From Acidobacteriota bacterium (GTDB lineage Bacteria > Acidobacteriota > Terriglobia > Terriglobales > Acidobacteriaceae): a stretch of DNA of 45,510 bases. The DNA lies in NCBI GenBank assembly GCA_021851465.1, contig JAJZDL010000001.1, positions 1 through 45,510 of the forward strand. The letters run 5' to 3'. The notes under the pieces were generated by a model. The model ran no database searches. It was not told where the DNA came from and saw only the letters and a list, made by a program, of their open reading frames with translations. Below are positions 1 through 45,510 of the stretch, in pieces. Numbering within the stretch: the first letter of the stretch is position 1; the number at the start of each line of letters is the position of its first letter. The translations under genes were made by a program, and so were the position numbers.

Positions 1-503
1 TTTGCCCGCACCGGCACGCCCCACCATCCGCCGTTCCGCAGGGCAAACGCATTCGCCGCGTCCGCCTGCGCCACCGCAATCTTCAGGCTCATCGGCAGCG
101 CCGTGCTCGGCCCGGTCGTCCTGTCCTGCGCAACGGTTCCGTGCGCGCTCCCCTGCGGCACCGGAATCCAGTTCATCGGGTCGCTCCGGCTGCTCAGGAA
201 CGTGCCGTCCTGTACCAGATCCCCATACAGTCCGCCCTCGTACGAGTAGTTGATCTCCTCGGTCATCAACCCGTACAGCGTCGGGCTCACCCGCGCCACA
301 TCCCTCCCCGCATCGATCGCCAGCCGCGCCGCCTGCGTCCCAGCCTTCGCACCGGCATTCGCCGGCGCACTCGTCTGTGCCGGAACCGCACCCTTTGCGC
401 CCGCCTGCGCCGAAACGCCCGCCTGCGCCAGCACCGCCATCGCGCCCAGCCATGCAGCCACGCCCAGCGCCGCCGTCAACTTCACCATTCGTCTCATGGT
501 CAT
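1..503 (-). CDS. Alpha-L-arabinofuranosidase (GH51), N-terminal part; runs off the window start
   Basis: Not in the ORF track because it has no stop in the window. Manual translation: MTMRRMVKLTAALGVAAWLGAMAVLAQ (signal peptide)...VSPTLYGLMTEEINYSYEGGLYGDLV...LRNGGWWGVPV, a typical GH51 N-terminus. SD AGGGGA lies just upstream. Confidence 0.8.
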   Translation of the reverse strand, partial: MTMRRMVKLTAALGVAAWLGAMAVLAQAGVSAQAGAKGAVPAQTSAPANAGAKAGTQAARLAIDAGRDVARVSPTLYGLMTEEINYSYEGGLYGDLVQDGTFLSSRSDPMNWIPVPQGSAHGTVAQDRTTGPSTALPMSLKIAVAQADAANAFALRNGGWWGVPVRA

Positions 504-540
504 TTCCCCTCGCAGAAACGATACCTCATTTGTATTGCGT

Positions 541-582
541 CGTCATTCTGGCGTAGCCAGAATCCCCGTATTTCGTCGTTGT
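541..582 (+). repeat. Family A palindromic repeat (GTCAT-hairpin-CCCCG(C/T)ATTT)
   Basis: CGTCATTCTGGC-GTA-GCCAGAATCCCCGTATTTCGTCGTTGT. The 17-bp tail at 566-582 recurs inverted at 15697-15713. Confidence 0.75.
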
Positions 583-609
583 CAGTTCTCCGTGGTTGTT
601 TGTATATGC

Positions 610-645
610 TGTCATCCTGAGCGGAGTCACGCAGTCGAAGGATCC
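610..645 (+). repeat. Family A palindromic repeat
   Basis: TGTCATCCTGAGCGGAGTCACGCAGTCGAAGGATCC; same ends as the copy at 44132-44196. Confidence 0.75.
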
Positions 646-705
646 AGATGAACTCCGGGCCTCCACAACGTTCCACCCCTTTCTTCCCACCAATCCGCAT
701 TACAC

Positions 706-756
706 CGGGTGCCGGGCGCCCCATCCATCGCGCAGTTATCTCTCACGATGAATGAG
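706..756 (-). repeat. Family B palindromic repeat (hairpin-TGGGGC(A/G)CCCG-CACCC), intergenic copy
   Basis: Minus strand reads CTCATTCATCGTG...CGCGATGGATGGGGCGCCCGGCACCCG; shares its terminal motif with copies inside mutS and the ABC-binding gene. Confidence 0.6.
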
Positions 757-807
757 ATGCACTGTACTTCTCCGTGCTACCATTTTCCGAATTCACAAAG
801 GACGCCA

Positions 808-1293
808 ATGACTCCCCTCTTCGCCCTCTGGCTCGCCCTGCTCCCTGCGTCGGCAACCACACCAGCCATACCGCCACCCAGCGAACCTCACGCCGCGCAG
901 CCCGCCCAACAGCCCGAACCGGTTGCGCCTGCCAGACCCTCCATCCCTAGTCCCAGCACCTCAACTGCACTCAAAGGCTCAGCAGGCGACATACCGCCGA
1001 TAATCCTCTACCAACCCGAACCGCAATTCACCAAAATTGCAAAAAAACAGAAGGTCTCCGGAATTGCTACCGTATCCCTCATCGTAGATACACTGGGAAA
1101 TCCCTTGAACGTACATATCGTAAAATCCATCGCAGACACCATAGACAAGAACAAAAAAGAGCAAGCAGCCGCGGTTTCACTCGACCAGGCCGCCGTTGAT
1201 ACGGTAAAGCAATACAAATTCAAACCCGCCATGATGAATGGCACTCCCGTCGCCGTCTATCTCAACGTCCAGGTCGACTTCCAGATCTACTAA
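808..1293 (+). CDS. TonB C-terminal domain protein (energy transducer TonB-like)
   Basis: Signal peptide, Pro-rich linker, then PEPQFTKIAKKQKVSG...LDQAAVDTVKQYKFKPAMMNGTPVAV...VDFQIY. ATG 808 is preferred over 709 (AAGGA upstream; extended -10 TGcTACCAT at 775-783). Confidence 0.8.
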   Translation: MTPLFALWLALLPASATTPAIPPPSEPHAAQPAQQPEPVAPARPSIPSPSTSTALKGSAGDIPPIILYQPEPQFTKIAKKQKVSGIATVSLIVDTLGNPLNVHIVKSIADTIDKNKKEQAAAVSLDQAAVDTVKQYKFKPAMMNGTPVAVYLNVQVDFQIY

Positions 1294-1358
1294 GCCAGTC
1301 GCCACGCACCCCAAAGTCTCGCTCCGCGAACCGCTGTGCGAAACTAATCCCACACCGC

Positions 1359-3839
1359 ATGGCCGACCTCACCGCGCTCCTCCACTCCACATTCGGCTTC
1401 CCCGCCTTCCGTCCCAACCAGGAGGCCGTCTGCCGCGCCGTCACCGAGGGCCGAGACGCTCTGCTCGTCATGCCCACCGGAGCAGGAAAGTCCCTCTGCT
1501 ACCAGCTTCCCGCCATCGCCCGCGGAGGCACCGCGCTCGTCGTCAGCCCCCTCATCGCGCTCATGGACGACCAGGCCGCCAAGCTCACCTCCCACGGCCT
1601 GCGCGTCGCCCGAATCCACTCCGGCCTCTCCCGCGACGAGGCTCGCGCCGCCTGCCGCGACTACCTCGACGGCACCCTCGACTTCCTCTTCATCGCGCCC
1701 GAGCGCATGCGCATCCCCGGCTTTCCCGAGATGCTCGCCCGCCGCAAGCCAACCCTCATCGCCATCGACGAGGCCCATTGCATCAGCGCCTGGGGGCACG
1801 ACTTCCGCCCCGATTACCGCACCCTCGGCGACCACCTCCCCGCCCTCCGCCCCGCGCCCATCCTCGCCCTCACAGCAACCGCCACCCCCACCGTCCAGAA
1901 AGACATCGTCGCCCAGCTCCACCTCGCAGACCCCGCACTCTTCATCCACGGCTTCCGCCGCACCAACCTCGCCATCGAAGCGGTCGAGATGTCCAAGCCG
2001 CGACGCCCCGAGTTCACCGTCAAGCTCCTCCAAAACCCCGCCGCGCGCCCAGCCATCGTCTACACGCCCTCGCGCCGCTCTGCCGAAGATCTCGCTGCCG
2101 GCCTCGCTCGACACTGCCCCGCCGCGGCATACCACGCCGGTCTCGACGCCGGCGTCCGCACGCGCGTCCAACGCGCCTTCCAAGCCGGAAAGATCGAGGT
2201 CGTCGTCGCCACCATCGCCTTCGGTATGGGCATCGACAAGGCAGACGTCCGCACCGTCGTCCACACCGCCCTGCCAGCCTCCGTCGAGGCCTTCTATCAG
2301 GAGATCGGTCGTGCCGGGCGCGACGGCCGGCCCAGCCGCGCCGTCCTCCTCTACAGCTTCGTGGACCGCAAAATTCACGAGTCCTTCCTCGATCGCGACT
2401 ACCCGCCCGCCAACGATCTCGCCCGCGTCGCCAAGGCCCTCACCGACGAGTTCCTCATGCCCGAGCCGCTCGCCCAGCGCCTCAAGATGGATCTCGCCGC
2501 CTTCACCAAGGCCGTCGAGAAGCTCGTCGCCCACGGTGCAGCGCAGCTCGACTTCGCAGGAAACGTCCGCCGCGCCGATGCCCCGCAGCACACCGCATCC
2601 ACCGAAACCTGGCGCTCCGCCTACGAAGCACAGGTCGCCTTCCGCCGCGACCAGATCGACCGCATGGCTGCCTTCGCCGAATCCAATCAATGCCGCATGA
2701 CCGCCATCGTCCGCCACTTCGGGGACACCGCGGACGCCGCCCGTCCCTGCGGCCTCTGCGACGTATGCTCGCCCGCCGCCGCCACCGCGCAGAGCTTCCG
2801 CCCGCCCACTGCCGAAGACCTCCGCCAGCTCGCCGCCATCCTGCAAGTGCTCGACGACACACCCAGACGCGCCACCTCCACCGGAAAGCTCTTCACCGCG
2901 CTCGCCGAAGGCCCCCTGCGCCGCACTCCCGCCGCCAAAGATCGCAAGCTCTTCGACTCGCTCCTCGACGCCCTCGCGCGCGCCGCGCTCATCACCCTCA
3001 CTCCCGACACCTTCACCAACTCCGAAGGCAACGTCATCACATACAAAAAAGCCACCCTCACCCACGAAGGCCACGAGGCCGCCGCCACCGGAAAAATCCA
3101 CGCCCCAGACATCCTGCTGCCGAACACCGACGAATCCAACACCCCAATCGCAAAGTCCAAGAAGTCGACGTCCATCAAAGCCACGCGCAAGACTGAGCGC
3201 GACCAAACGACCGCAGCCTATACTCCCGCGCAGCAGCAGCTCGACGAAGCTCTCCGCGCATGGCGCAAGGCCGAAGCCGCCAAAACCGGCAAGCCTGCCT
3301 TCATCGTCTTCGGCGACGCTGTTCTCCGCAATCTCGTTATAGCCAATCCGCAGACGGTCTCGGAACTGCTCGCCATCTCCGGCATCGGCCCCGACAAGTC
3401 CGACCAATTCGGCGCAGAGATCATCGCCATCTGCCGCGCAGTAATTTCCACTGAACCAGCCTCACCGCATCCTAATAATCTACCGTCAACCCGACCGGAG
3501 CGAAGCGAAGTGGAGGGACCTCCGCATTTTGCTCGCAGCGCCACCGATTCCGGCAGCGCCTCTACCCCCACCTTCCATCGCACTCGCCCAATCGTCGCCG
3601 ATCCCACCGCCGCGCTCTCGCCGGCCCAGCAACAACTCGACGCCGAGCTCCGCGCATGGCGCAAGGCCGAAGCCGAGCGCATCGGCCTGCCCCAGTTCTT
3701 CGTGCTCGGCTCCTCCGCGCTGCGCAGCATCGTCCTGCTCCGCCCCCGCACCGTCGCCCAGCTACAGTCCGTCTCCGGCATCGGCCCCGAGAAGACTGCA
3801 AAGTTCGGTGCCGCAATCCTCGCCCTCTGCAACGCATGA
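1359..3839 (+). CDS. recQ: ATP-dependent DNA helicase RecQ with two HRDC domains
   Basis: FGFPAFRPNQ, MPTGAGKSLCYQ, DEAHCISAWGHDFRP, ATIAFGMGIDK, QEIGRAGRDG, Zn motif CRM...CGLCDVC, and two LRAWRK...HRDC repeats. Confidence 0.95.
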   Translation: MADLTALLHSTFGFPAFRPNQEAVCRAVTEGRDALLVMPTGAGKSLCYQLPAIARGGTALVVSPLIALMDDQAAKLTSHGLRVARIHSGLSRDEARAACRDYLDGTLDFLFIAPERMRIPGFPEMLARRKPTLIAIDEAHCISAWGHDFRPDYRTLGDHLPALRPAPILALTATATPTVQKDIVAQLHLADPALFIHGFRRTNLAIEAVEMSKPRRPEFTVKLLQNPAARPAIVYTPSRRSAEDLAAGLARHCPAAAYHAGLDAGVRTRVQRAFQAGKIEVVVATIAFGMGIDKADVRTVVHTALPASVEAFYQEIGRAGRDGRPSRAVLLYSFVDRKIHESFLDRDYPPANDLARVAKALTDEFLMPEPLAQRLKMDLAAFTKAVEKLVAHGAAQLDFAGNVRRADAPQHTASTETWRSAYEAQVAFRRDQIDRMAAFAESNQCRMTAIVRHFGDTADAARPCGLCDVCSPAAATAQSFRPPTAEDLRQLAAILQVLDDTPRRATSTGKLFTALAEGPLRRTPAAKDRKLFDSLLDALARAALITLTPDTFTNSEGNVITYKKATLTHEGHEAAATGKIHAPDILLPNTDESNTPIAKSKKSTSIKATRKTERDQTTAAYTPAQQQLDEALRAWRKAEAAKTGKPAFIVFGDAVLRNLVIANPQTVSELLAISGIGPDKSDQFGAEIIAICRAVISTEPASPHPNNLPSTRPERSEVEGPPHFARSATDSGSASTPTFHRTRPIVADPTAALSPAQQQLDAELRAWRKAEAERIGLPQFFVLGSSALRSIVLLRPRTVAQLQSVSGIGPEKTAKFGAAILALCNA
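3484..3545 (+). repeat. Family A palindromic repeat embedded in-frame in recQ
   Basis: CGTCAACCCGACCGGAGCGAAGCGAAGTGGAGGGACCTCCGCATTTTGCTCGCAGCGCCACC encodes STRPERSEVEGPPHFARSAT between the HRDC domains. Confidence 0.75.
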
Positions 3840-4166
3840 CCCACCCGACAAAGCACTGAAGCACCGTCATCCCACCCAGCCCGCCGTCATCCCGAGTGAG
3901 CATCCCCCTCCCCTCCGTGCCAACGCAAGATGATTTTCCCTCAGCCATGAGTTGCCAGGGGAAGGTGTCGTTGCAGGCAGCTTGCAGGCGCTTGCCGCGA
4001 ACGCTGCCTTTGGTGTCCTTGTGATAGGGCTTTAGGGAACCCTCCATATCCCCATCTCATTCCTTCCACCCCATGCTGCATAGACCCGCTATGGTGCGTT
4101 TGCCCTGCCGGCCGATGACCGGGGGAACGCGAATTGCCGCACCTGCGGTATTCTGGCGGTTCGGCC

Positions 4167-7019
4167 ATGGCGAATGAGACGATGAGCGACGCAAGCGCGC
4201 AGACCCCGGTGATGCGGCAGTACTTTGCCGCCAAGGAGGCACATCCCGATTGTCTGATGCTCTGCCGCATCGGGGACTTCTACGAGCTTTTCTACGAGGA
4301 CGCAATCGTGGCCTCACGCGAGCTGCAACTGACCCTGACCGCGCGCGACCGCGAGAAGAAGCAGCCTATGTGTGGCGTTCCCTACCACGCCGCCGAGCAG
4401 TACATCCAGCGGCTGCTGCGCAAGGGCTACCGGGTGGCGCTGTGCGAGCAGATGGAAGACCCCAAGCTGACCAAGAAGATCGTGCGCCGCGAGGTGACGC
4501 GCGTTTTGACGCCGGGAACGGTGGTGGATGCCAGCCTGGGCGCGGAGCAGAGCAACTGGCTGGCCGGCATCGCAGCAAGTGGCGAGCGGAACCAGACGCG
4601 GGTGGGGTTGGCGTTGCTCGATCTCTCTACCGGGGAGTTTCGCGCGACGGAGTTTGCCGGAGCGACGGCGTGGGCGCTGTTGGCCGATGAGTTGGGACAG
4701 GTGCGCCCTGCGGAGCTGCTCCTCGCTGAAGGCGGGATTGGCATCAGCGGTGGTTCGAGCGGCCTGCTGCCCACCATTCACGAGGATGCGGCAAAGGATG
4801 GGGTCTCCGATGCCTTAACTTCGAGCAAAGATGAGAACGCGGTGTTCGAAGGCGTGCGGACGAAGACTGCGTTGGAGGACTGGGTCTTTACGGCGGAGTA
4901 CGCCGTCCCGTTGCTACACAGACAACTCGGCGTGCATTCGCTGGACGGCATGGGGCTGGGCGGGCATGAGACGGCGGCCGTGGCTGCAGGAGCACTCGTC
5001 CATTACTTACAGAAAACCATGCAGGGTGGTCTGGAACATATTGACACAATTCATTTTTATGAGCGAACGGAATGCCTTGTGCTGGATGCGGTAAGCGTGC
5101 GCAATCTGGAGCTGGTGGAGCCGCTATTCTCCGGCGAGTCGGCGCAGACGACGCTCTTCCATACGCTGGACGAATGCGCCACGCCGATGGGCAAGCGCCT
5201 GCTACGGGCGACGCTTCTGCGACCGGCGGCGACACTGGGTGAGATTGAGGCGCGGCTGGAAGCGGTGGGCGAGGCGGTGGGAGACCTGCGGGGGCGCGAG
5301 GCAGTGCGGCGAGCAATGAATGGTCTGCTCGACATGGAGCGGCTTCTGGGAAGGGTAGCGCTGGATTCCGCTGGACCGCGTGAGGTGATGGCGCTGGCCG
5401 GAACGCTGGCCTGCCTGCCGGGACTGCGGGATGCGGTGGGAAGTTTTAAAGCGAAGCGGTGGCGGGAGCTTTGGGGTGGTGGCGATCCTACCCACATCTC
5501 AGAATCGAGAGCTGGGGCATCCGCACCCAGTTCTGAGTCGGGCCCGTTATCCACAGCGATTTCCACAGGATTTGATGCGATGGAGGATCTGCGCGAGCGG
5601 ATCGTGAAGACGATTGCGGAGGAGCCTCCGGTGAGCTTTGCGGAGGGCGGGGTGATCCGCGCAGGGGTGGACGCGGAGCTGGATGAGCTGCGCGAACTGG
5701 GGCGCAGCGGGCGGCAGGCGCTGGCGGCGATCGAGGAGCGAGAGCGGCAGCGGACCGGGATCGGAAGCTTAAAAGTACGCTTCAACTCAGTCTTTGGATA
5801 TTACCTGGAAGTGACTAAGGCAAATAGTAGATCGGTTCCTTCAGACTACGAACGAAAGCAGACTCTGGTTAATGCGGAACGGTTTACGACGCCAGAGTTG
5901 AAGGAGTACGAGACGAAGATTCTGACCGCGCAGGAGCGTTCGGGAGAGATCGAGCGGCGGATCTTTGCGGAGTTGCGGCGTCGGTTGTTGGACGCGGCGG
6001 GCCGGATACGGGAGACGGCGCGCCGGGTGGCGGAGATTGACCTGCTGGCCTGTTTTGCACATCTCTCTGCGCTGCGAGGGTGGGTGCGGCCCCAGGTCGA
6101 GGAGTCGGGGGTGCTGGAGTTTGTGGCGGCGCGGCACCCCGTGGTGGAGCGGCGGATGGAGGAGTCGGGCGGTGGGCGGTTTGTGCCCAACTCAATCTCG
6201 CTGGAGGGTTGGAGTGGAGAGGGTTCGGCTGACTCCACAGGTGCGTCGATTGCGTTGATTACGGGACCGAATATGGGGGGCAAGAGCACCTATCTACGGC
6301 AGGCGGCCCTGCTTGTGGTGATGGCGCAGGTGGGATGTTTTGTGCCGGCGGAGCGGATGCGGCTGGGATTGGTGGATCGGATTTATACGCGGATCGGGGC
6401 CAGCGACAATGTGGCGCGTGGGCGGTCCACGTTCATGGTGGAGATGACGGAGACGGCTGCGATCCTGAACACTGCGACCGCGAAAAGTCTTGTTCTATTG
6501 GATGAGATGGGACGTGGAACTGCAACGTATGATGGACTTTCGCTCGCATGGGCTACCGTGGAACATCTGCACGAGAAGATCGGTTCGCGGACCCTGTTTG
6601 CGACCCATTATCACGAGCTGACGCTGCTGGAGGAGCGGCTGGCGCGGCTGAAGAACCTGCGCGTGACGGTGAAGGAGACACCGACGGGAATCGTCTTTTT
6701 GCACACGGTGGAAGCGGGAGCGGCGAGCAAGAGCTATGGCATCGAGGTGGCAAGGCTGGCGGGACTGCCGGGGGCTGTGATCGCGCGGGCGCGGGAGGTC
6801 CTGAAGCTGCATGAGCGGGCGGAGACGCAGCAGGTGGGTGCGGCGTTGACGCGCGGCGCGGGAGAGACGGCTGCCCCGGCGATCCAGATGACGATGTTTA
6901 CGCCCCTGTCGCAGAAGATTGTGGACCGGCTGGCGGAGGTGGATCTGGATGGACTGACCCCGAGGGAGGCACTGAATCTGTTGGCGGAGTTGCAGCGTGA
7001 GATGGGGGCTGGCTCGTGA
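4167..7019 (+). CDS. mutS: DNA mismatch repair protein MutS
   Basis: TPVMRQY, GDFYELF, ITGPNMGGKSTYLRQ, STFMVEM, DEMGRGT, FATHYHEL, SYGIEVARLAG, TPREAL. ATG 4167 is preferred over the TTG at 4134. Confidence 0.97.
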   Translation: MANETMSDASAQTPVMRQYFAAKEAHPDCLMLCRIGDFYELFYEDAIVASRELQLTLTARDREKKQPMCGVPYHAAEQYIQRLLRKGYRVALCEQMEDPKLTKKIVRREVTRVLTPGTVVDASLGAEQSNWLAGIAASGERNQTRVGLALLDLSTGEFRATEFAGATAWALLADELGQVRPAELLLAEGGIGISGGSSGLLPTIHEDAAKDGVSDALTSSKDENAVFEGVRTKTALEDWVFTAEYAVPLLHRQLGVHSLDGMGLGGHETAAVAAGALVHYLQKTMQGGLEHIDTIHFYERTECLVLDAVSVRNLELVEPLFSGESAQTTLFHTLDECATPMGKRLLRATLLRPAATLGEIEARLEAVGEAVGDLRGREAVRRAMNGLLDMERLLGRVALDSAGPREVMALAGTLACLPGLRDAVGSFKAKRWRELWGGGDPTHISESRAGASAPSSESGPLSTAISTGFDAMEDLRERIVKTIAEEPPVSFAEGGVIRAGVDAELDELRELGRSGRQALAAIEERERQRTGIGSLKVRFNSVFGYYLEVTKANSRSVPSDYERKQTLVNAERFTTPELKEYETKILTAQERSGEIERRIFAELRRRLLDAAGRIRETARRVAEIDLLACFAHLSALRGWVRPQVEESGVLEFVAARHPVVERRMEESGGGRFVPNSISLEGWSGEGSADSTGASIALITGPNMGGKSTYLRQAALLVVMAQVGCFVPAERMRLGLVDRIYTRIGASDNVARGRSTFMVEMTETAAILNTATAKSLVLLDEMGRGTATYDGLSLAWATVEHLHEKIGSRTLFATHYHELTLLEERLARLKNLRVTVKETPTGIVFLHTVEAGAASKSYGIEVARLAGLPGAVIARAREVLKLHERAETQQVGAALTRGAGETAAPAIQMTMFTPLSQKIVDRLAEVDLDGLTPREALNLLAELQREMGAGS
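4770..4809 (+). repeat. Degenerate family B repeat in-frame in mutS
   Basis: CCCACCATTCACGAGGATGCGGCAAAGGATGGGGTCTCCG resembles the 706-756 copy and lies in a non-conserved-looking loop (LLPTIHEDAAKDGVSD). Confidence 0.5.
5491..5528 (+). repeat. Family B repeat in-frame in mutS
   Basis: CCCACATCTCAGAATCGAGAGCTGGGGCATCCGCACCC; 31/38 identical to 8855-8892. Confidence 0.75.
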
Positions 7020-8236
7020 GAACCGTGAGAACAAAGACCGAAGCCAAGGCGATGGTGGTGGCGGGGGTGATGAGCGGAACGTCGGCGGATGGGGTCGATG
7101 TGGCAATCTGCCGGATTGCGCCGGGCGTGCGTGCGGGGGGTTCGCCGCGGGTGAGGCTGATTGGACTGCTGGAGACGAGCTACCCGAAGGCGGTGCGGAC
7201 AGCGGTGCTGCGCGTGATGGAGGGCGAGGCACTGACGGCGGCGGAGATCAGCCGGCTGAACTGGCGGCTTGGGCAAATCTACGCCGCTTGTGTGGAAGAC
7301 GCGGCGGCGAAGTTTGGGGTGAAGGTGGGACTGGTCGGGTGCCACGGGCAGACGGTACAGCATGAGACGCGGGCGGTGCGCTTCCTCGGCGCTGCGGTGC
7401 GATCGACGTGGCAGATGGGCGAGGCGGCGGTGATCGCAGAGCGGATGCGCTGCCCGGTGGTGAGCGACTTCCGACCGGCGGACCTGGCGACGGGCGGCGA
7501 GGGTGCGCCCTTGGTGCCGATGCTGGATTACTGTCTGTTTCGCTCGGCGAAGGTGGACCGTGTTCTGCTGAACCTGGGAGGGATTGCGAACCTGACGGCG
7601 ATTCCTGCGGGCGCGGGGCTGGATCGTGCGATGGCCTTCGATACCGGGCCGGGAAATATGGTCGTTGACCATTGCATGAGTGCGTTGTTTGGGAAGAAGT
7701 ACGACAGAGGCGGGGCGGGGTCGCGGCGCGGGCGGGTGCTGAGCGACGTGGCAGAGCGGCTGTTGCGGAAGACAAAATACTTCTCTCTGCTGCCGCCGAA
7801 GTCCTGCGGCCGGGAGGAGTTTGGCGCTGGATTTGCGGCGCGGCTGATTGGGCTGTGCCGTGCTGCGGGAGGAACGGATGAGGATTGTGTGGCGACGGCG
7901 ACGGCGCTGACGGCGGAGTCGGTGGTGGCGGCATACAGGAGCTTCGTGCGAGCGCATCTGGAAGCAGGCCCATCCGCCAAGGCTAAGACCGATCTGTGTG
8001 TTGCTGGGGGCGGGGCGCGGAATGAGACGCTGATGGCGATGCTGCGCACGGGGTTTGCGGAGCTGGGCGTGCGGGTGCGGGCGATGGAGGAGCTGGGCGT
8101 ACCGGCACAGGCCAAGGAGGGCATGGCGTTTGCGCTGCTGGCGTGGCTGACGTGGAACGGGCTGACGGGAAATGTTCCGGCGGCGACAGGAGCAGGACGG
8201 GCGGTGGTGCTGGGGAAGGTGAGCTGGCCGCGATGA
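7016..8236 (+). CDS. anmK: Anhydro-N-acetylmuramic acid kinase
   Basis: GVMSGTSADGVD, GCHGQTV, VSDFRPADLATGGEGAPLVP, LNLGGIANLT, FDTGPGN, PPKSCGREEF, GGGARN, AKEGMAFA. Start overlaps the mutS stop (GTGA). Confidence 0.95.
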   Translation: MRTVRTKTEAKAMVVAGVMSGTSADGVDVAICRIAPGVRAGGSPRVRLIGLLETSYPKAVRTAVLRVMEGEALTAAEISRLNWRLGQIYAACVEDAAAKFGVKVGLVGCHGQTVQHETRAVRFLGAAVRSTWQMGEAAVIAERMRCPVVSDFRPADLATGGEGAPLVPMLDYCLFRSAKVDRVLLNLGGIANLTAIPAGAGLDRAMAFDTGPGNMVVDHCMSALFGKKYDRGGAGSRRGRVLSDVAERLLRKTKYFSLLPPKSCGREEFGAGFAARLIGLCRAAGGTDEDCVATATALTAESVVAAYRSFVRAHLEAGPSAKAKTDLCVAGGGARNETLMAMLRTGFAELGVRVRAMEELGVPAQAKEGMAFALLAWLTWNGLTGNVPAATGAGRAVVLGKVSWPR

Positions 8237-9864
8237 GACTTCTTCGCTGCTCAATACTCGCTGCCGCGATGGCGATCGCAGGTTGCCATGGTCCGGTGCG
8301 GGAGGCGGGGACGGTGGTGGTGCTCCTGGAGAGCAGCCCGAACAACCTCGATCCACGGCAGGGAACGGACGCGCAGTCGGAGCATGTGGGCGGGTTGATC
8401 TTCGACGCGCTGGTGAAGAAGGACGAGCACTACAACCTCGTCCCGTGGCTGGCGACGAGCTGGGAGCAGCCGGACGCGCTGACCTGGGTCTTCCATCTGC
8501 GCGACGGGGTGCGGTTCCAGGACGGGCGACCGCTGGAGGCGGCGGATGTGGTTTGGACCATCGAGAGTTTGATCGAGCCAAAGCTGGCGGGTCTGATCTC
8601 GGCCAAGAGCGGTGCGTTCGCGACGGTGGACCATGCGGAGGCGCGCGACCGCCTGACCGTGGTGGTGCGCATGAAGCGGCCCGACGCAGGGCTGCTCTTC
8701 AATTTAAGCGATGGATTGTTTGGCGTGGTTCCGCGCGGCGCGGGCAGCGACTTCGGGCTGCATCCGATGGGGTCGGGGCCGTTCCGGTTTGTGAGCCAGG
8801 TGCAGGACAAGGATGTAGTGCTGGAGCGGTTTGATGGGTGCTGGAGCGATTCCCTCCAGGCCTCAGAATGGAGACCTGGGGCACCCGCACCCGGTAATAG
8901 CGGTCAGTTGCCGTATGCCAGTGGCCAGAAAGACCGGGCGATGATTCAACGATTGCGGTTCGAGGTGGTGCCGGACACGATCACGAGCGCGCTGGAGCTG
9001 CAAAAGGGAACGGCGGACGTGGCCAGCAATGTGCTGACGCCAGACATGGTCTACGCGCTGCGCGACGTTGCGGGGCTGGCGACGACGAGCGGGGCGGGGT
9101 CGAATGTGTGGTATCTGAACTTCAACGTGGCGGACCCGGCATTGCGCGACAAGCGAGTGCGGCAGGCCGTGGCGCTGGCGATGGATCGGCCCGCAATCGT
9201 CGCGGCGCTGTGGCGCGGAGAGGCACGGCTGGCAGATACGCTGCTGCCGCCGGGAGACTGGGCGGCGGCGACGGATGCGGAGCTGGCGCAGTATCCGCAC
9301 GACCCGGCGCGCGCGGCGGCGCTGCTACAGGCGGCGGGGTTGCCGGCGGGGCGCGACGGCATTCGGCTGCACCTGACGCTGAAGATCAGCACGGACGAGA
9401 CGACGCGGCTACTCGCGATGGTGTTGCAACAGCAGTTGCGCGCGGCGGGAATTGAGATACAGATACGCTCGGCGGAGTTTGGAACGTTCTATGCGGATGT
9501 AACGCACGGCGCGTTTCAGATGTACCTTCTGAAGTGGGTCGGGTCGAACGAAGACCCGGACATCTTTCGCTATATGTACGGGGCTGGGAGTTTTCCACCG
9601 AAGGGCGCGAACCGCGGGCACTATGTAAATGCACGGGGGGACGCTCTGTTGGCTCAGGCTGCGGCGGAGTCCGGACCGGCGGCGGTCGTGCAGGCGCGGC
9701 GGCGCACGGAGTACGTCGAGGTGCAGCAGATTCTGGCCGACGAGGCGCCCACCATTCCGTTGTGGTTCCCCGACAACGTGGTGGTTCATACGCGGCGATT
9801 GCATGGGGTGGCGCCGCGTGGAGACGGGAGCTTCGATTTTCTGCGCGATGCGTGGGTGCGGTAG
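8233..9864 (+). CDS. ABC transporter substrate-binding lipoprotein, family 5 (DppA/OppA-like)
   Basis: Lipobox IAGC; LDP, LATSWE, FHLRDGVRFQDG, GSGPF, VRQAVALAMDR, QQILADEAPTIPL. ATGA overlap with the anmK stop. Confidence 0.9.
   Translation: MRLLRCSILAAAMAIAGCHGPVREAGTVVVLLESSPNNLDPRQGTDAQSEHVGGLIFDALVKKDEHYNLVPWLATSWEQPDALTWVFHLRDGVRFQDGRPLEAADVVWTIESLIEPKLAGLISAKSGAFATVDHAEARDRLTVVVRMKRPDAGLLFNLSDGLFGVVPRGAGSDFGLHPMGSGPFRFVSQVQDKDVVLERFDGCWSDSLQASEWRPGAPAPGNSGQLPYASGQKDRAMIQRLRFEVVPDTITSALELQKGTADVASNVLTPDMVYALRDVAGLATTSGAGSNVWYLNFNVADPALRDKRVRQAVALAMDRPAIVAALWRGEARLADTLLPPGDWAAATDAELAQYPHDPARAAALLQAAGLPAGRDGIRLHLTLKISTDETTRLLAMVLQQQLRAAGIEIQIRSAEFGTFYADVTHGAFQMYLLKWVGSNEDPDIFRYMYGAGSFPPKGANRGHYVNARGDALLAQAAAESGPAAVVQARRRTEYVEVQQILADEAPTIPLWFPDNVVVHTRRLHGVAPRGDGSFDFLRDAWVR
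8855..8892 (+). repeat. Family B repeat in-frame in the ABC-binding gene
   Basis: TCCAGGCCTCAGAATGGAGACCTGGGGCACCCGCACCC, a hairpin CCAGG..CCTGG, encodes LQASEWRPGAPAP. Confidence 0.75.
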
Positions 9865-9967
9865 GGGCGGAGCTTCGAGTGGAGGTTGAGCGGTGGGACG
9901 GCGGGCGCGTGCGGGGAGGGTCGCACGATTGGCCGGAATCGGCAACAATAGAGAGGAGGGAAGCTGC

Positions 9968-10636
9968 ATGAGGAGAAGGCACGGGATGGCCGAGGGAACG
10001 GCGGTGCAGGAGATCGAGGAGAGCGAATTGAGAGCCAAAGGGTTGAAGGAGAGAGACGGGAAGGGCGGAGAGGCGCAGGCGGAGGGAACGCATTCGGCGG
10101 GCGGGAACGCTGTGCCTGTGGGCGCTGAGGCACAGGCGGAGGGCGAGAGCGCTGCGTTGGGGGAACCGTCGCTGAAGAGCGAGTTGGAGCAGGCGCGCGG
10201 AGAGCGCGACCAGTTGATGGACCGTCTGGCGCGGTTGCAGGCGGAGTTCGAGAACACGCGCCGGCGCGAGGCGAAGGAGCGGGCCGACCTGCGGGACTAC
10301 GCGGTGCAACATGCGGTCGAGCCGTTTCTCGGCGTGATGGACAACTTTCAACTGGCGCTGAAGGCGGACGGAACGCTGGAGCAGTTGCGCGCGGGCGTGG
10401 AACTGATCCTGAAGCAGATGGAGGAGGCGCTGAAGGGGCTGCATGTGCAGGCGGTGGAGACGGTGGGGACACAGTTCGATCCGCGAGTCCACGAGGCGCT
10501 GGGAAGCATCGAAACGACGGAGCATCCCGACCATCAGGTGATGGAGGAGGTGCGGCGGGGGTACCGCATCCGGGAGAAGCTGCTGCGCCCGGCGCTGGTG
10601 CGGATCGCGAACAACAGGGCCGTGGTAGGTGAGTAG
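9968..10636 (+). CDS. grpE: Nucleotide exchange factor GrpE
   Basis: RLQAEFENTRRR, FDPRVHEA, EEVRRGY...LLRPALV. SD GAGGAGG lies upstream of ATG 9968. Confidence 0.93.
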   Translation: MRRRHGMAEGTAVQEIEESELRAKGLKERDGKGGEAQAEGTHSAGGNAVPVGAEAQAEGESAALGEPSLKSELEQARGERDQLMDRLARLQAEFENTRRREAKERADLRDYAVQHAVEPFLGVMDNFQLALKADGTLEQLRAGVELILKQMEEALKGLHVQAVETVGTQFDPRVHEALGSIETTEHPDHQVMEEVRRGYRIREKLLRPALVRIANNRAVVGE

Positions 10637-10676
10637 CGGCCGGCAAAGACAGGGGCAAGTGCAGGCGCGAAGTGCT

Positions 10677-10704
10677 GAGGTTCTTCGCTGCGCTCGGAAT
10701 GACA
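10677..10704 (-). repeat. Family A palindromic repeat
   Basis: Minus strand TGTCATTCCGAGCGCAGCGAAGAACCTC, between grpE and dnaJ. Confidence 0.8.
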
Positions 10705-10769
10705 GATCGTTTTGATGGGCGACAATCGATTGTGACCGAAAAATAATTGTGGCGGGAAAACTTTAAGAG

Positions 10770-11918
10770 ATGAGTGCGACGGCAAACGTGACCAAGGAAG
10801 ATTTTTACGAGATATTGGGGGTATCGCGGGGCGCGAGCGATCAGGAGCTGAAGGCCAGCTACCGTCGGCTTGCGATGCAGCACCATCCGGATCGGAACCC
10901 GAACAACCCTGAAGCAGAGGAGCGCTTCAAGGCGTGCAGCGAGGCGTACCAGGTGCTGAGCGACCCGGAGAAGCGCGCGGCGTACGACCGGTACGGCCAT
11001 GCGGCGTTCCAGGGCGGTGGCCCTGGCGCGGGCAATCCATTTCAGGGTGCGGGGTTTCAAGGCGACCTGGGCGACATCTTCGGCGACCTGTTCGGCGAGA
11101 TGTTCAACATGGGCGGCGGTGGCGGGCGGCGGGCCTCGCGTGTGCAGCGCGGGCGCGACCTGCGCTTCGACATGGAACTGGAGTTCGAGGAGGCGGTCTT
11201 CGGCGTGGAGCGGGAGATCGAGATTCGGCGGCTGGAGGCGTGCGAGGAGTGCCGCGGGACGGGCAGCGCGAAGGGCAAGGCCCCGGCGGCCTGCTCGCAG
11301 TGCGGCGGTCGCGGACAGGTGCGGTTTCAGCAGGGGTTCTTCTCTGTGGCCAAGACCTGCGGACGATGCAATGGGACGGGGACGACGATTGCCGACCCGT
11401 GTACGGCGTGCCGTGGCGAGGGATTGCAGGCAAAGAAGCACACGATCATGGTGAAGGTCCCGGCGGGCGTGGAACAGGAGACGCGAATCCGCTACCAGGG
11501 CGAGGGCGAGGCGGGGCGTTTTGGCGGGCCGGCGGGCGATCTGTATGTGGTGCTGAGCGTGAAGCCGCACAAGTTCTTCGAGCGCGATGGGGACGACCTG
11601 CACTGCGTCCTGCCGATCTCGTTTCCGCAGGCTGCGCTGGGAGCGGAGTTGCAGATCGAGACGCTGGAGGGGCCGGCGACGATCAAGATACCCGAGGGAA
11701 CGCAGAGCGGGCGCGCGTTCAAACTGCGCGGCAAGGGCGTGCCGCACCTGAACTCGCGCGGCAAGGGCGACCTGGTTGTGGAGGTGCGCGTGGCGACGCC
11801 GTCCAAGCTGAACAAGGAGCAGCGCGATCTGCTGCGGCAGTTGAGTGAGACGATGACGGTGGAGAACACGCCGACCAGCCGTGGGCTGTTCGAGAAGATG
11901 AAGGAGATCTTCAGCTAA
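10770..11918 (+). CDS. dnaJ: Chaperone DnaJ
   Basis: DFYEILGV, HPD motif, G/F-rich region, four CxxCxGxG repeats, C-terminal domain. Confidence 0.97.
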   Translation: MSATANVTKEDFYEILGVSRGASDQELKASYRRLAMQHHPDRNPNNPEAEERFKACSEAYQVLSDPEKRAAYDRYGHAAFQGGGPGAGNPFQGAGFQGDLGDIFGDLFGEMFNMGGGGGRRASRVQRGRDLRFDMELEFEEAVFGVEREIEIRRLEACEECRGTGSAKGKAPAACSQCGGRGQVRFQQGFFSVAKTCGRCNGTGTTIADPCTACRGEGLQAKKHTIMVKVPAGVEQETRIRYQGEGEAGRFGGPAGDLYVVLSVKPHKFFERDGDDLHCVLPISFPQAALGAELQIETLEGPATIKIPEGTQSGRAFKLRGKGVPHLNSRGKGDLVVEVRVATPSKLNKEQRDLLRQLSETMTVENTPTSRGLFEKMKEIFS

Positions 11919-12727
11919 AGGCAGATGTGCGTTGTGTGCAGTGCGCCGCCGATTGCGATGGCGGCGATGGCTGCGGTCTCTGCGCGGAGGATGCGTGGGC
12001 CGAGGGTGACGTGCGTCCAGTGGTGCGTGGTGAATGCGGAGATCTCTTCGGGAGTCCAGCCGCCTTCCGGGCCGATGGCGAGGGCGAGGGTGGTGTCGCA
12101 GCGAGCAAAATGCGCGGGTTCTTCGCCCCGCTCAGAATAACAATCCTTCTTGCCATCATTAAAAAAAGGGCGAACGCCCTCCAACGCGGCGGCGAGGGTA
12201 AGCGACTGCTCGGTTTCGCTGAGGAGGATGCGCATGGGGGCGGACTCGCGGGCGAGTGCGGAGGGGAGCGAGATGGGGTCGAGGATCTCGGGGACATCGG
12301 TTCGGCGAGACTGCTTGGCGGATTCGAGGGCGATCCGCCGCCATCGCTCGACGCGCTTGGCGGCGGCGAGGGCAAGGTGTTTCTCCGTGCGGCGGGCGAG
12401 AATGGGCGTGATGCGGGCGACACCGAGTTCGGTGATTTTCTCGATGGCCCACTCGAAGCGGTCGAACTTGAAGACGGCAAGCAGGAGATGGATGGGGAGG
12501 GCCGCATCGGACTGCAACTCTTCGTGCAGGGTGAAGCGAACCTCCGATTCAGAGACCGCGGTGACTTCTGCGCGGTGGAGGAAGCCGTTGGCTACAACGT
12601 CGAAGACCTGGCCGGGCTGGGCGCGAAGGACGCGCGCGAGGTGGATCGCTTGCTCACCGGTGAGGGCGGCGTGGGTAGGGTGAGCGGATTGAGGCGACCA
12701 GGTGTCGGCGATCCAGCGGCGGCGCAT
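11915..12727 (-). CDS. rsmE: 16S rRNA m3U1498 methyltransferase
   Basis: HLARVLR, EKITELGV, ESAKQSRR, IGPEGG, LGPRILRAETA. Start at MRRRWIAD; convergent 4-bp overlap with dnaJ. Confidence 0.95.
   Translation of the reverse strand: MRRRWIADTWSPQSAHPTHAALTGEQAIHLARVLRAQPGQVFDVVANGFLHRAEVTAVSESEVRFTLHEELQSDAALPIHLLLAVFKFDRFEWAIEKITELGVARITPILARRTEKHLALAAAKRVERWRRIALESAKQSRRTDVPEILDPISLPSALARESAPMRILLSETEQSLTLAAALEGVRPFFNDGKKDCYSERGEEPAHFARCDTTLALAIGPEGGWTPEEISAFTTHHWTHVTLGPRILRAETAAIAAIAIGGALHTTHICL
12091..12142 (-). repeat. Family A repeat in-frame in rsmE
   Basis: TGTTATTCTGAGCGGGGCGAAGAACCCGCGCATTTT is 32/36 identical to the intergenic copy at 34327-34362 and encodes CYSERGEEPAHFARCDT. Confidence 0.85.
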
Positions 12728-12781
12728 CGGGAAGGGCAAAGCGAGAGAGATTTTACAGATTGTTGGGTACCGTGCCCCCAA

Positions 12782-12817
12782 AAATACGGGGATTCTTCAC
12801 TGCGTTCAGAATGACAA
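12782..12817 (-). repeat. Family A palindromic repeat
   Basis: Minus strand TTGTCATTCTGAACGCAGTGAAGAATCCCCGTATTT. Confidence 0.8.
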
Positions 12818-12868
12818 TTTTTTATCTCTTGAGCAACTGGGAAGACGGGGCTGCTAAAAGACTGACTG

Positions 12869-13432
12869 TCAGGGTTTTGGGATGGCGACGGTGATGGGGT
12901 CCTGGTGGTAGAAGTCGAGGGTGATGTCGGCGGACTTGCGCTGGTTCCAGTCGGCCTGGGTGATAGGGAAGTTGAGGATGACCATTCCTTCGGCGCGGTT
13001 GCCGGGCTGGATGGCGGTGTCGCGCAGCAGTGGCGCGGAGGCGAGGGGCACGAGCGCGGGAAAAGCGGTGTAGAGGGTGTCGAGGTCGTTCTTCTCGACG
13101 GCGCTGGTAGAGGTAACGGTACCGTCGGACGCAGTGAGCGTGGCGGTTATGTCCTTGATGAAGACCGGATCGTTGAGACGATTGTCGAGGCGGAGCGTGG
13201 CGAGAACGTAGAAGTCGTCCTGAAAGGGGTCTTGATGGCCGACGAGCTTGGAGTCGGACTTGAAGACTGTATGCGTGGGCAGGACTGCGACGTGGGTGAT
13301 GGCGAGCTTGACGGTGTGGTGTGCGATGTAGAGGTAGAAGAGGCCGCCAGCGATGCCGAGCGCGGCGATGGCGATGAGGGCGGGAAGCAGGAAGCTGCGG
13401 CGTTCCGGTTGAGCGAAGGCGAGTTCGGACAT
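12869..13432 (-). CDS. Hypothetical membrane-anchored protein (single N-terminal TM, beta-rich extracytoplasmic domain)
   Basis: 187 aa with codon usage like its neighbours; hydrophobic stretch FLLPALIAIAALGIAGGLFYLY; extended -10 TGtTATCCT 7 nt before the ATG. Confidence 0.75.
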   Translation of the reverse strand: MSELAFAQPERRSFLLPALIAIAALGIAGGLFYLYIAHHTVKLAITHVAVLPTHTVFKSDSKLVGHQDPFQDDFYVLATLRLDNRLNDPVFIKDITATLTASDGTVTSTSAVEKNDLDTLYTAFPALVPLASAPLLRDTAIQPGNRAEGMVILNFPITQADWNQRKSADITLDFYHQDPITVAIPKP

Positions 13433-13486
13433 GGAGGAAAGGATAACAGCGAAGGTCGGTGAGCGGTTGACGCTCGCCGACGGTGG

Positions 13487-14536
13487 TCAAGGGAGGTCTT
13501 TTCGGACGAGGTACTCGTCCATGAGAACGGCGATGAGGGCTGCGGTGGGGACTGCGACGAGCGCGCCGGGGATGCCTGCCAGCTCGGTCCCGGCGATGAG
13601 CGCGATGAGGATGGCGAGGCCCATGAGGTTGACGCTGTGGCGCATGATGCGTGGGATGAGGACTGCGTTTTCGATGTTGACGTAGACCGCGTAGAAGAGG
13701 AAGACGGCAGCCATCTTGGTCCATGAGTCGAGCGCCGCGACAAAGGCGACGAGCAGGATGGTGACGACGCCCCCGGCGATGGGGACGATGTTCATCAGGC
13801 CCATGAGGATGCCGAGAAGGAAGAAGTAGCGGACGTGCAGCAGGCCGAAGACGAGGGTGCTGGAGAGGCCGAGGATGAGCATCAGCAGGGCCTGTCCGAA
13901 GAGCCACTTGCTCATGCGCAGCTCGGCGCGTTGCAGCGTGGAGTCGAGGCGCAGGCGGTTGGCGGGGGAGAAGAGCGTGAGCATCCAGAGGTAGGCGCGG
14001 TCGCCTTCCAGCATGAAGTAAACGCAAAGGACGAGAGCGGTGAGCAGGTTGAAGAAGTGGCCCATCCAGTCCGGGAAGGATGCGAGGAGAAAGGCGGCGG
14101 AGGAGGAGAGCGCATCTTCGGCGCGTTGCGTGATTGCATCGACTCCGAGCTTGTCGGCGAGCGGAATGCGCTTGATGCGGGCGAGGATGGGAGGAATGCG
14201 CGCAGGCAGGTCGGTGGCGAACTGGCGAAGATTTCGGATGACGGGCGGGAGACCGACGACGAAGAAGAGTGCGATTGCGAGAAAGGCGCAGGTGAGCAAG
14301 AGCGCGATGGCGAGACCGCGCGAGATGCGGCGCGAGCCACGCATCCGGAAGGACATGATGCCGTTGACCGCGGGCGTGAGCACGACTGCGAAGAGCGCAC
14401 TGATATAGACGAGGGTGAGGACTTCGCGCAGGCGCCAGGCCAGTGCGAGGGCCAGCAGAACGGCGATGGTGAAGAGGATGTGTCCGCGGACGATGCCGTT
14501 GTCCTGTTCTGTCGGAGTGGAGGGCGAGGTGGGCAG
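13487..14536 (-). CDS. AI-2E family (PerM/TqsA-like) transporter
   Basis: Multi-TM protein; VLTPAVN, YFMLEG, WLFGQ, NIVPIAG, IENAVLIPRIM, GIPGALVAVPTAA. Start is uncertain (CTG 14536 after AAGGAG, or ATG 14587). Confidence 0.88.
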   Translation of the reverse strand: MPTSPSTPTEQDNGIVRGHILFTIAVLLALALAWRLREVLTLVYISALFAVVLTPAVNGIMSFRMRGSRRISRGLAIALLLTCAFLAIALFFVVGLPPVIRNLRQFATDLPARIPPILARIKRIPLADKLGVDAITQRAEDALSSSAAFLLASFPDWMGHFFNLLTALVLCVYFMLEGDRAYLWMLTLFSPANRLRLDSTLQRAELRMSKWLFGQALLMLILGLSSTLVFGLLHVRYFFLLGILMGLMNIVPIAGGVVTILLVAFVAALDSWTKMAAVFLFYAVYVNIENAVLIPRIMRHSVNLMGLAILIALIAGTELAGIPGALVAVPTAALIAVLMDEYLVRKDLP

Positions 14537-14597
14537 GGTCTGCTCCTTTTGCGGGATGCGCGGTGCCGTGCATCCAGTACGATGCATCCAGTGTGCC

Positions 14598-15218
14598 TCA
14601 AGCAGAGGGCTTGTGTGTGGCCAGACGGTCGAGGAGGACGGCGACAGTCTGCTCGGGGGAGAGGCCGGCGGTGTCCAGCGTGAGCTGGGCGAGGCGGCGG
14701 TAGATGGGCTGGCGAAGGAGAAAGCGTGCCTCGGCGGCGGCGGAGTCGGCGAGCAGAGGACGAAGCTGGCTGGCGGCCTCGTTGGGTGCGATGCCGGAGG
14801 CCGCGGGGTTGAGGGCCTGCATCATGCATCGGTCGAAGAGAGTTGCGAATGGGGCGTCGAGGAAGATGGTTGCAGTCTGCGGGGTCTGCTCCAGGAGAAG
14901 GCGGTTGGTGAGGACCTCCGGCGCGCCTCCGCCGAGGGCCAGAACGAGGCTGCTGCGGCCGAGGGCGGAGGCCAGGGCCGCGGACTCAAGCTGGCGGAAG
15001 TGCGCTTCGCCGTGAGTCGAGAAGATGGAGGGGACTGTGAGGCCAGTGCGCGACTCGATGTAGGCATCGAGGTCGAGGAAGTCCCAGGCAAGGCGATCGG
15101 CTAGCAGGCGCCCGACGGTGGTCTTGCCGGCACCCATGAATCCGGTGAGAACGAGGCGTTGGAGATGCGGCGGCGCGGCCACGGCGTTGTGGGGCTCGGC
15201 TGCGGACTGGACGATCAT
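14598..15218 (-). CDS. aroK: Shikimate kinase
   Basis: LTGFMGAGKTTVGRLLA, FLDLD, GEAHFRQLES, LALGGG, RPLL, RQPIY. SD AAGGAG. Confidence 0.95.
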   Translation of the reverse strand: MIVQSAAEPHNAVAAPPHLQRLVLTGFMGAGKTTVGRLLADRLAWDFLDLDAYIESRTGLTVPSIFSTHGEAHFRQLESAALASALGRSSLVLALGGGAPEVLTNRLLLEQTPQTATIFLDAPFATLFDRCMMQALNPAASGIAPNEAASQLRPLLADSAAAEARFLLRQPIYRRLAQLTLDTAGLSPEQTVAVLLDRLATHKPSA

Positions 15219-15340
15219 TGCGGCTCCTTGGTGGAAAGCGACGGCAAGAGCGAGAAGCAGGGCCCTCCGCTATGTTGCGGAACGGCAAATAAAAACAGCG
15301 CAAGCAAAGGAACAGGGCTAACAAAAAACGTCAGTGCGGC

Positions 15341-15378
15341 AAAAAGGAAAGCCGCGACCATTTGCTTGGGTCGCGGCT
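15341..15378 (-). terminator. Intrinsic terminator of the aroK leader (attenuator)
   Basis: Minus strand AGCCGCGACC-CAAGCAAAT-GGTCGCGGCT-TTCCTTTTT: a perfect 10-bp stem plus U tract, 120 nt upstream of aroK. Confidence 0.85.
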
Positions 15379-15416
15379 CCGTGGATATGGCGGATGCTCT
15401 GAAGTTCGATCTTTTT

Positions 15417-15515
15417 TTATCGATCCAGAGATGCACGCAAGCCCAGCAGACCCGCTCCCTGCCGCCATGGGCAGGGATAGGTAAAGCAGGCGTACATTGG
15501 CGAGCGCTGTTTCAT
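15417..15515 (-). CDS. Putative aromatic-amino-acid leader peptide (32 aa)
   Basis: MKQRSPMYACFTYPCPWRQGAGLLGLRASLDR, with Y, F, Y, W clustered at codons 8-17; lies between the promoter and the terminator. Confidence 0.7.
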   Translation of the reverse strand: MKQRSPMYACFTYPCPWRQGAGLLGLRASLDR

Positions 15516-15525
15516 CCTGATTGTG

Positions 15526-15555
15526 AGAGTACACCGGCGAAGAAAATGGATGCAA
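15526..15555 (-). promoter_or_regulatory. sigma70-type promoter of the aroK leader
   Basis: TTGCAT-N18-TACTCT, ending 10 nt before the leader ATG. Confidence 0.55.
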
Positions 15556-15696
15556 GCGAATAATGCGTATGGGCCAGGGCAATCGCGTTTGAAGATCTTT
15601 CTGGGCAAAGACGGTTGGTTCCTGGGCTGTGAGCTTGGAGGCTCACTCTTCGTGGTTGCCTGAAAACTACGCACTTGCATTCAACGAGGAGACAAA

Positions 15697-15722
15697 CAAC
15701 GACGAAATACGGAGGTTCTTCG
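15697..15722 (-). repeat. Truncated 3' half of a family A repeat
   Basis: Minus strand CGAAGAACCTCCGTATTTCGTCGTTGT; the GTCAT half is missing. Confidence 0.6.
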
Positions 15723-15811
15723 GGGCGTTGGCCGCGGTACAGCCAAGCAATCGCCCTGGCCTCGCATCCGCTCGCCACGCTTTCCGCAGATGACAGGCGT
15801 ATAAAGGGCAA

Positions 15812-18745
15812 ATGCAATCCTCCGCTGCGCTGCCCCATCCGATTCAGCAGGCTCTTGAGCGCGGCTTTACCATTGTCACTGCCAACCAGCGCGCCGCCCG
15901 TACGCTGCATCGTGCCTTCGATCTCCACCAACGCGCTCGAAGCCGTCCATTCTGGGAGCCGCCCACGATCCTCGCCTGGGACGCCTGGCTCGCCGACCTC
16001 TGGCATCGTCTTCTGCTCGACGGAGTCGCAACCGAACTCCTGCTCAGCCCCACGCAGGAGCACACCCTCTGGCGCGCCGTCATCGACGACGATGCAGCGA
16101 CGACCGAAACAGTTGACAGCGCAACAGGCACCGCCGCGCTCAGCCTTCGCCCCATCGACTCGCTCGCCGCGCTCGCCGCCGACGCATGGAGCCTGCTGCA
16201 CGCCTACCGTGCCCGCCGTCGTCTGCAATCCGCCGTCGCGAGTACCGACACGCGCGCCTTCGCCCGCTGGGCCGGCGAATTCGACCGTCGCTCGGCCCGC
16301 GCGAAGTACCTCACCGAAGCGCAGCTCCCCGAAGCTCTGCGCGCCGCCATTGAAGCAGGCCGGCTCATCCCGCCAACCGGCCTCCTGCTCGTCGGCTTCG
16401 ACCTCAAAACGCCTGCGCAGTCTGCCCTGCTCGATGCCATCGCCGACGCTGGCTCCGCGATCCAAGAGTTCAGCCCGCAGATCGCGGCGGTCTCATCCAT
16501 CGCACTCGCACCGAGATCGCTGGAAAGTGCAGAGTGTGGGCCGGCCGCAACTCTCACCCTCGTCGCCGCGCCCGACGAGCGTGCCGAACTCGCCGCTTGC
16601 GCCCGCTGGCTGCGCGCCCACCTCATCGATCGGCCCACCGCCCGCATCGCCGTCGTCGTTCCCGCAATCGAGACCGACCGCGCCGAGATCGACCGCATCT
16701 TCCGCCAGGCGCTCGCGCCCGAGCTCAACCGCATCGCCGCGCCCGCCAACTCCGACCCATTCGAGTTTTCGCTCGGCATTCCGCTGGCCAACACACCGAT
16801 CGTCGCCACCGCGCTCGACATCCTGCGATGGGCCGCCGGTTCGCTCCCGCTCGACCGCGTCTCAGCGCTGCTGCTCTCGCCCCACTTCGCCGCAGACACC
16901 TCGCACGCCAACGGCGAACACCTCGCCCGCGCCGAGTTCGATGCCTTCGTCCTGCGCCAGCAACCTCTCCTCCAGCCGAGGATCTCGCTCGACGCGCTGC
17001 TCACCCTCGCCTCCAACCCGAAGCACGGCGCGGCCACTCTGCCCAACCTGCTCCAACACCTGAGCGCACTCCGACCGCTCTTCCTGCAACGCGGCCTCCT
17101 CACCGCCGAGCGCACCCACGCCGAATGGGCCGCAACCTTCCACGAGATCCTCGACGCCGCCGGATCGGCCGCGCCGGGCCGCGACAGCAGCGTCGAGTTC
17201 CAGGCCCGCCGCAAGTGGGAGTCCGCCCTCGACGAACTCACCACCCTCGACTTCGGCTCCCGCTCCGACGGCACGCGCGTCCGCTTCGCCGCCGCCCTCG
17301 ACGCGCTCGAACGCATCTGTGCACAGACACTCTTCGCCCCAGAATCCCGCCACGCACCCATCCAGATCATGGGCCCGCTGGAGTCCGCAGGCTCCACCTT
17401 CGACGCTCTCTGGTTCCTGCGCGCCAGCGACCTCGCATGGCCCTCCAAACCCACGCCGAATCCGCTCCTGCCCTGGCTGCTGCAACGCGACCTTGCCATG
17501 CCCGGAGCCAACCCAACGCACGACGCCGCACACGCACGCAACATCACCCAACGCATCGCTGCCTGCGCGCCAACCGTCCTCTTCAGCTACGCGCAGCAGA
17601 CCGTCGACGGATCCCAGCGTCCGTCCTCCGTCGTCACCGCCCTCGCCGCATCCGGCCTCACGCTCGATCTCCGCACCGCCGAGGAGATCGCTCCCTGCGA
17701 ATCCGCGCCCGCGCCCATCGCCCTCGAAGCCATCCCCGACGATGCACCCATTCCGCCTCCGCCAGACCGCACTCTGCGTGGCGGCGCATCCATCCTCGCC
17801 GCGCAGGCCGCCTGCGGCTTCCGTGCCTTCGCCGAAAAGCGCCTCTTCTCCTCTGCGCTCGAACCCTCCACGTTCGGCCTCGACCCACGCCAGCGCGGCA
17901 GCCTCGTCCACGCCACTCTGGAGAGCTTCTGGTCCCACGTCGAAACGCAGGCCGCACTCCAGCTTCTGGCCATCGAAGAGCGCGACGGCATCCTCTCCCA
18001 CTGCATCGACGCCGCCATCGCTCGGCATCTCCCCAATCCCGCGCCCGGCTGGCCCCGCGCCTACCTCCTCGCCGAACGACAGCGCCTGCTCAACCTCCTC
18101 CGCTCGTGGCTCGACTTCGAGGCCACCGAACGCATGCCCTTCACCGTCAAGTCCTGCGAAGAGATGCTTCGCGACGTCCAGATCGGCCCGCTCCGCATCG
18201 AGATCCGCGTCGACCGCATCGACACCATCCAACTCCCTGCCGCCCCAGACGAGGACACTCCCGAAGAAGTCTCGTCAGCCAACAACCCACTCTCCGGCGA
18301 GATCATCCTCGACTACAAGACCGGCCCGGCCAGCACCGCCGACTGGCTCGGCGACCGCCCCGACGCGCCCCAACTTCCCCTCTACGCCGTCGTCTCCGAA
18401 GTCCCCAACCTCGCCGCCATCGCCTTCGCCAGCGTCCGCCCCGGCAAGGATCTCGGCCTGCTCGGCTACCAGTCGCGCGATGGACTCCTCCCCAAGGCCG
18501 CGAAGCTGAAGACCGAGAGCCTCGCAGCCCAGGTCGAGCAGTGGCGCGCCGTCCTCACCGCCCTCGCCGAGGACTTCCACTCCGGCAACGCGCGCGTCGA
18601 TCCCAAGCACTACCCGAAGACCTGCGAGCACTGCGATCAGCGCCTGCTCTGCCGCCTCAACCCCGCCACCCTCGACGCCGCCTCCGATGAAGACTCCGAC
18701 ACGGACGACTCCATCCCCACTGCTCAGGAGGCCGCCCGTGGCTGA
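15812..18745 (+). CDS. addB: AddB-like DNA repair protein (inactive helicase fold plus PD-(D/E)XK nuclease with Fe-S cysteines)
   Basis: VTANQRAAR, FSLGIPL, QAACGFRAF, RGSLVH, RVDRID, ILDYKTG, PQLPLYA, CEHCDQRLLC. Coupled to the downstream UvrD-type helicase/nuclease. Confidence 0.85.
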   Translation: MQSSAALPHPIQQALERGFTIVTANQRAARTLHRAFDLHQRARSRPFWEPPTILAWDAWLADLWHRLLLDGVATELLLSPTQEHTLWRAVIDDDAATTETVDSATGTAALSLRPIDSLAALAADAWSLLHAYRARRRLQSAVASTDTRAFARWAGEFDRRSARAKYLTEAQLPEALRAAIEAGRLIPPTGLLLVGFDLKTPAQSALLDAIADAGSAIQEFSPQIAAVSSIALAPRSLESAECGPAATLTLVAAPDERAELAACARWLRAHLIDRPTARIAVVVPAIETDRAEIDRIFRQALAPELNRIAAPANSDPFEFSLGIPLANTPIVATALDILRWAAGSLPLDRVSALLLSPHFAADTSHANGEHLARAEFDAFVLRQQPLLQPRISLDALLTLASNPKHGAATLPNLLQHLSALRPLFLQRGLLTAERTHAEWAATFHEILDAAGSAAPGRDSSVEFQARRKWESALDELTTLDFGSRSDGTRVRFAAALDALERICAQTLFAPESRHAPIQIMGPLESAGSTFDALWFLRASDLAWPSKPTPNPLLPWLLQRDLAMPGANPTHDAAHARNITQRIAACAPTVLFSYAQQTVDGSQRPSSVVTALAASGLTLDLRTAEEIAPCESAPAPIALEAIPDDAPIPPPPDRTLRGGASILAAQAACGFRAFAEKRLFSSALEPSTFGLDPRQRGSLVHATLESFWSHVETQAALQLLAIEERDGILSHCIDAAIARHLPNPAPGWPRAYLLAERQRLLNLLRSWLDFEATERMPFTVKSCEEMLRDVQIGPLRIEIRVDRIDTIQLPAAPDEDTPEEVSSANNPLSGEIILDYKTGPASTADWLGDRPDAPQLPLYAVVSEVPNLAAIAFASVRPGKDLGLLGYQSRDGLLPKAAKLKTESLAAQVEQWRAVLTALAEDFHSGNARVDPKHYPKTCEHCDQRLLCRLNPATLDAASDEDSDTDDSIPTAQEAARG

Positions 18746-21700
18746 ACTCCTCCGCTTCCCTGGCAATGCCCAGCCGCTCCCGCCGCCTGACGCCGAAGCT
18801 CGACGCGAGGCCCTCGACATCCACCGCTCCTTCATCGTCGAAGCCCCCGCCGGCTCCGGCAAGACCGGCCTGCTCATCCAGCGCCTCCTCAAGCTCCTCG
18901 CCGACGACTCGGTCGAGCAGCCCGAACAGGTCCTCGCCATCACCTTCACCAACAAGGCCACCGCAGAGTTGCGCGACCGCGTCCTCGCCCACCTCACCGC
19001 CGCCGCAGAAACCGAAGCCGCCAAACCGAAAGTCCTGACACAGCTCGCAGCCGCCGCGGAGGAACCACCGCCAGCCTCAACGGATTTCCAGTCGGAAACG
19101 CTCGCCCTCGCCCACTCCGTCCTCGCCCGCGACCGCCAGATCGGCTGGAACCTCCTCGACCAGCCGCACCGCCTCAACATCCGCACCATCGACTCGGTCT
19201 GCGCAGAGATCGCCCGCACCCTCCCCGTCCTCTCCGGTTCGGGCGGTCGCCTCACGCCCACCACCGACGCCGACCCACTGCACCGCGAGGCCGCCCGCCG
19301 CACCCTTCTTCTCCTCGGTTCCGGCGACTCCGACCTCGACACCGCCCTGCGCGACCTCCTCCTCCACCGCGACGGCAACCTCGCCGACTGCGAGTCCCTC
19401 CTCGCCAACATGCTCAGCCTGCGCGACCAGTGGGGCAACCTCATCCCCCTCGCCCGCCCACATCTCGACGACGCATGGCTCGACGCCAACGTCCTGCCTC
19501 GCCTCGAGCTTGCCCTCGACCAAGCCATCCGCGCCGACCTCACCACCCTCGCGCAGGCCTTCCCCGCCAACCTCCTCGCAGACCTCACCAACCTCGCCGC
19601 AGACCTCGCTCCCGCCGCCCCATACGATCCCGAACTCCCGTCGCCCATCGCCCTCTGCGCCAACCTCCGAACCCCACCCGAAGCCCTCGCCGAGCACCTC
19701 GACCACTGGCTCTCCCTGATTCACCTGCTCATCGTCGGCGATGGAGGCTGGCGCAAGGAAAGAGGCATCACCGGAAAAAACTTAAAGTTTGGCTACAACA
19801 GAAAACACTCCAACCACACCCGCCTGGTCTCCCTGATTGACGCCCTCCGCGACCGCGACGACCTCCTACGCACCTTCGAGAAGATCCGCTCCCTGCCGCC
19901 CGCCCACTACCCCGCCGACCAGTGGACCGTCGCCAAGTCTCTCTTCCGCGTCCTCAGCCGCGCTCTGGTCGAGCTCCAGTTCGTCTTCGCCGCCCGCAAC
20001 CAGTGCGACTTCACCGAACTCAGCCTCCTCGCCCGCCACGCCCTCGCCGCAGACTCCGGCCCAGAAGACCTCGCCTCCGCACTCGGTGCGCGCCTCCAGC
20101 ACCTCCTCGTCGACGAGATGCAGGACACCTCAACCAGTCAGTACACCCTCATCGAACTCCTCACCGCCTCGTGGGACGGATACTCACAGACCGTCTTTCT
20201 AGTCGGCGACCCCCGCCAATCCATCTACCTCTTCCGCCAGGCCCGTGTCGAGCGTTTCCTCCGCGCCCTGCACTCCCAACACCTCGGCGACCTACCTCTC
20301 ACCCGCCTCTGCCTCACCGCTAACTTCCGCTCTCAGAGTGCTCTAGTCGAAGAGTTCAACCAAAACTTTAGCTTAATGTTCCCTCCCAAAGACGACCTCC
20401 CCTACACATCTGCCGACCCCACCCTCCCCGCCTCGCCCCACGCCCACGCCACCGTCTGGCACGCCAACCCCATCGCGTCGATCCCGGACGACGCAGCCAC
20501 CGCCCCTCTCACTCTCGCCCAACTCAAGCAGCAACAATCCCGCCGAGACGCCCTCGAAGTCCGCAGCATCGCCCGCGTATGGCTCACCAAGCCGCTTCCC
20601 GCAGGTCGAACCAAACCCTGGCAGCTCGCCGTCCTCGTCTCCAACCGGAAACACCTCAACGAGATCGTCGCTGCCCTCAAACAACAGGATGACCTCGGCC
20701 TAATTCCCTTCCGCGCCGTCGAGATCGAAGCCCTCAGCGACCGCCAGGAGATCCTCGACCTCACCGCGCTCACCCGCGCTCTGCTTCATCCCGCCGACCG
20801 AGTCGCCGCCCTCGCCGTCCTGCGCGCCCCCTGGTGCGGCCTCTCGCTCGCCGACCTGCACACCCTCACCGGGGCCGACGATCCCACCCTCCAAAGCCAC
20901 TCCATCCACAGCCTCATCGAGAATCGCGCTCACCTCCTCCCCGACGACTCCCGCCAGCGCCTTCAACGAGTCGGCAAGGTTCTCGCCGACGCCACCGCCC
21001 AGCGCACCCGCCTCACCCCCGCCCAGTTCGTCGAGCGCGCTTGGCGCTCCCTCGGAGGAGACGTATTTCTCAACAGGACTCAACTCAATAACACAATTAT
21101 TTTCTTTCAGTTATTGGATAAACTTCAACTTCAAGAAAAAGATAGTTCGTCCATCAATCTGCTCGACCCAACCCTCCTCCAAGCCCACCTACAAAAGCTC
21201 TACGCCGAACCCGATCCAATCCCCCCCGGAACCCCCTTCGTCGAACTCCTCACCATCCACAAGGCCAAGGGCCTGGAGTGGGATGTCGTTGTCGTTCCCG
21301 CCCTCGAGCGCGGCCCCGGCAGAAGCCCAACCCGTCTCCTCACCTGGTCTGAGATCGACACCGCACTCCAGCCCGCCACCTCCGAAGGCCAGCCCAACGA
21401 CCGCCCGGCCCACATCATGCTCGCACCCATCGCCGGTCGCGGCGAACCGTCGAAGGCCCTCAACAACTGGCTCAACGCAATCCACAGCGCCCGCGAGGCC
21501 GCCGAGCGCAAGCGCCTCTTCTACGTCGCCTGCACCCGCGCCCGAGAGGAGCTGCACCTCTTCGCCGCTCCCACCGTCTCCGCCAAAGGGCAGATCGTCC
21601 CTCGCTACAACAGCCTCCTCAACGCCGCATGGCCCGCCGCCCAGCCCCACTTCGCCGCCGCGGAGACAGACCCCAGCCAAGAGAATCCATCCTCCCGACC

Positions 21701-22550
21701 GGAGCACAGTGCAGTGGTGGCTCCCCCGCATCTTTCCCCGAACGCCATGGAACCTCTCCCCTTGACCCTGGATCTCGCCGCCTCAGCAGCCTTCACACTC
21801 GAACGCCTTCCTCTCGCCTTCGATCCCGACGAGCGCATCGCCGCCGCGCGCGCCCAAAGGCTCCCCAGCGGCGACCCAGACAGCGGCCCCGCCTCCAACC
21901 ACGCCCCGTTCTCTCGTCCCGAAGGCTCCTTTGCCGCGCGCTCCTTCGGCAACGTCGTCCACGCCGCGCTCGAATCCTGCGCCACCCGCATCGCCACCGG
22001 CCACTCCCCCGCCGCGTTGCTCGCCGAACTCCCCACCTGGCCCCCGCGCCTCGCCGCCCTCCTGCGCGCAGACGGCCTGCCCCACGCCACCGTCAACCGC
22101 CTCGCCCTCGAAGCGCAGGCCACCCTCGAAAACACCCTGCGCGATCCCGACGGCCTCTGGCTGCTCGCGCCAAACGCCTGCGCCTCCAGCGAGCTTGCCC
22201 TCACCGCATGGCCCACGCCTCAAACCGCCAACGGCCAGGCCGCCATCCACCCCATCTCTATCCGCATCGACCGCATCTTTCGCGCCGGGGCCGACCCTCG
22301 CGCCCCCGGCGAGGACGTCCTCTGGATCGTCGATTACAAGACCTCCACGCCGCACAGCTCCGCCAGCCTCGACGACTTCCTCGCCCACCAGCGCGCCACC
22401 TACGCCCCACAACTCGAAACCTACGCCCGCATCCTCACCCAGCTTCCGCACCCCCCGGACCTCCCCGCACCCAAGAAGGTTCGTCTCGCGCTCTACTACC
22501 CCGCCCTGCCCCGCCTCGACTGGTGGCCGCTCGCCATGCCATCCGCCTGA
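18738..22550 (+). CDS. addA: AddA-like UvrD helicase / RecB-family nuclease
   Basis: APAGSGKT, AITFTNKA, LVDEMQD, VGDPRQSIYLFR, NFRS, TIHKAKGLE, YVACTRA, IDR...VDYKT, QLETY. GTG 18738 follows AGGAGG and overlaps the addB stop. Confidence 0.9.
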   Translation: MAELLRFPGNAQPLPPPDAEARREALDIHRSFIVEAPAGSGKTGLLIQRLLKLLADDSVEQPEQVLAITFTNKATAELRDRVLAHLTAAAETEAAKPKVLTQLAAAAEEPPPASTDFQSETLALAHSVLARDRQIGWNLLDQPHRLNIRTIDSVCAEIARTLPVLSGSGGRLTPTTDADPLHREAARRTLLLLGSGDSDLDTALRDLLLHRDGNLADCESLLANMLSLRDQWGNLIPLARPHLDDAWLDANVLPRLELALDQAIRADLTTLAQAFPANLLADLTNLAADLAPAAPYDPELPSPIALCANLRTPPEALAEHLDHWLSLIHLLIVGDGGWRKERGITGKNLKFGYNRKHSNHTRLVSLIDALRDRDDLLRTFEKIRSLPPAHYPADQWTVAKSLFRVLSRALVELQFVFAARNQCDFTELSLLARHALAADSGPEDLASALGARLQHLLVDEMQDTSTSQYTLIELLTASWDGYSQTVFLVGDPRQSIYLFRQARVERFLRALHSQHLGDLPLTRLCLTANFRSQSALVEEFNQNFSLMFPPKDDLPYTSADPTLPASPHAHATVWHANPIASIPDDAATAPLTLAQLKQQQSRRDALEVRSIARVWLTKPLPAGRTKPWQLAVLVSNRKHLNEIVAALKQQDDLGLIPFRAVEIEALSDRQEILDLTALTRALLHPADRVAALAVLRAPWCGLSLADLHTLTGADDPTLQSHSIHSLIENRAHLLPDDSRQRLQRVGKVLADATAQRTRLTPAQFVERAWRSLGGDVFLNRTQLNNTIIFFQLLDKLQLQEKDSSSINLLDPTLLQAHLQKLYAEPDPIPPGTPFVELLTIHKAKGLEWDVVVVPALERGPGRSPTRLLTWSEIDTALQPATSEGQPNDRPAHIMLAPIAGRGEPSKALNNWLNAIHSAREAAERKRLFYVACTRAREELHLFAAPTVSAKGQIVPRYNSLLNAAWPAAQPHFAAAETDPSQENPSSRPEHSAVVAPPHLSPNAMEPLPLTLDLAASAAFTLERLPLAFDPDERIAAARAQRLPSGDPDSGPASNHAPFSRPEGSFAARSFGNVVHAALESCATRIATGHSPAALLAELPTWPPRLAALLRADGLPHATVNRLALEAQATLENTLRDPDGLWLLAPNACASSELALTAWPTPQTANGQAAIHPISIRIDRIFRAGADPRAPGEDVLWIVDYKTSTPHSSASLDDFLAHQRATYAPQLETYARILTQLPHPPDLPAPKKVRLALYYPALPRLDWWPLAMPSA
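21688..21735 (+). repeat. Degenerate family A repeat in-frame in addA
   Basis: CATCCTCCCGACCGGAGCACAGTGCAGTGGTGGCTCCCCCGCATCTTT aligns with the recQ copy and encodes SSRPEHSAVVAPPHL in the helicase-nuclease linker. Confidence 0.65.
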
Positions 22551-22572
22551 ACTCATCCGCGCAACCCGGAGC

Positions 22573-22606
22573 ATCTTCACTGCCGCTATATCTTCACTGC
22601 CGCTAT
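22573..22606 (+). repeat. 17-bp tandem duplication
   Basis: ATCTTCACTGCCGCTAT x2, just upstream of a family A copy. Confidence 0.8.
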
Positions 22607-22618
22607 CAAAGAAAGATT

Positions 22619-22655
22619 TGTCATTCTGAGCGCAGCGAAGAATCCCCGCATCTTT
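22619..22655 (+). repeat. Family A palindromic repeat
   Basis: TGTCATTCTGAGCGCAGCGAAGAATCCCCGCATCTTT. Confidence 0.85.
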
Positions 22656-22742
22656 GCCGGTACCGCACGCTCTATCCCATTGCGTAGATCTTCTCCGTGT
22701 GTGCCTTTCGCGTATTCGCGTCCACCGCGCTACCATCTCCTC

Positions 22743-23414
22743 ATGCGCCCCGCGGACACAACAGGCAGCAAGCGGCGCGACCTGGCAGAGCTTTCCATCG
22801 GATACGCGCTCATCCTCGTCGTGCTCTGGACGCCGCGCCCCTGGCAGAAGCCTCTCTACTGCGTTGCCGCCGTCTTTCTCGCAGCCGTCCTCTCCATCTC
22901 CTTCACCAGTTGGAAGCGGATGGGCCTATGCACGGCCAACCTCGCGCGCTCCTCCTGGGTGGTTGGCGCGGCACTCCTTGGCTCCGCAATCGCCATCCTC
23001 ATCGCCGCTCAAATGCACACGCTGCAGTGGCCTGGCGGCCCCATCCCGTTTCTCCGCCGCTATCTTGGCTACGCTATCTGGGCCGTCCTGCAACAGGTCC
23101 TGCTGCAGGACTTCTTCCTCGCGCGCCTGCTGCGTCTAATGCGCACCCCAAACTCCGCCGCGCTGGCGGCCGCAACCATCTTCTCGCTCGCCCACCTGCC
23201 CAGCCCGATCCTGGTCGCGGTCACCTTCCTCTGGGGCCTCGCGGCATGCCTGCTCTTCCTGCGTTACCGCAATCTCTACCCCTTGGCCTTGGCGCACGCC
23301 ATCCTGGGGATCACCGTCGCGATGGCCATTCCCCGCCCCGTCATCCGCAACATGCGCGTCGGCCTCGGATACATCGCCTACCCCGCGCAGCATCCTGCTC
23401 AGCGCAGCCACTGA
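22743..23414 (+). CDS. CPBP/CAAX (Abi) family membrane protein with a degenerate first motif
   Basis: Multi-TM; LQQVLLQD in place of EExxxR, FSLAH, AHAILG. TACCAT lies 6 nt before ATG 22743. Confidence 0.75.
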   Translation: MRPADTTGSKRRDLAELSIGYALILVVLWTPRPWQKPLYCVAAVFLAAVLSISFTSWKRMGLCTANLARSSWVVGAALLGSAIAILIAAQMHTLQWPGGPIPFLRRYLGYAIWAVLQQVLLQDFFLARLLRLMRTPNSAALAAATIFSLAHLPSPILVAVTFLWGLAACLLFLRYRNLYPLALAHAILGITVAMAIPRPVIRNMRVGLGYIAYPAQHPAQRSH

Positions 23415-24307
23415 CTCCACACCGTGTCCACCAGCGCATGGGTGGTCGCGGAGGCCCCAACCCGGCGGTCGCGCCGCCACGCACGTCCGTAAAAAATCCC
23501 CGCCAGCGCGGCCAGCACAACGTACCGCCAGTTGAAGTGCGCGGCGCGCTTGTTGAAGTGCGCCAACCCGAAGACCGCCGCCGTCGCCAGCAGCGCGGGC
23601 GTGCGCCCCAGCCGCCGCTCCAGCAGGTTCTGCATCCACCCCCGGAAGAACAGCTCCTCCGGCACCGCGATGAACGCGAACGTAAAGAGAAACGCACCTG
23701 CAAGCCCGGCCGGTCGCGGCCGCGCCGCATGGAGATGCAGAAAGCCCAAGCCCAGCCCAAGCGCAACAGCCATCGGCGCATACCACCCAAACTCCCTCAC
23801 ACCCGTGCGCAGGTCTCGCACTCGCAGCCGCAGATCGAACCCCACTCCATCCAGTCGCCGCACCAGCATGAACCCATAGGTCCCCGCGTCCAGCAGCAGC
23901 ATCTTGTTGAAGACCGCGAGGTGCGCCGGCCATGCGCGCTCAAACCAGCGCAGATCGACCGCCAGCCCCAGCACCGCAAGCACCAGATAGTCCCGCCAGT
24001 TGCCACGCTGCGCGCCATCGGCCAGCCGTGCCTGCCACAGCAGCGCGCAGACCGCAACCGGAAGCAGCGCGTACAACGCGAACCACTCCCAGCAAAATCT
24101 TCCGCGCGAGACCGTCACCAACACATACGGCACGCACAGCGCAGCCGGTGACAAGACCCGCAGCGGCAGCGGCAGCCGCTCCACCCAGGCACTCAGCCGC
24201 GTTGAAAAAAATGCCGCCGCCACAAGTGGGGCAAGCGTGAGCGCAGCCGCAACAACCATCGCCGGCCCAATCGCGAATCCAAGCTCGCCAGACAAAGCCA
24301 TGCCCAT
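23399..24307 (-). CDS. CPBP/CAAX family intramembrane glutamic protease
   Basis: PEELFFRG, FGLAH, THALVD; multi-TM. Confidence 0.88.
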   Translation of the reverse strand: MGMALSGELGFAIGPAMVVAAALTLAPLVAAAFFSTRLSAWVERLPLPLRVLSPAALCVPYVLVTVSRGRFCWEWFALYALLPVAVCALLWQARLADGAQRGNWRDYLVLAVLGLAVDLRWFERAWPAHLAVFNKMLLLDAGTYGFMLVRRLDGVGFDLRLRVRDLRTGVREFGWYAPMAVALGLGLGFLHLHAARPRPAGLAGAFLFTFAFIAVPEELFFRGWMQNLLERRLGRTPALLATAAVFGLAHFNKRAAHFNWRYVVLAALAGIFYGRAWRRDRRVGASATTHALVDTVWSQWLR

Positions 24308-24376
24308 AAAATCCCCGCCCGCCCTGCCATCGTATCGGCGAACAAGCCGCTACACCATCGCCGCAAGGCCCCTAAC

Positions 24377-25768
24377 TTACTCCGCCAGCGCAGCCAGCGC
24401 GCCCTCCAGCCTCACTCCGCGCGAGGCCTTCAACAGCACCGCATCGCCCGCGCGCAGGTTCTCCTTGAGCCACGCTCCAGCCTCCTCCGGCGTCGCCACA
24501 AAGATCGCCTCCGTGCCGGCATGTGCCGCGCCCTCCACCACCGCCGCCGCCAGCCCACGCACTCCCACCACCGCGTCCACGCCGCGTGCAGCCATGCGCT
24601 CGCCGCACGCCCGGTGCAACGCCTCGCCCTCTTGTCCAAGCTCCAGCATCTCGCCCACCACCGCGATGTGCCTGCCTTCCCCCGTCACCGGCATCGCCAG
24701 CAGCGCATCCACCATCGCATCCAAAGCGCGCGGATTGGAGTTGTAACAATCGTTGACGATCCTTGCCCCGCGCCACTCGACGACCTCCCCACGCTTGTCG
24801 CCCGCTCGCATCTCGCCCAGCGCCGTCGCGCACTCCTTCAGCGTCATGCCGCTCTGCAAACCCACCGCAATCGCCGCCAGCGCGTTGTGTACATTGTGCC
24901 GCCCCAACAAATGCAGTCGCACGCTCGCACGCTCGCCCTGCGCCGTCACGGTAAACGCCACGCCCTCCGCGCCATGCTCTACAATCCCACCCGCGCGAAC
25001 GTCGGCACAGTCGCTGGTTCCATAAAAAACCGCGCGCCCGCCCATCCCCTCGCCAAACCGCGCAACGTATTCGTCGTCGCAATTGAGGATCGCGGTCCCA
25101 TCCATCGGCAGCGCCTCGACAAGCTCATACTTCGCCCGCGCAATCCCCGCAATGCCATCCGCAAAGTTCTCTAGGTGCACCGGCGCAACGTTCGTCACCA
25201 CCGCCCAGTTCGGCTCCGCGATGCGCGCCAGCGCGGCGATCTCGCCCGCGTGGTTCATTCCCATCTCAATCACCGCAACCTCATGCTCCGCCTCCAACCG
25301 CAGCAGTTGCAGTGGCAACCCAAACCCATTGTTCAGGTTGCCCTGCGATTTTAAAACCCGAAACCGCGCGCCCAGCACCTGCGCCACCGCGTCCTTCGTC
25401 GTCGTCTTGCCCGCCGATCCGGTGATCCCAACCACGCGCCCGCCCCACTCCCGCCGCGCCATCCGCGCCAGCCGCTGCAATCCAGCCAGCGCGCCGCATC
25501 CATCTGGATCGGGAACGCGCAGCAGCCGAGTTGCATCCATCCCCTGCGGCGCAACCCATCCCACGCTCACCACCGCGGCCACCGCGCCCTGGGCCAGCGC
25601 CGCCGACACAAAGTCGTGTCCATCGAGGCGCTCGCCGCGCACTGCAAAAAAAAGCTCCCCCGCCGCAACCGTGCGCGAGTCGATCGAGTAGCCCACCGCC
25701 TCCGCGTTCGCTGCGAACTCTCCCTCGGCGCCAATCCACTCCGCAACCTGCCCCAGCGTCAGCCTCAC
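24377..25768 (-). CDS. murF: UDP-MurNAc-tripeptide--D-Ala-D-Ala ligase
   Basis: SIDSR, GERLDGH, ITGSAGKTTTKD, EMGMNHAGEI, NDCYNSNP, GEMLELG, LLKASRG. Confidence 0.96.
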   Translation of the reverse strand: MRLTLGQVAEWIGAEGEFAANAEAVGYSIDSRTVAAGELFFAVRGERLDGHDFVSAALAQGAVAAVVSVGWVAPQGMDATRLLRVPDPDGCGALAGLQRLARMARREWGGRVVGITGSAGKTTTKDAVAQVLGARFRVLKSQGNLNNGFGLPLQLLRLEAEHEVAVIEMGMNHAGEIAALARIAEPNWAVVTNVAPVHLENFADGIAGIARAKYELVEALPMDGTAILNCDDEYVARFGEGMGGRAVFYGTSDCADVRAGGIVEHGAEGVAFTVTAQGERASVRLHLLGRHNVHNALAAIAVGLQSGMTLKECATALGEMRAGDKRGEVVEWRGARIVNDCYNSNPRALDAMVDALLAMPVTGEGRHIAVVGEMLELGQEGEALHRACGERMAARGVDAVVGVRGLAAAVVEGAAHAGTEAIFVATPEEAGAWLKENLRAGDAVLLKASRGVRLEGALAALAE

Positions 25769-27258
25769 CGCATCTCCTTCAAAATCCCCTCCGCAACCGC
25801 AACGTCGTCGAACGGCAACGTCCGCTCGCGCAGCACCTGCACCTTCTCGTGCCCCTTGCCCGCAAGCAGTACGATGTCACCCTTGCGCGCTGCGTGGATC
25901 GCAATCGCAATCGCAGCCGCGCGGTCCGGCTCGACGATGCACTCCACCGTCGTCTCGCGGACCCCGGCCAACGCCTCCTCGATGATCGCCATCGGCTCCT
26001 CGCCGCGCGGGTTGTCGCTCGTCAACACAACCAGGTCGCTTCCCTCCGCCGCGGCTCTCCCCATGCGCGGGCGCTTGCTGCGGTCGCGGTCGCCGCCGCA
26101 CCCAAACAACGTAATCACGCGCCCGCCGCGCTCTCGCACCAACTCGCGGGCCAGCGCAATCAGGTTGCGCAGCGCGTCCTCCGTATGCGCATAATCCACC
26201 ACCACCGCGATCCTCGTATCGTCAGGCGATACAACCTGAAACCGCCCCGGCGCCTGCCTCAAATCGCGCGCCGCCGCGGCAATCTCATCCAGCGTCAACC
26301 CCCGCGCCAGCGCCGCGCACATCGCAGCCAGCAGGTTCAGGACGTTGACCCGCCCCACAAGCGGCGATTGGATCTCGGCCGTGCCTAAGTTCGTAACAAA
26401 TCGAAACTGCGTGCCGCTCGCTTGTATCCGCAGCCGCTCCGCGCGAAGGTTGCCGCGCCCGCACAAGCTGTACGACACACGCCGCGAGTGCTGCGCCGCG
26501 CGCGCCACAATCTCCGCCGCGGGATCGTCCGCATTGACCACCGCTACGCGTGGCCCCGTCGTCCCAACCCCCGCAAACAGCTTCGCCTTCGCCGCGGCGT
26601 AGGCCTCCATCGTCCCGTGGTAGTCCAGATGGTCCTGCGTCAGGTTTGTGAAGATCGCCACATCCACCGGCACGCCCCACACGCGCTCCTGATCCAGCGC
26701 GTGCGAGCTCATCTCCATCACCGCCTCCGTCGCCCCCGCGCGCACCCCCTCCGCAAAGATCTCGTACAGGTCGCGCGGCTCCGGCGTAGTGTGCGGCGAT
26801 TCGCGCACTGCGTCGCCGATGCGCGTCTCGATCGTTCCGATCAGCACGCACCGCCGCCCCACGCTGCGCAGCATCTGCTCCAGCAGATGCGCCGTCGTCG
26901 TCTTCCCGTTCGTCCCCGTCACCGCGCTGATCTTGAGCCTTCGCTCCGGGTGCCCCATCACAGCCGCGCTCAGTTTCGCCAGCGCGCGCCGCCCGTGCGC
27001 AACATGCACCGCGCCCATCTCCGGGTGCGCAAGCCGCAGCCGCGCATACGCCTCCCGCGAGTCGGTCGCGATCGCCGCCGCGCCCTGCGCAATGGCCGCA
27101 TCGATATATAGATTGCCGTCCGTGCTGCCGCCTCGCATGGCCACAAACGCAGCACCACGCCCGACGCGACGCGAGTCGTACTCGACGCCAGTCACATCGA
27201 CCGCCGTATCGGCACTCTCAATCCCCGCAACTTCTTTCAGCGCGTCGGCCCACCTCAT
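25765..27258 (-). CDS. murE: UDP-MurNAc-L-Ala-D-Glu--DAP ligase
   Basis: VTGTNGKTT, MEMSSH, TNLTQDHLDYH, VDYAHT, FGCGGDRD, SDNPR (DNPR indicates m-DAP specificity), LAGKGHE. Confidence 0.97.
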   Translation of the reverse strand: MRWADALKEVAGIESADTAVDVTGVEYDSRRVGRGAAFVAMRGGSTDGNLYIDAAIAQGAAAIATDSREAYARLRLAHPEMGAVHVAHGRRALAKLSAAVMGHPERRLKISAVTGTNGKTTTAHLLEQMLRSVGRRCVLIGTIETRIGDAVRESPHTTPEPRDLYEIFAEGVRAGATEAVMEMSSHALDQERVWGVPVDVAIFTNLTQDHLDYHGTMEAYAAAKAKLFAGVGTTGPRVAVVNADDPAAEIVARAAQHSRRVSYSLCGRGNLRAERLRIQASGTQFRFVTNLGTAEIQSPLVGRVNVLNLLAAMCAALARGLTLDEIAAAARDLRQAPGRFQVVSPDDTRIAVVVDYAHTEDALRNLIALARELVRERGGRVITLFGCGGDRDRSKRPRMGRAAAEGSDLVVLTSDNPRGEEPMAIIEEALAGVRETTVECIVEPDRAAAIAIAIHAARKGDIVLLAGKGHEKVQVLRERTLPFDDVAVAEGILKEMR

Positions 27259-27348
27259 ACTCCAATTCTATGGCCGAACCTTCGCAGTGCAACGCTGCCT
27301 CCGCTCCCCACCTGCTCTCCCACCGGCCCACCCACCAGCTTGGCATCC

Positions 27349-29712
27349 CTACCGCGCGAAGCGCACAACCACCTCCGTGCCCAACGGAACCATCGTTCCG
27401 GCCGCGGGCGCCTGCTCCCGCGCTACGCCGCTGCCCACCGGCTCGACCCGCAGACCAAGCCCCGACGCCGTCTCCACCACGCGGCGCAGCGCATCGCCCG
27501 TAAACGACGGCACCGCGACCCGCTCGCCCGCATTCACCACCACCGCGCCGCTCGCGCGCGGCTGCGCCTGCGGAACAACCGTCGCAACGCGCAACGCGCC
27601 ATCCGCGCCCGCCACTCGCGCATCCGTCCCGCCATTCGCGCCAAACGCGGTCTGCGCCTTCGCAGGCACTGCACTCAGCATGAGCGCCGGCTTTGCAGCA
27701 CCCACGTTCTCCGCCGGCGCAGACGACGCACGCCCCGCATCGTTTGTCGCGCTCCCGCCCAGCGCGCCCGCCTCCGTCGCCGTGCTGGGCGAAGCACGCA
27801 GCGGATCGTCCGCGGGCAGGTTGTTGATCGCGTCGAAGATCGCGTTCAAGTCGCCAACCCGTTCGCTCGGAGCGTCGTCTTGCTCCACCTGCGAGGCCGC
27901 GGTCTGCAACTCCTTCGGCGTCTTCACCGGCTGGTCGTGCGGCACGCCCAGATACTCCAACACCTCCTGTGCGAGGACCTGGAAGACTGGAGCCGATACC
28001 GCCGTACCGTAAAAACTTCCCACCGTCGGCGTATCGATCACAACCGCCACCGAGATCGCCGGAGAGCTGACCGGAGCGAAGCCCGCAAAGCTCGCCACCA
28101 GCTTCGTATGCGAGTAGGTATGCGTCGCCGGGTCCACCTTCTGCGCAGTCCCTGTCTTGCCGCCTGCGCTATACCCATTCAACTGCGCGGTTGTCCCGGT
28201 GCCTTCCATCACAACACCCTGCATCATCGAACGCATCTTGGCCGCCGTCAGCTCCTTGATCACGCGGTGCGCCCCATCCGGCAGAACCTCCGGCAGTTGG
28301 TTCGCGGGCCGGAAGGCAGCCGGCTGTAGCCGCGGATCGCCCTTCGTCTCGTCGGTCGCCTGTAGCAGGATGTGCGGCGGCATGTACACCCCGCCATTGG
28401 CAATCGTGCTCACCATCGTCACAAGCTGGACCGGCGTCACGCCGATCTCCTGCCCGATCGCCAGAGACAGAATGCTGGTCGCCCCCCATTTCCGTGGGCT
28501 TTGCAGCAGCCCTCGCGTCTCGCCGGGCAGCTCAATGCCCGTGCGATCGCCGAAGCCGTAGGCCTTGATGTACTTGTAAAACGTCTCCGGCCCCAGCTTC
28601 AACGCCATCTTCGCCGCGCCCACGTCGCTCGAGTGCTCCAGTGCATACTGCACCGTCACCGCGCCGAAGTGGTCGTCCTTGTCGTCGTGCAGCGTCCGCC
28701 CGAACATCGTCATCGAACCGCCCTGGCAGTCCACAATGTCCGTCGGTTCCACGCCCGCCGCGTCGATCGCAGCCGAATAAGTCACCAGCTTGAAGGTCGA
28801 TCCAGGCTCATACACGTCGCTCACCGCAAGGTCGGTCAGCGAGCCCGGCTCCATGTGCCGCGAGTCGTTCGGGTTGAACCGCGGCGAGATCGCCAGCGCC
28901 AGGATCTGTCCCGTGTGCGGGTCCTGCACCACCACCGTCCCATGCGCCGCCTTCACCTTCGCCATCTGCGCGTCCAGCGCGCGTTCCGCCATGTACTGGA
29001 TGTTTGCGTCGATGCTGAGCACCAGGTTTTCGCCCGGCATCGGCTCGTCCTCCACGCTGCCCATCGCGTGGCGCCTCGCGTCCACCGCCATCAGCCTGTG
29101 GCCCGGCGTGCCGTGCAGATCGTCGTCGAAGTTCAACTCCAGCCCGCCCAGCCCCGTATCGTCTGTCCCAACGTAGCCCAGCACCTGCGCCGCCATGTCT
29201 CCATTGGGATAAAACCGCTTGTCCTCGTCCGTCAGGTAGACGCCCTTCAGGTTCAACTCCATCACGCGCTTGGCCGTCTCCGCATCCACCCGTCGCGCCA
29301 CCCACGCAAAGTTCTTCGACTCGTCGAAGCGCGCCAGTATCTCCTTCTCCGATGTAAAGTTGTCGTCCGCATCGGAATGCACCACCTTGGCCAGCATCTC
29401 AGCCGCGTTCGCGCGGTTCTCGCCCAGCTCCGACGGCACCGCGAACACCGAGTCCACCAACACCGTCATCGCCAGCTCGCGCAGGTTGCGGTCGTACAGA
29501 ACGCCCCGCTGCGGGGCCACCTCGAACGTCCGCTCCTGCTGGTGCTTCGCCTTGTCCATCCACTCCAGGTGTTGCACCACCTGGAGCCACACCAGGCGCG
29601 CGCCGATCGCACCCACCCACGCGCAGAAAAATATCGCCACCCACGCAAAGCGCGCCTTGCGGATCGGTGCGGTCAGTGTCCGGCGCGTGCTCTGACGGGT
29701 CGCTTTATTCAT
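27349..29712 (-). CDS. ftsI: Class B PBP FtsI with C-terminal PASTA domain
   Basis: RGVLYDRN, RFYPNG, GLGGLE, EPGSTFK, SSD, KTGTAQK; PASTA-like tail; position in the dcw cluster. Confidence 0.93.
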   Translation of the reverse strand: MNKATRQSTRRTLTAPIRKARFAWVAIFFCAWVGAIGARLVWLQVVQHLEWMDKAKHQQERTFEVAPQRGVLYDRNLRELAMTVLVDSVFAVPSELGENRANAAEMLAKVVHSDADDNFTSEKEILARFDESKNFAWVARRVDAETAKRVMELNLKGVYLTDEDKRFYPNGDMAAQVLGYVGTDDTGLGGLELNFDDDLHGTPGHRLMAVDARRHAMGSVEDEPMPGENLVLSIDANIQYMAERALDAQMAKVKAAHGTVVVQDPHTGQILALAISPRFNPNDSRHMEPGSLTDLAVSDVYEPGSTFKLVTYSAAIDAAGVEPTDIVDCQGGSMTMFGRTLHDDKDDHFGAVTVQYALEHSSDVGAAKMALKLGPETFYKYIKAYGFGDRTGIELPGETRGLLQSPRKWGATSILSLAIGQEIGVTPVQLVTMVSTIANGGVYMPPHILLQATDETKGDPRLQPAAFRPANQLPEVLPDGAHRVIKELTAAKMRSMMQGVVMEGTGTTAQLNGYSAGGKTGTAQKVDPATHTYSHTKLVASFAGFAPVSSPAISVAVVIDTPTVGSFYGTAVSAPVFQVLAQEVLEYLGVPHDQPVKTPKELQTAASQVEQDDAPSERVGDLNAIFDAINNLPADDPLRASPSTATEAGALGGSATNDAGRASSAPAENVGAAKPALMLSAVPAKAQTAFGANGGTDARVAGADGALRVATVVPQAQPRASGAVVVNAGERVAVPSFTGDALRRVVETASGLGLRVEPVGSGVAREQAPAAGTMVPLGTEVVVRFAR

Positions 29713-29819
29713 CGGCGTAGAAACAGTTGTGAGTCATTGGGGATGAGTTGCAAGTAAACCGTCGCGTCGCTGAATCCCTGCCACACCCAACTCACCCTCT
29801 TTCAACTCAACTGTTGTAC

Positions 29820-30338
29820 TTAGGGCAGCATCGGCGTGGACGCCTGCGCCAGGACCGGAGCGTTGCCCACGGCCCCATCCGGGCGCACCACCTGGCCCGG
29901 CTGCGGCGCCCCAAGCCCAAGCTGGCGCGCTATCTGGTCGATCCGTCCTGGGTCGCTCAACTCGGCCTCGCTCAACCGCAGTTGCCGGTTCCGCTCCATC
30001 ATCTGCGCCACCTGCTGCTTCTGCGTCTCCACCTGGTAGCCCGCCTCGATCGCAGAAAAGTGCTGCCACACATAGATCATCACCAGCAGAAACAGAAGGC
30101 TCATCGTCATCGTAAACACGCGCATCTCACGCCTGCGCTTCGGATCGTCGGCCTTTACAATGCGGCTGTTGTCGATGTGCTTGGCAAAAAATACCTCGGG
30201 CGTCGGCCCGCGACGGGCGCGCCGTTGCATCTCGAACAGCTCGCGGTTGCGCGCGGCGCGCGCCTGCGACGCATGGTTCATGCCGCCCATTCCCATCCCG
30301 AAGACCGTTCCCTGTTCCACCAACGCCGTCGTCGCCAT
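29820..30338 (-). CDS. ftsL: Cell division protein FtsL
   Basis: Between rsmH and ftsI; single TM, coiled coil, LSDPGRIDQIARQLGL. SD AAGGAGG before ATG 30338. Confidence 0.85.
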   Translation of the reverse strand: MATTALVEQGTVFGMGMGGMNHASQARAARNRELFEMQRRARRGPTPEVFFAKHIDNSRIVKADDPKRRREMRVFTMTMSLLFLLVMIYVWQHFSAIEAGYQVETQKQQVAQMMERNRQLRLSEAELSDPGRIDQIARQLGLGAPQPGQVVRPDGAVGNAPVLAQASTPMLP

Positions 30339-30360
30339 CGCCCCTCCTTTTCCTTGGTTC

Positions 30361-31299
30361 TTATCTCTTGTACTTGCTCCCTGCTCCCTGTTTCCCGGTC
30401 TCTGTTCCCAGTCTCTCCGCCGCTCGCAGCTTCGCGCTTCTCGATCGCGGGTTGCGCATCTGTTCCTGCTCGTCCGCAACCACCGGCTTCTTGGTCAGCA
30501 CTGCAAAGATCCTGTCGCGTCCGGCCTCGCGAAGCGCGTCCTTCACCAGCCGGTCCTCCAGAGAATGAAAGCTGATCGTCGCCAGCCTTCCTCCCGGCTT
30601 CAGCAGAGACGGCGCGCCTGCCAGCAGCGACCGGATCTCGCCCAACTCATCGTTCACTCGAATTCGGAGCGCCTGAAAGGTCCGCGTCGCGGGATGGATC
30701 TTCTCGCCTTTCATTGGCCGGGCCACGGCCGATACGATCCCAGCCAACTCCGCTGTCGTCCGTATCGGCCGCGCCCGCACAATGGCTCTGGCGATTGCCC
30801 GCGACCTCCTTTCCTCTCCAAATTCGTAAATCAGGTCGGCGAGTTCGTTTTCGTCTTCCCGATTTACCACCTGCTCGGCCGTCTCCCCTCGGCGCCTGTC
30901 CATGCGCATATCGAGTGGTGCATCCAGCCGAAAACTGAATCCTCTCTGTGCCTCGTCCAACTGCAGGCTGCTCACGCCAAAGTCCGCCAGCAACCCGTCC
31001 AGACTTCCCGGCGCGATCACGCTGTCCAACTCCGAGAACGCCCGCGTCTCAAAGACCACCGCGGGCATCGCCTCGCCAACCTCGGCCCTCACCTCGTCCA
31101 GCCTCGCCTTCGCCAGATCCATCGCCTGCGCATCGCGGTCGAAGCAGATCAGCCTGCCCGTCGCCCCCAGCCGCCTCGCAATCTCCGCCGAGTGCCCGCC
31201 CAGACCGACCGTCGCATCCACAATCACGCCGCCCGGCCGCACATTGAGGTACTGCAAAACTTCGTCTAAAAGAACCGGCACATGCTGCGGTCTGCTCAT
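30361..31299 (-). CDS. rsmH: 16S rRNA m4C1402 methyltransferase
   Basis: HVPVLLDEV, DATVGLGGHS, DFGVSSLQLD, LDMRMD, TFQALRIRVN, ISFHSLEDR, NPRSRSAKLR. Confidence 0.97.
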   Translation of the reverse strand: MSRPQHVPVLLDEVLQYLNVRPGGVIVDATVGLGGHSAEIARRLGATGRLICFDRDAQAMDLAKARLDEVRAEVGEAMPAVVFETRAFSELDSVIAPGSLDGLLADFGVSSLQLDEAQRGFSFRLDAPLDMRMDRRRGETAEQVVNREDENELADLIYEFGEERRSRAIARAIVRARPIRTTAELAGIVSAVARPMKGEKIHPATRTFQALRIRVNDELGEIRSLLAGAPSLLKPGGRLATISFHSLEDRLVKDALREAGRDRIFAVLTKKPVVADEQEQMRNPRSRSAKLRAAERLGTETGKQGAGSKYKR

Positions 31300-31367
31300 C
31301 CCGTCCGCCTTCTGTGCTGCCCCTGGGGGCCGATCGAAACTCTTGCTAAACTCGTTCGCCCTTCGGT

Positions 31368-31826
31368 CTAAGCCTCGCTCGTCTTCCCCGCAAACGCGCT
31401 CAGATCCTCGTCCGTCAGCTCAACCGCGCCCGTCGCCTTCGTCATCATCTCGGTGAAGACCTCGCTGTTCACAACCTCCAGCAACGTCTGCGACCCCAGG
31501 ACCTCCACATCGCCCGTCACCTTCGCCATCTCCCGCAGCTTCTGCGGAATCAGCAACCGGCCCTGCGCGTCCATCTCCGCCATCTGTCCGTAAAAATTCG
31601 TCACATCCTGAAACTTCCGCCGCACCGGATCCATCGGAGACATCTTCTGCAGCGACCCCTCGATCTCCTCCCACTCCTTCAGCGGATAGATCTGCGCTCG
31701 CTTCCCATCCATGCTCGTGATGTAGAACAGCGGGCCGTACACCTCATCCACCCGGCGCTTGAACTCAGCCGGCAGCTTCAGCCGGCCCTTCTCGTCCACG
31801 CGTGTTGGGTGATTGCCTCGAAACAT
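31368..31826 (-). CDS. mraZ: Division/cell wall cluster regulator MraZ
   Basis: MFRGNHPTRVDEKGRLKLP and a second repeat MDAQGRLLIP. Confidence 0.95.
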   Translation of the reverse strand: MFRGNHPTRVDEKGRLKLPAEFKRRVDEVYGPLFYITSMDGKRAQIYPLKEWEEIEGSLQKMSPMDPVRRKFQDVTNFYGQMAEMDAQGRLLIPQKLREMAKVTGDVEVLGSQTLLEVVNSEVFTEMMTKATGAVELTDEDLSAFAGKTSEA

Positions 31827-31910
31827 CGCATCCTCAGCGCCCCGAACCAACCTCGCCAGCCCGGATTGAACCGCTTTCAGGAGTAAACTGGCTCAGAAGC
31901 ATGGGTTCAA

Positions 31911-31946
31911 TTCCTCAATGCTCCATTTTTTACCACTTTGCTCCAC
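31911..31946 (-). promoter_or_regulatory. MraZ operator (GTGG boxes at 10-bp period)
   Basis: Minus strand GTGGAGCAAA-GTGGTAAAAA-ATGGAGCATT-GAGG upstream of mraZ matches the known architecture of MraZ sites. Confidence 0.75.
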
Positions 31947-32171
31947 TCCGCAATCCTGCCCCAGCCAATCGAGCTTGGCAAGCCCTAAATTCAAAAATCG
32001 CTACTTTATTTTTAGACAGAAGTGGAAAAATCTACCCGTAGAGTGGATTTATGCACAGGCACTACAGGTAGTGTTTTGCCGGATGGTTCCACCGCAAACC
32101 GCCTCTTGCGCCCCACCGGAAGTTGCGATAACAAAATAAAAGCGAAAGTGGGCCGCTCGCCCCCCGCACGA

Positions 32172-32696
32172 TCAATCCGCCTTCGCCGCTCCCGTCCGCC
32201 GGTTCCGCCCCAGCCACCACACCAGGTACGCCAGCACGGTCAGGTTCGCCGCCAGCAGGCACGCCCGCACCCAGTCCGGGTGCCGCACAATCTCATAGAG
32301 CTCCCAGGGCAGAAACGCCGTCGTCGCGCCGACCGTCAGGTACTCCGCCCACACCTTCTCCAGCACCAGCCCGATCCCCTCGGTCATCCGCAGTCCCGAG
32401 TAGAAAAATGTAGCCAGGCCAATCTGCTTTAACCGCAGCGTCGTAATCGAGTCCACACGGTCCAGCACAAACGAGATCAGCCGCCCATCCGGATCCACCC
32501 GCAGCCGCCTTGCCAGTTGCAGTGCGGCATCTCCCAGGTCGTTATGGATGAAGTGGATCGCTCCCACGCCCACCAGAAAGAAGAAGGCCGCCTCCGCCAG
32601 CTTCAGCAACCCGATCGCCAGCAAGCCGCTGTCGTGGTGCCGGGAGGCGCGCCCGCGGGCTGTGCCTGCCTCCGTAATCTCAACCGCACTGCCCAT
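32172..32696 (-). CDS. DUF2127-like membrane protein
   Basis: IGLLKL...YSGLRMTEGIGL...WAEYLTV...FLPWELYE pattern. Confidence 0.75.
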   Translation of the reverse strand: MGSAVEITEAGTARGRASRHHDSGLLAIGLLKLAEAAFFFLVGVGAIHFIHNDLGDAALQLARRLRVDPDGRLISFVLDRVDSITTLRLKQIGLATFFYSGLRMTEGIGLVLEKVWAEYLTVGATTAFLPWELYEIVRHPDWVRACLLAANLTVLAYLVWWLGRNRRTGAAKAD

Positions 32697-32962
32697 AGCC
32701 TCTACGCCGCGCCTCGCTTGCAGAATGCGCCATCTCCAGTTGACGAGCGCCCCGCCCGATTGTCAACCGCAGCCGACTCGACTTCGGCAACACCTCCGCC
32801 CACTGCGCCCATCGCCTACTGCCTTGCGGACTGCCGTTCGAGGTTCCGTCCATTCAGTTCAACCCTCACGAACCGGGGAAAATAAAGGCCCATCTCTTGC
32901 GCCAGCCTGATCTTTCAGTGTCGGCTCCAGCCCGCTGTAAACCACGCTTTATAATAGTTCCA

Positions 32963-33757
32963 ATGATTCTGCATCCGTCGACCGCGCCGCTCGCCCTCGC
33001 TCTCACTCTGCTTCAGGATGAAGCCATCGCGCCCCCACCGGTTGGCGCGGGAGGCAGCGCCCTGGTCGAGATGGTGCGCAACTCCGGCCCTGTCGCCTTC
33101 GCCGTACTCGTCATCCTGCTCATCGCCAGCATCTGCTCCTGGGCCATCATGCTCTCCAAGTGGCGTCGCTTCCGCCGCGCGCGCGCGCAGGGCCGCGGCT
33201 TTCTGCGCGCCTTCCGCAAGTCCGGCCGCCTCTCCGAGATCGCAGCCATCGCCGGCAACTTCAACCCCAGCCCCCTGGTCTCCGTCTTCAACGAGATCAA
33301 CGACGAGTACCAGCGGCAGAGCGGTGGCCGAGGCACCCCGCGCAACCCCGCCGCCCTCGAACGCGCCGCGCAGACCGCATCCTCCGAGGCACTCACCGCC
33401 ATGGAGTCGCGCATGACATGGCTCGCCACCATCGCCAACGGGGCCACCTTCGTCGGACTCTTCGGCACCGTCATGGGCATCATCGACGCCTTCCACGGCC
33501 TCGGCACCGCCGGCGCCGCCACCCTCCGCTCCGTCGCGCCCGGCATCTCCGAGGCCCTCATCACCACCGCTGCGGGGCTCGCCGTCGCCATCCCCGCGCT
33601 CGTCGGATACAACCAGCTCACCGCGCAACTGCGCGACTTCGCCGCGCGCATGGACGACTTCGGACGAGAGCTGCTCAACGCCATCGAGAACGCAGCCCTC
33701 CTCGCTCCACCGCCCCCGCCCGAGGAAATCCCAGCCCCACGCCGAAGGGCGTTTTAG
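32963..33757 (+). CDS. tolQ: TolQ (MotA/TolQ/ExbB proton channel)
   Basis: SICSWAI, LATIA, GLFGTVMGI, VAPGISEALITTAAGLAVAIPA. TATAAT lies 7 nt before ATG 32963. Confidence 0.9.
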   Translation: MILHPSTAPLALALTLLQDEAIAPPPVGAGGSALVEMVRNSGPVAFAVLVILLIASICSWAIMLSKWRRFRRARAQGRGFLRAFRKSGRLSEIAAIAGNFNPSPLVSVFNEINDEYQRQSGGRGTPRNPAALERAAQTASSEALTAMESRMTWLATIANGATFVGLFGTVMGIIDAFHGLGTAGAATLRSVAPGISEALITTAAGLAVAIPALVGYNQLTAQLRDFAARMDDFGRELLNAIENAALLAPPPPPEEIPAPRRRAF

Positions 33758-33759
33758 CC

Positions 33760-34224
33760 ATGGCCTTCTCCACCAGAAGCGGCGGCCAGACCCGCACCCA
33801 GACCGCGCTCGCGGACATCAACATCACCCCGCTGGTCGATGTCGTCCTGGTCCTCCTCATCATCTTCATGCTCACCGCGCCGGTCCTGCAATCGGGCATC
33901 GTCGTCGCCGTGCCCCACACCCGCACCGTCAACCAACTCACCGAGCAGCGCACCGTCGTCACCATCGACAAAGACCAGAACGTCTTCCTCCAGACCGGCG
34001 GCCCGGATAGGCCAGTCAACCTCTCCGACCTCACCGCCAGTCTAAGAAGCATTGGCCGTGGCGATCCCGCCAAGCGCGTCATCTATCTCCGCGCCGACGA
34101 AAAAGTCCCCTTCGGCGCCTTCGCCTCCGTCATGGACGCCGTCAAACGCGCGGGCATCGTCAACATCAGCATCGTCACCCAACCGCTCGAATCCCAGCCT
34201 GCGGATGAGGCCGCAGCAAAGTAA
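33760..34224 (+). CDS. tolR: TolR (ExbD/TolR)
   Basis: INITPLVDVVLVLLIIFMLTAP, YLRADEKVPFG, VMDAVKRAG. Confidence 0.9.
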   Translation: MAFSTRSGGQTRTQTALADINITPLVDVVLVLLIIFMLTAPVLQSGIVVAVPHTRTVNQLTEQRTVVTIDKDQNVFLQTGGPDRPVNLSDLTASLRSIGRGDPAKRVIYLRADEKVPFGAFASVMDAVKRAGIVNISIVTQPLESQPADEAAAK

Positions 34225-34326
34225 CGTTGATGCAACTGCGCAGCTATCGAAATAAATCCGAAGCGTCGCCATTGGCCGAATGTCTTGTCGTAAACCTGTA
34301 GATTGTCATTCTGAAAACTGAAGGCT

Positions 34327-34362
34327 TGTCATTCTGAGCGCAGCGAAGAACCCCCGCATTTT
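34327..34362 (+). repeat. Family A palindromic repeat, preceded by a partial copy TTGTCATTCTGA at 34303-34314
   Basis: TGTCATTCTGAGCGCAGCGAAGAACCCCCGCATTTT. Confidence 0.85.
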
Positions 34363-34416
34363 CTCCTGCCGGTCGCCGCTCGTCGCTCTTGCACTCCGAA
34401 CCGTACCCCGCGCCCC

Positions 34417-35223
34417 ATGGAAACTCAGATCGCAACCCGCACAGCCATCCCACCCGGCGACGACCCGCTCGGCGCAGGCTTTGCCGGCTCCTTCCTGCTG
34501 CACATCGCTCTCGCCGCGCTGCTCCTCGGCGGCGCCTGGCTCCTCCACTCCGGGCACTCCTGGGGAGACGCCGCGGCCACCTCCAGTGCCATTCAGGCCA
34601 CCATGGTCGACGCCCTCCCGCTGCCACCCAAGCAGCCCACCGACCGGAACAACATGCTGGCCACCGACCAGCCCTCGCCCGCGCCCGTCGCCCCCGCGCC
34701 CAAGACCGTCGCCGCCCCGCTGCCCGACGCAATCCCCATCGCCGCCAAGAACGCAAAGCCTGCCAAGGTCGCCGACAAGACCACGCCTGCCCCGCCGCTC
34801 CATCCCCAGCCCAGCCACGTCAATCCCAACCAGGTGCAGACCGGCGAGGCCACCGGCCTCAACATCGCCATGAGCAGCACCCAGACCCGCGCCGGAACCG
34901 TCAACATCGGCATCCCAGACGCCGCCTTCGGCACCCGCTTCGCCTACTACGTCCAGCAGATCACGCAGAAGGTCGCCCAGCAGTGGTACACCGGAATGCT
35001 CGACCCGCAGGCCGCCGGCCATCGCGTTTACATCACCTTCCAGGTCGAGCGCGACGGTTCCCTCACCCACATCCAGATCGCGCAGCGCAGCGGAGACTCC
35101 ACCCTCGACCTCACCGCCCTCACCGCCGTCCGGCACATCGACACCTTCGGCCCGCTGCCCGACGCCTATACCGGCAACCACATCAACGTCACCTACTACT
35201 TCGATCCCCCGCCCCGCCAATAG
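34417..35223 (+). CDS. tolA: TolA/TonB-family protein
   Basis: TM with SFLLH, Pro-rich linker, YYVQQI...W, SGDSTLDLTALTAV, FGPLP; between tolR and tolB. Confidence 0.8.
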   Translation: METQIATRTAIPPGDDPLGAGFAGSFLLHIALAALLLGGAWLLHSGHSWGDAAATSSAIQATMVDALPLPPKQPTDRNNMLATDQPSPAPVAPAPKTVAAPLPDAIPIAAKNAKPAKVADKTTPAPPLHPQPSHVNPNQVQTGEATGLNIAMSSTQTRAGTVNIGIPDAAFGTRFAYYVQQITQKVAQQWYTGMLDPQAAGHRVYITFQVERDGSLTHIQIAQRSGDSTLDLTALTAVRHIDTFGPLPDAYTGNHINVTYYFDPPPRQ

Positions 35224-35393
35224 AATGAACAAAATTTTGCCATTCGATCCGAATGCCATTCGGCCCGAATCTTGTCGAACCGGAAGAATCCCCATGGCCT
35301 CTTCATAACAAGACTGGCCCCCGCATCGCGGAGAATGTACAGGTACCGCCAATGACAACCAAAGATTGATTTGAACCGTCTACCATAGAGAGC

Positions 35394-36797
35394 ATGGACA
35401 GCAAGACCCACATACGCCGCGTGCGCTCCATCCCGTTCCATTCCATTCTGGCCCTCCTGGTTTCGGCCTTCATCCTGGCCGTGCATTGCACCCCCTCCGC
35501 CCGCGCGCAGGACAATATCCTCACCGGAACCAGCTCCGGTGCAACCTCCATCCGCCTCGCCGTCGCCGATTTCAAGCCCCTCGCCGCAGACCCTCAGACC
35601 GCTACCTGCAAGCAGACATTCGACGCTACCCTCTACGCCGACCTGGCCTCGGCCGGCATCTTCGACATCGTATCCAAGAGCCTTCTCCCCGCCGGCACGC
35701 CTGGCGCGCCCCCCGAGATCGTCCTGCAAAACTACTCCAACGCCCCTTCCAGCGCGGCCATGGTCGCCTTCGGATCGCTTGGCGTCGCGGGCGGCAAGCT
35801 GGTCGTCAACGGCTACCTCTTCGACACCAAAAACCTCCAGTACCCCCAGGTCATCGCCAAGCAATACAGCGTGGATCCCACCGAGGACGCAGCCCGCCAG
35901 ACCGCCCACCGCTTCGCCGACGAGATCGTATACCGCCTCGGCGGCGGTGTCCCCGGCATCGCAGAGACAAAGATCTACTACGTCGATCGCCTCTCCCCTG
36001 GCATCAAGGAGATCTGGGCGATGGACTACGACGGCGCCAACCAGCACGCCATCACCCACCTCGGCACCGATTCCATCTCGCCCCGCATCTCGCCGGACAA
36101 CTCCCGCCTCGCCTTCGCCTCGCTCGGAAAATACGGCTTCCAGCTCAAGATGTACTCCTTCCTCCTCGATCGCTACATCGACTTCCCCAGCGGCAACGGC
36201 AGCGCCGAGTCTCCCGCCTGGGCGCCCAGCGGAAACGAACTCGCATACGCCGCCGCGCCCAACGGCTCCTTCGAGATCTGGATCGCAGACTCCAACGGAA
36301 ACCTCGCCCGCCGCATCACCAGCTTCCGCGGTGGAAACGTCTCCCCCGCATACAACCCCAAGACCGGCGCGCAGATCGCCTTCGTCAGCGACCGCACCGG
36401 CCTGCCCCAGCTCTACATCATGAACTCCGATGGCTCCAGCGTGCAGCGCCTCACCGACGGAGGTTACGCCTCCTCGCCCTCCTGGTCGCCCAACGGGCAG
36501 TACATCACCTTCGCCTGGGACCGCAAGTACGGCCCCGGAGCGCCCGGTGGCCAGGACATCTACGTCATCCAGGTCGCGCCCAACGCCGATGGCGCGCACA
36601 CCATCCTCCAGCTCACCCACGACGGCGGACGCTGCGACTTCCCCTCCTGGTCCCCCGACGGACGGCACATCGCCTACGCCAACTCCGCCGACGGACGACC
36701 CGAACACATGCGCATCTGGTCCATGCTCGCCGATGGAACCCAGCGCCGTCCCCTCACCGGCCCAGGCGCGGACATGCCCAACTGGAGCTGGAAATGA
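35394..36797 (+). CDS. tolB: Tol-Pal beta-propeller protein TolB
   Basis: Signal peptide; AHRFADEI, MDYDGAN, repeated SPxWSPxG PD40 blades. Confidence 0.93.
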   Translation: MDSKTHIRRVRSIPFHSILALLVSAFILAVHCTPSARAQDNILTGTSSGATSIRLAVADFKPLAADPQTATCKQTFDATLYADLASAGIFDIVSKSLLPAGTPGAPPEIVLQNYSNAPSSAAMVAFGSLGVAGGKLVVNGYLFDTKNLQYPQVIAKQYSVDPTEDAARQTAHRFADEIVYRLGGGVPGIAETKIYYVDRLSPGIKEIWAMDYDGANQHAITHLGTDSISPRISPDNSRLAFASLGKYGFQLKMYSFLLDRYIDFPSGNGSAESPAWAPSGNELAYAAAPNGSFEIWIADSNGNLARRITSFRGGNVSPAYNPKTGAQIAFVSDRTGLPQLYIMNSDGSSVQRLTDGGYASSPSWSPNGQYITFAWDRKYGPGAPGGQDIYVIQVAPNADGAHTILQLTHDGGRCDFPSWSPDGRHIAYANSADGRPEHMRIWSMLADGTQRRPLTGPGADMPNWSWK

Positions 36798-36860
36798 CAC
36801 TCCACCCGCGCGGCAGCGCGCTCTGTCCAAAAATCCCTGACGGCTGTCTTGATTTTCAGT

Positions 36861-36960
36861 AACATAAGATGGACGAAGCGTTGGCAGCTTAAGATGGACG
36901 AATTCATGGCAACATAAGATGGACGAAGCGTTGGCAACATTATGATGGGCGGAACGACGC
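36861..36960 (+). repeat. 25-bp tandem repeat (3 good units plus 1 degenerate)
   Basis: AACATAAGATGGACGAAGCGTTGGC / AGCTTAAGATGGACGAATTCATGGC / AACATAAGATGGACGAAGCGTTGGC / AACATTATGATGGGCGGAACGACGC. Confidence 0.9.
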
Positions 36961-37024
36961 ACACCGAACTGAAATAGCAGTGGCAACGAAGACGGATGCA
37001 GCTTTGGCAACGCAGGAGAAAGTG

Positions 37025-37825
37025 ATGACCGACCCACGACCGTTTCAGCCGAGATCATTCCGTGCCTGGCCAGCCAGGCCGCACCGCGCCGCCCTCTTGC
37101 TGGCGGCCGCACTCTGCGCCCTCTCCGGCTGCCACAAGAACGCTGCCACCGGCACCAATCCAAACAGCCTTGCGCCCACGCCCGCGCCGCTGCCGCCCGT
37201 GCCCACCGCATCCCTCACCGCCGATCCCCTCGCCATCGACCTCGGCCAGTCCGTCGTCCTCAACTGGCGCACCACGGACGCCAACAACGTCACCATCGAC
37301 GGCATCGGCCCCGTCAACCCCAACGGCACGCAGACCGTCGCGCCCTCCACCTCCACCAACTTCCACATCGTCGCCAAGGGAGATGGAGGCACCACCGAGG
37401 CCAGCGTCCGCGTCACCGTCCGCGTACCCGTCGCGCCCACCGCCCCAGCCGACACGGGTGCCGCAGACATGGGTTCCGAGGCCGCCTTCCACGACAACGT
37501 CCCAGACATCTTCTTCGACTACGACAGCTACGACCTCCGCCCCGACGCGCAGGCCGCGACCGTCAAGGCCTCGTCGTATCTCGTCGCCCACCCCGACATC
37601 CGCATCGTCATCGGCGGATACTGCGACGACCGCGGCTCCGCCGAGTACAACCTCGCTCTCGGCGAGAACCGCGCCAACGCCGCAAAGACCGCGCTCGTCA
37701 ACGCAGGCGTCGCCCCCGCACGCATCCGCGTCGTCAGCTACGGAAAGGAAAAACAGTTCTGCACAGACGAGACCGAGGCCTGCTGGCAGCAGAACCGCCG
37801 CGCCCAGTTCTCCCTCGACCGCTAG
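37025..37825 (+). CDS. pal: Peptidoglycan-associated lipoprotein Pal with an extra N-terminal Ig-like segment
   Basis: Lipobox LSGC; IFFDYDSY, GYCDDRGSAEYNLALGENRA, SYGKEK, NRRA. SD AGGAG. Confidence 0.93.
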   Translation: MTDPRPFQPRSFRAWPARPHRAALLLAAALCALSGCHKNAATGTNPNSLAPTPAPLPPVPTASLTADPLAIDLGQSVVLNWRTTDANNVTIDGIGPVNPNGTQTVAPSTSTNFHIVAKGDGGTTEASVRVTVRVPVAPTAPADTGAADMGSEAAFHDNVPDIFFDYDSYDLRPDAQAATVKASSYLVAHPDIRIVIGGYCDDRGSAEYNLALGENRANAAKTALVNAGVAPARIRVVSYGKEKQFCTDETEACWQQNRRAQFSLDR

Positions 37826-38027
37826 TGCCGTGCCTCGGAGCTCCGTGGCTCAGTTATTGTGTTCGTTTTGCGTTGTCAACCTGGCCCTCGAACGAAGTGA
37901 AGCGGCAGACGCCCGCACTTCGTTCGAGGCACAGCACTCTACACCATCGGTAAAGCCGCATCGAAGCCGTCGCGCCGAAGCAACCGCGCCAAGCGCCGCC
38001 GCTACCAACTACGCCAATGCATCCTCA

Positions 38028-38101
38028 TCGCCCTTGCCCTTGCTTGTGCATTTGCCTTTCGCCCTTGCCCTTGCTTGTGCCTTTCGCCCTTGCCCTTGCT
38101 T
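38028..38101 (+). repeat. Pyrimidine-rich tandem repeat (TCGCCCTTGCCCTTGCTT x3)
   Basis: Units start at 38028, 38059 and 38084; built from TTGCCY-like hexamers, like 44059-44110. Confidence 0.8.
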
Positions 38102-38103
38102 CT

Positions 38104-38175
38104 AGGTACGCCAAGGCTTTAGCCTTGGCCCTCTAAAATCCATCTCAAATCGGGGGCTTTAGCCCCTGGGGTATG
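38104..38175. repeat. REP-like hairpin pair
   Basis: CCAAGGC-TTTA-GCCTTGG and GGGGC-TTTA-GCCCC, sharing the loop core GGCTTTAGCC. Confidence 0.65.
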
Positions 38176-38263
38176 ACTTCCATTCAAGACAGCATCAAAC
38201 TATCGTTGGAGCCCGCAAATCGTCGCATTCCGTCGGGCCAACACAACTAGAGGATAATGTCCT

Positions 38264-39307
38264 ATGATCCAACTCCGTCCCCGGTTCGCCTGCGCCCTCC
38301 TCGCCCTCGCCCTCGCCACGCCGCGCGCCTTCGCCGTCAACAAGGACATGGTCCAGCTCCAGACCCAGGTGCAGCAGTTGCAGGACGCCGTCGCGCGCCT
38401 CCAGCAATCCAACGACGAGCGCATGGGCGTCCTCAAGGATCTCGTCCAGCAGAGCGCCGATTCCGTCAATAAAATGTCGCTCGCCATCGACGCTCTCCAG
38501 CAACAGATGCACACCCAGCAGGACGCAACCGGCGCCAAGCTCGACCAGTACTCCAACCAGATGCAGACCCTCAACGACTCGCTCGATGAGGTCAAGGCGC
38601 GCCTCAACAACCTCGAAAAGGCCCTCAAGTCCCTCCAGGACCAGCAACAGTCCATCGACGCCGCCCTGCAAAACCTCGCTCCACCCAACACCGCCACTCC
38701 ACCCCCCGGCACCGCGCCCGCCGCGCCAACCCAGCCCGCACCGGACAACTCCGCCGCACCCGCCCAGCCTGCCGCCGCCGCGCCAACCGACAACAGCGCG
38801 GCTCCGCCATCCGACAACACTCCCTTCCCCGCCACGCAGGGCCCTTACGCCAATCCCGCCGCCGCGCCGCCCACCGCCTACGCGCCGCCCGCCGCGCCCG
38901 CCGCTTCCTCCCCATCCAGCCTCTACAAATCCGCCCTCAGCGATTACATGGCCGCTCGCTACAAACTCGCCGCCACCGAGTTTGCCGCCATCCTCCACGC
39001 ATACCCCTCCGACCCCTACGCCGGCAGCTCCTCCTACTACATCGGAGAGATCGACTACCGCACCGGCAAGTTCACCGCCGCCATCAAGGACTACGACCGC
39101 GTCCTCACCGACTTCCCCAACAACTCCAAGGTTCCCGTAGCCCATCTGCACAAGGCCATGGCCCTCTTCCAGACCGGCAAACGGGAGGCCGGCATCTCGG
39201 AACTGCGCGCCCTCATCGCCCGCTTCCCAGCCTCCCCGGAGGCCGCGCAGGCGCGCAGCAAGCTCAACGGCATGGGCGTCCCCATCGTCCCACGGCACGC
39301 AGAATAG
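38264..39307 (+). CDS. cpoB: Cell division coordinator CpoB/YbgF (coiled coil plus TPR)
   Basis: Signal peptide, long coiled coil, Pro/Ala linker, TPR (YKSALSDY...YYIGEIDY...RFPASPEA); follows pal. Confidence 0.85.
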   Translation: MIQLRPRFACALLALALATPRAFAVNKDMVQLQTQVQQLQDAVARLQQSNDERMGVLKDLVQQSADSVNKMSLAIDALQQQMHTQQDATGAKLDQYSNQMQTLNDSLDEVKARLNNLEKALKSLQDQQQSIDAALQNLAPPNTATPPPGTAPAAPTQPAPDNSAAPAQPAAAAPTDNSAAPPSDNTPFPATQGPYANPAAAPPTAYAPPAAPAASSPSSLYKSALSDYMAARYKLAATEFAAILHAYPSDPYAGSSSYYIGEIDYRTGKFTAAIKDYDRVLTDFPNNSKVPVAHLHKAMALFQTGKREAGISELRALIARFPASPEAAQARSKLNGMGVPIVPRHAE

Positions 39308-39393
39308 TCCGCCTTCAGATGGCATAATCCCCTCCCGCCGTCGAATCCAGCCCGGTCGGGCTGCCTCGACACGCTATACTCCAGGCTGGAGGG

Positions 39394-39876
39394 ATGCTGC
39401 CCCGCGTGAAAGAGCATATTCGCAAGCTGGACGGACACAGCGGTTCGCACAACAAGCAGTTGCGGCTCGTCGCCGCGGCCCTCATTCTGCGTCATCTCCC
39501 CGGACCGGATGGCCCCGTCACGGAGGTCCTAGTCTGCCAGTTGCGCCCCGACCAACCCATGGGACTCAAGTGGGAGTTCCCCGGCGGCAAGATCGAGCCC
39601 GGCGAGACGGCCGAACAGGCCCTCGCCCGTGAACTCGAAGAGGAGCTCGGCATCGCAGCCGTCATCGGTCCCCGCATCGCGCAGATCCGTCACCGATACC
39701 GCAACGGCGTCGCCATCGACATCCAGTTCTTCACCGTCGATTCATTCACCGGAGAGATGGAAAACCGCATCTTCAACGCCATCTGCTGGTCCCCACTCGC
39801 CAATCTGACCGCATTCGACTTCCTCGCCGCAGACCACACCCTCATCCGCGACCTCGCCGAAGGCAAGCTCCTCTAG
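39394..39876 (+). CDS. MutT/NudG-like NUDIX (d)NTP pyrophosphohydrolase
   Basis: WEFPGGKIEPGETAEQALARELEEELG and FLAAD. Confidence 0.88.
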   Translation: MLPRVKEHIRKLDGHSGSHNKQLRLVAAALILRHLPGPDGPVTEVLVCQLRPDQPMGLKWEFPGGKIEPGETAEQALARELEEELGIAAVIGPRIAQIRHRYRNGVAIDIQFFTVDSFTGEMENRIFNAICWSPLANLTAFDFLAADHTLIRDLAEGKLL

Positions 39877-39911
39877 AGTCTTTCTCCCTCCGGTATAGAC
39901 GCAGAATGGGG

Positions 39912-39946
39912 TGTCCTTCTGAGCGCAGCGAAGGGTTCCCGCATTT
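39912..39946 (+). repeat. Family A palindromic repeat
   Basis: TGTCCTTCTGAGCGCAGCGAAGGGTTCCCGCATTT, with an apparently compensatory CCTTC/GAAGG stem. Confidence 0.75.
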
Positions 39947-40009
39947 GTTCGTGACGCGCAGCGATGCATCGCCGGCAAGAATGTTCTGGCTGGAGCAACG
40001 CGGCCGCCC

Positions 40010-41266
40010 CTATCCCCCCGTCGCCTGGTTCCACAGCATCACCAGAGAAAGCCCGGTCACGATCGCCGCCGTCCCCCACGCAACCCAGTTGAACCACCGC
40101 GAGTTGGTGTGCTCCCCCATCAGCTCCGTCTTGTTGATCAGTTGCAGCATGAAGACCATCACCACCGGCAGCAGCACGCCGTTCAGCACCTGCGACAGAA
40201 TGATCACCTTCACCAGCGGAAAGTTCGGCCACAGCACCACGCCCGCGCCCAGCGCGATCAGCAGCGTGTAGAACCAGTAGAAGAACGGGGCCTCCTTGAA
40301 GCTCTTGTCCAGCCCGCTCTCGAAGCCCATCCCCTCGCAAACCGTATACGCCGTCGAGAGCGGCAGGATCGAAGCAGAGAACACGGACGCATTGAACAGC
40401 CCCGCCGCAAACAGAATGAACGCGAAGTCCCCCGCCAGCGGCTTCATCGCCCCCGCCGCGTCCGATGCCACTTTAATATCGCGCATCCCATGCACATACA
40501 ACGTCGCCGCGCACGCCACGATGATGAACCACGCCACCACATCGGTGAAGATGCATCCCAGAATCACATCCAGCCGCGACGCCTTGTACTGCCGGATTGT
40601 GATCCCCTTGTCCACCACCGACGACTGCAGATAGAACTGCATCCACGGAGCGATCGTCGTGCCGATCACCCCGATCGTCAGGTAGATGTAGCTCTTGTCG
40701 CTCCACACCGAGCGCGGCGGCAACGTCACCGTCGCCAGCAGGGCCTCATGCCAGTTCGGCTGGCTCACCACCCCCGCCGCAATGTATGCGATGTAGAACA
40801 CGCTGGCCACCAGAAAGACCTTCTCCACGCTCTTGTAGTCGCCCTTCACCACCAGCACCCACACAATCGCCGCGCAGATCGGCACGCTCAGGTACTTGCT
40901 CACATGAAAGAGCTGCATCGAACCCGCCACCCCGCTGAACTCCGAGACCACGTTCCCGTAGTTCACAATCACCAGCAGGATCATCATCACAAACGTCATG
41001 CGCAGGCCGAACTCCTCGCGGATCAGGTCGCTCAGTCCCTTGCCCGTCACCACCCCCATCCGCGCGCTCATCTCCTGCACCACGATCAGCGCCAGCGTGA
41101 TCGGCAGGATCGTCCACAGCAGCAGGAACCCGTACTGCGCCCCCGCCTGCGAGTAGGTAAAGATCCCCCCCGTGTCGTTGTCCACATTCGCCGTGATGAA
41201 CCCCGGCCCCAGCACGGCCAGAAACAGCAGGATGCGCAGCTTCCATCGCCGCCACCAGATCTTCAT
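40010..41266 (-). CDS. Nramp-family divalent cation transporter (non-DPGN, NrmT-like subgroup)
   Basis: LGPGFITANVDNDTGGI, QAGAQYG, QEMSARMGVVTGKG, GTTIAPW, SQVLNG. ATGA overlap with the upstream gene. Confidence 0.9.
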   Translation of the reverse strand: MKIWWRRWKLRILLFLAVLGPGFITANVDNDTGGIFTYSQAGAQYGFLLLWTILPITLALIVVQEMSARMGVVTGKGLSDLIREEFGLRMTFVMMILLVIVNYGNVVSEFSGVAGSMQLFHVSKYLSVPICAAIVWVLVVKGDYKSVEKVFLVASVFYIAYIAAGVVSQPNWHEALLATVTLPPRSVWSDKSYIYLTIGVIGTTIAPWMQFYLQSSVVDKGITIRQYKASRLDVILGCIFTDVVAWFIIVACAATLYVHGMRDIKVASDAAGAMKPLAGDFAFILFAAGLFNASVFSASILPLSTAYTVCEGMGFESGLDKSFKEAPFFYWFYTLLIALGAGVVLWPNFPLVKVIILSQVLNGVLLPVVMVFMLQLINKTELMGEHTNSRWFNWVAWGTAAIVTGLSLVMLWNQATGG

Positions 41267-42351
41267 TGCGCCCCCAATCCGCTGTGCGGCCCGGACCGTG
41301 CGCCTCGTGCCGCGTTCATCCGTGCCACGATCTCTCGCATTCGTTCCACGATCGACCCCACCTGGCAATCGTTGTAGTAGCCATCGCGCCGCGCCCGCGC
41401 GCAGCCCGCCGCGGCAATCCGCTCCCGCGCCGCCTCGTCCGGCAGATAGCGCGCAATCTTCGCAGCCAGATCCGCGCGCCCGGTAAAGAACACCGCCTCT
41501 TCATCCTCAATGAAGCGCTGCCGATGCCCCTCCGACCGCTCGGCCAACAGAAACCCGCCGCAGCCCGCAATCTCGAAGCTCTTGTGCACAAACTCGTCCC
41601 CATTCGCCCAGGTCAAAAAACTCAGGTTGATCTTCGACCGCCAGATCGCCTCGCGGTACTGCTGCCCGTACAGCTCGCCCTCACGATACAGCCGCGAAAA
41701 ATCCCCCGCCCCAAGCGCCCTCTTCCACTGCCGTCCGTTGCCGGAGATCGTAACAGCGAAGCCCTGGCCGGCCAGCCACGCCAGCGTCTCCGCGCGGTCG
41801 TCGTACGGCGTCCCCACAAACGACACCTCCCGGTTCCGCTGCGCGTCCGACCAGCCCGCCGCCGGTGGAAAGTGGATCGTCGGCTCGTACGCCGTCTGTA
41901 TCTTGATCGTATCCCGCGCGCCGCGCGCCCTGTAGTCCGCAATGTTCGCGTCGCGTTGAACGACATGCAGATCGTAGTAGGGAATGTTTTTCATGTACAA
42001 CCGCCAGCCCGGGTCCTGCCGCGCGCCGAACGGGTTGTCGATCATGTAGCTCACCGTTGCAACGCCCATCTCCCGCAGCTTCGCCAGCGTCTTCGGCTGC
42101 ATCCCCAGCAGCTTGTCCGTCCATACCAGGTCGGGCCGCTCGCGCTCCACCAGGCGCAGCAGGTCGCGGTTCAGGCGCTCCACCCAAGGCCCCGCCGCCA
42201 GCCGAAATGCAACCTTCCGCAGCAGCGCATTCCGCGGCACATACTCGTACGCATTCAGCGGCGCCACGCGGTGCCCAAGCCGCTCCAAGGCCCATAGCCG
42301 GTACAGCGAAGAGTCGTTCGCCGAAAGCCCCGAGGCATACACAATCTTCAT
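41263..42351 (-). CDS. Glycosyltransferase (CgeB/GT-B-like)
   Basis: VSFVGT, SKINL, FEIAGCGGFLL, RERIAAAG. Start may be as far upstream as 42462. Confidence 0.82.
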   Translation of the reverse strand: MKIVYASGLSANDSSLYRLWALERLGHRVAPLNAYEYVPRNALLRKVAFRLAAGPWVERLNRDLLRLVERERPDLVWTDKLLGMQPKTLAKLREMGVATVSYMIDNPFGARQDPGWRLYMKNIPYYDLHVVQRDANIADYRARGARDTIKIQTAYEPTIHFPPAAGWSDAQRNREVSFVGTPYDDRAETLAWLAGQGFAVTISGNGRQWKRALGAGDFSRLYREGELYGQQYREAIWRSKINLSFLTWANGDEFVHKSFEIAGCGGFLLAERSEGHRQRFIEDEEAVFFTGRADLAAKIARYLPDEAARERIAAAGCARARRDGYYNDCQVGSIVERMREIVARMNAARGARSGPHSGLGAQ

Positions 42352-42484
42352 CGAACCACTCTCCGCGCACGGCTCCGCCTCCGACCCTGCACGACAGTGC
42401 CCCAGGCTGGCATCCAGCTCTCCGCCCAACGAATTCGCGCCCATCCGGCTCATCCCCACCATGCAAATCTCTTCGCCGTCCCTC

Positions 42485-43837
42485 TCAGTCCATCGTCCGC
42501 AACTGGGCAATCACCTGCTCCGCGTAGATCACGCCCGCAATCTTCATCTGCCCGTCCACAACCGGCAATGCGCGCAGATTGTATTTGTCGAACAGCCCCG
42601 CAACCTTCTTCCAGTTCGCATGGACGTCGCACGAGACGATGTGGTCGTCCCTCAGATCGGCCAGTGCGTCTCCCGGCGCCGCCAGCAACGCCTTCACCAA
42701 GGGCACCACGCCGCGCAGCACCCCAGCCTCGTCCACCAGGAAGATGTGCGTCAGCGTCTCCATGTCGTCGCCAAACTCATGCAGTGCAGCCACCGCGTCG
42801 CTCACCGGCGCGTCCTCGCGCAACGCGATGTAGTCCGTCGTCATCTGCCCCGCCGCCGAATCGCCGGAGAACTCCAGCAGATCCTCCACCTCCTGCCGCT
42901 CCTCCGGATCCATCTCCTCCAGAATGGCCTCCGACCGCTCCTCGGGCAGCTCCGCCAGAAAGTCCGCCGCCGCCGCCGGGTCCATCTCCTCCACGATCCC
43001 GGCCACATGCTCCGAGTCCAGCGCATCGGTCAGCGACTGCTGCATCTTCGGCTCCACCTCTTCCAAGGCCTCCGCCGCCACGCCCTCCTCCAGCGACGTA
43101 AACAACGCCTGCCGCTCCGCCGGTGCAAGCTCCTCCAGAATGTCCGCCAGGTCCGACGGGTGCATCTTCGCCAGCTTCTCCTGCTCGATCTTCAACCGCA
43201 CCCGGCGCGACGGGTCGCGGTCGATCAGATCCACAAAGTCCCACGGGATCGCGCTCGTCCCGAACCGCTCGGCAACCCGCTCCACCGCACCCGTCGGCAG
43301 CCCCTTCAGCAACCGCCGCACCGCGCCCCGCGTTCCCACCTCCACATCCGCAATCCGCAGCTTCCAGGCGTGCCCATCCAGCGGCCCCCCGGCACCGTCC
43401 GCCACCGCATGGGAGGCGACTGTGGAGGGTGCGTGTGCCACCGGCTCCCACACCAGGTCTACGTCGTTCACCCGCACCACCTTGTGTCCATGTACGTCGA
43501 TGATCTGCTGGTCCAGCAGGTCCCGCTCCAGCATCAGGTACGACTCTTCCTCCGCCATCGGCATCGCGCTCGCCGCGCCGCGCAGCCGCAGCCCACCCGC
43601 CGCCGTCACCTCCACGCCCTCCACCGGCACCATCGACATCCGCTCCCCTCGACCCGCGCCCGTCCGCCGCAACACCAGTCCAGCCACATGGTTCGCATCC
43701 ACCGAAGGGCTCACCGCAAACTCGCGCACATGCCCCACCGTGCGCCCGCTTGCGTCCGCCACCGCGGCGCCCATCAGTGCAGATACGCTCGTCCGTCGGC
43801 CTGCCTCTCTCGTCTCCGCTTCTCTCGTCATCGACAC
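42485..43837 (-). CDS. Soluble MgtE-like protein: PRC-barrel-like N-terminus, MgtE N-domain, CBS pair, no TM domain
   Basis: DLLDQQIIDVHGHKVVRVND, HPSDLADILE, SAAGQMTTDY, FDKYNLRALPVVD; ends right after the CBS pair. Confidence 0.87.
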   Translation of the reverse strand: MSMTREAETREAGRRTSVSALMGAAVADASGRTVGHVREFAVSPSVDANHVAGLVLRRTGAGRGERMSMVPVEGVEVTAAGGLRLRGAASAMPMAEEESYLMLERDLLDQQIIDVHGHKVVRVNDVDLVWEPVAHAPSTVASHAVADGAGGPLDGHAWKLRIADVEVGTRGAVRRLLKGLPTGAVERVAERFGTSAIPWDFVDLIDRDPSRRVRLKIEQEKLAKMHPSDLADILEELAPAERQALFTSLEEGVAAEALEEVEPKMQQSLTDALDSEHVAGIVEEMDPAAAADFLAELPEERSEAILEEMDPEERQEVEDLLEFSGDSAAGQMTTDYIALREDAPVSDAVAALHEFGDDMETLTHIFLVDEAGVLRGVVPLVKALLAAPGDALADLRDDHIVSCDVHANWKKVAGLFDKYNLRALPVVDGQMKIAGVIYAEQVIAQLRTMD

Positions 43838-44003
43838 TGTCAGGCGCCCCTTGCGCGCTGTCCCTTATCGCATCCTACCCCACCCCGTGCCGCCATTGCC
43901 GCACGCACGGCAATTTACACCTCACCGTCACACTTTTCGCCAACTACACGCCCCCACCCTCCCCGCCGTCACCCCTTCACCGCCATCATCACCCCCACCC
44001 CTC

Positions 44004-44110
44004 CGTCCTCCCGAGCGACCCTGAGCGTGCGAAGGGGAGTCGAGGGATCCCCGCATTTCGCTTTTGCTCTTGCTTTTGCCCTTGCTTTTGCTTTTGCCTT
44101 TGCCTTTGCC
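44004..44110 (+). repeat. Family A repeat (long form) followed by a TTTGC(T/C) hexamer tract
   Basis: CGTCCTCCCGAGCGACCCTGAGCGTGCGAAGGGGAGTCGAGGGATCCCCGCATTT, then about 8 hexamers. Confidence 0.8.
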
Positions 44111-44131
44111 CACGCTGCCCCCCCCACCGGC

Positions 44132-44196
44132 TGTCATCCTGAGCGGAGCCTCCCGCAGCCTCATCGCGGGAGGCGGAGTCGAAGAACCCCGACACC
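44132..44196 (+). repeat. Family A repeat (long form, internal hairpin GCCTCCCGC..GCGGGAGGC)
   Basis: TGTCATCCTGAGCGGAG...GGAGTCGAAGAACCCC. Confidence 0.8.
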
Positions 44197-44442
44197 GCTC
44201 GTCCCACCGAAACCGCCCGAACCGTTCTCCCCACAAATCCCCCGCCCGTGCCTGTTCCTCCCCCACAAAAATCCCTGTCAACCCCCCACCCCGCCCTCCA
44301 AATCTATCAACAACCACAAACAAAACCACTTCCACCCCAAAAATATCCTCAAAAAGTTGGCATAGTAGTTTCCCTCCGCTTGGTAAAATAGAACTGTAGA
44401 TCGAAATTGAACCGTTGTTCTAAGCGAAGCGATCTTGAAGCT

Positions 44443-44490
44443 TGTCATTCTGACCCTGAGCTTGTCAGGGGAAGAATCCCCGCATCTTTC
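44443..44490 (+). repeat. Family A repeat
   Basis: TGTCATTCTGACCCTGAGCTTGTCAGGGGAAGAATCCCCGCATCTTT. Confidence 0.8.
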
Positions 44491-44590
44491 CGGCAGCCGG
44501 ATGCCCCAAATCACGCAATAACACATTTATAATGTGTAGATTATACGTAGTTCATTGACAACCGACAACCCTCAAGCCCACCCAGGCAAA

Positions 44591-44676
44591 GCGCCAACGG
44601 CGCGCCCTATTCTAGCCTGGGCCGAAGGCCCAGGAGGCCGCAGCGAAGCCGTCCGAGGGCTGAAGGCCCGCCCTAT
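44591..44676. repeat. REP-like triple hairpin
   Basis: GCGCC-AAC-GGCGC-gccctat, CCTGGGCC-GAA-GGCCCAGG, GGGC-TGAAG-GCCC-gccctat. Confidence 0.7.
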
Positions 44677-44730
44677 AACCCTCGGACGCTGAGCATCATC
44701 CCCCAAATGACCATGGTGGCCCGCCACCAT

Positions 44731-44853
44731 AAGCCCTCTATTGCCAATACTTTATCTGCAAGCCCCACCGATTGAATACTTTGCCGCCACCACCACCCCG
44801 CAAGCCACTGAATCCAATCGATTTACTCACAAAGTCTTTATCCTCTATACTTT
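44731..44853 (+). repeat. Array of four AAG(C/T)C-N9-10-(A/T)ATACTTT motifs
   Basis: Starts at 44731, 44760, 44802 (degenerate) and 44832. Confidence 0.65.
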
Positions 44854-45029
44854 GCCTCGGAGACCTTGAAAACACTGGCCTTACCCCGCGAAACGCAGCA
44901 GGGAGGGGGAGATGGGGGGGCTAAATATAGACTATTAAATATATACTTTTGCTCCCCACCGCCCACGCCAAGAAGAACCCGCACGCCAGAGGCATGCGCT
45001 CACTCAAATGCATCCGATTCCGCTGGACC

Positions 45030-45510
45030 TCAACCGCTCTGCCCGTATGTTGCCTGCGGCCCGTGCTTGCGGAAGTAGTGCCGGTCCAGCAGCGACTGGC
45101 TTACGCCCTCCGCGCCCGGCCTCAGAGTCAGCGTCCGGCAGGCCATGCGCGCTACCGCCTCCAGCACCACGGCATTGTGCGCGGCCTCCTGCGCGTCCCT
45201 GCCCCACACAAACGGCGCATGTCCGGCAACCAGGCACGCAGGCACAGCCAATGGGTCGATCGCGGAATGCTCCGCCGTGGCCGCAAACCGCGCCACAATG
45301 GCCAGCCCGGTCTCATGCACATAGCGCCCGCCGATGGCCACGTCCGTCAGCGGCGCGGTACACGGAACCGGCCCATAAAAATAATCCGCGTGCGTCGTGC
45401 CCAGTGCCGGGATCGCCATTCCCGCCTGCGCAAAGCTCGTCGCATACTCCGAGTGCGTATGCACCACCGCGCCGATCGTCGGAAACTCGCGGTACAGCAG
45501 CGTGTGCGTG
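45030..45510 (-). CDS. araD: L-ribulose-5-phosphate 4-epimerase, C-terminal part; runs off the window end
   Basis: HTLLYREF..VVHTHSEYATSFAQAG..LGTTHADYFYG..HNAVVLE..LLDRHYFRKHG..YGQ. Confidence 0.93.
   Translation of the reverse strand, partial: THTLLYREFPTIGAVVHTHSEYATSFAQAGMAIPALGTTHADYFYGPVPCTAPLTDVAIGGRYVHETGLAIVARFAATAEHSAIDPLAVPACLVAGHAPFVWGRDAQEAAHNAVVLEAVARMACRTLTLRPGAEGVSQSLLDRHYFRKHGPQATYGQSG

What the first reader, a model, noticed from the sequence alone, without database searches (positions are those of the whole stretch)
3484..21735. Intergenic palindromic repeats invading housekeeping proteins in-frame (RPE-like system)
Seen: two repeat families with intergenic copies in this window also occur six times inside intact ORFs. 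Family A is in recQ (3484), rsmE (12091) and addA (21688); family B is in mutS (4770, 5491) and the ABC-binding gene (8855). Family A copies share orientation and frame (PERSEVEGPPHF / SERGEEPAHF / PEHSAVVAPPHL), as do the two best family B copies (SESRAGASAP / SEWRPGAPAP). All appear to fall in loops or linkers. Known: Rickettsia palindromic elements do this. Inference: a general route to new peptide inserts in this lineage, at about one per 3 kb of coding DNA here, with four of six in DNA-repair genes.
Basis: partly seen in the sequence, partly recalled or inferred. Interest (0 to 1): 0.8.

Follow-up and report, generated by a model that had tools for sequence, protein, structure and literature searches.

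The report
Strand-polar hairpin repeats inside housekeeping proteins
Two families of short DNA hairpins that are common between the genes of this bacterium also sit in frame inside dozens of its core genes, mostly enzymes that handle tRNA and rRNA; they nearly always point the same way relative to the local G-versus-C strand bias and were likely spread by two unrelated small single-strand nucleases.

Summary
Real, and genome-wide. Five of the six window inserts score clearly against models built from intergenic copies elsewhere; addA is weaker but supported. The genome (likely Acidobacteriaceae) holds 40 copies inside ORFs, against 0 in three codon-shuffled controls. That is about one per 50 kb of coding DNA, not one per 3 kb. 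Hosts are mainly tRNA/rRNA enzymes (15 of 37 genes; control 7 of 79); DNA repair is not enriched outside this window. Orthologues show the same loops empty, or refilled by different repeats. Family B flanks the genome's one RAYT gene. Family A flanks small GIY-YIG genes in relatives; none was found in this assembly. Beyond the known kind: the tagged strand lies on the locally C-rich strand (236 of 256 clusters here, 43 of 47 and 99 of 99 copies in two relatives), whatever the gene direction, and antisense inserts use one frame only. In-frame REP/RPE inserts are published (Di Nocera 2013), and this scan noted similar inserts, nuclease partners and skew polarity on other DNA. Mobilisation, translation and the cause of the polarity are inferred.

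The parts
1359..3839 (+). recQ-family helicase with two HRDC domains; host gene (C-rich third positions)
3484..3529 (+). family A (subfamily A4) copy in frame in the linker between the two HRDC domains, residues ~709-724
   Evidence: 31.1 bits; 42 of 46 bases to an intergenic copy of G011; A4 at the same place in 5 of 29 orthologues
4167..7019 (+). mutS; host gene (G-rich third positions); start codon from my own gene caller
4770..4803 (-). decayed family B1 copy, antisense, residues ~202-213, in a loop about 30 residues longer than in E. coli MutS
   Evidence: 15.2 bits; better-kept copies (33-49 bits) at the same site in 4 orthologues
5489..5523 (-). family B2 copy, antisense, residues ~441-453, in a segment missing from 16 of 29 orthologues
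   Evidence: 31.2 bits
8296..9864 (+). family 5 solute-binding protein; host gene (start uncertain)
8856..8887 (-). family B2 copy, antisense, in a variable loop; 3 of 29 orthologues carry a B1 copy there instead
   Evidence: 28.0 bits
11915..12727 (-). rsmE 16S rRNA methyltransferase; host gene
12107..12143 (-). family A1 copy, sense, residues 195-207; predicted disordered loop; 5 of 29 orthologues carry family B copies in this loop, none an A copy
   Evidence: 32.6 bits
18738..22550 (+). AddA/RecB-type helicase-nuclease; host gene
21688..21733 (+). decayed family A4 copy in the helicase-nuclease linker; weakest of the six
   Evidence: 6.6 bits; 34 of 46 bases, shuffles at most 30; not seen in 29 orthologues
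609..649 (+). intergenic family A3 copy
   Evidence: 32.2 bits
713..739 (+). partial intergenic family B1 copy
   Evidence: 10.4 bits
10671..10704 (-). intergenic family A1 copy
   Evidence: 30.2 bits
12781..12818 (-). intergenic family A1 copy
   Evidence: 46.3 bits
15254..15289 (-). intergenic family A5 copy near the G-rich to C-rich switch
   Evidence: 16.0 bits
22618..22653 (+). intergenic family A1 copy
   Evidence: 50.9 bits
34326..34362 (+). intergenic family A1 copy
   Evidence: 51.3 bits
39912..39944 (+). intergenic family A1 copy
   Evidence: 25.0 bits
44131..44193 (+). intergenic family A3 copy
   Evidence: 54.3 bits
44441..44488 (+). intergenic family A2 copy
   Evidence: 58.6 bits
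4500..15000 (.). G-rich block on the + strand (skew +0.23 to +0.29 per 1.5 kb) between C-rich blocks; every copy of 15 bits or more inside it is on the - strand, every one in the C-rich blocks on the + strand; edges approximate

Best explanation
Two families of 35-65-base DNA hairpins that are abundant between genes also sit in frame in variable loops of at least 37 genes of this genome, and were likely spread as non-autonomous passengers of two unrelated single-strand nucleases, a small GIY-YIG protein for family A and a RAYT tyrosine transposase for family B. Shown: repeat identity, open frames, empty and differently filled loops in orthologues, each family beside its own nuclease gene, and the strand rule (tagged strand on the locally C-rich strand). 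Inferred: each enzyme reads only the tagged strand as single-stranded DNA (shown in vitro for SsnA and E. coli TnpA-REP, not for these). A copy therefore enters, or survives, on one particular strand of the replication fork, and the local GC skew records which strand that is. The host gene's skew then decides sense or antisense insertion. Selection keeps only copies that hold the frame, fall in a tolerant loop and read as small polar peptides. The inserts are likely near-neutral passengers that build up in long-resident single-copy genes, not a device for tuning DNA repair.
For: 40 in-ORF copies at 16 bits or more against 0, 0, 0 in codon-shuffled CDS. 52 copies in orthologues of 7 genes, concentrated in 1-5 site bins per gene, with both families and several subfamilies in one loop. 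The single Y1 transposase of the genome passes the RAYT model NF047646 (103 bits, cut-off 80), keeps HMH and the downstream Tyr, and has inverted B copies on both sides. B flanks 8 of 30 Y1 loci on both sides and 0 of 30 GIY-YIG loci; A flanks 0 of 30 Y1 loci on both sides. With models from this genome alone, A lies on both sides of 17 of 30 small GIY-YIG genes and on at least one side of 23 (my count). Strand rule: 243 of 258 and 23 of 23 (A, intergenic and in-ORF), 22 of 27 and 17 of 17 (B), random positions 1024 of 2000; 43 of 47 in G004; 99 of 99 in G016; 50 of 52 in orthologues, including a flip of orientation in the one G-rich ValRS with a copy at that site. No link to transcription direction (49 sense, 40 antisense between co-directional genes). 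Antisense copies use one phase: A 13 of 13, B 8 of 8, although a second antisense frame is open in most intergenic copies. A and B are about 46 and 7 times denser between genes than in them.
Against: No Ssn-like GIY-YIG gene was found in this 90%-complete assembly (one long UvrC-like match and one without flanking repeats), although A is its commonest repeat. No clean filled/empty allele pair was obtained, so insert ends, target site and duplication are undefined, and host loops are longer than the recognisable repeat. Translation is not shown. The skew is a mosaic of 10-40 kb blocks of both signs, and B orientation in complete chromosomes does not split at dnaA, so 'replication strand' is an inference. 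If C-rich marks the lagging strand, the polarity is opposite to that reported for IS200 (PMC3971601, passages). Skew is stronger near copies (0.46 within 300 bp, 0.31 beyond 4 kb), which a repeat-caused skew also predicts. The host classes were defined after the hosts were seen.
Confidence: 0.68

Rival explanations
1. The repeats and their nucleases create the local skew: nicks on the tagged strand lead to resection and resynthesis that expose the other strand, which loses C, and new copies enter co-oriented, so self-made skew domains replace a simple two-replichore pattern.
For: Skew rises toward copies (0.28 with no copy on the contig, 0.31, 0.36, 0.42, 0.46) and is stronger 5' of the tag (A -0.47 against -0.36; B -0.59 against -0.38 within 500 bp). 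In G016 the strongly skewed 20-kb pieces hold many copies and six weakly skewed ones hold none (some pieces were chosen for holding copies). Orientation does not switch at dnaA in G004.
Against: Across 33 genomes the density of the two counted patterns does not track skew at five orthologous genes (rho 0.15, p 0.41); G011, G028, G034 and G002 have few copies but strong skew (other subfamilies not counted, kin not independent). Several sign switches in G004 are abrupt between neighbouring genes, as rearrangement predicts. Decay with distance resembles that at control gene ends.
Confidence: 0.14
2. Copies spread without a dedicated nuclease, by recombination, gene conversion or template switching between existing copies; the nuclease genes only sit among them.
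For: No Ssn-like gene found in this assembly; tandem arrays of partial A units are common; no transposition shown.
Against: Family-specific pairing, A with GIY-YIG and B with RAYT and never crossed on both sides; in genomes with few A copies, those few flank the GIY-YIG gene (G016 C7, G030 C178); homologous recombination does not explain entry into unrelated loops.
Confidence: 0.1
3. The inserts are kept because they change the activity of DNA-repair or RNA-modifying enzymes (the mutator idea raised in PMC3733652).
For: Strong host bias toward tRNA/rRNA enzymes (15 of 37 against 7 of 79, p 2e-4); some inserts are shared by several species (mutS site 1, recQ linker); RsmE of Erythrobacter litoralis has a CGTC insert at a similar position (PMC3733652 supplement 3; not aligned).
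Against: The same loops take unrelated peptides, or none, in close relatives; inserts decay in sequence; DNA repair is not enriched outside the window; inserts are predicted disordered.
Confidence: 0.06
4. The matches are chance resemblances in fast-evolving, GC-rich linkers.
For: addA scores 6.6 bits and lies in a linker that varies in all orthologues; mutS 4770 is near the noise limit.
Against: Shuffle controls are empty at 16 bits; many copies score 30-55 bits; the strand and frame rules hold for in-ORF copies. For addA alone I put chance at about 0.15.
Confidence: 0.02

Closest known systems
Intragenic CGTC- and GTAG-tagged REPs, including Rickettsia RPE-4/RPE-6 (Di Nocera et al. 2013, PMC3733652; read: passages, section 15, first part of section 17, parts 1-2 of 3 of supplement 3)
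   Same: Short tagged hairpins, mostly intergenic, some in frame in genes. The TGTC/CGTC tag and the reading frames are alike (R. conorii CHSRESGNP, VIPAKAGI, ..RGND against CHSERSEESPHF, VILSEAKNPRI, ..AQND here). Hosts there include PolA, RecB, RsmE, IleRS and pseudouridine synthases.
   Different: Family A has a 5-bp outer stem, tandem G-A mismatches and mostly a GNA triloop instead of an 8-9 bp stem; the parts I read list no Acidobacteriaceae inserts, report CGTC repeats as lacking a transposase, stress DNA repair, and give no rule relative to GC skew.
Ssn single-domain GIY-YIG nucleases with NTS/SRM hairpins (Chenal et al. 2025, PMC11893778; read: passages, section 8, 16 rows plus others of supplementary file 11; files 13-14 not searched)
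   Same: About 100-residue stand-alone GIY-YIG genes flanked by (T/C)GTC-tagged hairpins; SsnA cuts only the tagged strand as ssDNA; homologues are listed for 12 of 16 Granulicella and Edaphobacter genomes.
   Different: The published SRM pattern matches 1 of 239 A copies and is near chance in those genomes (0.63-1.67 fold), so family A is a hairpin type that survey missed; mobilisation by Ssn is only suggested there; in-frame inserts are not treated in the passages read.
RAYT/TnpA-REP REPtrons (Ton-Hoang et al. 2012, PMC3333891; Quentin et al. 2018, PMC6006769 and its preprint; passages read)
   Same: HUH tyrosine transposase flanked by inverted hairpins with a short 5' foot; one gene, many dispersed hairpins; in-frame REP insertions known.
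   Different: The B foot is GGGTG(C), not GT[AG]G; B copies are mostly single, co-oriented with local skew, and 17 of 45 lie in genes; the subclass was not determined.
Rickettsia RPE-1 (Ogata et al. 2000, 2002; recalled, paper not held)
   Same: In-frame palindromic inserts in essential housekeeping proteins, at surface loops.
   Different: RPE-1 is recalled as about 150 bases; these are 35-65; no RPE-named NCBIfam model hit any of 40 proteins scanned.
Orientation bias of IS200/IS605 and other IS relative to local GC skew (Gomez et al. 2014, PMC3971601; passages read)
   Same: Single-strand mobile elements oriented by local skew, read as a proxy for fork direction.
   Different: That bias is for autonomous IS and partial; here it is over 90% for gene-less hairpins of two nuclease systems and follows 10-40 kb blocks.

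Membership tests
CGTC-tagged REP superfamily (family A) | Unpaired CGTC/TGTC tag at one end | tested here: met
   TGTC 211 and CGTC 11 of 227 full-length copies
CGTC-tagged REP superfamily (family A) | 8-9 bp stem starting AT, 4-5 base loop (families CGTC-1 to -4) | tested here: not met
   A1 folds as a 5-bp stem starting AT, a 2x2 G-A internal loop, a 2-bp stem and a GNA triloop in 90 of 108 training copies: same superfamily plan, not one of the four named families
CGTC-tagged REP superfamily (family A) | Head-to-head dimers predominate | not tested
   Dimers were not counted; local co-orientation points to single or tandem copies
Intragenic REP / RPE-like inserts | Dispersed palindrome inserted in frame in conserved proteins and absent from orthologues | tested here: met
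Intragenic REP / RPE-like inserts | Insert is translated and the protein works | not testable with these tools
   Indirect only: hosts include essential synthetases, conserved MutS motifs are intact, one antisense frame is used
Rickettsia RPE-1 proper | Sequence family match | tested here: not met
   No RPE-named NCBIfam hit in 40 proteins; that such models exist is recalled
Ssn nuclease with SRM repeats | Small single-domain GIY-YIG gene flanked by the hairpin | tested here: met
   In relatives: 17 of 30 loci on both sides with independent models; Pfam GIY-YIG only; not found in this assembly
Ssn nuclease with SRM repeats | Repeat fits the published SRM pattern | tested here: not met
   1 of 239 copies; 16 genome matches against 35 in a shuffle
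Ssn nuclease with SRM repeats | Protein in CDD cd10448; strand-specific ssDNA cleavage | not testable with these tools
   No CDD here; NCBIfam gave no family for 5 proteins
RAYT REPtron (family B) | HUH and catalytic Tyr, RAYT profile | tested here: met
   NF047646 103 bits, cut-off 80; sequence
RAYT REPtron (family B) | Gene flanked by inverted copies of the dispersed hairpin | tested here: met
   G000 C117; 8 of 30 Y1 loci
RAYT REPtron (family B) | 5' GT[AG]G tetranucleotide at the stem foot | tested here: not met
   Foot is GGGTG then C before the CCCA stem: works like a REP, not a canonical GTAG family
RAYT REPtron (family B) | Cleavage and strand transfer on the hairpin | not testable with these tools
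   needs biochemistry

The most novel reading that the evidence does not exclude
In this lineage two unrelated single-strand nuclease systems and their hairpins do not merely follow but generate 10-40 kb domains of strong strand asymmetry that are independent of the replichores. These domains dictate in which orientation and frame new peptides are written into a fixed set of hot-spot loops of tRNA/rRNA and repair enzymes: a self-organising, polar route to protein insertions.
Probability: 0.14. Interest if true: 0.82.

Novelty: new variant of a known kind. Interest (0 to 1): 0.52.

Why it matters
The lineage has cultured members and complete genomes, each repeat family has a candidate enzyme beside it, and the same loops were filled repeatedly. 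That makes two old questions testable: what moves CGTC-type and protein-coding palindromes, and whether such inserts are neutral. The near-absolute strand rule shared by a GIY-YIG and an HUH system gives a direct prediction for the mechanism. It also flags an unexplained mosaic of strong GC skew in these chromosomes. The basic phenomenon is published, which caps the interest.

Tried and rejected
First HMMs from this genome alone left recQ, the binding-protein copy and addA weak; subfamily models with relatives' intergenic copies resolved two of them. Those later models include GIY-YIG flanks, so 27 of 30 is circular and the count is the one to use. Rfam gave nothing at the inserts. Public runs: no RNA holder listed; contigs of 4 of the 6 listed DNA runs showed no joint skipping an insert among the rows shown, many rows not shown; neither is evidence. 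A two-replichore reading, suggested by G004, failed against dnaA position and the runs in G008, G012 and G028. An apparent 1.4-Mb one-way run in G016 was an effect of a cut listing (against 96). Transcription direction does not explain orientation. The 12 bases 5' of the tag are no more C-rich than the region, so a short target motif is not the cause. DNA folding energy is alike on both strands. The MutS model is low-confidence (mean pLDDT 57), so the alignment to E. coli MutS carries that point. Dropped from the host list: one 14.0-bit hit in an FkbH-like gene, one at a contig-end fragment, and three edge overlaps (LolA start, RlmD stop, RAYT stop). Kept but terminal or doubtful: DedA (start may lie downstream), YbeY and PadR tails. 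Searches for print on Acidobacteria inserts or a skew rule for REP-like hairpins found none beyond the papers named; most subscription papers are not in the library.


Full report
Setting. The window is contig C219 of a 2.6-Mb, 257-contig, 90%-complete genome. It is likely an Acidobacteriaceae member: this is inferred from Acidobacteria-type families among its genes and from the named relatives of a sister genome's GIY-YIG. Genes were called with my own hexamer model (2,124 genes, 2.10 Mb), so start codons are approximate.

The repeats. Family A begins TGTC or CGTC (222 of 227) and forms a 5-bp stem, tandem G-A mismatches and a variable inner hairpin, mostly with a GNA triloop. Six subfamilies differ in the inner part. 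Family B begins GGGTGC and forms a CCCA..TGGG hairpin in two forms. One A pattern occurs in 23 of 36 genus genomes and 0 of 24 of the sister family; one B pattern in 35 of 36 and 3 of 24.

The six sites. With models trained on intergenic copies outside the window, five score 15-33 bits and addA 6.6. recQ matches intergenic A4 copies of relatives at 39-42 of 46 bases and addA at 33-34; they are the two best sites in the genome, and shuffles reach 30. No intergenic A4 copy was found in this genome, so these two are likely older relics. Orthologues (29 per gene) show the second MutS segment missing in 16. The first MutS loop, the binding-protein loop and the RsmE loop are short in many and carry other repeat-derived peptides in some. 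RecQ and AddA sites are variable linkers. Against E. coli MutS both loops are about 30 residues longer and the conserved motifs are intact. RsmE residues 189-208 are a low-confidence coil between a helix and a strand.

Genome-wide. At 16 bits there are 258 intergenic and 23 in-ORF A copies, and 27 and 17 B copies; three codon-shuffled CDS sets give none. B enters genes far more often than A (p 8e-7). The 37 host genes (14.5 bits or more, plus AddA; two IleRS pieces counted once) include RlmD, DusB, IleRS, LeuRS, MetRS, ValRS, TruA, Era, YbeY, TlyA, MnmE, MnmG, TrmFO, RsmE and an ABC-F protein (15), and PolA, Fpg, RecQ, MutS, AddA (5). No ribosomal protein, elongation factor or RNA polymerase gene is a host. 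Of 79 length-weighted control genes from 20 random contigs, 4 are of the first class by the same definition, 7 with core translation added, and 1 (TatD) of the second. Fisher p is 2e-4 for the first class; 0.012 for the second, and 0.20 once window genes are removed. Hosts are strongly skewed (median 0.45 against 0.24), but none of the 22 control genes with skew of 0.3 or more is of the first class. Classes were drawn after seeing the hosts.

Recurrence. In orthologues of seven genes, 52 copies fall in 1-5 site bins per gene. One ValRS site holds B1, B2 or A3 copies in 8 genomes, and a MnmE loop holds B here and A5 in G036. Shared ancestry explains some (MutS site 1, RecQ), but different families in one loop need separate events; no tree was built.

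Mobilisers. The only Y1 transposase found is a RAYT with inverted B copies on both sides. Among 30 Y1 loci returned from 41 genus genomes, 8 have B on both sides; among 30 GIY-YIG loci returned from 61 genomes, A flanks both sides of 17 by independent models and B none. These are about 100-130-residue single-domain proteins like Ssn, but the SRM pattern misses family A. No such gene was found in this assembly.

Strand rule. Third-position skew runs from -0.7 to +0.5 and is shared by neighbours whichever strand they code on (r 0.81 and 0.61). The tagged strand lies on the C-rich side for 305 of 325 copies or 236 of 256 clusters, for 43 of 47 in 400 kb of the complete G004 chromosome, where one exception flanks a RAYT gene, and for 99 of 99 in 20 pieces of G016, some chosen for holding copies. 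Antisense copies keep one frame (21 of 21), the one ending ..QND or ..GAP rather than ..RMT or ..WGTR. I read this as selection for polar loops; a phase preference of insertion is not excluded. The cause of the rule is open. The skew is a block mosaic, B orientation does not switch at dnaA, and skew rises near copies; but repeat-poor relatives are as skewed.

Known and new. In-frame GTAG/CGTC repeats in repair genes, synthetases and RsmE are published (PMC3733652). Strand-specific recognition is shown for SsnA and TnpA-REP, and skew-linked orientation for IS families. I found no paper on these acidobacterial families in proteins or on a skew rule for such hairpins. The third part of Di Nocera's supplement 3, its files S4-S5 and two Chenal files were not seen and could list such cases. 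Earlier notes of this scan report like inserts, GIY-YIG partners and skew polarity in other genomes; they are unchecked and not counted as support.

Verdict. A real, lineage-wide, RPE-like process of a known kind, with a probable enzyme for each family, recurrent hot-spot loops and a strict strand polarity as the new features. Interest 0.52.

Noticed in passing
L405:1996-2595 (-) (G013) and L419:1861-2460 (+) (G027): ValRS of two relatives carries a whole EF-G domain IV (PF03764, E 2e-26 and 1e-34), about 115 residues, in the same loop that holds the family A insert in this genome's ValRS.
   Followed up: partly
window 1-45510; L253-L272 (G004); L373-L392 (G016): Chromosomes of this genus are a mosaic of 10-40 kb blocks of strong GC skew of either sign, independent of gene direction; orthologous genes usually keep but sometimes reverse their sign.
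   Followed up: partly
window 15809-15833 (-): The predicted start of addB (15812) lies inside a weak antisense A5 copy (12.9 bits): a possible seventh insert or donated start codon, within noise.
   Followed up: no
window 44590-44634 (-): Rfam Acido-Lenti-1 RNA at the gathering score (37.7 bits), about 100 bases from a family A2 copy.
   Followed up: no
L218 (G000 C206:4558-4631): DusB carries an A1 and a B2 copy back to back in one loop, 25 codons in all.
   Followed up: partly
G004:C1:3250097-3254846 (in L255): Two adjacent genes of 737 and 765 codons hold five in-frame copies between them; a GluRS-like gene at 3.526 Mb (named from its N-terminal motif, recalled) holds a near-consensus B2 copy.
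   Followed up: no
L164, L166, L176, L181: In several small GIY-YIG genes the downstream inverted family A copy is itself read in frame as the C-terminal tail of the nuclease (..AQDD..SSLRSE).
   Followed up: no
window 3866-3905: Two short degenerate family A heads in tandem just after the recQ stop codon (seen), below the model threshold.
   Followed up: no

What the first reader, a model, noticed from the sequence alone, without database searches (positions are those of the whole stretch)
15341..15555. Complete Tyr/Phe/Trp leader-peptide attenuator upstream of shikimate kinase (aroK)
Seen on the minus strand, in order: a promoter-like TTGCAT-N18-TACTCT; an almost leaderless 32-codon ORF MKQRSPMYACFTYPCPWRQGAGLLGLRASLDR with all three aromatic residues clustered; a hairpin UCCCUGCC/GGCAGGGA over the Trp codon; a segment GGGUC-UGCUG-GGCUU-G-CGUG in the distal leader that pairs with CACG-GAGCC-GC-GACCC, the 5' arm of the terminator (antiterminator); and a 10-bp terminator with U tract. 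The geometry fits trpL/pheL logic: stalling at codons 8-17 leaves the antiterminator free, while translation to the stop masks it. Known: classical attenuators control the trp, phe, his, ilv, leu and thr operons. Inference: one sensor for all three aromatic amino acids on a common-pathway gene; I do not know of this being described for aroK.
Basis: partly seen in the sequence, partly recalled or inferred. Interest (0 to 1): 0.85.

Follow-up and report, generated by a model that had tools for sequence, protein, structure and literature searches.

The report
Triple-aromatic leader attenuator of shikimate kinase
A tiny unannotated reading frame packed with phenylalanine, tyrosine and tryptophan codons sits ahead of a transcription stop signal upstream of the shikimate kinase gene in this group of acidobacteria, and likely switches the gene on when aromatic amino acids run short; the mechanism is textbook, but this RNA family and this target gene appear undescribed.

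Summary
Real and conserved. The promoter, near-leaderless 32-codon ORF, hairpin and terminator are at the stated coordinates. 94 of 102 aroK loci from Granulicella/Edaphobacter/Terriglobus-type Acidobacteriaceae carry the same layout; 85 of 88 distinct leaders have Phe, Tyr and Trp codons in one 13-codon window, with Trp usually 9 nt before a GCGG that pairs with the terminator's 5' arm. Folding with a modelled ribosome predicts the antiterminator holds only while the ribosome sits in the aromatic window; shuffles lose this. The leader belongs to a wider family: a second copy heads trpB-trpA-chorismate mutase-aroF-tyrA in this genome, and family members elsewhere precede aroF, trpB or chorismate mutase, with Trp codons tracking the branch regulated. 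Nothing was shown in vivo, and sensing of all three amino acids is inferred; Corynebacterium aroR (Phe-Tyr-Phe) responds to Phe only. No Rfam family or paper found. The scan noted this family before on two other genomes. Verdict: new variant of classical attenuation.

The parts
15550..15555 (-). -35 hexamer TTGCAT (family consensus TTGCAA-like)
   Evidence: a TT(G/C)(C/T)NN-N17/18-TANNNT promoter precedes the leader start in 85 of 88 leaders
15526..15531 (-). -10 hexamer TACTCT; 10 nt before the leader ATG, so the transcript is predicted to be near-leaderless
   Evidence: -10 to start distance 7-13 nt in 82 of 88 leaders; SD-like 4-mer in only 2 of 88
15417..15515 (-). Leader ORF, 32 codons, with Y8 (15494-15492), F11 (15485-15483), Y13 (15479-15477), W17 (15467-15465)
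   Evidence: no Pfam or NCBIfam family
15486..15491 (-). Segment 1 (GCCUGC, codons 9-10): predicted to pair with segment 2 (GCGGGU 15455-15450) when no ribosome covers it
   Evidence: segment-2 core paired upstream with probability 0.94 in the window; >0.5 in 84 of 88 leaders
15456..15477 (-). Local hairpin UCCCUGCC/GGCAGGGA with the Trp codon in the loop (stacked on the 1:2 helix)
15450..15455 (-). Segment 2 core (GCGG + GU), 9 nt after the Trp codon; 5' strand of the antiterminator
   Evidence: 9-nt spacing in 79 of 88 leaders; pairs with CCGC in the MFE of 86 of 88
15396..15431 (-). Inner hairpin of the antiterminator rod (CUCUGGA-UCGAU / AUCGA-UUCAGAG) around the leader stop codon
   Evidence: compensatory changes at 6 of 6 pairs of the conserved CUCUGA/UCAGAG helix
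15369..15379 (-). Segment 3: terminator 5' arm, shared with the antiterminator (CCGC 15376-15373)
15341..15359 (-). Segment 4: terminator 3' arm GGUCGCGGCU and tail UUUCCUUUUU
   Evidence: -20.8 kcal/mol; 10 consensus pairs, 3 with double-sided changes among 22 sequences
14598..15218 (-). aroK, shikimate kinase, 206 aa, with AAGGAG ribosome-binding site
   Evidence: Pfam PF01202 E 8.6e-36; NCBIfam shikimate kinase models, all below their curated cut-offs; single match in G000
13487..14587 (-). AI-2E family transporter directly downstream, possibly co-transcribed
   Evidence: PF01594 E 6.8e-48; next to aroK in 73 of 80 loci and in 23 of 27 aroK loci without the leader

Best explanation
This is likely a classical ribosome-mediated transcription attenuator that raises aroK (shikimate kinase) transcription when charged tRNA-Phe, tRNA-Tyr or tRNA-Trp is scarce. 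Shown by sequence and comparison: a conserved promoter, a near-leaderless ORF with a Phe/Tyr/Trp cluster ending 9 nt before a GCGG, and a terminator whose 5' arm (CCGC) is complementary to that GCGG. Predicted: a ribosome stalled with its A site anywhere from about 10 codons before the Trp to the Trp covers segment 1 and leaves GCGG free to pair with CCGC, so the terminator cannot form and RNA polymerase reads into aroK; a ribosome that passes the Trp covers GCGG, and with no ribosome segment 1 sequesters it, so in both cases the terminator forms near 15341-15345. Inferred: the aroK copy arose by duplication of an older pan-aromatic leader family that heads aroF, trpB and chorismate mutase operons, and was inserted upstream of aroK in the ancestor of the Granulicella/Edaphobacter/Terriglobus clade.
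For: Conservation: 22 of 22 same-family loci and 94 of 102 aroK loci overall while leader DNA is only about 57% identical by column. Codon signal: aromatics are 442 of 1144 codons in the window W-11..W+1 against 37 of 1160 in the distal ORF, 32 of 1144 and 91 of 1144 in the other frames, and about 6% in long ORFs; Tyr uses TAT and TAC about equally (81/77); the distal peptide varies freely, with frame changes. Switch geometry: energy holding the terminator 5' arm is a median -5.7 to -12.1 kcal/mol for A-site positions W-10..W, -2.5 at W+1, -1.1 at the stop, -1.9 without ribosome; Trp-stall minus stop is <= -6 in 79-87 of 88 real leaders against 18-20 of 440 shuffles. Gene association: an RNA model searched blind lands upstream of aromatic-pathway genes in 26 of 27 proteins scanned. 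Branch tracking: Trp codon in 24 of 24 trpB-first, 23 of 29 aroF-first, 1 of 10 chorismate-mutase-first leaders. In this window the Trp codon is unpaired (probability 0.02) yet keeps the family spacing. No TrpR found and no TyrR-type HTH over cut-off in G000.
Against: No transcript or ribosome data: three RNA runs laid gave no cover of the leader. RNAalifold found no consensus structure on the 64-sequence antiterminator alignment, and the outer GCGGC:GCCGC helix, though 96.5% paired, has no double-sided change, as expected for a strand that must pair with two partners but not positive covariation. The 1:2 helix is variable: a strict test finds it in only 29 of 88 naked MFEs. The Trp codon is paired in 60 of 88 leaders, so part of its conservation may be structural, and the 88 were picked requiring a Trp. 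In the window the no-ribosome state is only moderately closed (-6.2) and Y8 is marginal (-8.1 to -12.6 by assumed footprint); with a 12-nt footprint a stall at W17 would not antiterminate. The folding is equilibrium, not kinetic. Corynebacterium aroR carries Phe-Tyr-Phe but responds only to Phe (PMC11802643).
Confidence: 0.88

Rival explanations
1. It is a classical attenuator, but in practice it would respond to only one or two of the three amino acids (most likely Trp and Tyr, nearest the GCGG), the other codons being weak or kept for pairing. This is a sub-case of the best explanation.
For: Only one Phe and one Trp codon in the window's leader; predicted hold on the terminator arm is strongest at W-3..W and weaker at W-10..W-6; Phe at the fixed position is almost always TTT before A(C/G)C, a nucleotide-level pattern; Corynebacterium aroR ignores Tyr (PMC11802643, passage).
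Against: 85 of 88 leaders keep all three residues although their positions shift; Phe codons also occur at variable positions as TTC; Trp presence tracks the downstream branch across paralogs; all four aromatic codons in the window fall in the predicted permissive zone at a 6-9 nt footprint.
Confidence: 0.35
2. The leader would sense decoding efficiency of UNN codons (MiaA/MiaB modification at tRNA position 37, hence iron or stress status) rather than aromatic amino acid supply.
For: Phe, Tyr, Trp and Cys codons all begin with U, and Cys TGC occurs 59 times in the sensing window. That undermodified tRNAs relieve trp/phe attenuation in enterobacteria is recalled, not from a call.
Against: Cys sits mostly at W-2 where the codon ends in GC in 76 of 88 leaders whatever residue it encodes, so it is a pairing by-product; Ser is split 52 UCN / 58 AGY and Leu 4 UUR / 36 CUN, with no selection for UNN as such; targets are aromatic-pathway genes only.
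Confidence: 0.06
3. The peptide would act as a nascent-chain arrest sensor of free amino acid (TnaC-like) or as a small functional protein.
For: A near-invariant Trp and a recurrent Y-W-x-x-x-A-A pattern.
Against: Trp-to-stop distance varies from 9 to 17 codons; several leaders change frame after the Trp and keep the RNA helices; the A-A is the GCGGC strand read in frame; paralogs replace Trp by Phe or Tyr; no protein family match; product-induced arrest would switch a biosynthetic gene on in excess.
Confidence: 0.04
4. It would be a ligand-binding riboswitch, T-box or protein-bound leader, with the ORF incidental.
For: A long conserved rod and terminator could serve any cis switch.
Against: No Rfam match at gathering threshold or with E up to 10 beyond two irrelevant weak hits; ATG invariant; aromatic enrichment is confined to the ATG frame; little sequence conservation outside the codons and the GCGG/CCGC strands.
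Confidence: 0.02

Closest known systems
Corynebacterium glutamicum aroR leader upstream of aroF (Neshat et al. 2014, not read; seen through passages of PMC11802643 and PMC4046766)
   Same: Leader-peptide attenuation of a common shikimate-pathway gene with more than one kind of aromatic codon.
   Different: aroR has Phe-Tyr-Phe, no Trp, responds to Phe but not Tyr, and controls DAHP synthase; here the target is shikimate kinase and all three codons are conserved. Sequence homology was not tested.
Escherichia coli trpL and pheL attenuators (Rfam Trp and Phe leader families; PMC11802643, PMC11878033 passages)
   Same: Four-segment logic: 1:2, 2:3 antiterminator, 3:4 intrinsic terminator, control codons just upstream of segment 2.
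   Different: Single amino acid with tandem codons, on terminal-branch operons; no Rfam match here; this leader is near-leaderless and twice as long.
Acholeplasma uORFC-13-1 motif upstream of aroF (PMC8632094, passage)
   Same: Predicted uORF plus terminator on a common-pathway gene.
   Different: Phe run only, has an RBS, different phylum and target.
Multi-amino-acid leaders thrL (Thr, Ile) and ilvL (Ile, Leu, Val) (recalled)
   Same: One leader sums several end products of a branched pathway.
   Different: Different amino acid family; no equivalent with all three aromatics found in the searches made.

Membership tests
Classical ribosome-mediated transcription attenuator | Short leader ORF with codons for the pathway's end products | tested here: met
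   F, Y and W in 85 of 88 leaders, frame-specific enrichment
Classical ribosome-mediated transcription attenuator | Intrinsic terminator between leader and first gene | tested here: met
   conserved 10-bp stem with 3 covarying pairs and U-rich tail (interrupted in the window)
Classical ribosome-mediated transcription attenuator | Antiterminator mutually exclusive with the terminator | tested here: met
   GCGG:CCGC register in 86 of 88 MFEs; 83% of cells paired against 36-47% in slid controls; but RNAalifold consensus empty and outer helix without double-sided change
Classical ribosome-mediated transcription attenuator | Control codons placed so that a stalled ribosome frees segment 2 and a running ribosome covers it | tested here: met
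   (model, footprint 6-9 nt past the A site; fails for the Trp codon at 12 nt)
Classical ribosome-mediated transcription attenuator | Anti-antiterminator (1:2) in the untranslated state | tested here: inconclusive
   segment 2 paired upstream in 84 of 88 but no single conserved helix: 29 of 88 by strict test
Classical ribosome-mediated transcription attenuator | Leader is translated, and read-through rises on amino acid starvation | not testable with these tools
   no reads over the leader; needs Ribo-seq, Term-seq, reporters
Rfam Trp_leader / Phe_leader families | Covariance-model score at the gathering threshold | tested here: not met
T-box or metabolite riboswitch | Match to a curated aptamer or T-box model | tested here: not met
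TnaC-type arrest peptide | Conserved peptide residues at fixed distance from the arrest codon/stop | tested here: not met
   Trp-to-stop 9-17 codons; distal frame changes

The most novel reading that the evidence does not exclude
One undescribed leader-RNA family runs aromatic amino acid control across Acidobacteriaceae and probably other Acidobacteriota: a single modular attenuator that integrates Phe, Tyr and Trp charging as an OR gate, whose codon content is retuned to the branch it heads (Trp lost before chorismate mutase), and which was duplicated to bring shikimate kinase under control, forming an RNA-only regulon in place of TrpR/TyrR.
Probability: 0.5. Interest if true: 0.65.

Novelty: new variant of a known kind. 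Interest (0 to 1): 0.52.

Why it matters
It would add a three-input aromatic attenuator to the short list of multi-amino-acid leaders, show that shikimate kinase can be an attenuation target, and give the first defined amino-acid regulon for an abundant, poorly understood soil phylum. The natural series of paralogs, with the same scaffold and different codon content before different branch genes, makes directly testable how codon identity and position set an attenuator's specificity, a point left open by the Phe-only response of Corynebacterium aroR. It is also a ready Rfam family and a compact sensor part for aromatic production strains.

Tried and rejected
BLAST of the leader DNA found only 2 clear relatives among 40 genomes; protein-anchored retrieval was needed. 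Consensus promoter/terminator scan found nothing. RNAalifold on the antiterminator alignment predicted no pairs; a hand-named structure was counted instead. RNA runs: one small-share holder; contigs touched only parts of aroK, none the leader: no evidence either way. UNN/MiaA sensing, arrest peptide and riboswitch readings were considered and ranked low. No chorismate-binding (trpE-type) gene was found in G000 (genome 90% complete), so its leader could not be examined. Model R1 found nothing outside the family in 150 phylum genomes; R2 gave 17 genomes outside it, about half being short terminator-only matches that I discount. Passages of PMC4833913, PMC2965389, PMC3082878 and PMC5879953 held nothing on this element.

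Full report
Observation. The gene 120 nt further on is shikimate kinase (Pfam PF01202), the only match in the genome. The leader folds better than 200 of 200 shuffles. Rfam has no family for it, nor do Pfam or NCBIfam for the peptide (5 leaders scanned). Named relatives are Granulicella, Edaphobacter, Tunturiibacter and Terriglobus records, which places the window in Acidobacteriaceae.

Conservation. Of 41 genomes searched with AroK, 39 matched and 30 loci were returned. All 22 same-family loci, the window included, carry promoter, leader ORF and terminator; 0 of 8 loci of the sister family do, one of which has only 126 nt upstream. One of the 22 (L003) is from an unpublished genome; no conclusion depends on it. 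Adding the 80 best loci from the genome collection, a script found ORF plus terminator in 94 of 102. The 8 misses were read by hand: 2 truncated contigs, 1 intact leader missed by the pattern, 1 single-base slip, 1 decayed leader, 1 replaced leader, 2 lost. After removing 5 duplicates and 1 leader without the Trp anchor, 88 were analysed. These are kin, so counts are not independent events, and the script required a Trp; but among the 100 loci with enough upstream DNA only 4 lack a Trp codon near the GCGG.

Codon evidence. In the 13 codons from W-11 to W+1, 442 of 1144 codons are aromatic, against 37 of 1160 in the distal ORF and 32 and 91 of 1144 in the other two frames; 85 of 88 leaders have all three residues. 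Tyr uses both codons evenly. The Trp is codon 15 in 56 of 88 and lies 9 nt before GCGG in 79 of 88. The distal peptide varies in length and frame, so codons, not the product, matter. The start lies 7-13 nt after the -10 box in 82 of 88 and has an SD-like word in 2 of 88, so initiation is predicted to be near-leaderless. Cys at W-2 is a by-product of a conserved GC dinucleotide (76 of 88).

RNA switch. The terminator has 10 consensus pairs, 3 with double-sided changes. The GCGG in the ORF mimics the terminator's 3' arm and pairs with its 5' arm in the MFE of 86 of 88 leaders, closing a long rod whose apex surrounds the stop codon. On 64 diverse leaders (of 65 kept by an 85% filter; L003 left out) RNAalifold predicted no pairs; a named 14-pair structure gave 83% paired cells against 36-47% for slid controls and 48 double-sided changes against 22 in shuffles, all in the inner helices, none in the outer one. 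With a ribosome modelled as masking 9 nt past the A site, the energy holding the terminator's 5' arm is a median -5.7 to -12.1 kcal/mol for A-site positions W-10 to W, drops to -2.5 at W+1 and -1.1 at the stop, and is -1.9 with no ribosome. The permissive zone thus coincides with the aromatic cluster. The Trp-versus-stop difference is -6 or lower in 79 (9-nt) or 87 (6-nt) of 88 leaders and in 20 or 18 of 440 shuffles. In the window itself: Y8 -8.5, F11 -14.4, Y13 -10.9, W17 -12.6, stop -3.6, no ribosome -6.2; with a 12-nt mask W17 falls to -5.2. These are equilibrium estimates; the terminator is always the more stable helix, so the outcome depends on folding order, as in other attenuators (established knowledge).

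A family, not a one-off. After one search returned two earlier notes of this scan on other genomes that mentioned a second copy, I tested it: a profile of the aroK leaders finds one more site in G000 (E 1e-13), heading trpB-trpA-chorismate mutase-DAHP synthase-prephenate dehydrogenase. A covariance model matched 24 of 101 family genomes; of 27 downstream proteins scanned, 16 are DAHP synthases, 6 TrpB-type, 2 shikimate kinases, 1 chorismate mutase, 1 prephenate dehydratase, 1 unassigned (TrpB by blastp). A broader model matched 102 of 132 family genomes and 0 of 18 in the sister family (some weak matches are terminator-only), and in other families of the phylum 8 loci read by hand or script have Phe/Tyr-rich leaders before chorismate mutase or prephenate dehydratase-like ORFs. 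Of 114 loci given to the script, those with both a leader and a recognised gene reduce to 72 distinct leaders: Trp is present in 24 of 24 trpB-first, 23 of 29 aroF-first, 1 of 1 aroG-first, 8 of 8 aroK and 1 of 10 chorismate-mutase-first leaders, while Phe is in all and Tyr in all but one. The chorismate-mutase group comes from only four genera and one outside family, so this is suggestive, not a statistical test. The aroK copy is narrow: present in genera g1 and g55 and one g104 genome, absent from 27 of 27 aroK loci of other genera in the one-per-genus draw (the 30 best of 101 matches were fetched), where aroK sits close behind its upstream neighbour. I infer a duplication and insertion in the ancestor of that clade. 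TrpR was not found and no TyrR-type domain passed cut-off in G000 (90% complete).

Comparison with print. Attenuation of a common-pathway gene is known: Corynebacterium aroR (Phe-Tyr-Phe) before aroF, induced by Phe but not Tyr limitation (passages of PMC11802643, and PMC4046766), and a predicted Phe uORF before Acholeplasma aroF (passage of PMC8632094). E. coli uses TyrR and TrpR plus pheL and trpL (passages of PMC11878033); that its aroL shikimate kinase is repressed by TyrR and TrpR is recalled, and would make this leader a functional analogue. Nine full-text searches gave no paper on an aroK attenuator or on acidobacterial aromatic leaders. In the supplement of PMC2965389 the two aroK rows are unannotated terminators in Haemophilus and Shigella and the Ellin345 rows list no aromatic-pathway gene; supplements of PMC4833913 list Granulicella and Terriglobus genomes but not aroK. 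Vitreschak 2004, Lopatovskaya 2010 and Neshat 2014 were not read; from recall the first predicts mixed Phe/Tyr leaders in some gammaproteobacteria, so multi-aromatic leaders may have precedent there.

What is missing. No expression evidence: three RNA runs gave no cover of the leader. Translation, termination and the response to each amino acid are untested.

Verdict. It works like, and meets every testable criterion of, a classical attenuator (confidence 0.88); it is not a member of any curated leader family. New are the target (shikimate kinase), the conserved three-residue input and the phylum-level family with branch-tuned codons. The mechanism is ordinary, and the scan has noted the family on two other genomes. 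Interest 0.52; new variant of a known kind.

Noticed in passing
G000:C134:8512-8694 (-), loci L131/L157: Second copy of the leader family in the same genome (23 codons, F/Y/W, same GCGG and terminator) heading trpB-trpA-chorismate mutase-DAHP synthase-prephenate dehydrogenase, then a PALP+ACT enzyme.
   Followed up: yes
L083, 380 nt upstream of aroK: Leader ORF and promoter replaced by unrelated DNA while a terminator-like remnant stays in front of aroK.
   Followed up: no
L097 and L076, upstream of aroK: L097 has a decayed leader (frame broken, TGA where the Trp codon lies); L076 has a one-base slip in the T run before the Phe codons that shifts the ORF, which may be a sequencing error. L152 shows a similar out-of-frame leader before a non-aromatic ORF.
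   Followed up: no
L059, L099: aroK loci in the clade with no leader or terminator; L099 has repeat-like DNA upstream.
   Followed up: no
L225-L228 (family f19, outside the class): A different-looking leader with alternating Phe/Tyr codons and its own terminator before an ORF that reads like prephenate dehydratase (the ORF was not scanned). Possibly an independent or remote Phe/Tyr attenuator.
   Followed up: partly
L266 (G310) versus L167 (G137): Two genomes of one genus (g104) differ: one has the leader before aroK, the other does not; transfer, loss or binning error not resolved.
   Followed up: no
window 13487-14587 (-): AI-2E family transporter follows aroK in most family members with or without the leader; if co-transcribed it would fall under the attenuator.
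   Followed up: partly
window 15812-22550 (+): Divergent AddB-like (TIGR03623) and AddA/RecB-like helicase-nuclease pair lies where most relatives have an anti-sigma-like gene upstream of aroK; the leader travelled with aroK across this rearrangement.
   Followed up: no
window 44590-44634 (-): Acido-Lenti-1 RNA, the only Rfam match in the window.
   Followed up: no
G000 whole genome: No chorismate-binding-domain gene (trpE/pabB/menF type) found by PF00425; may reflect the 90% completeness.
   Followed up: no
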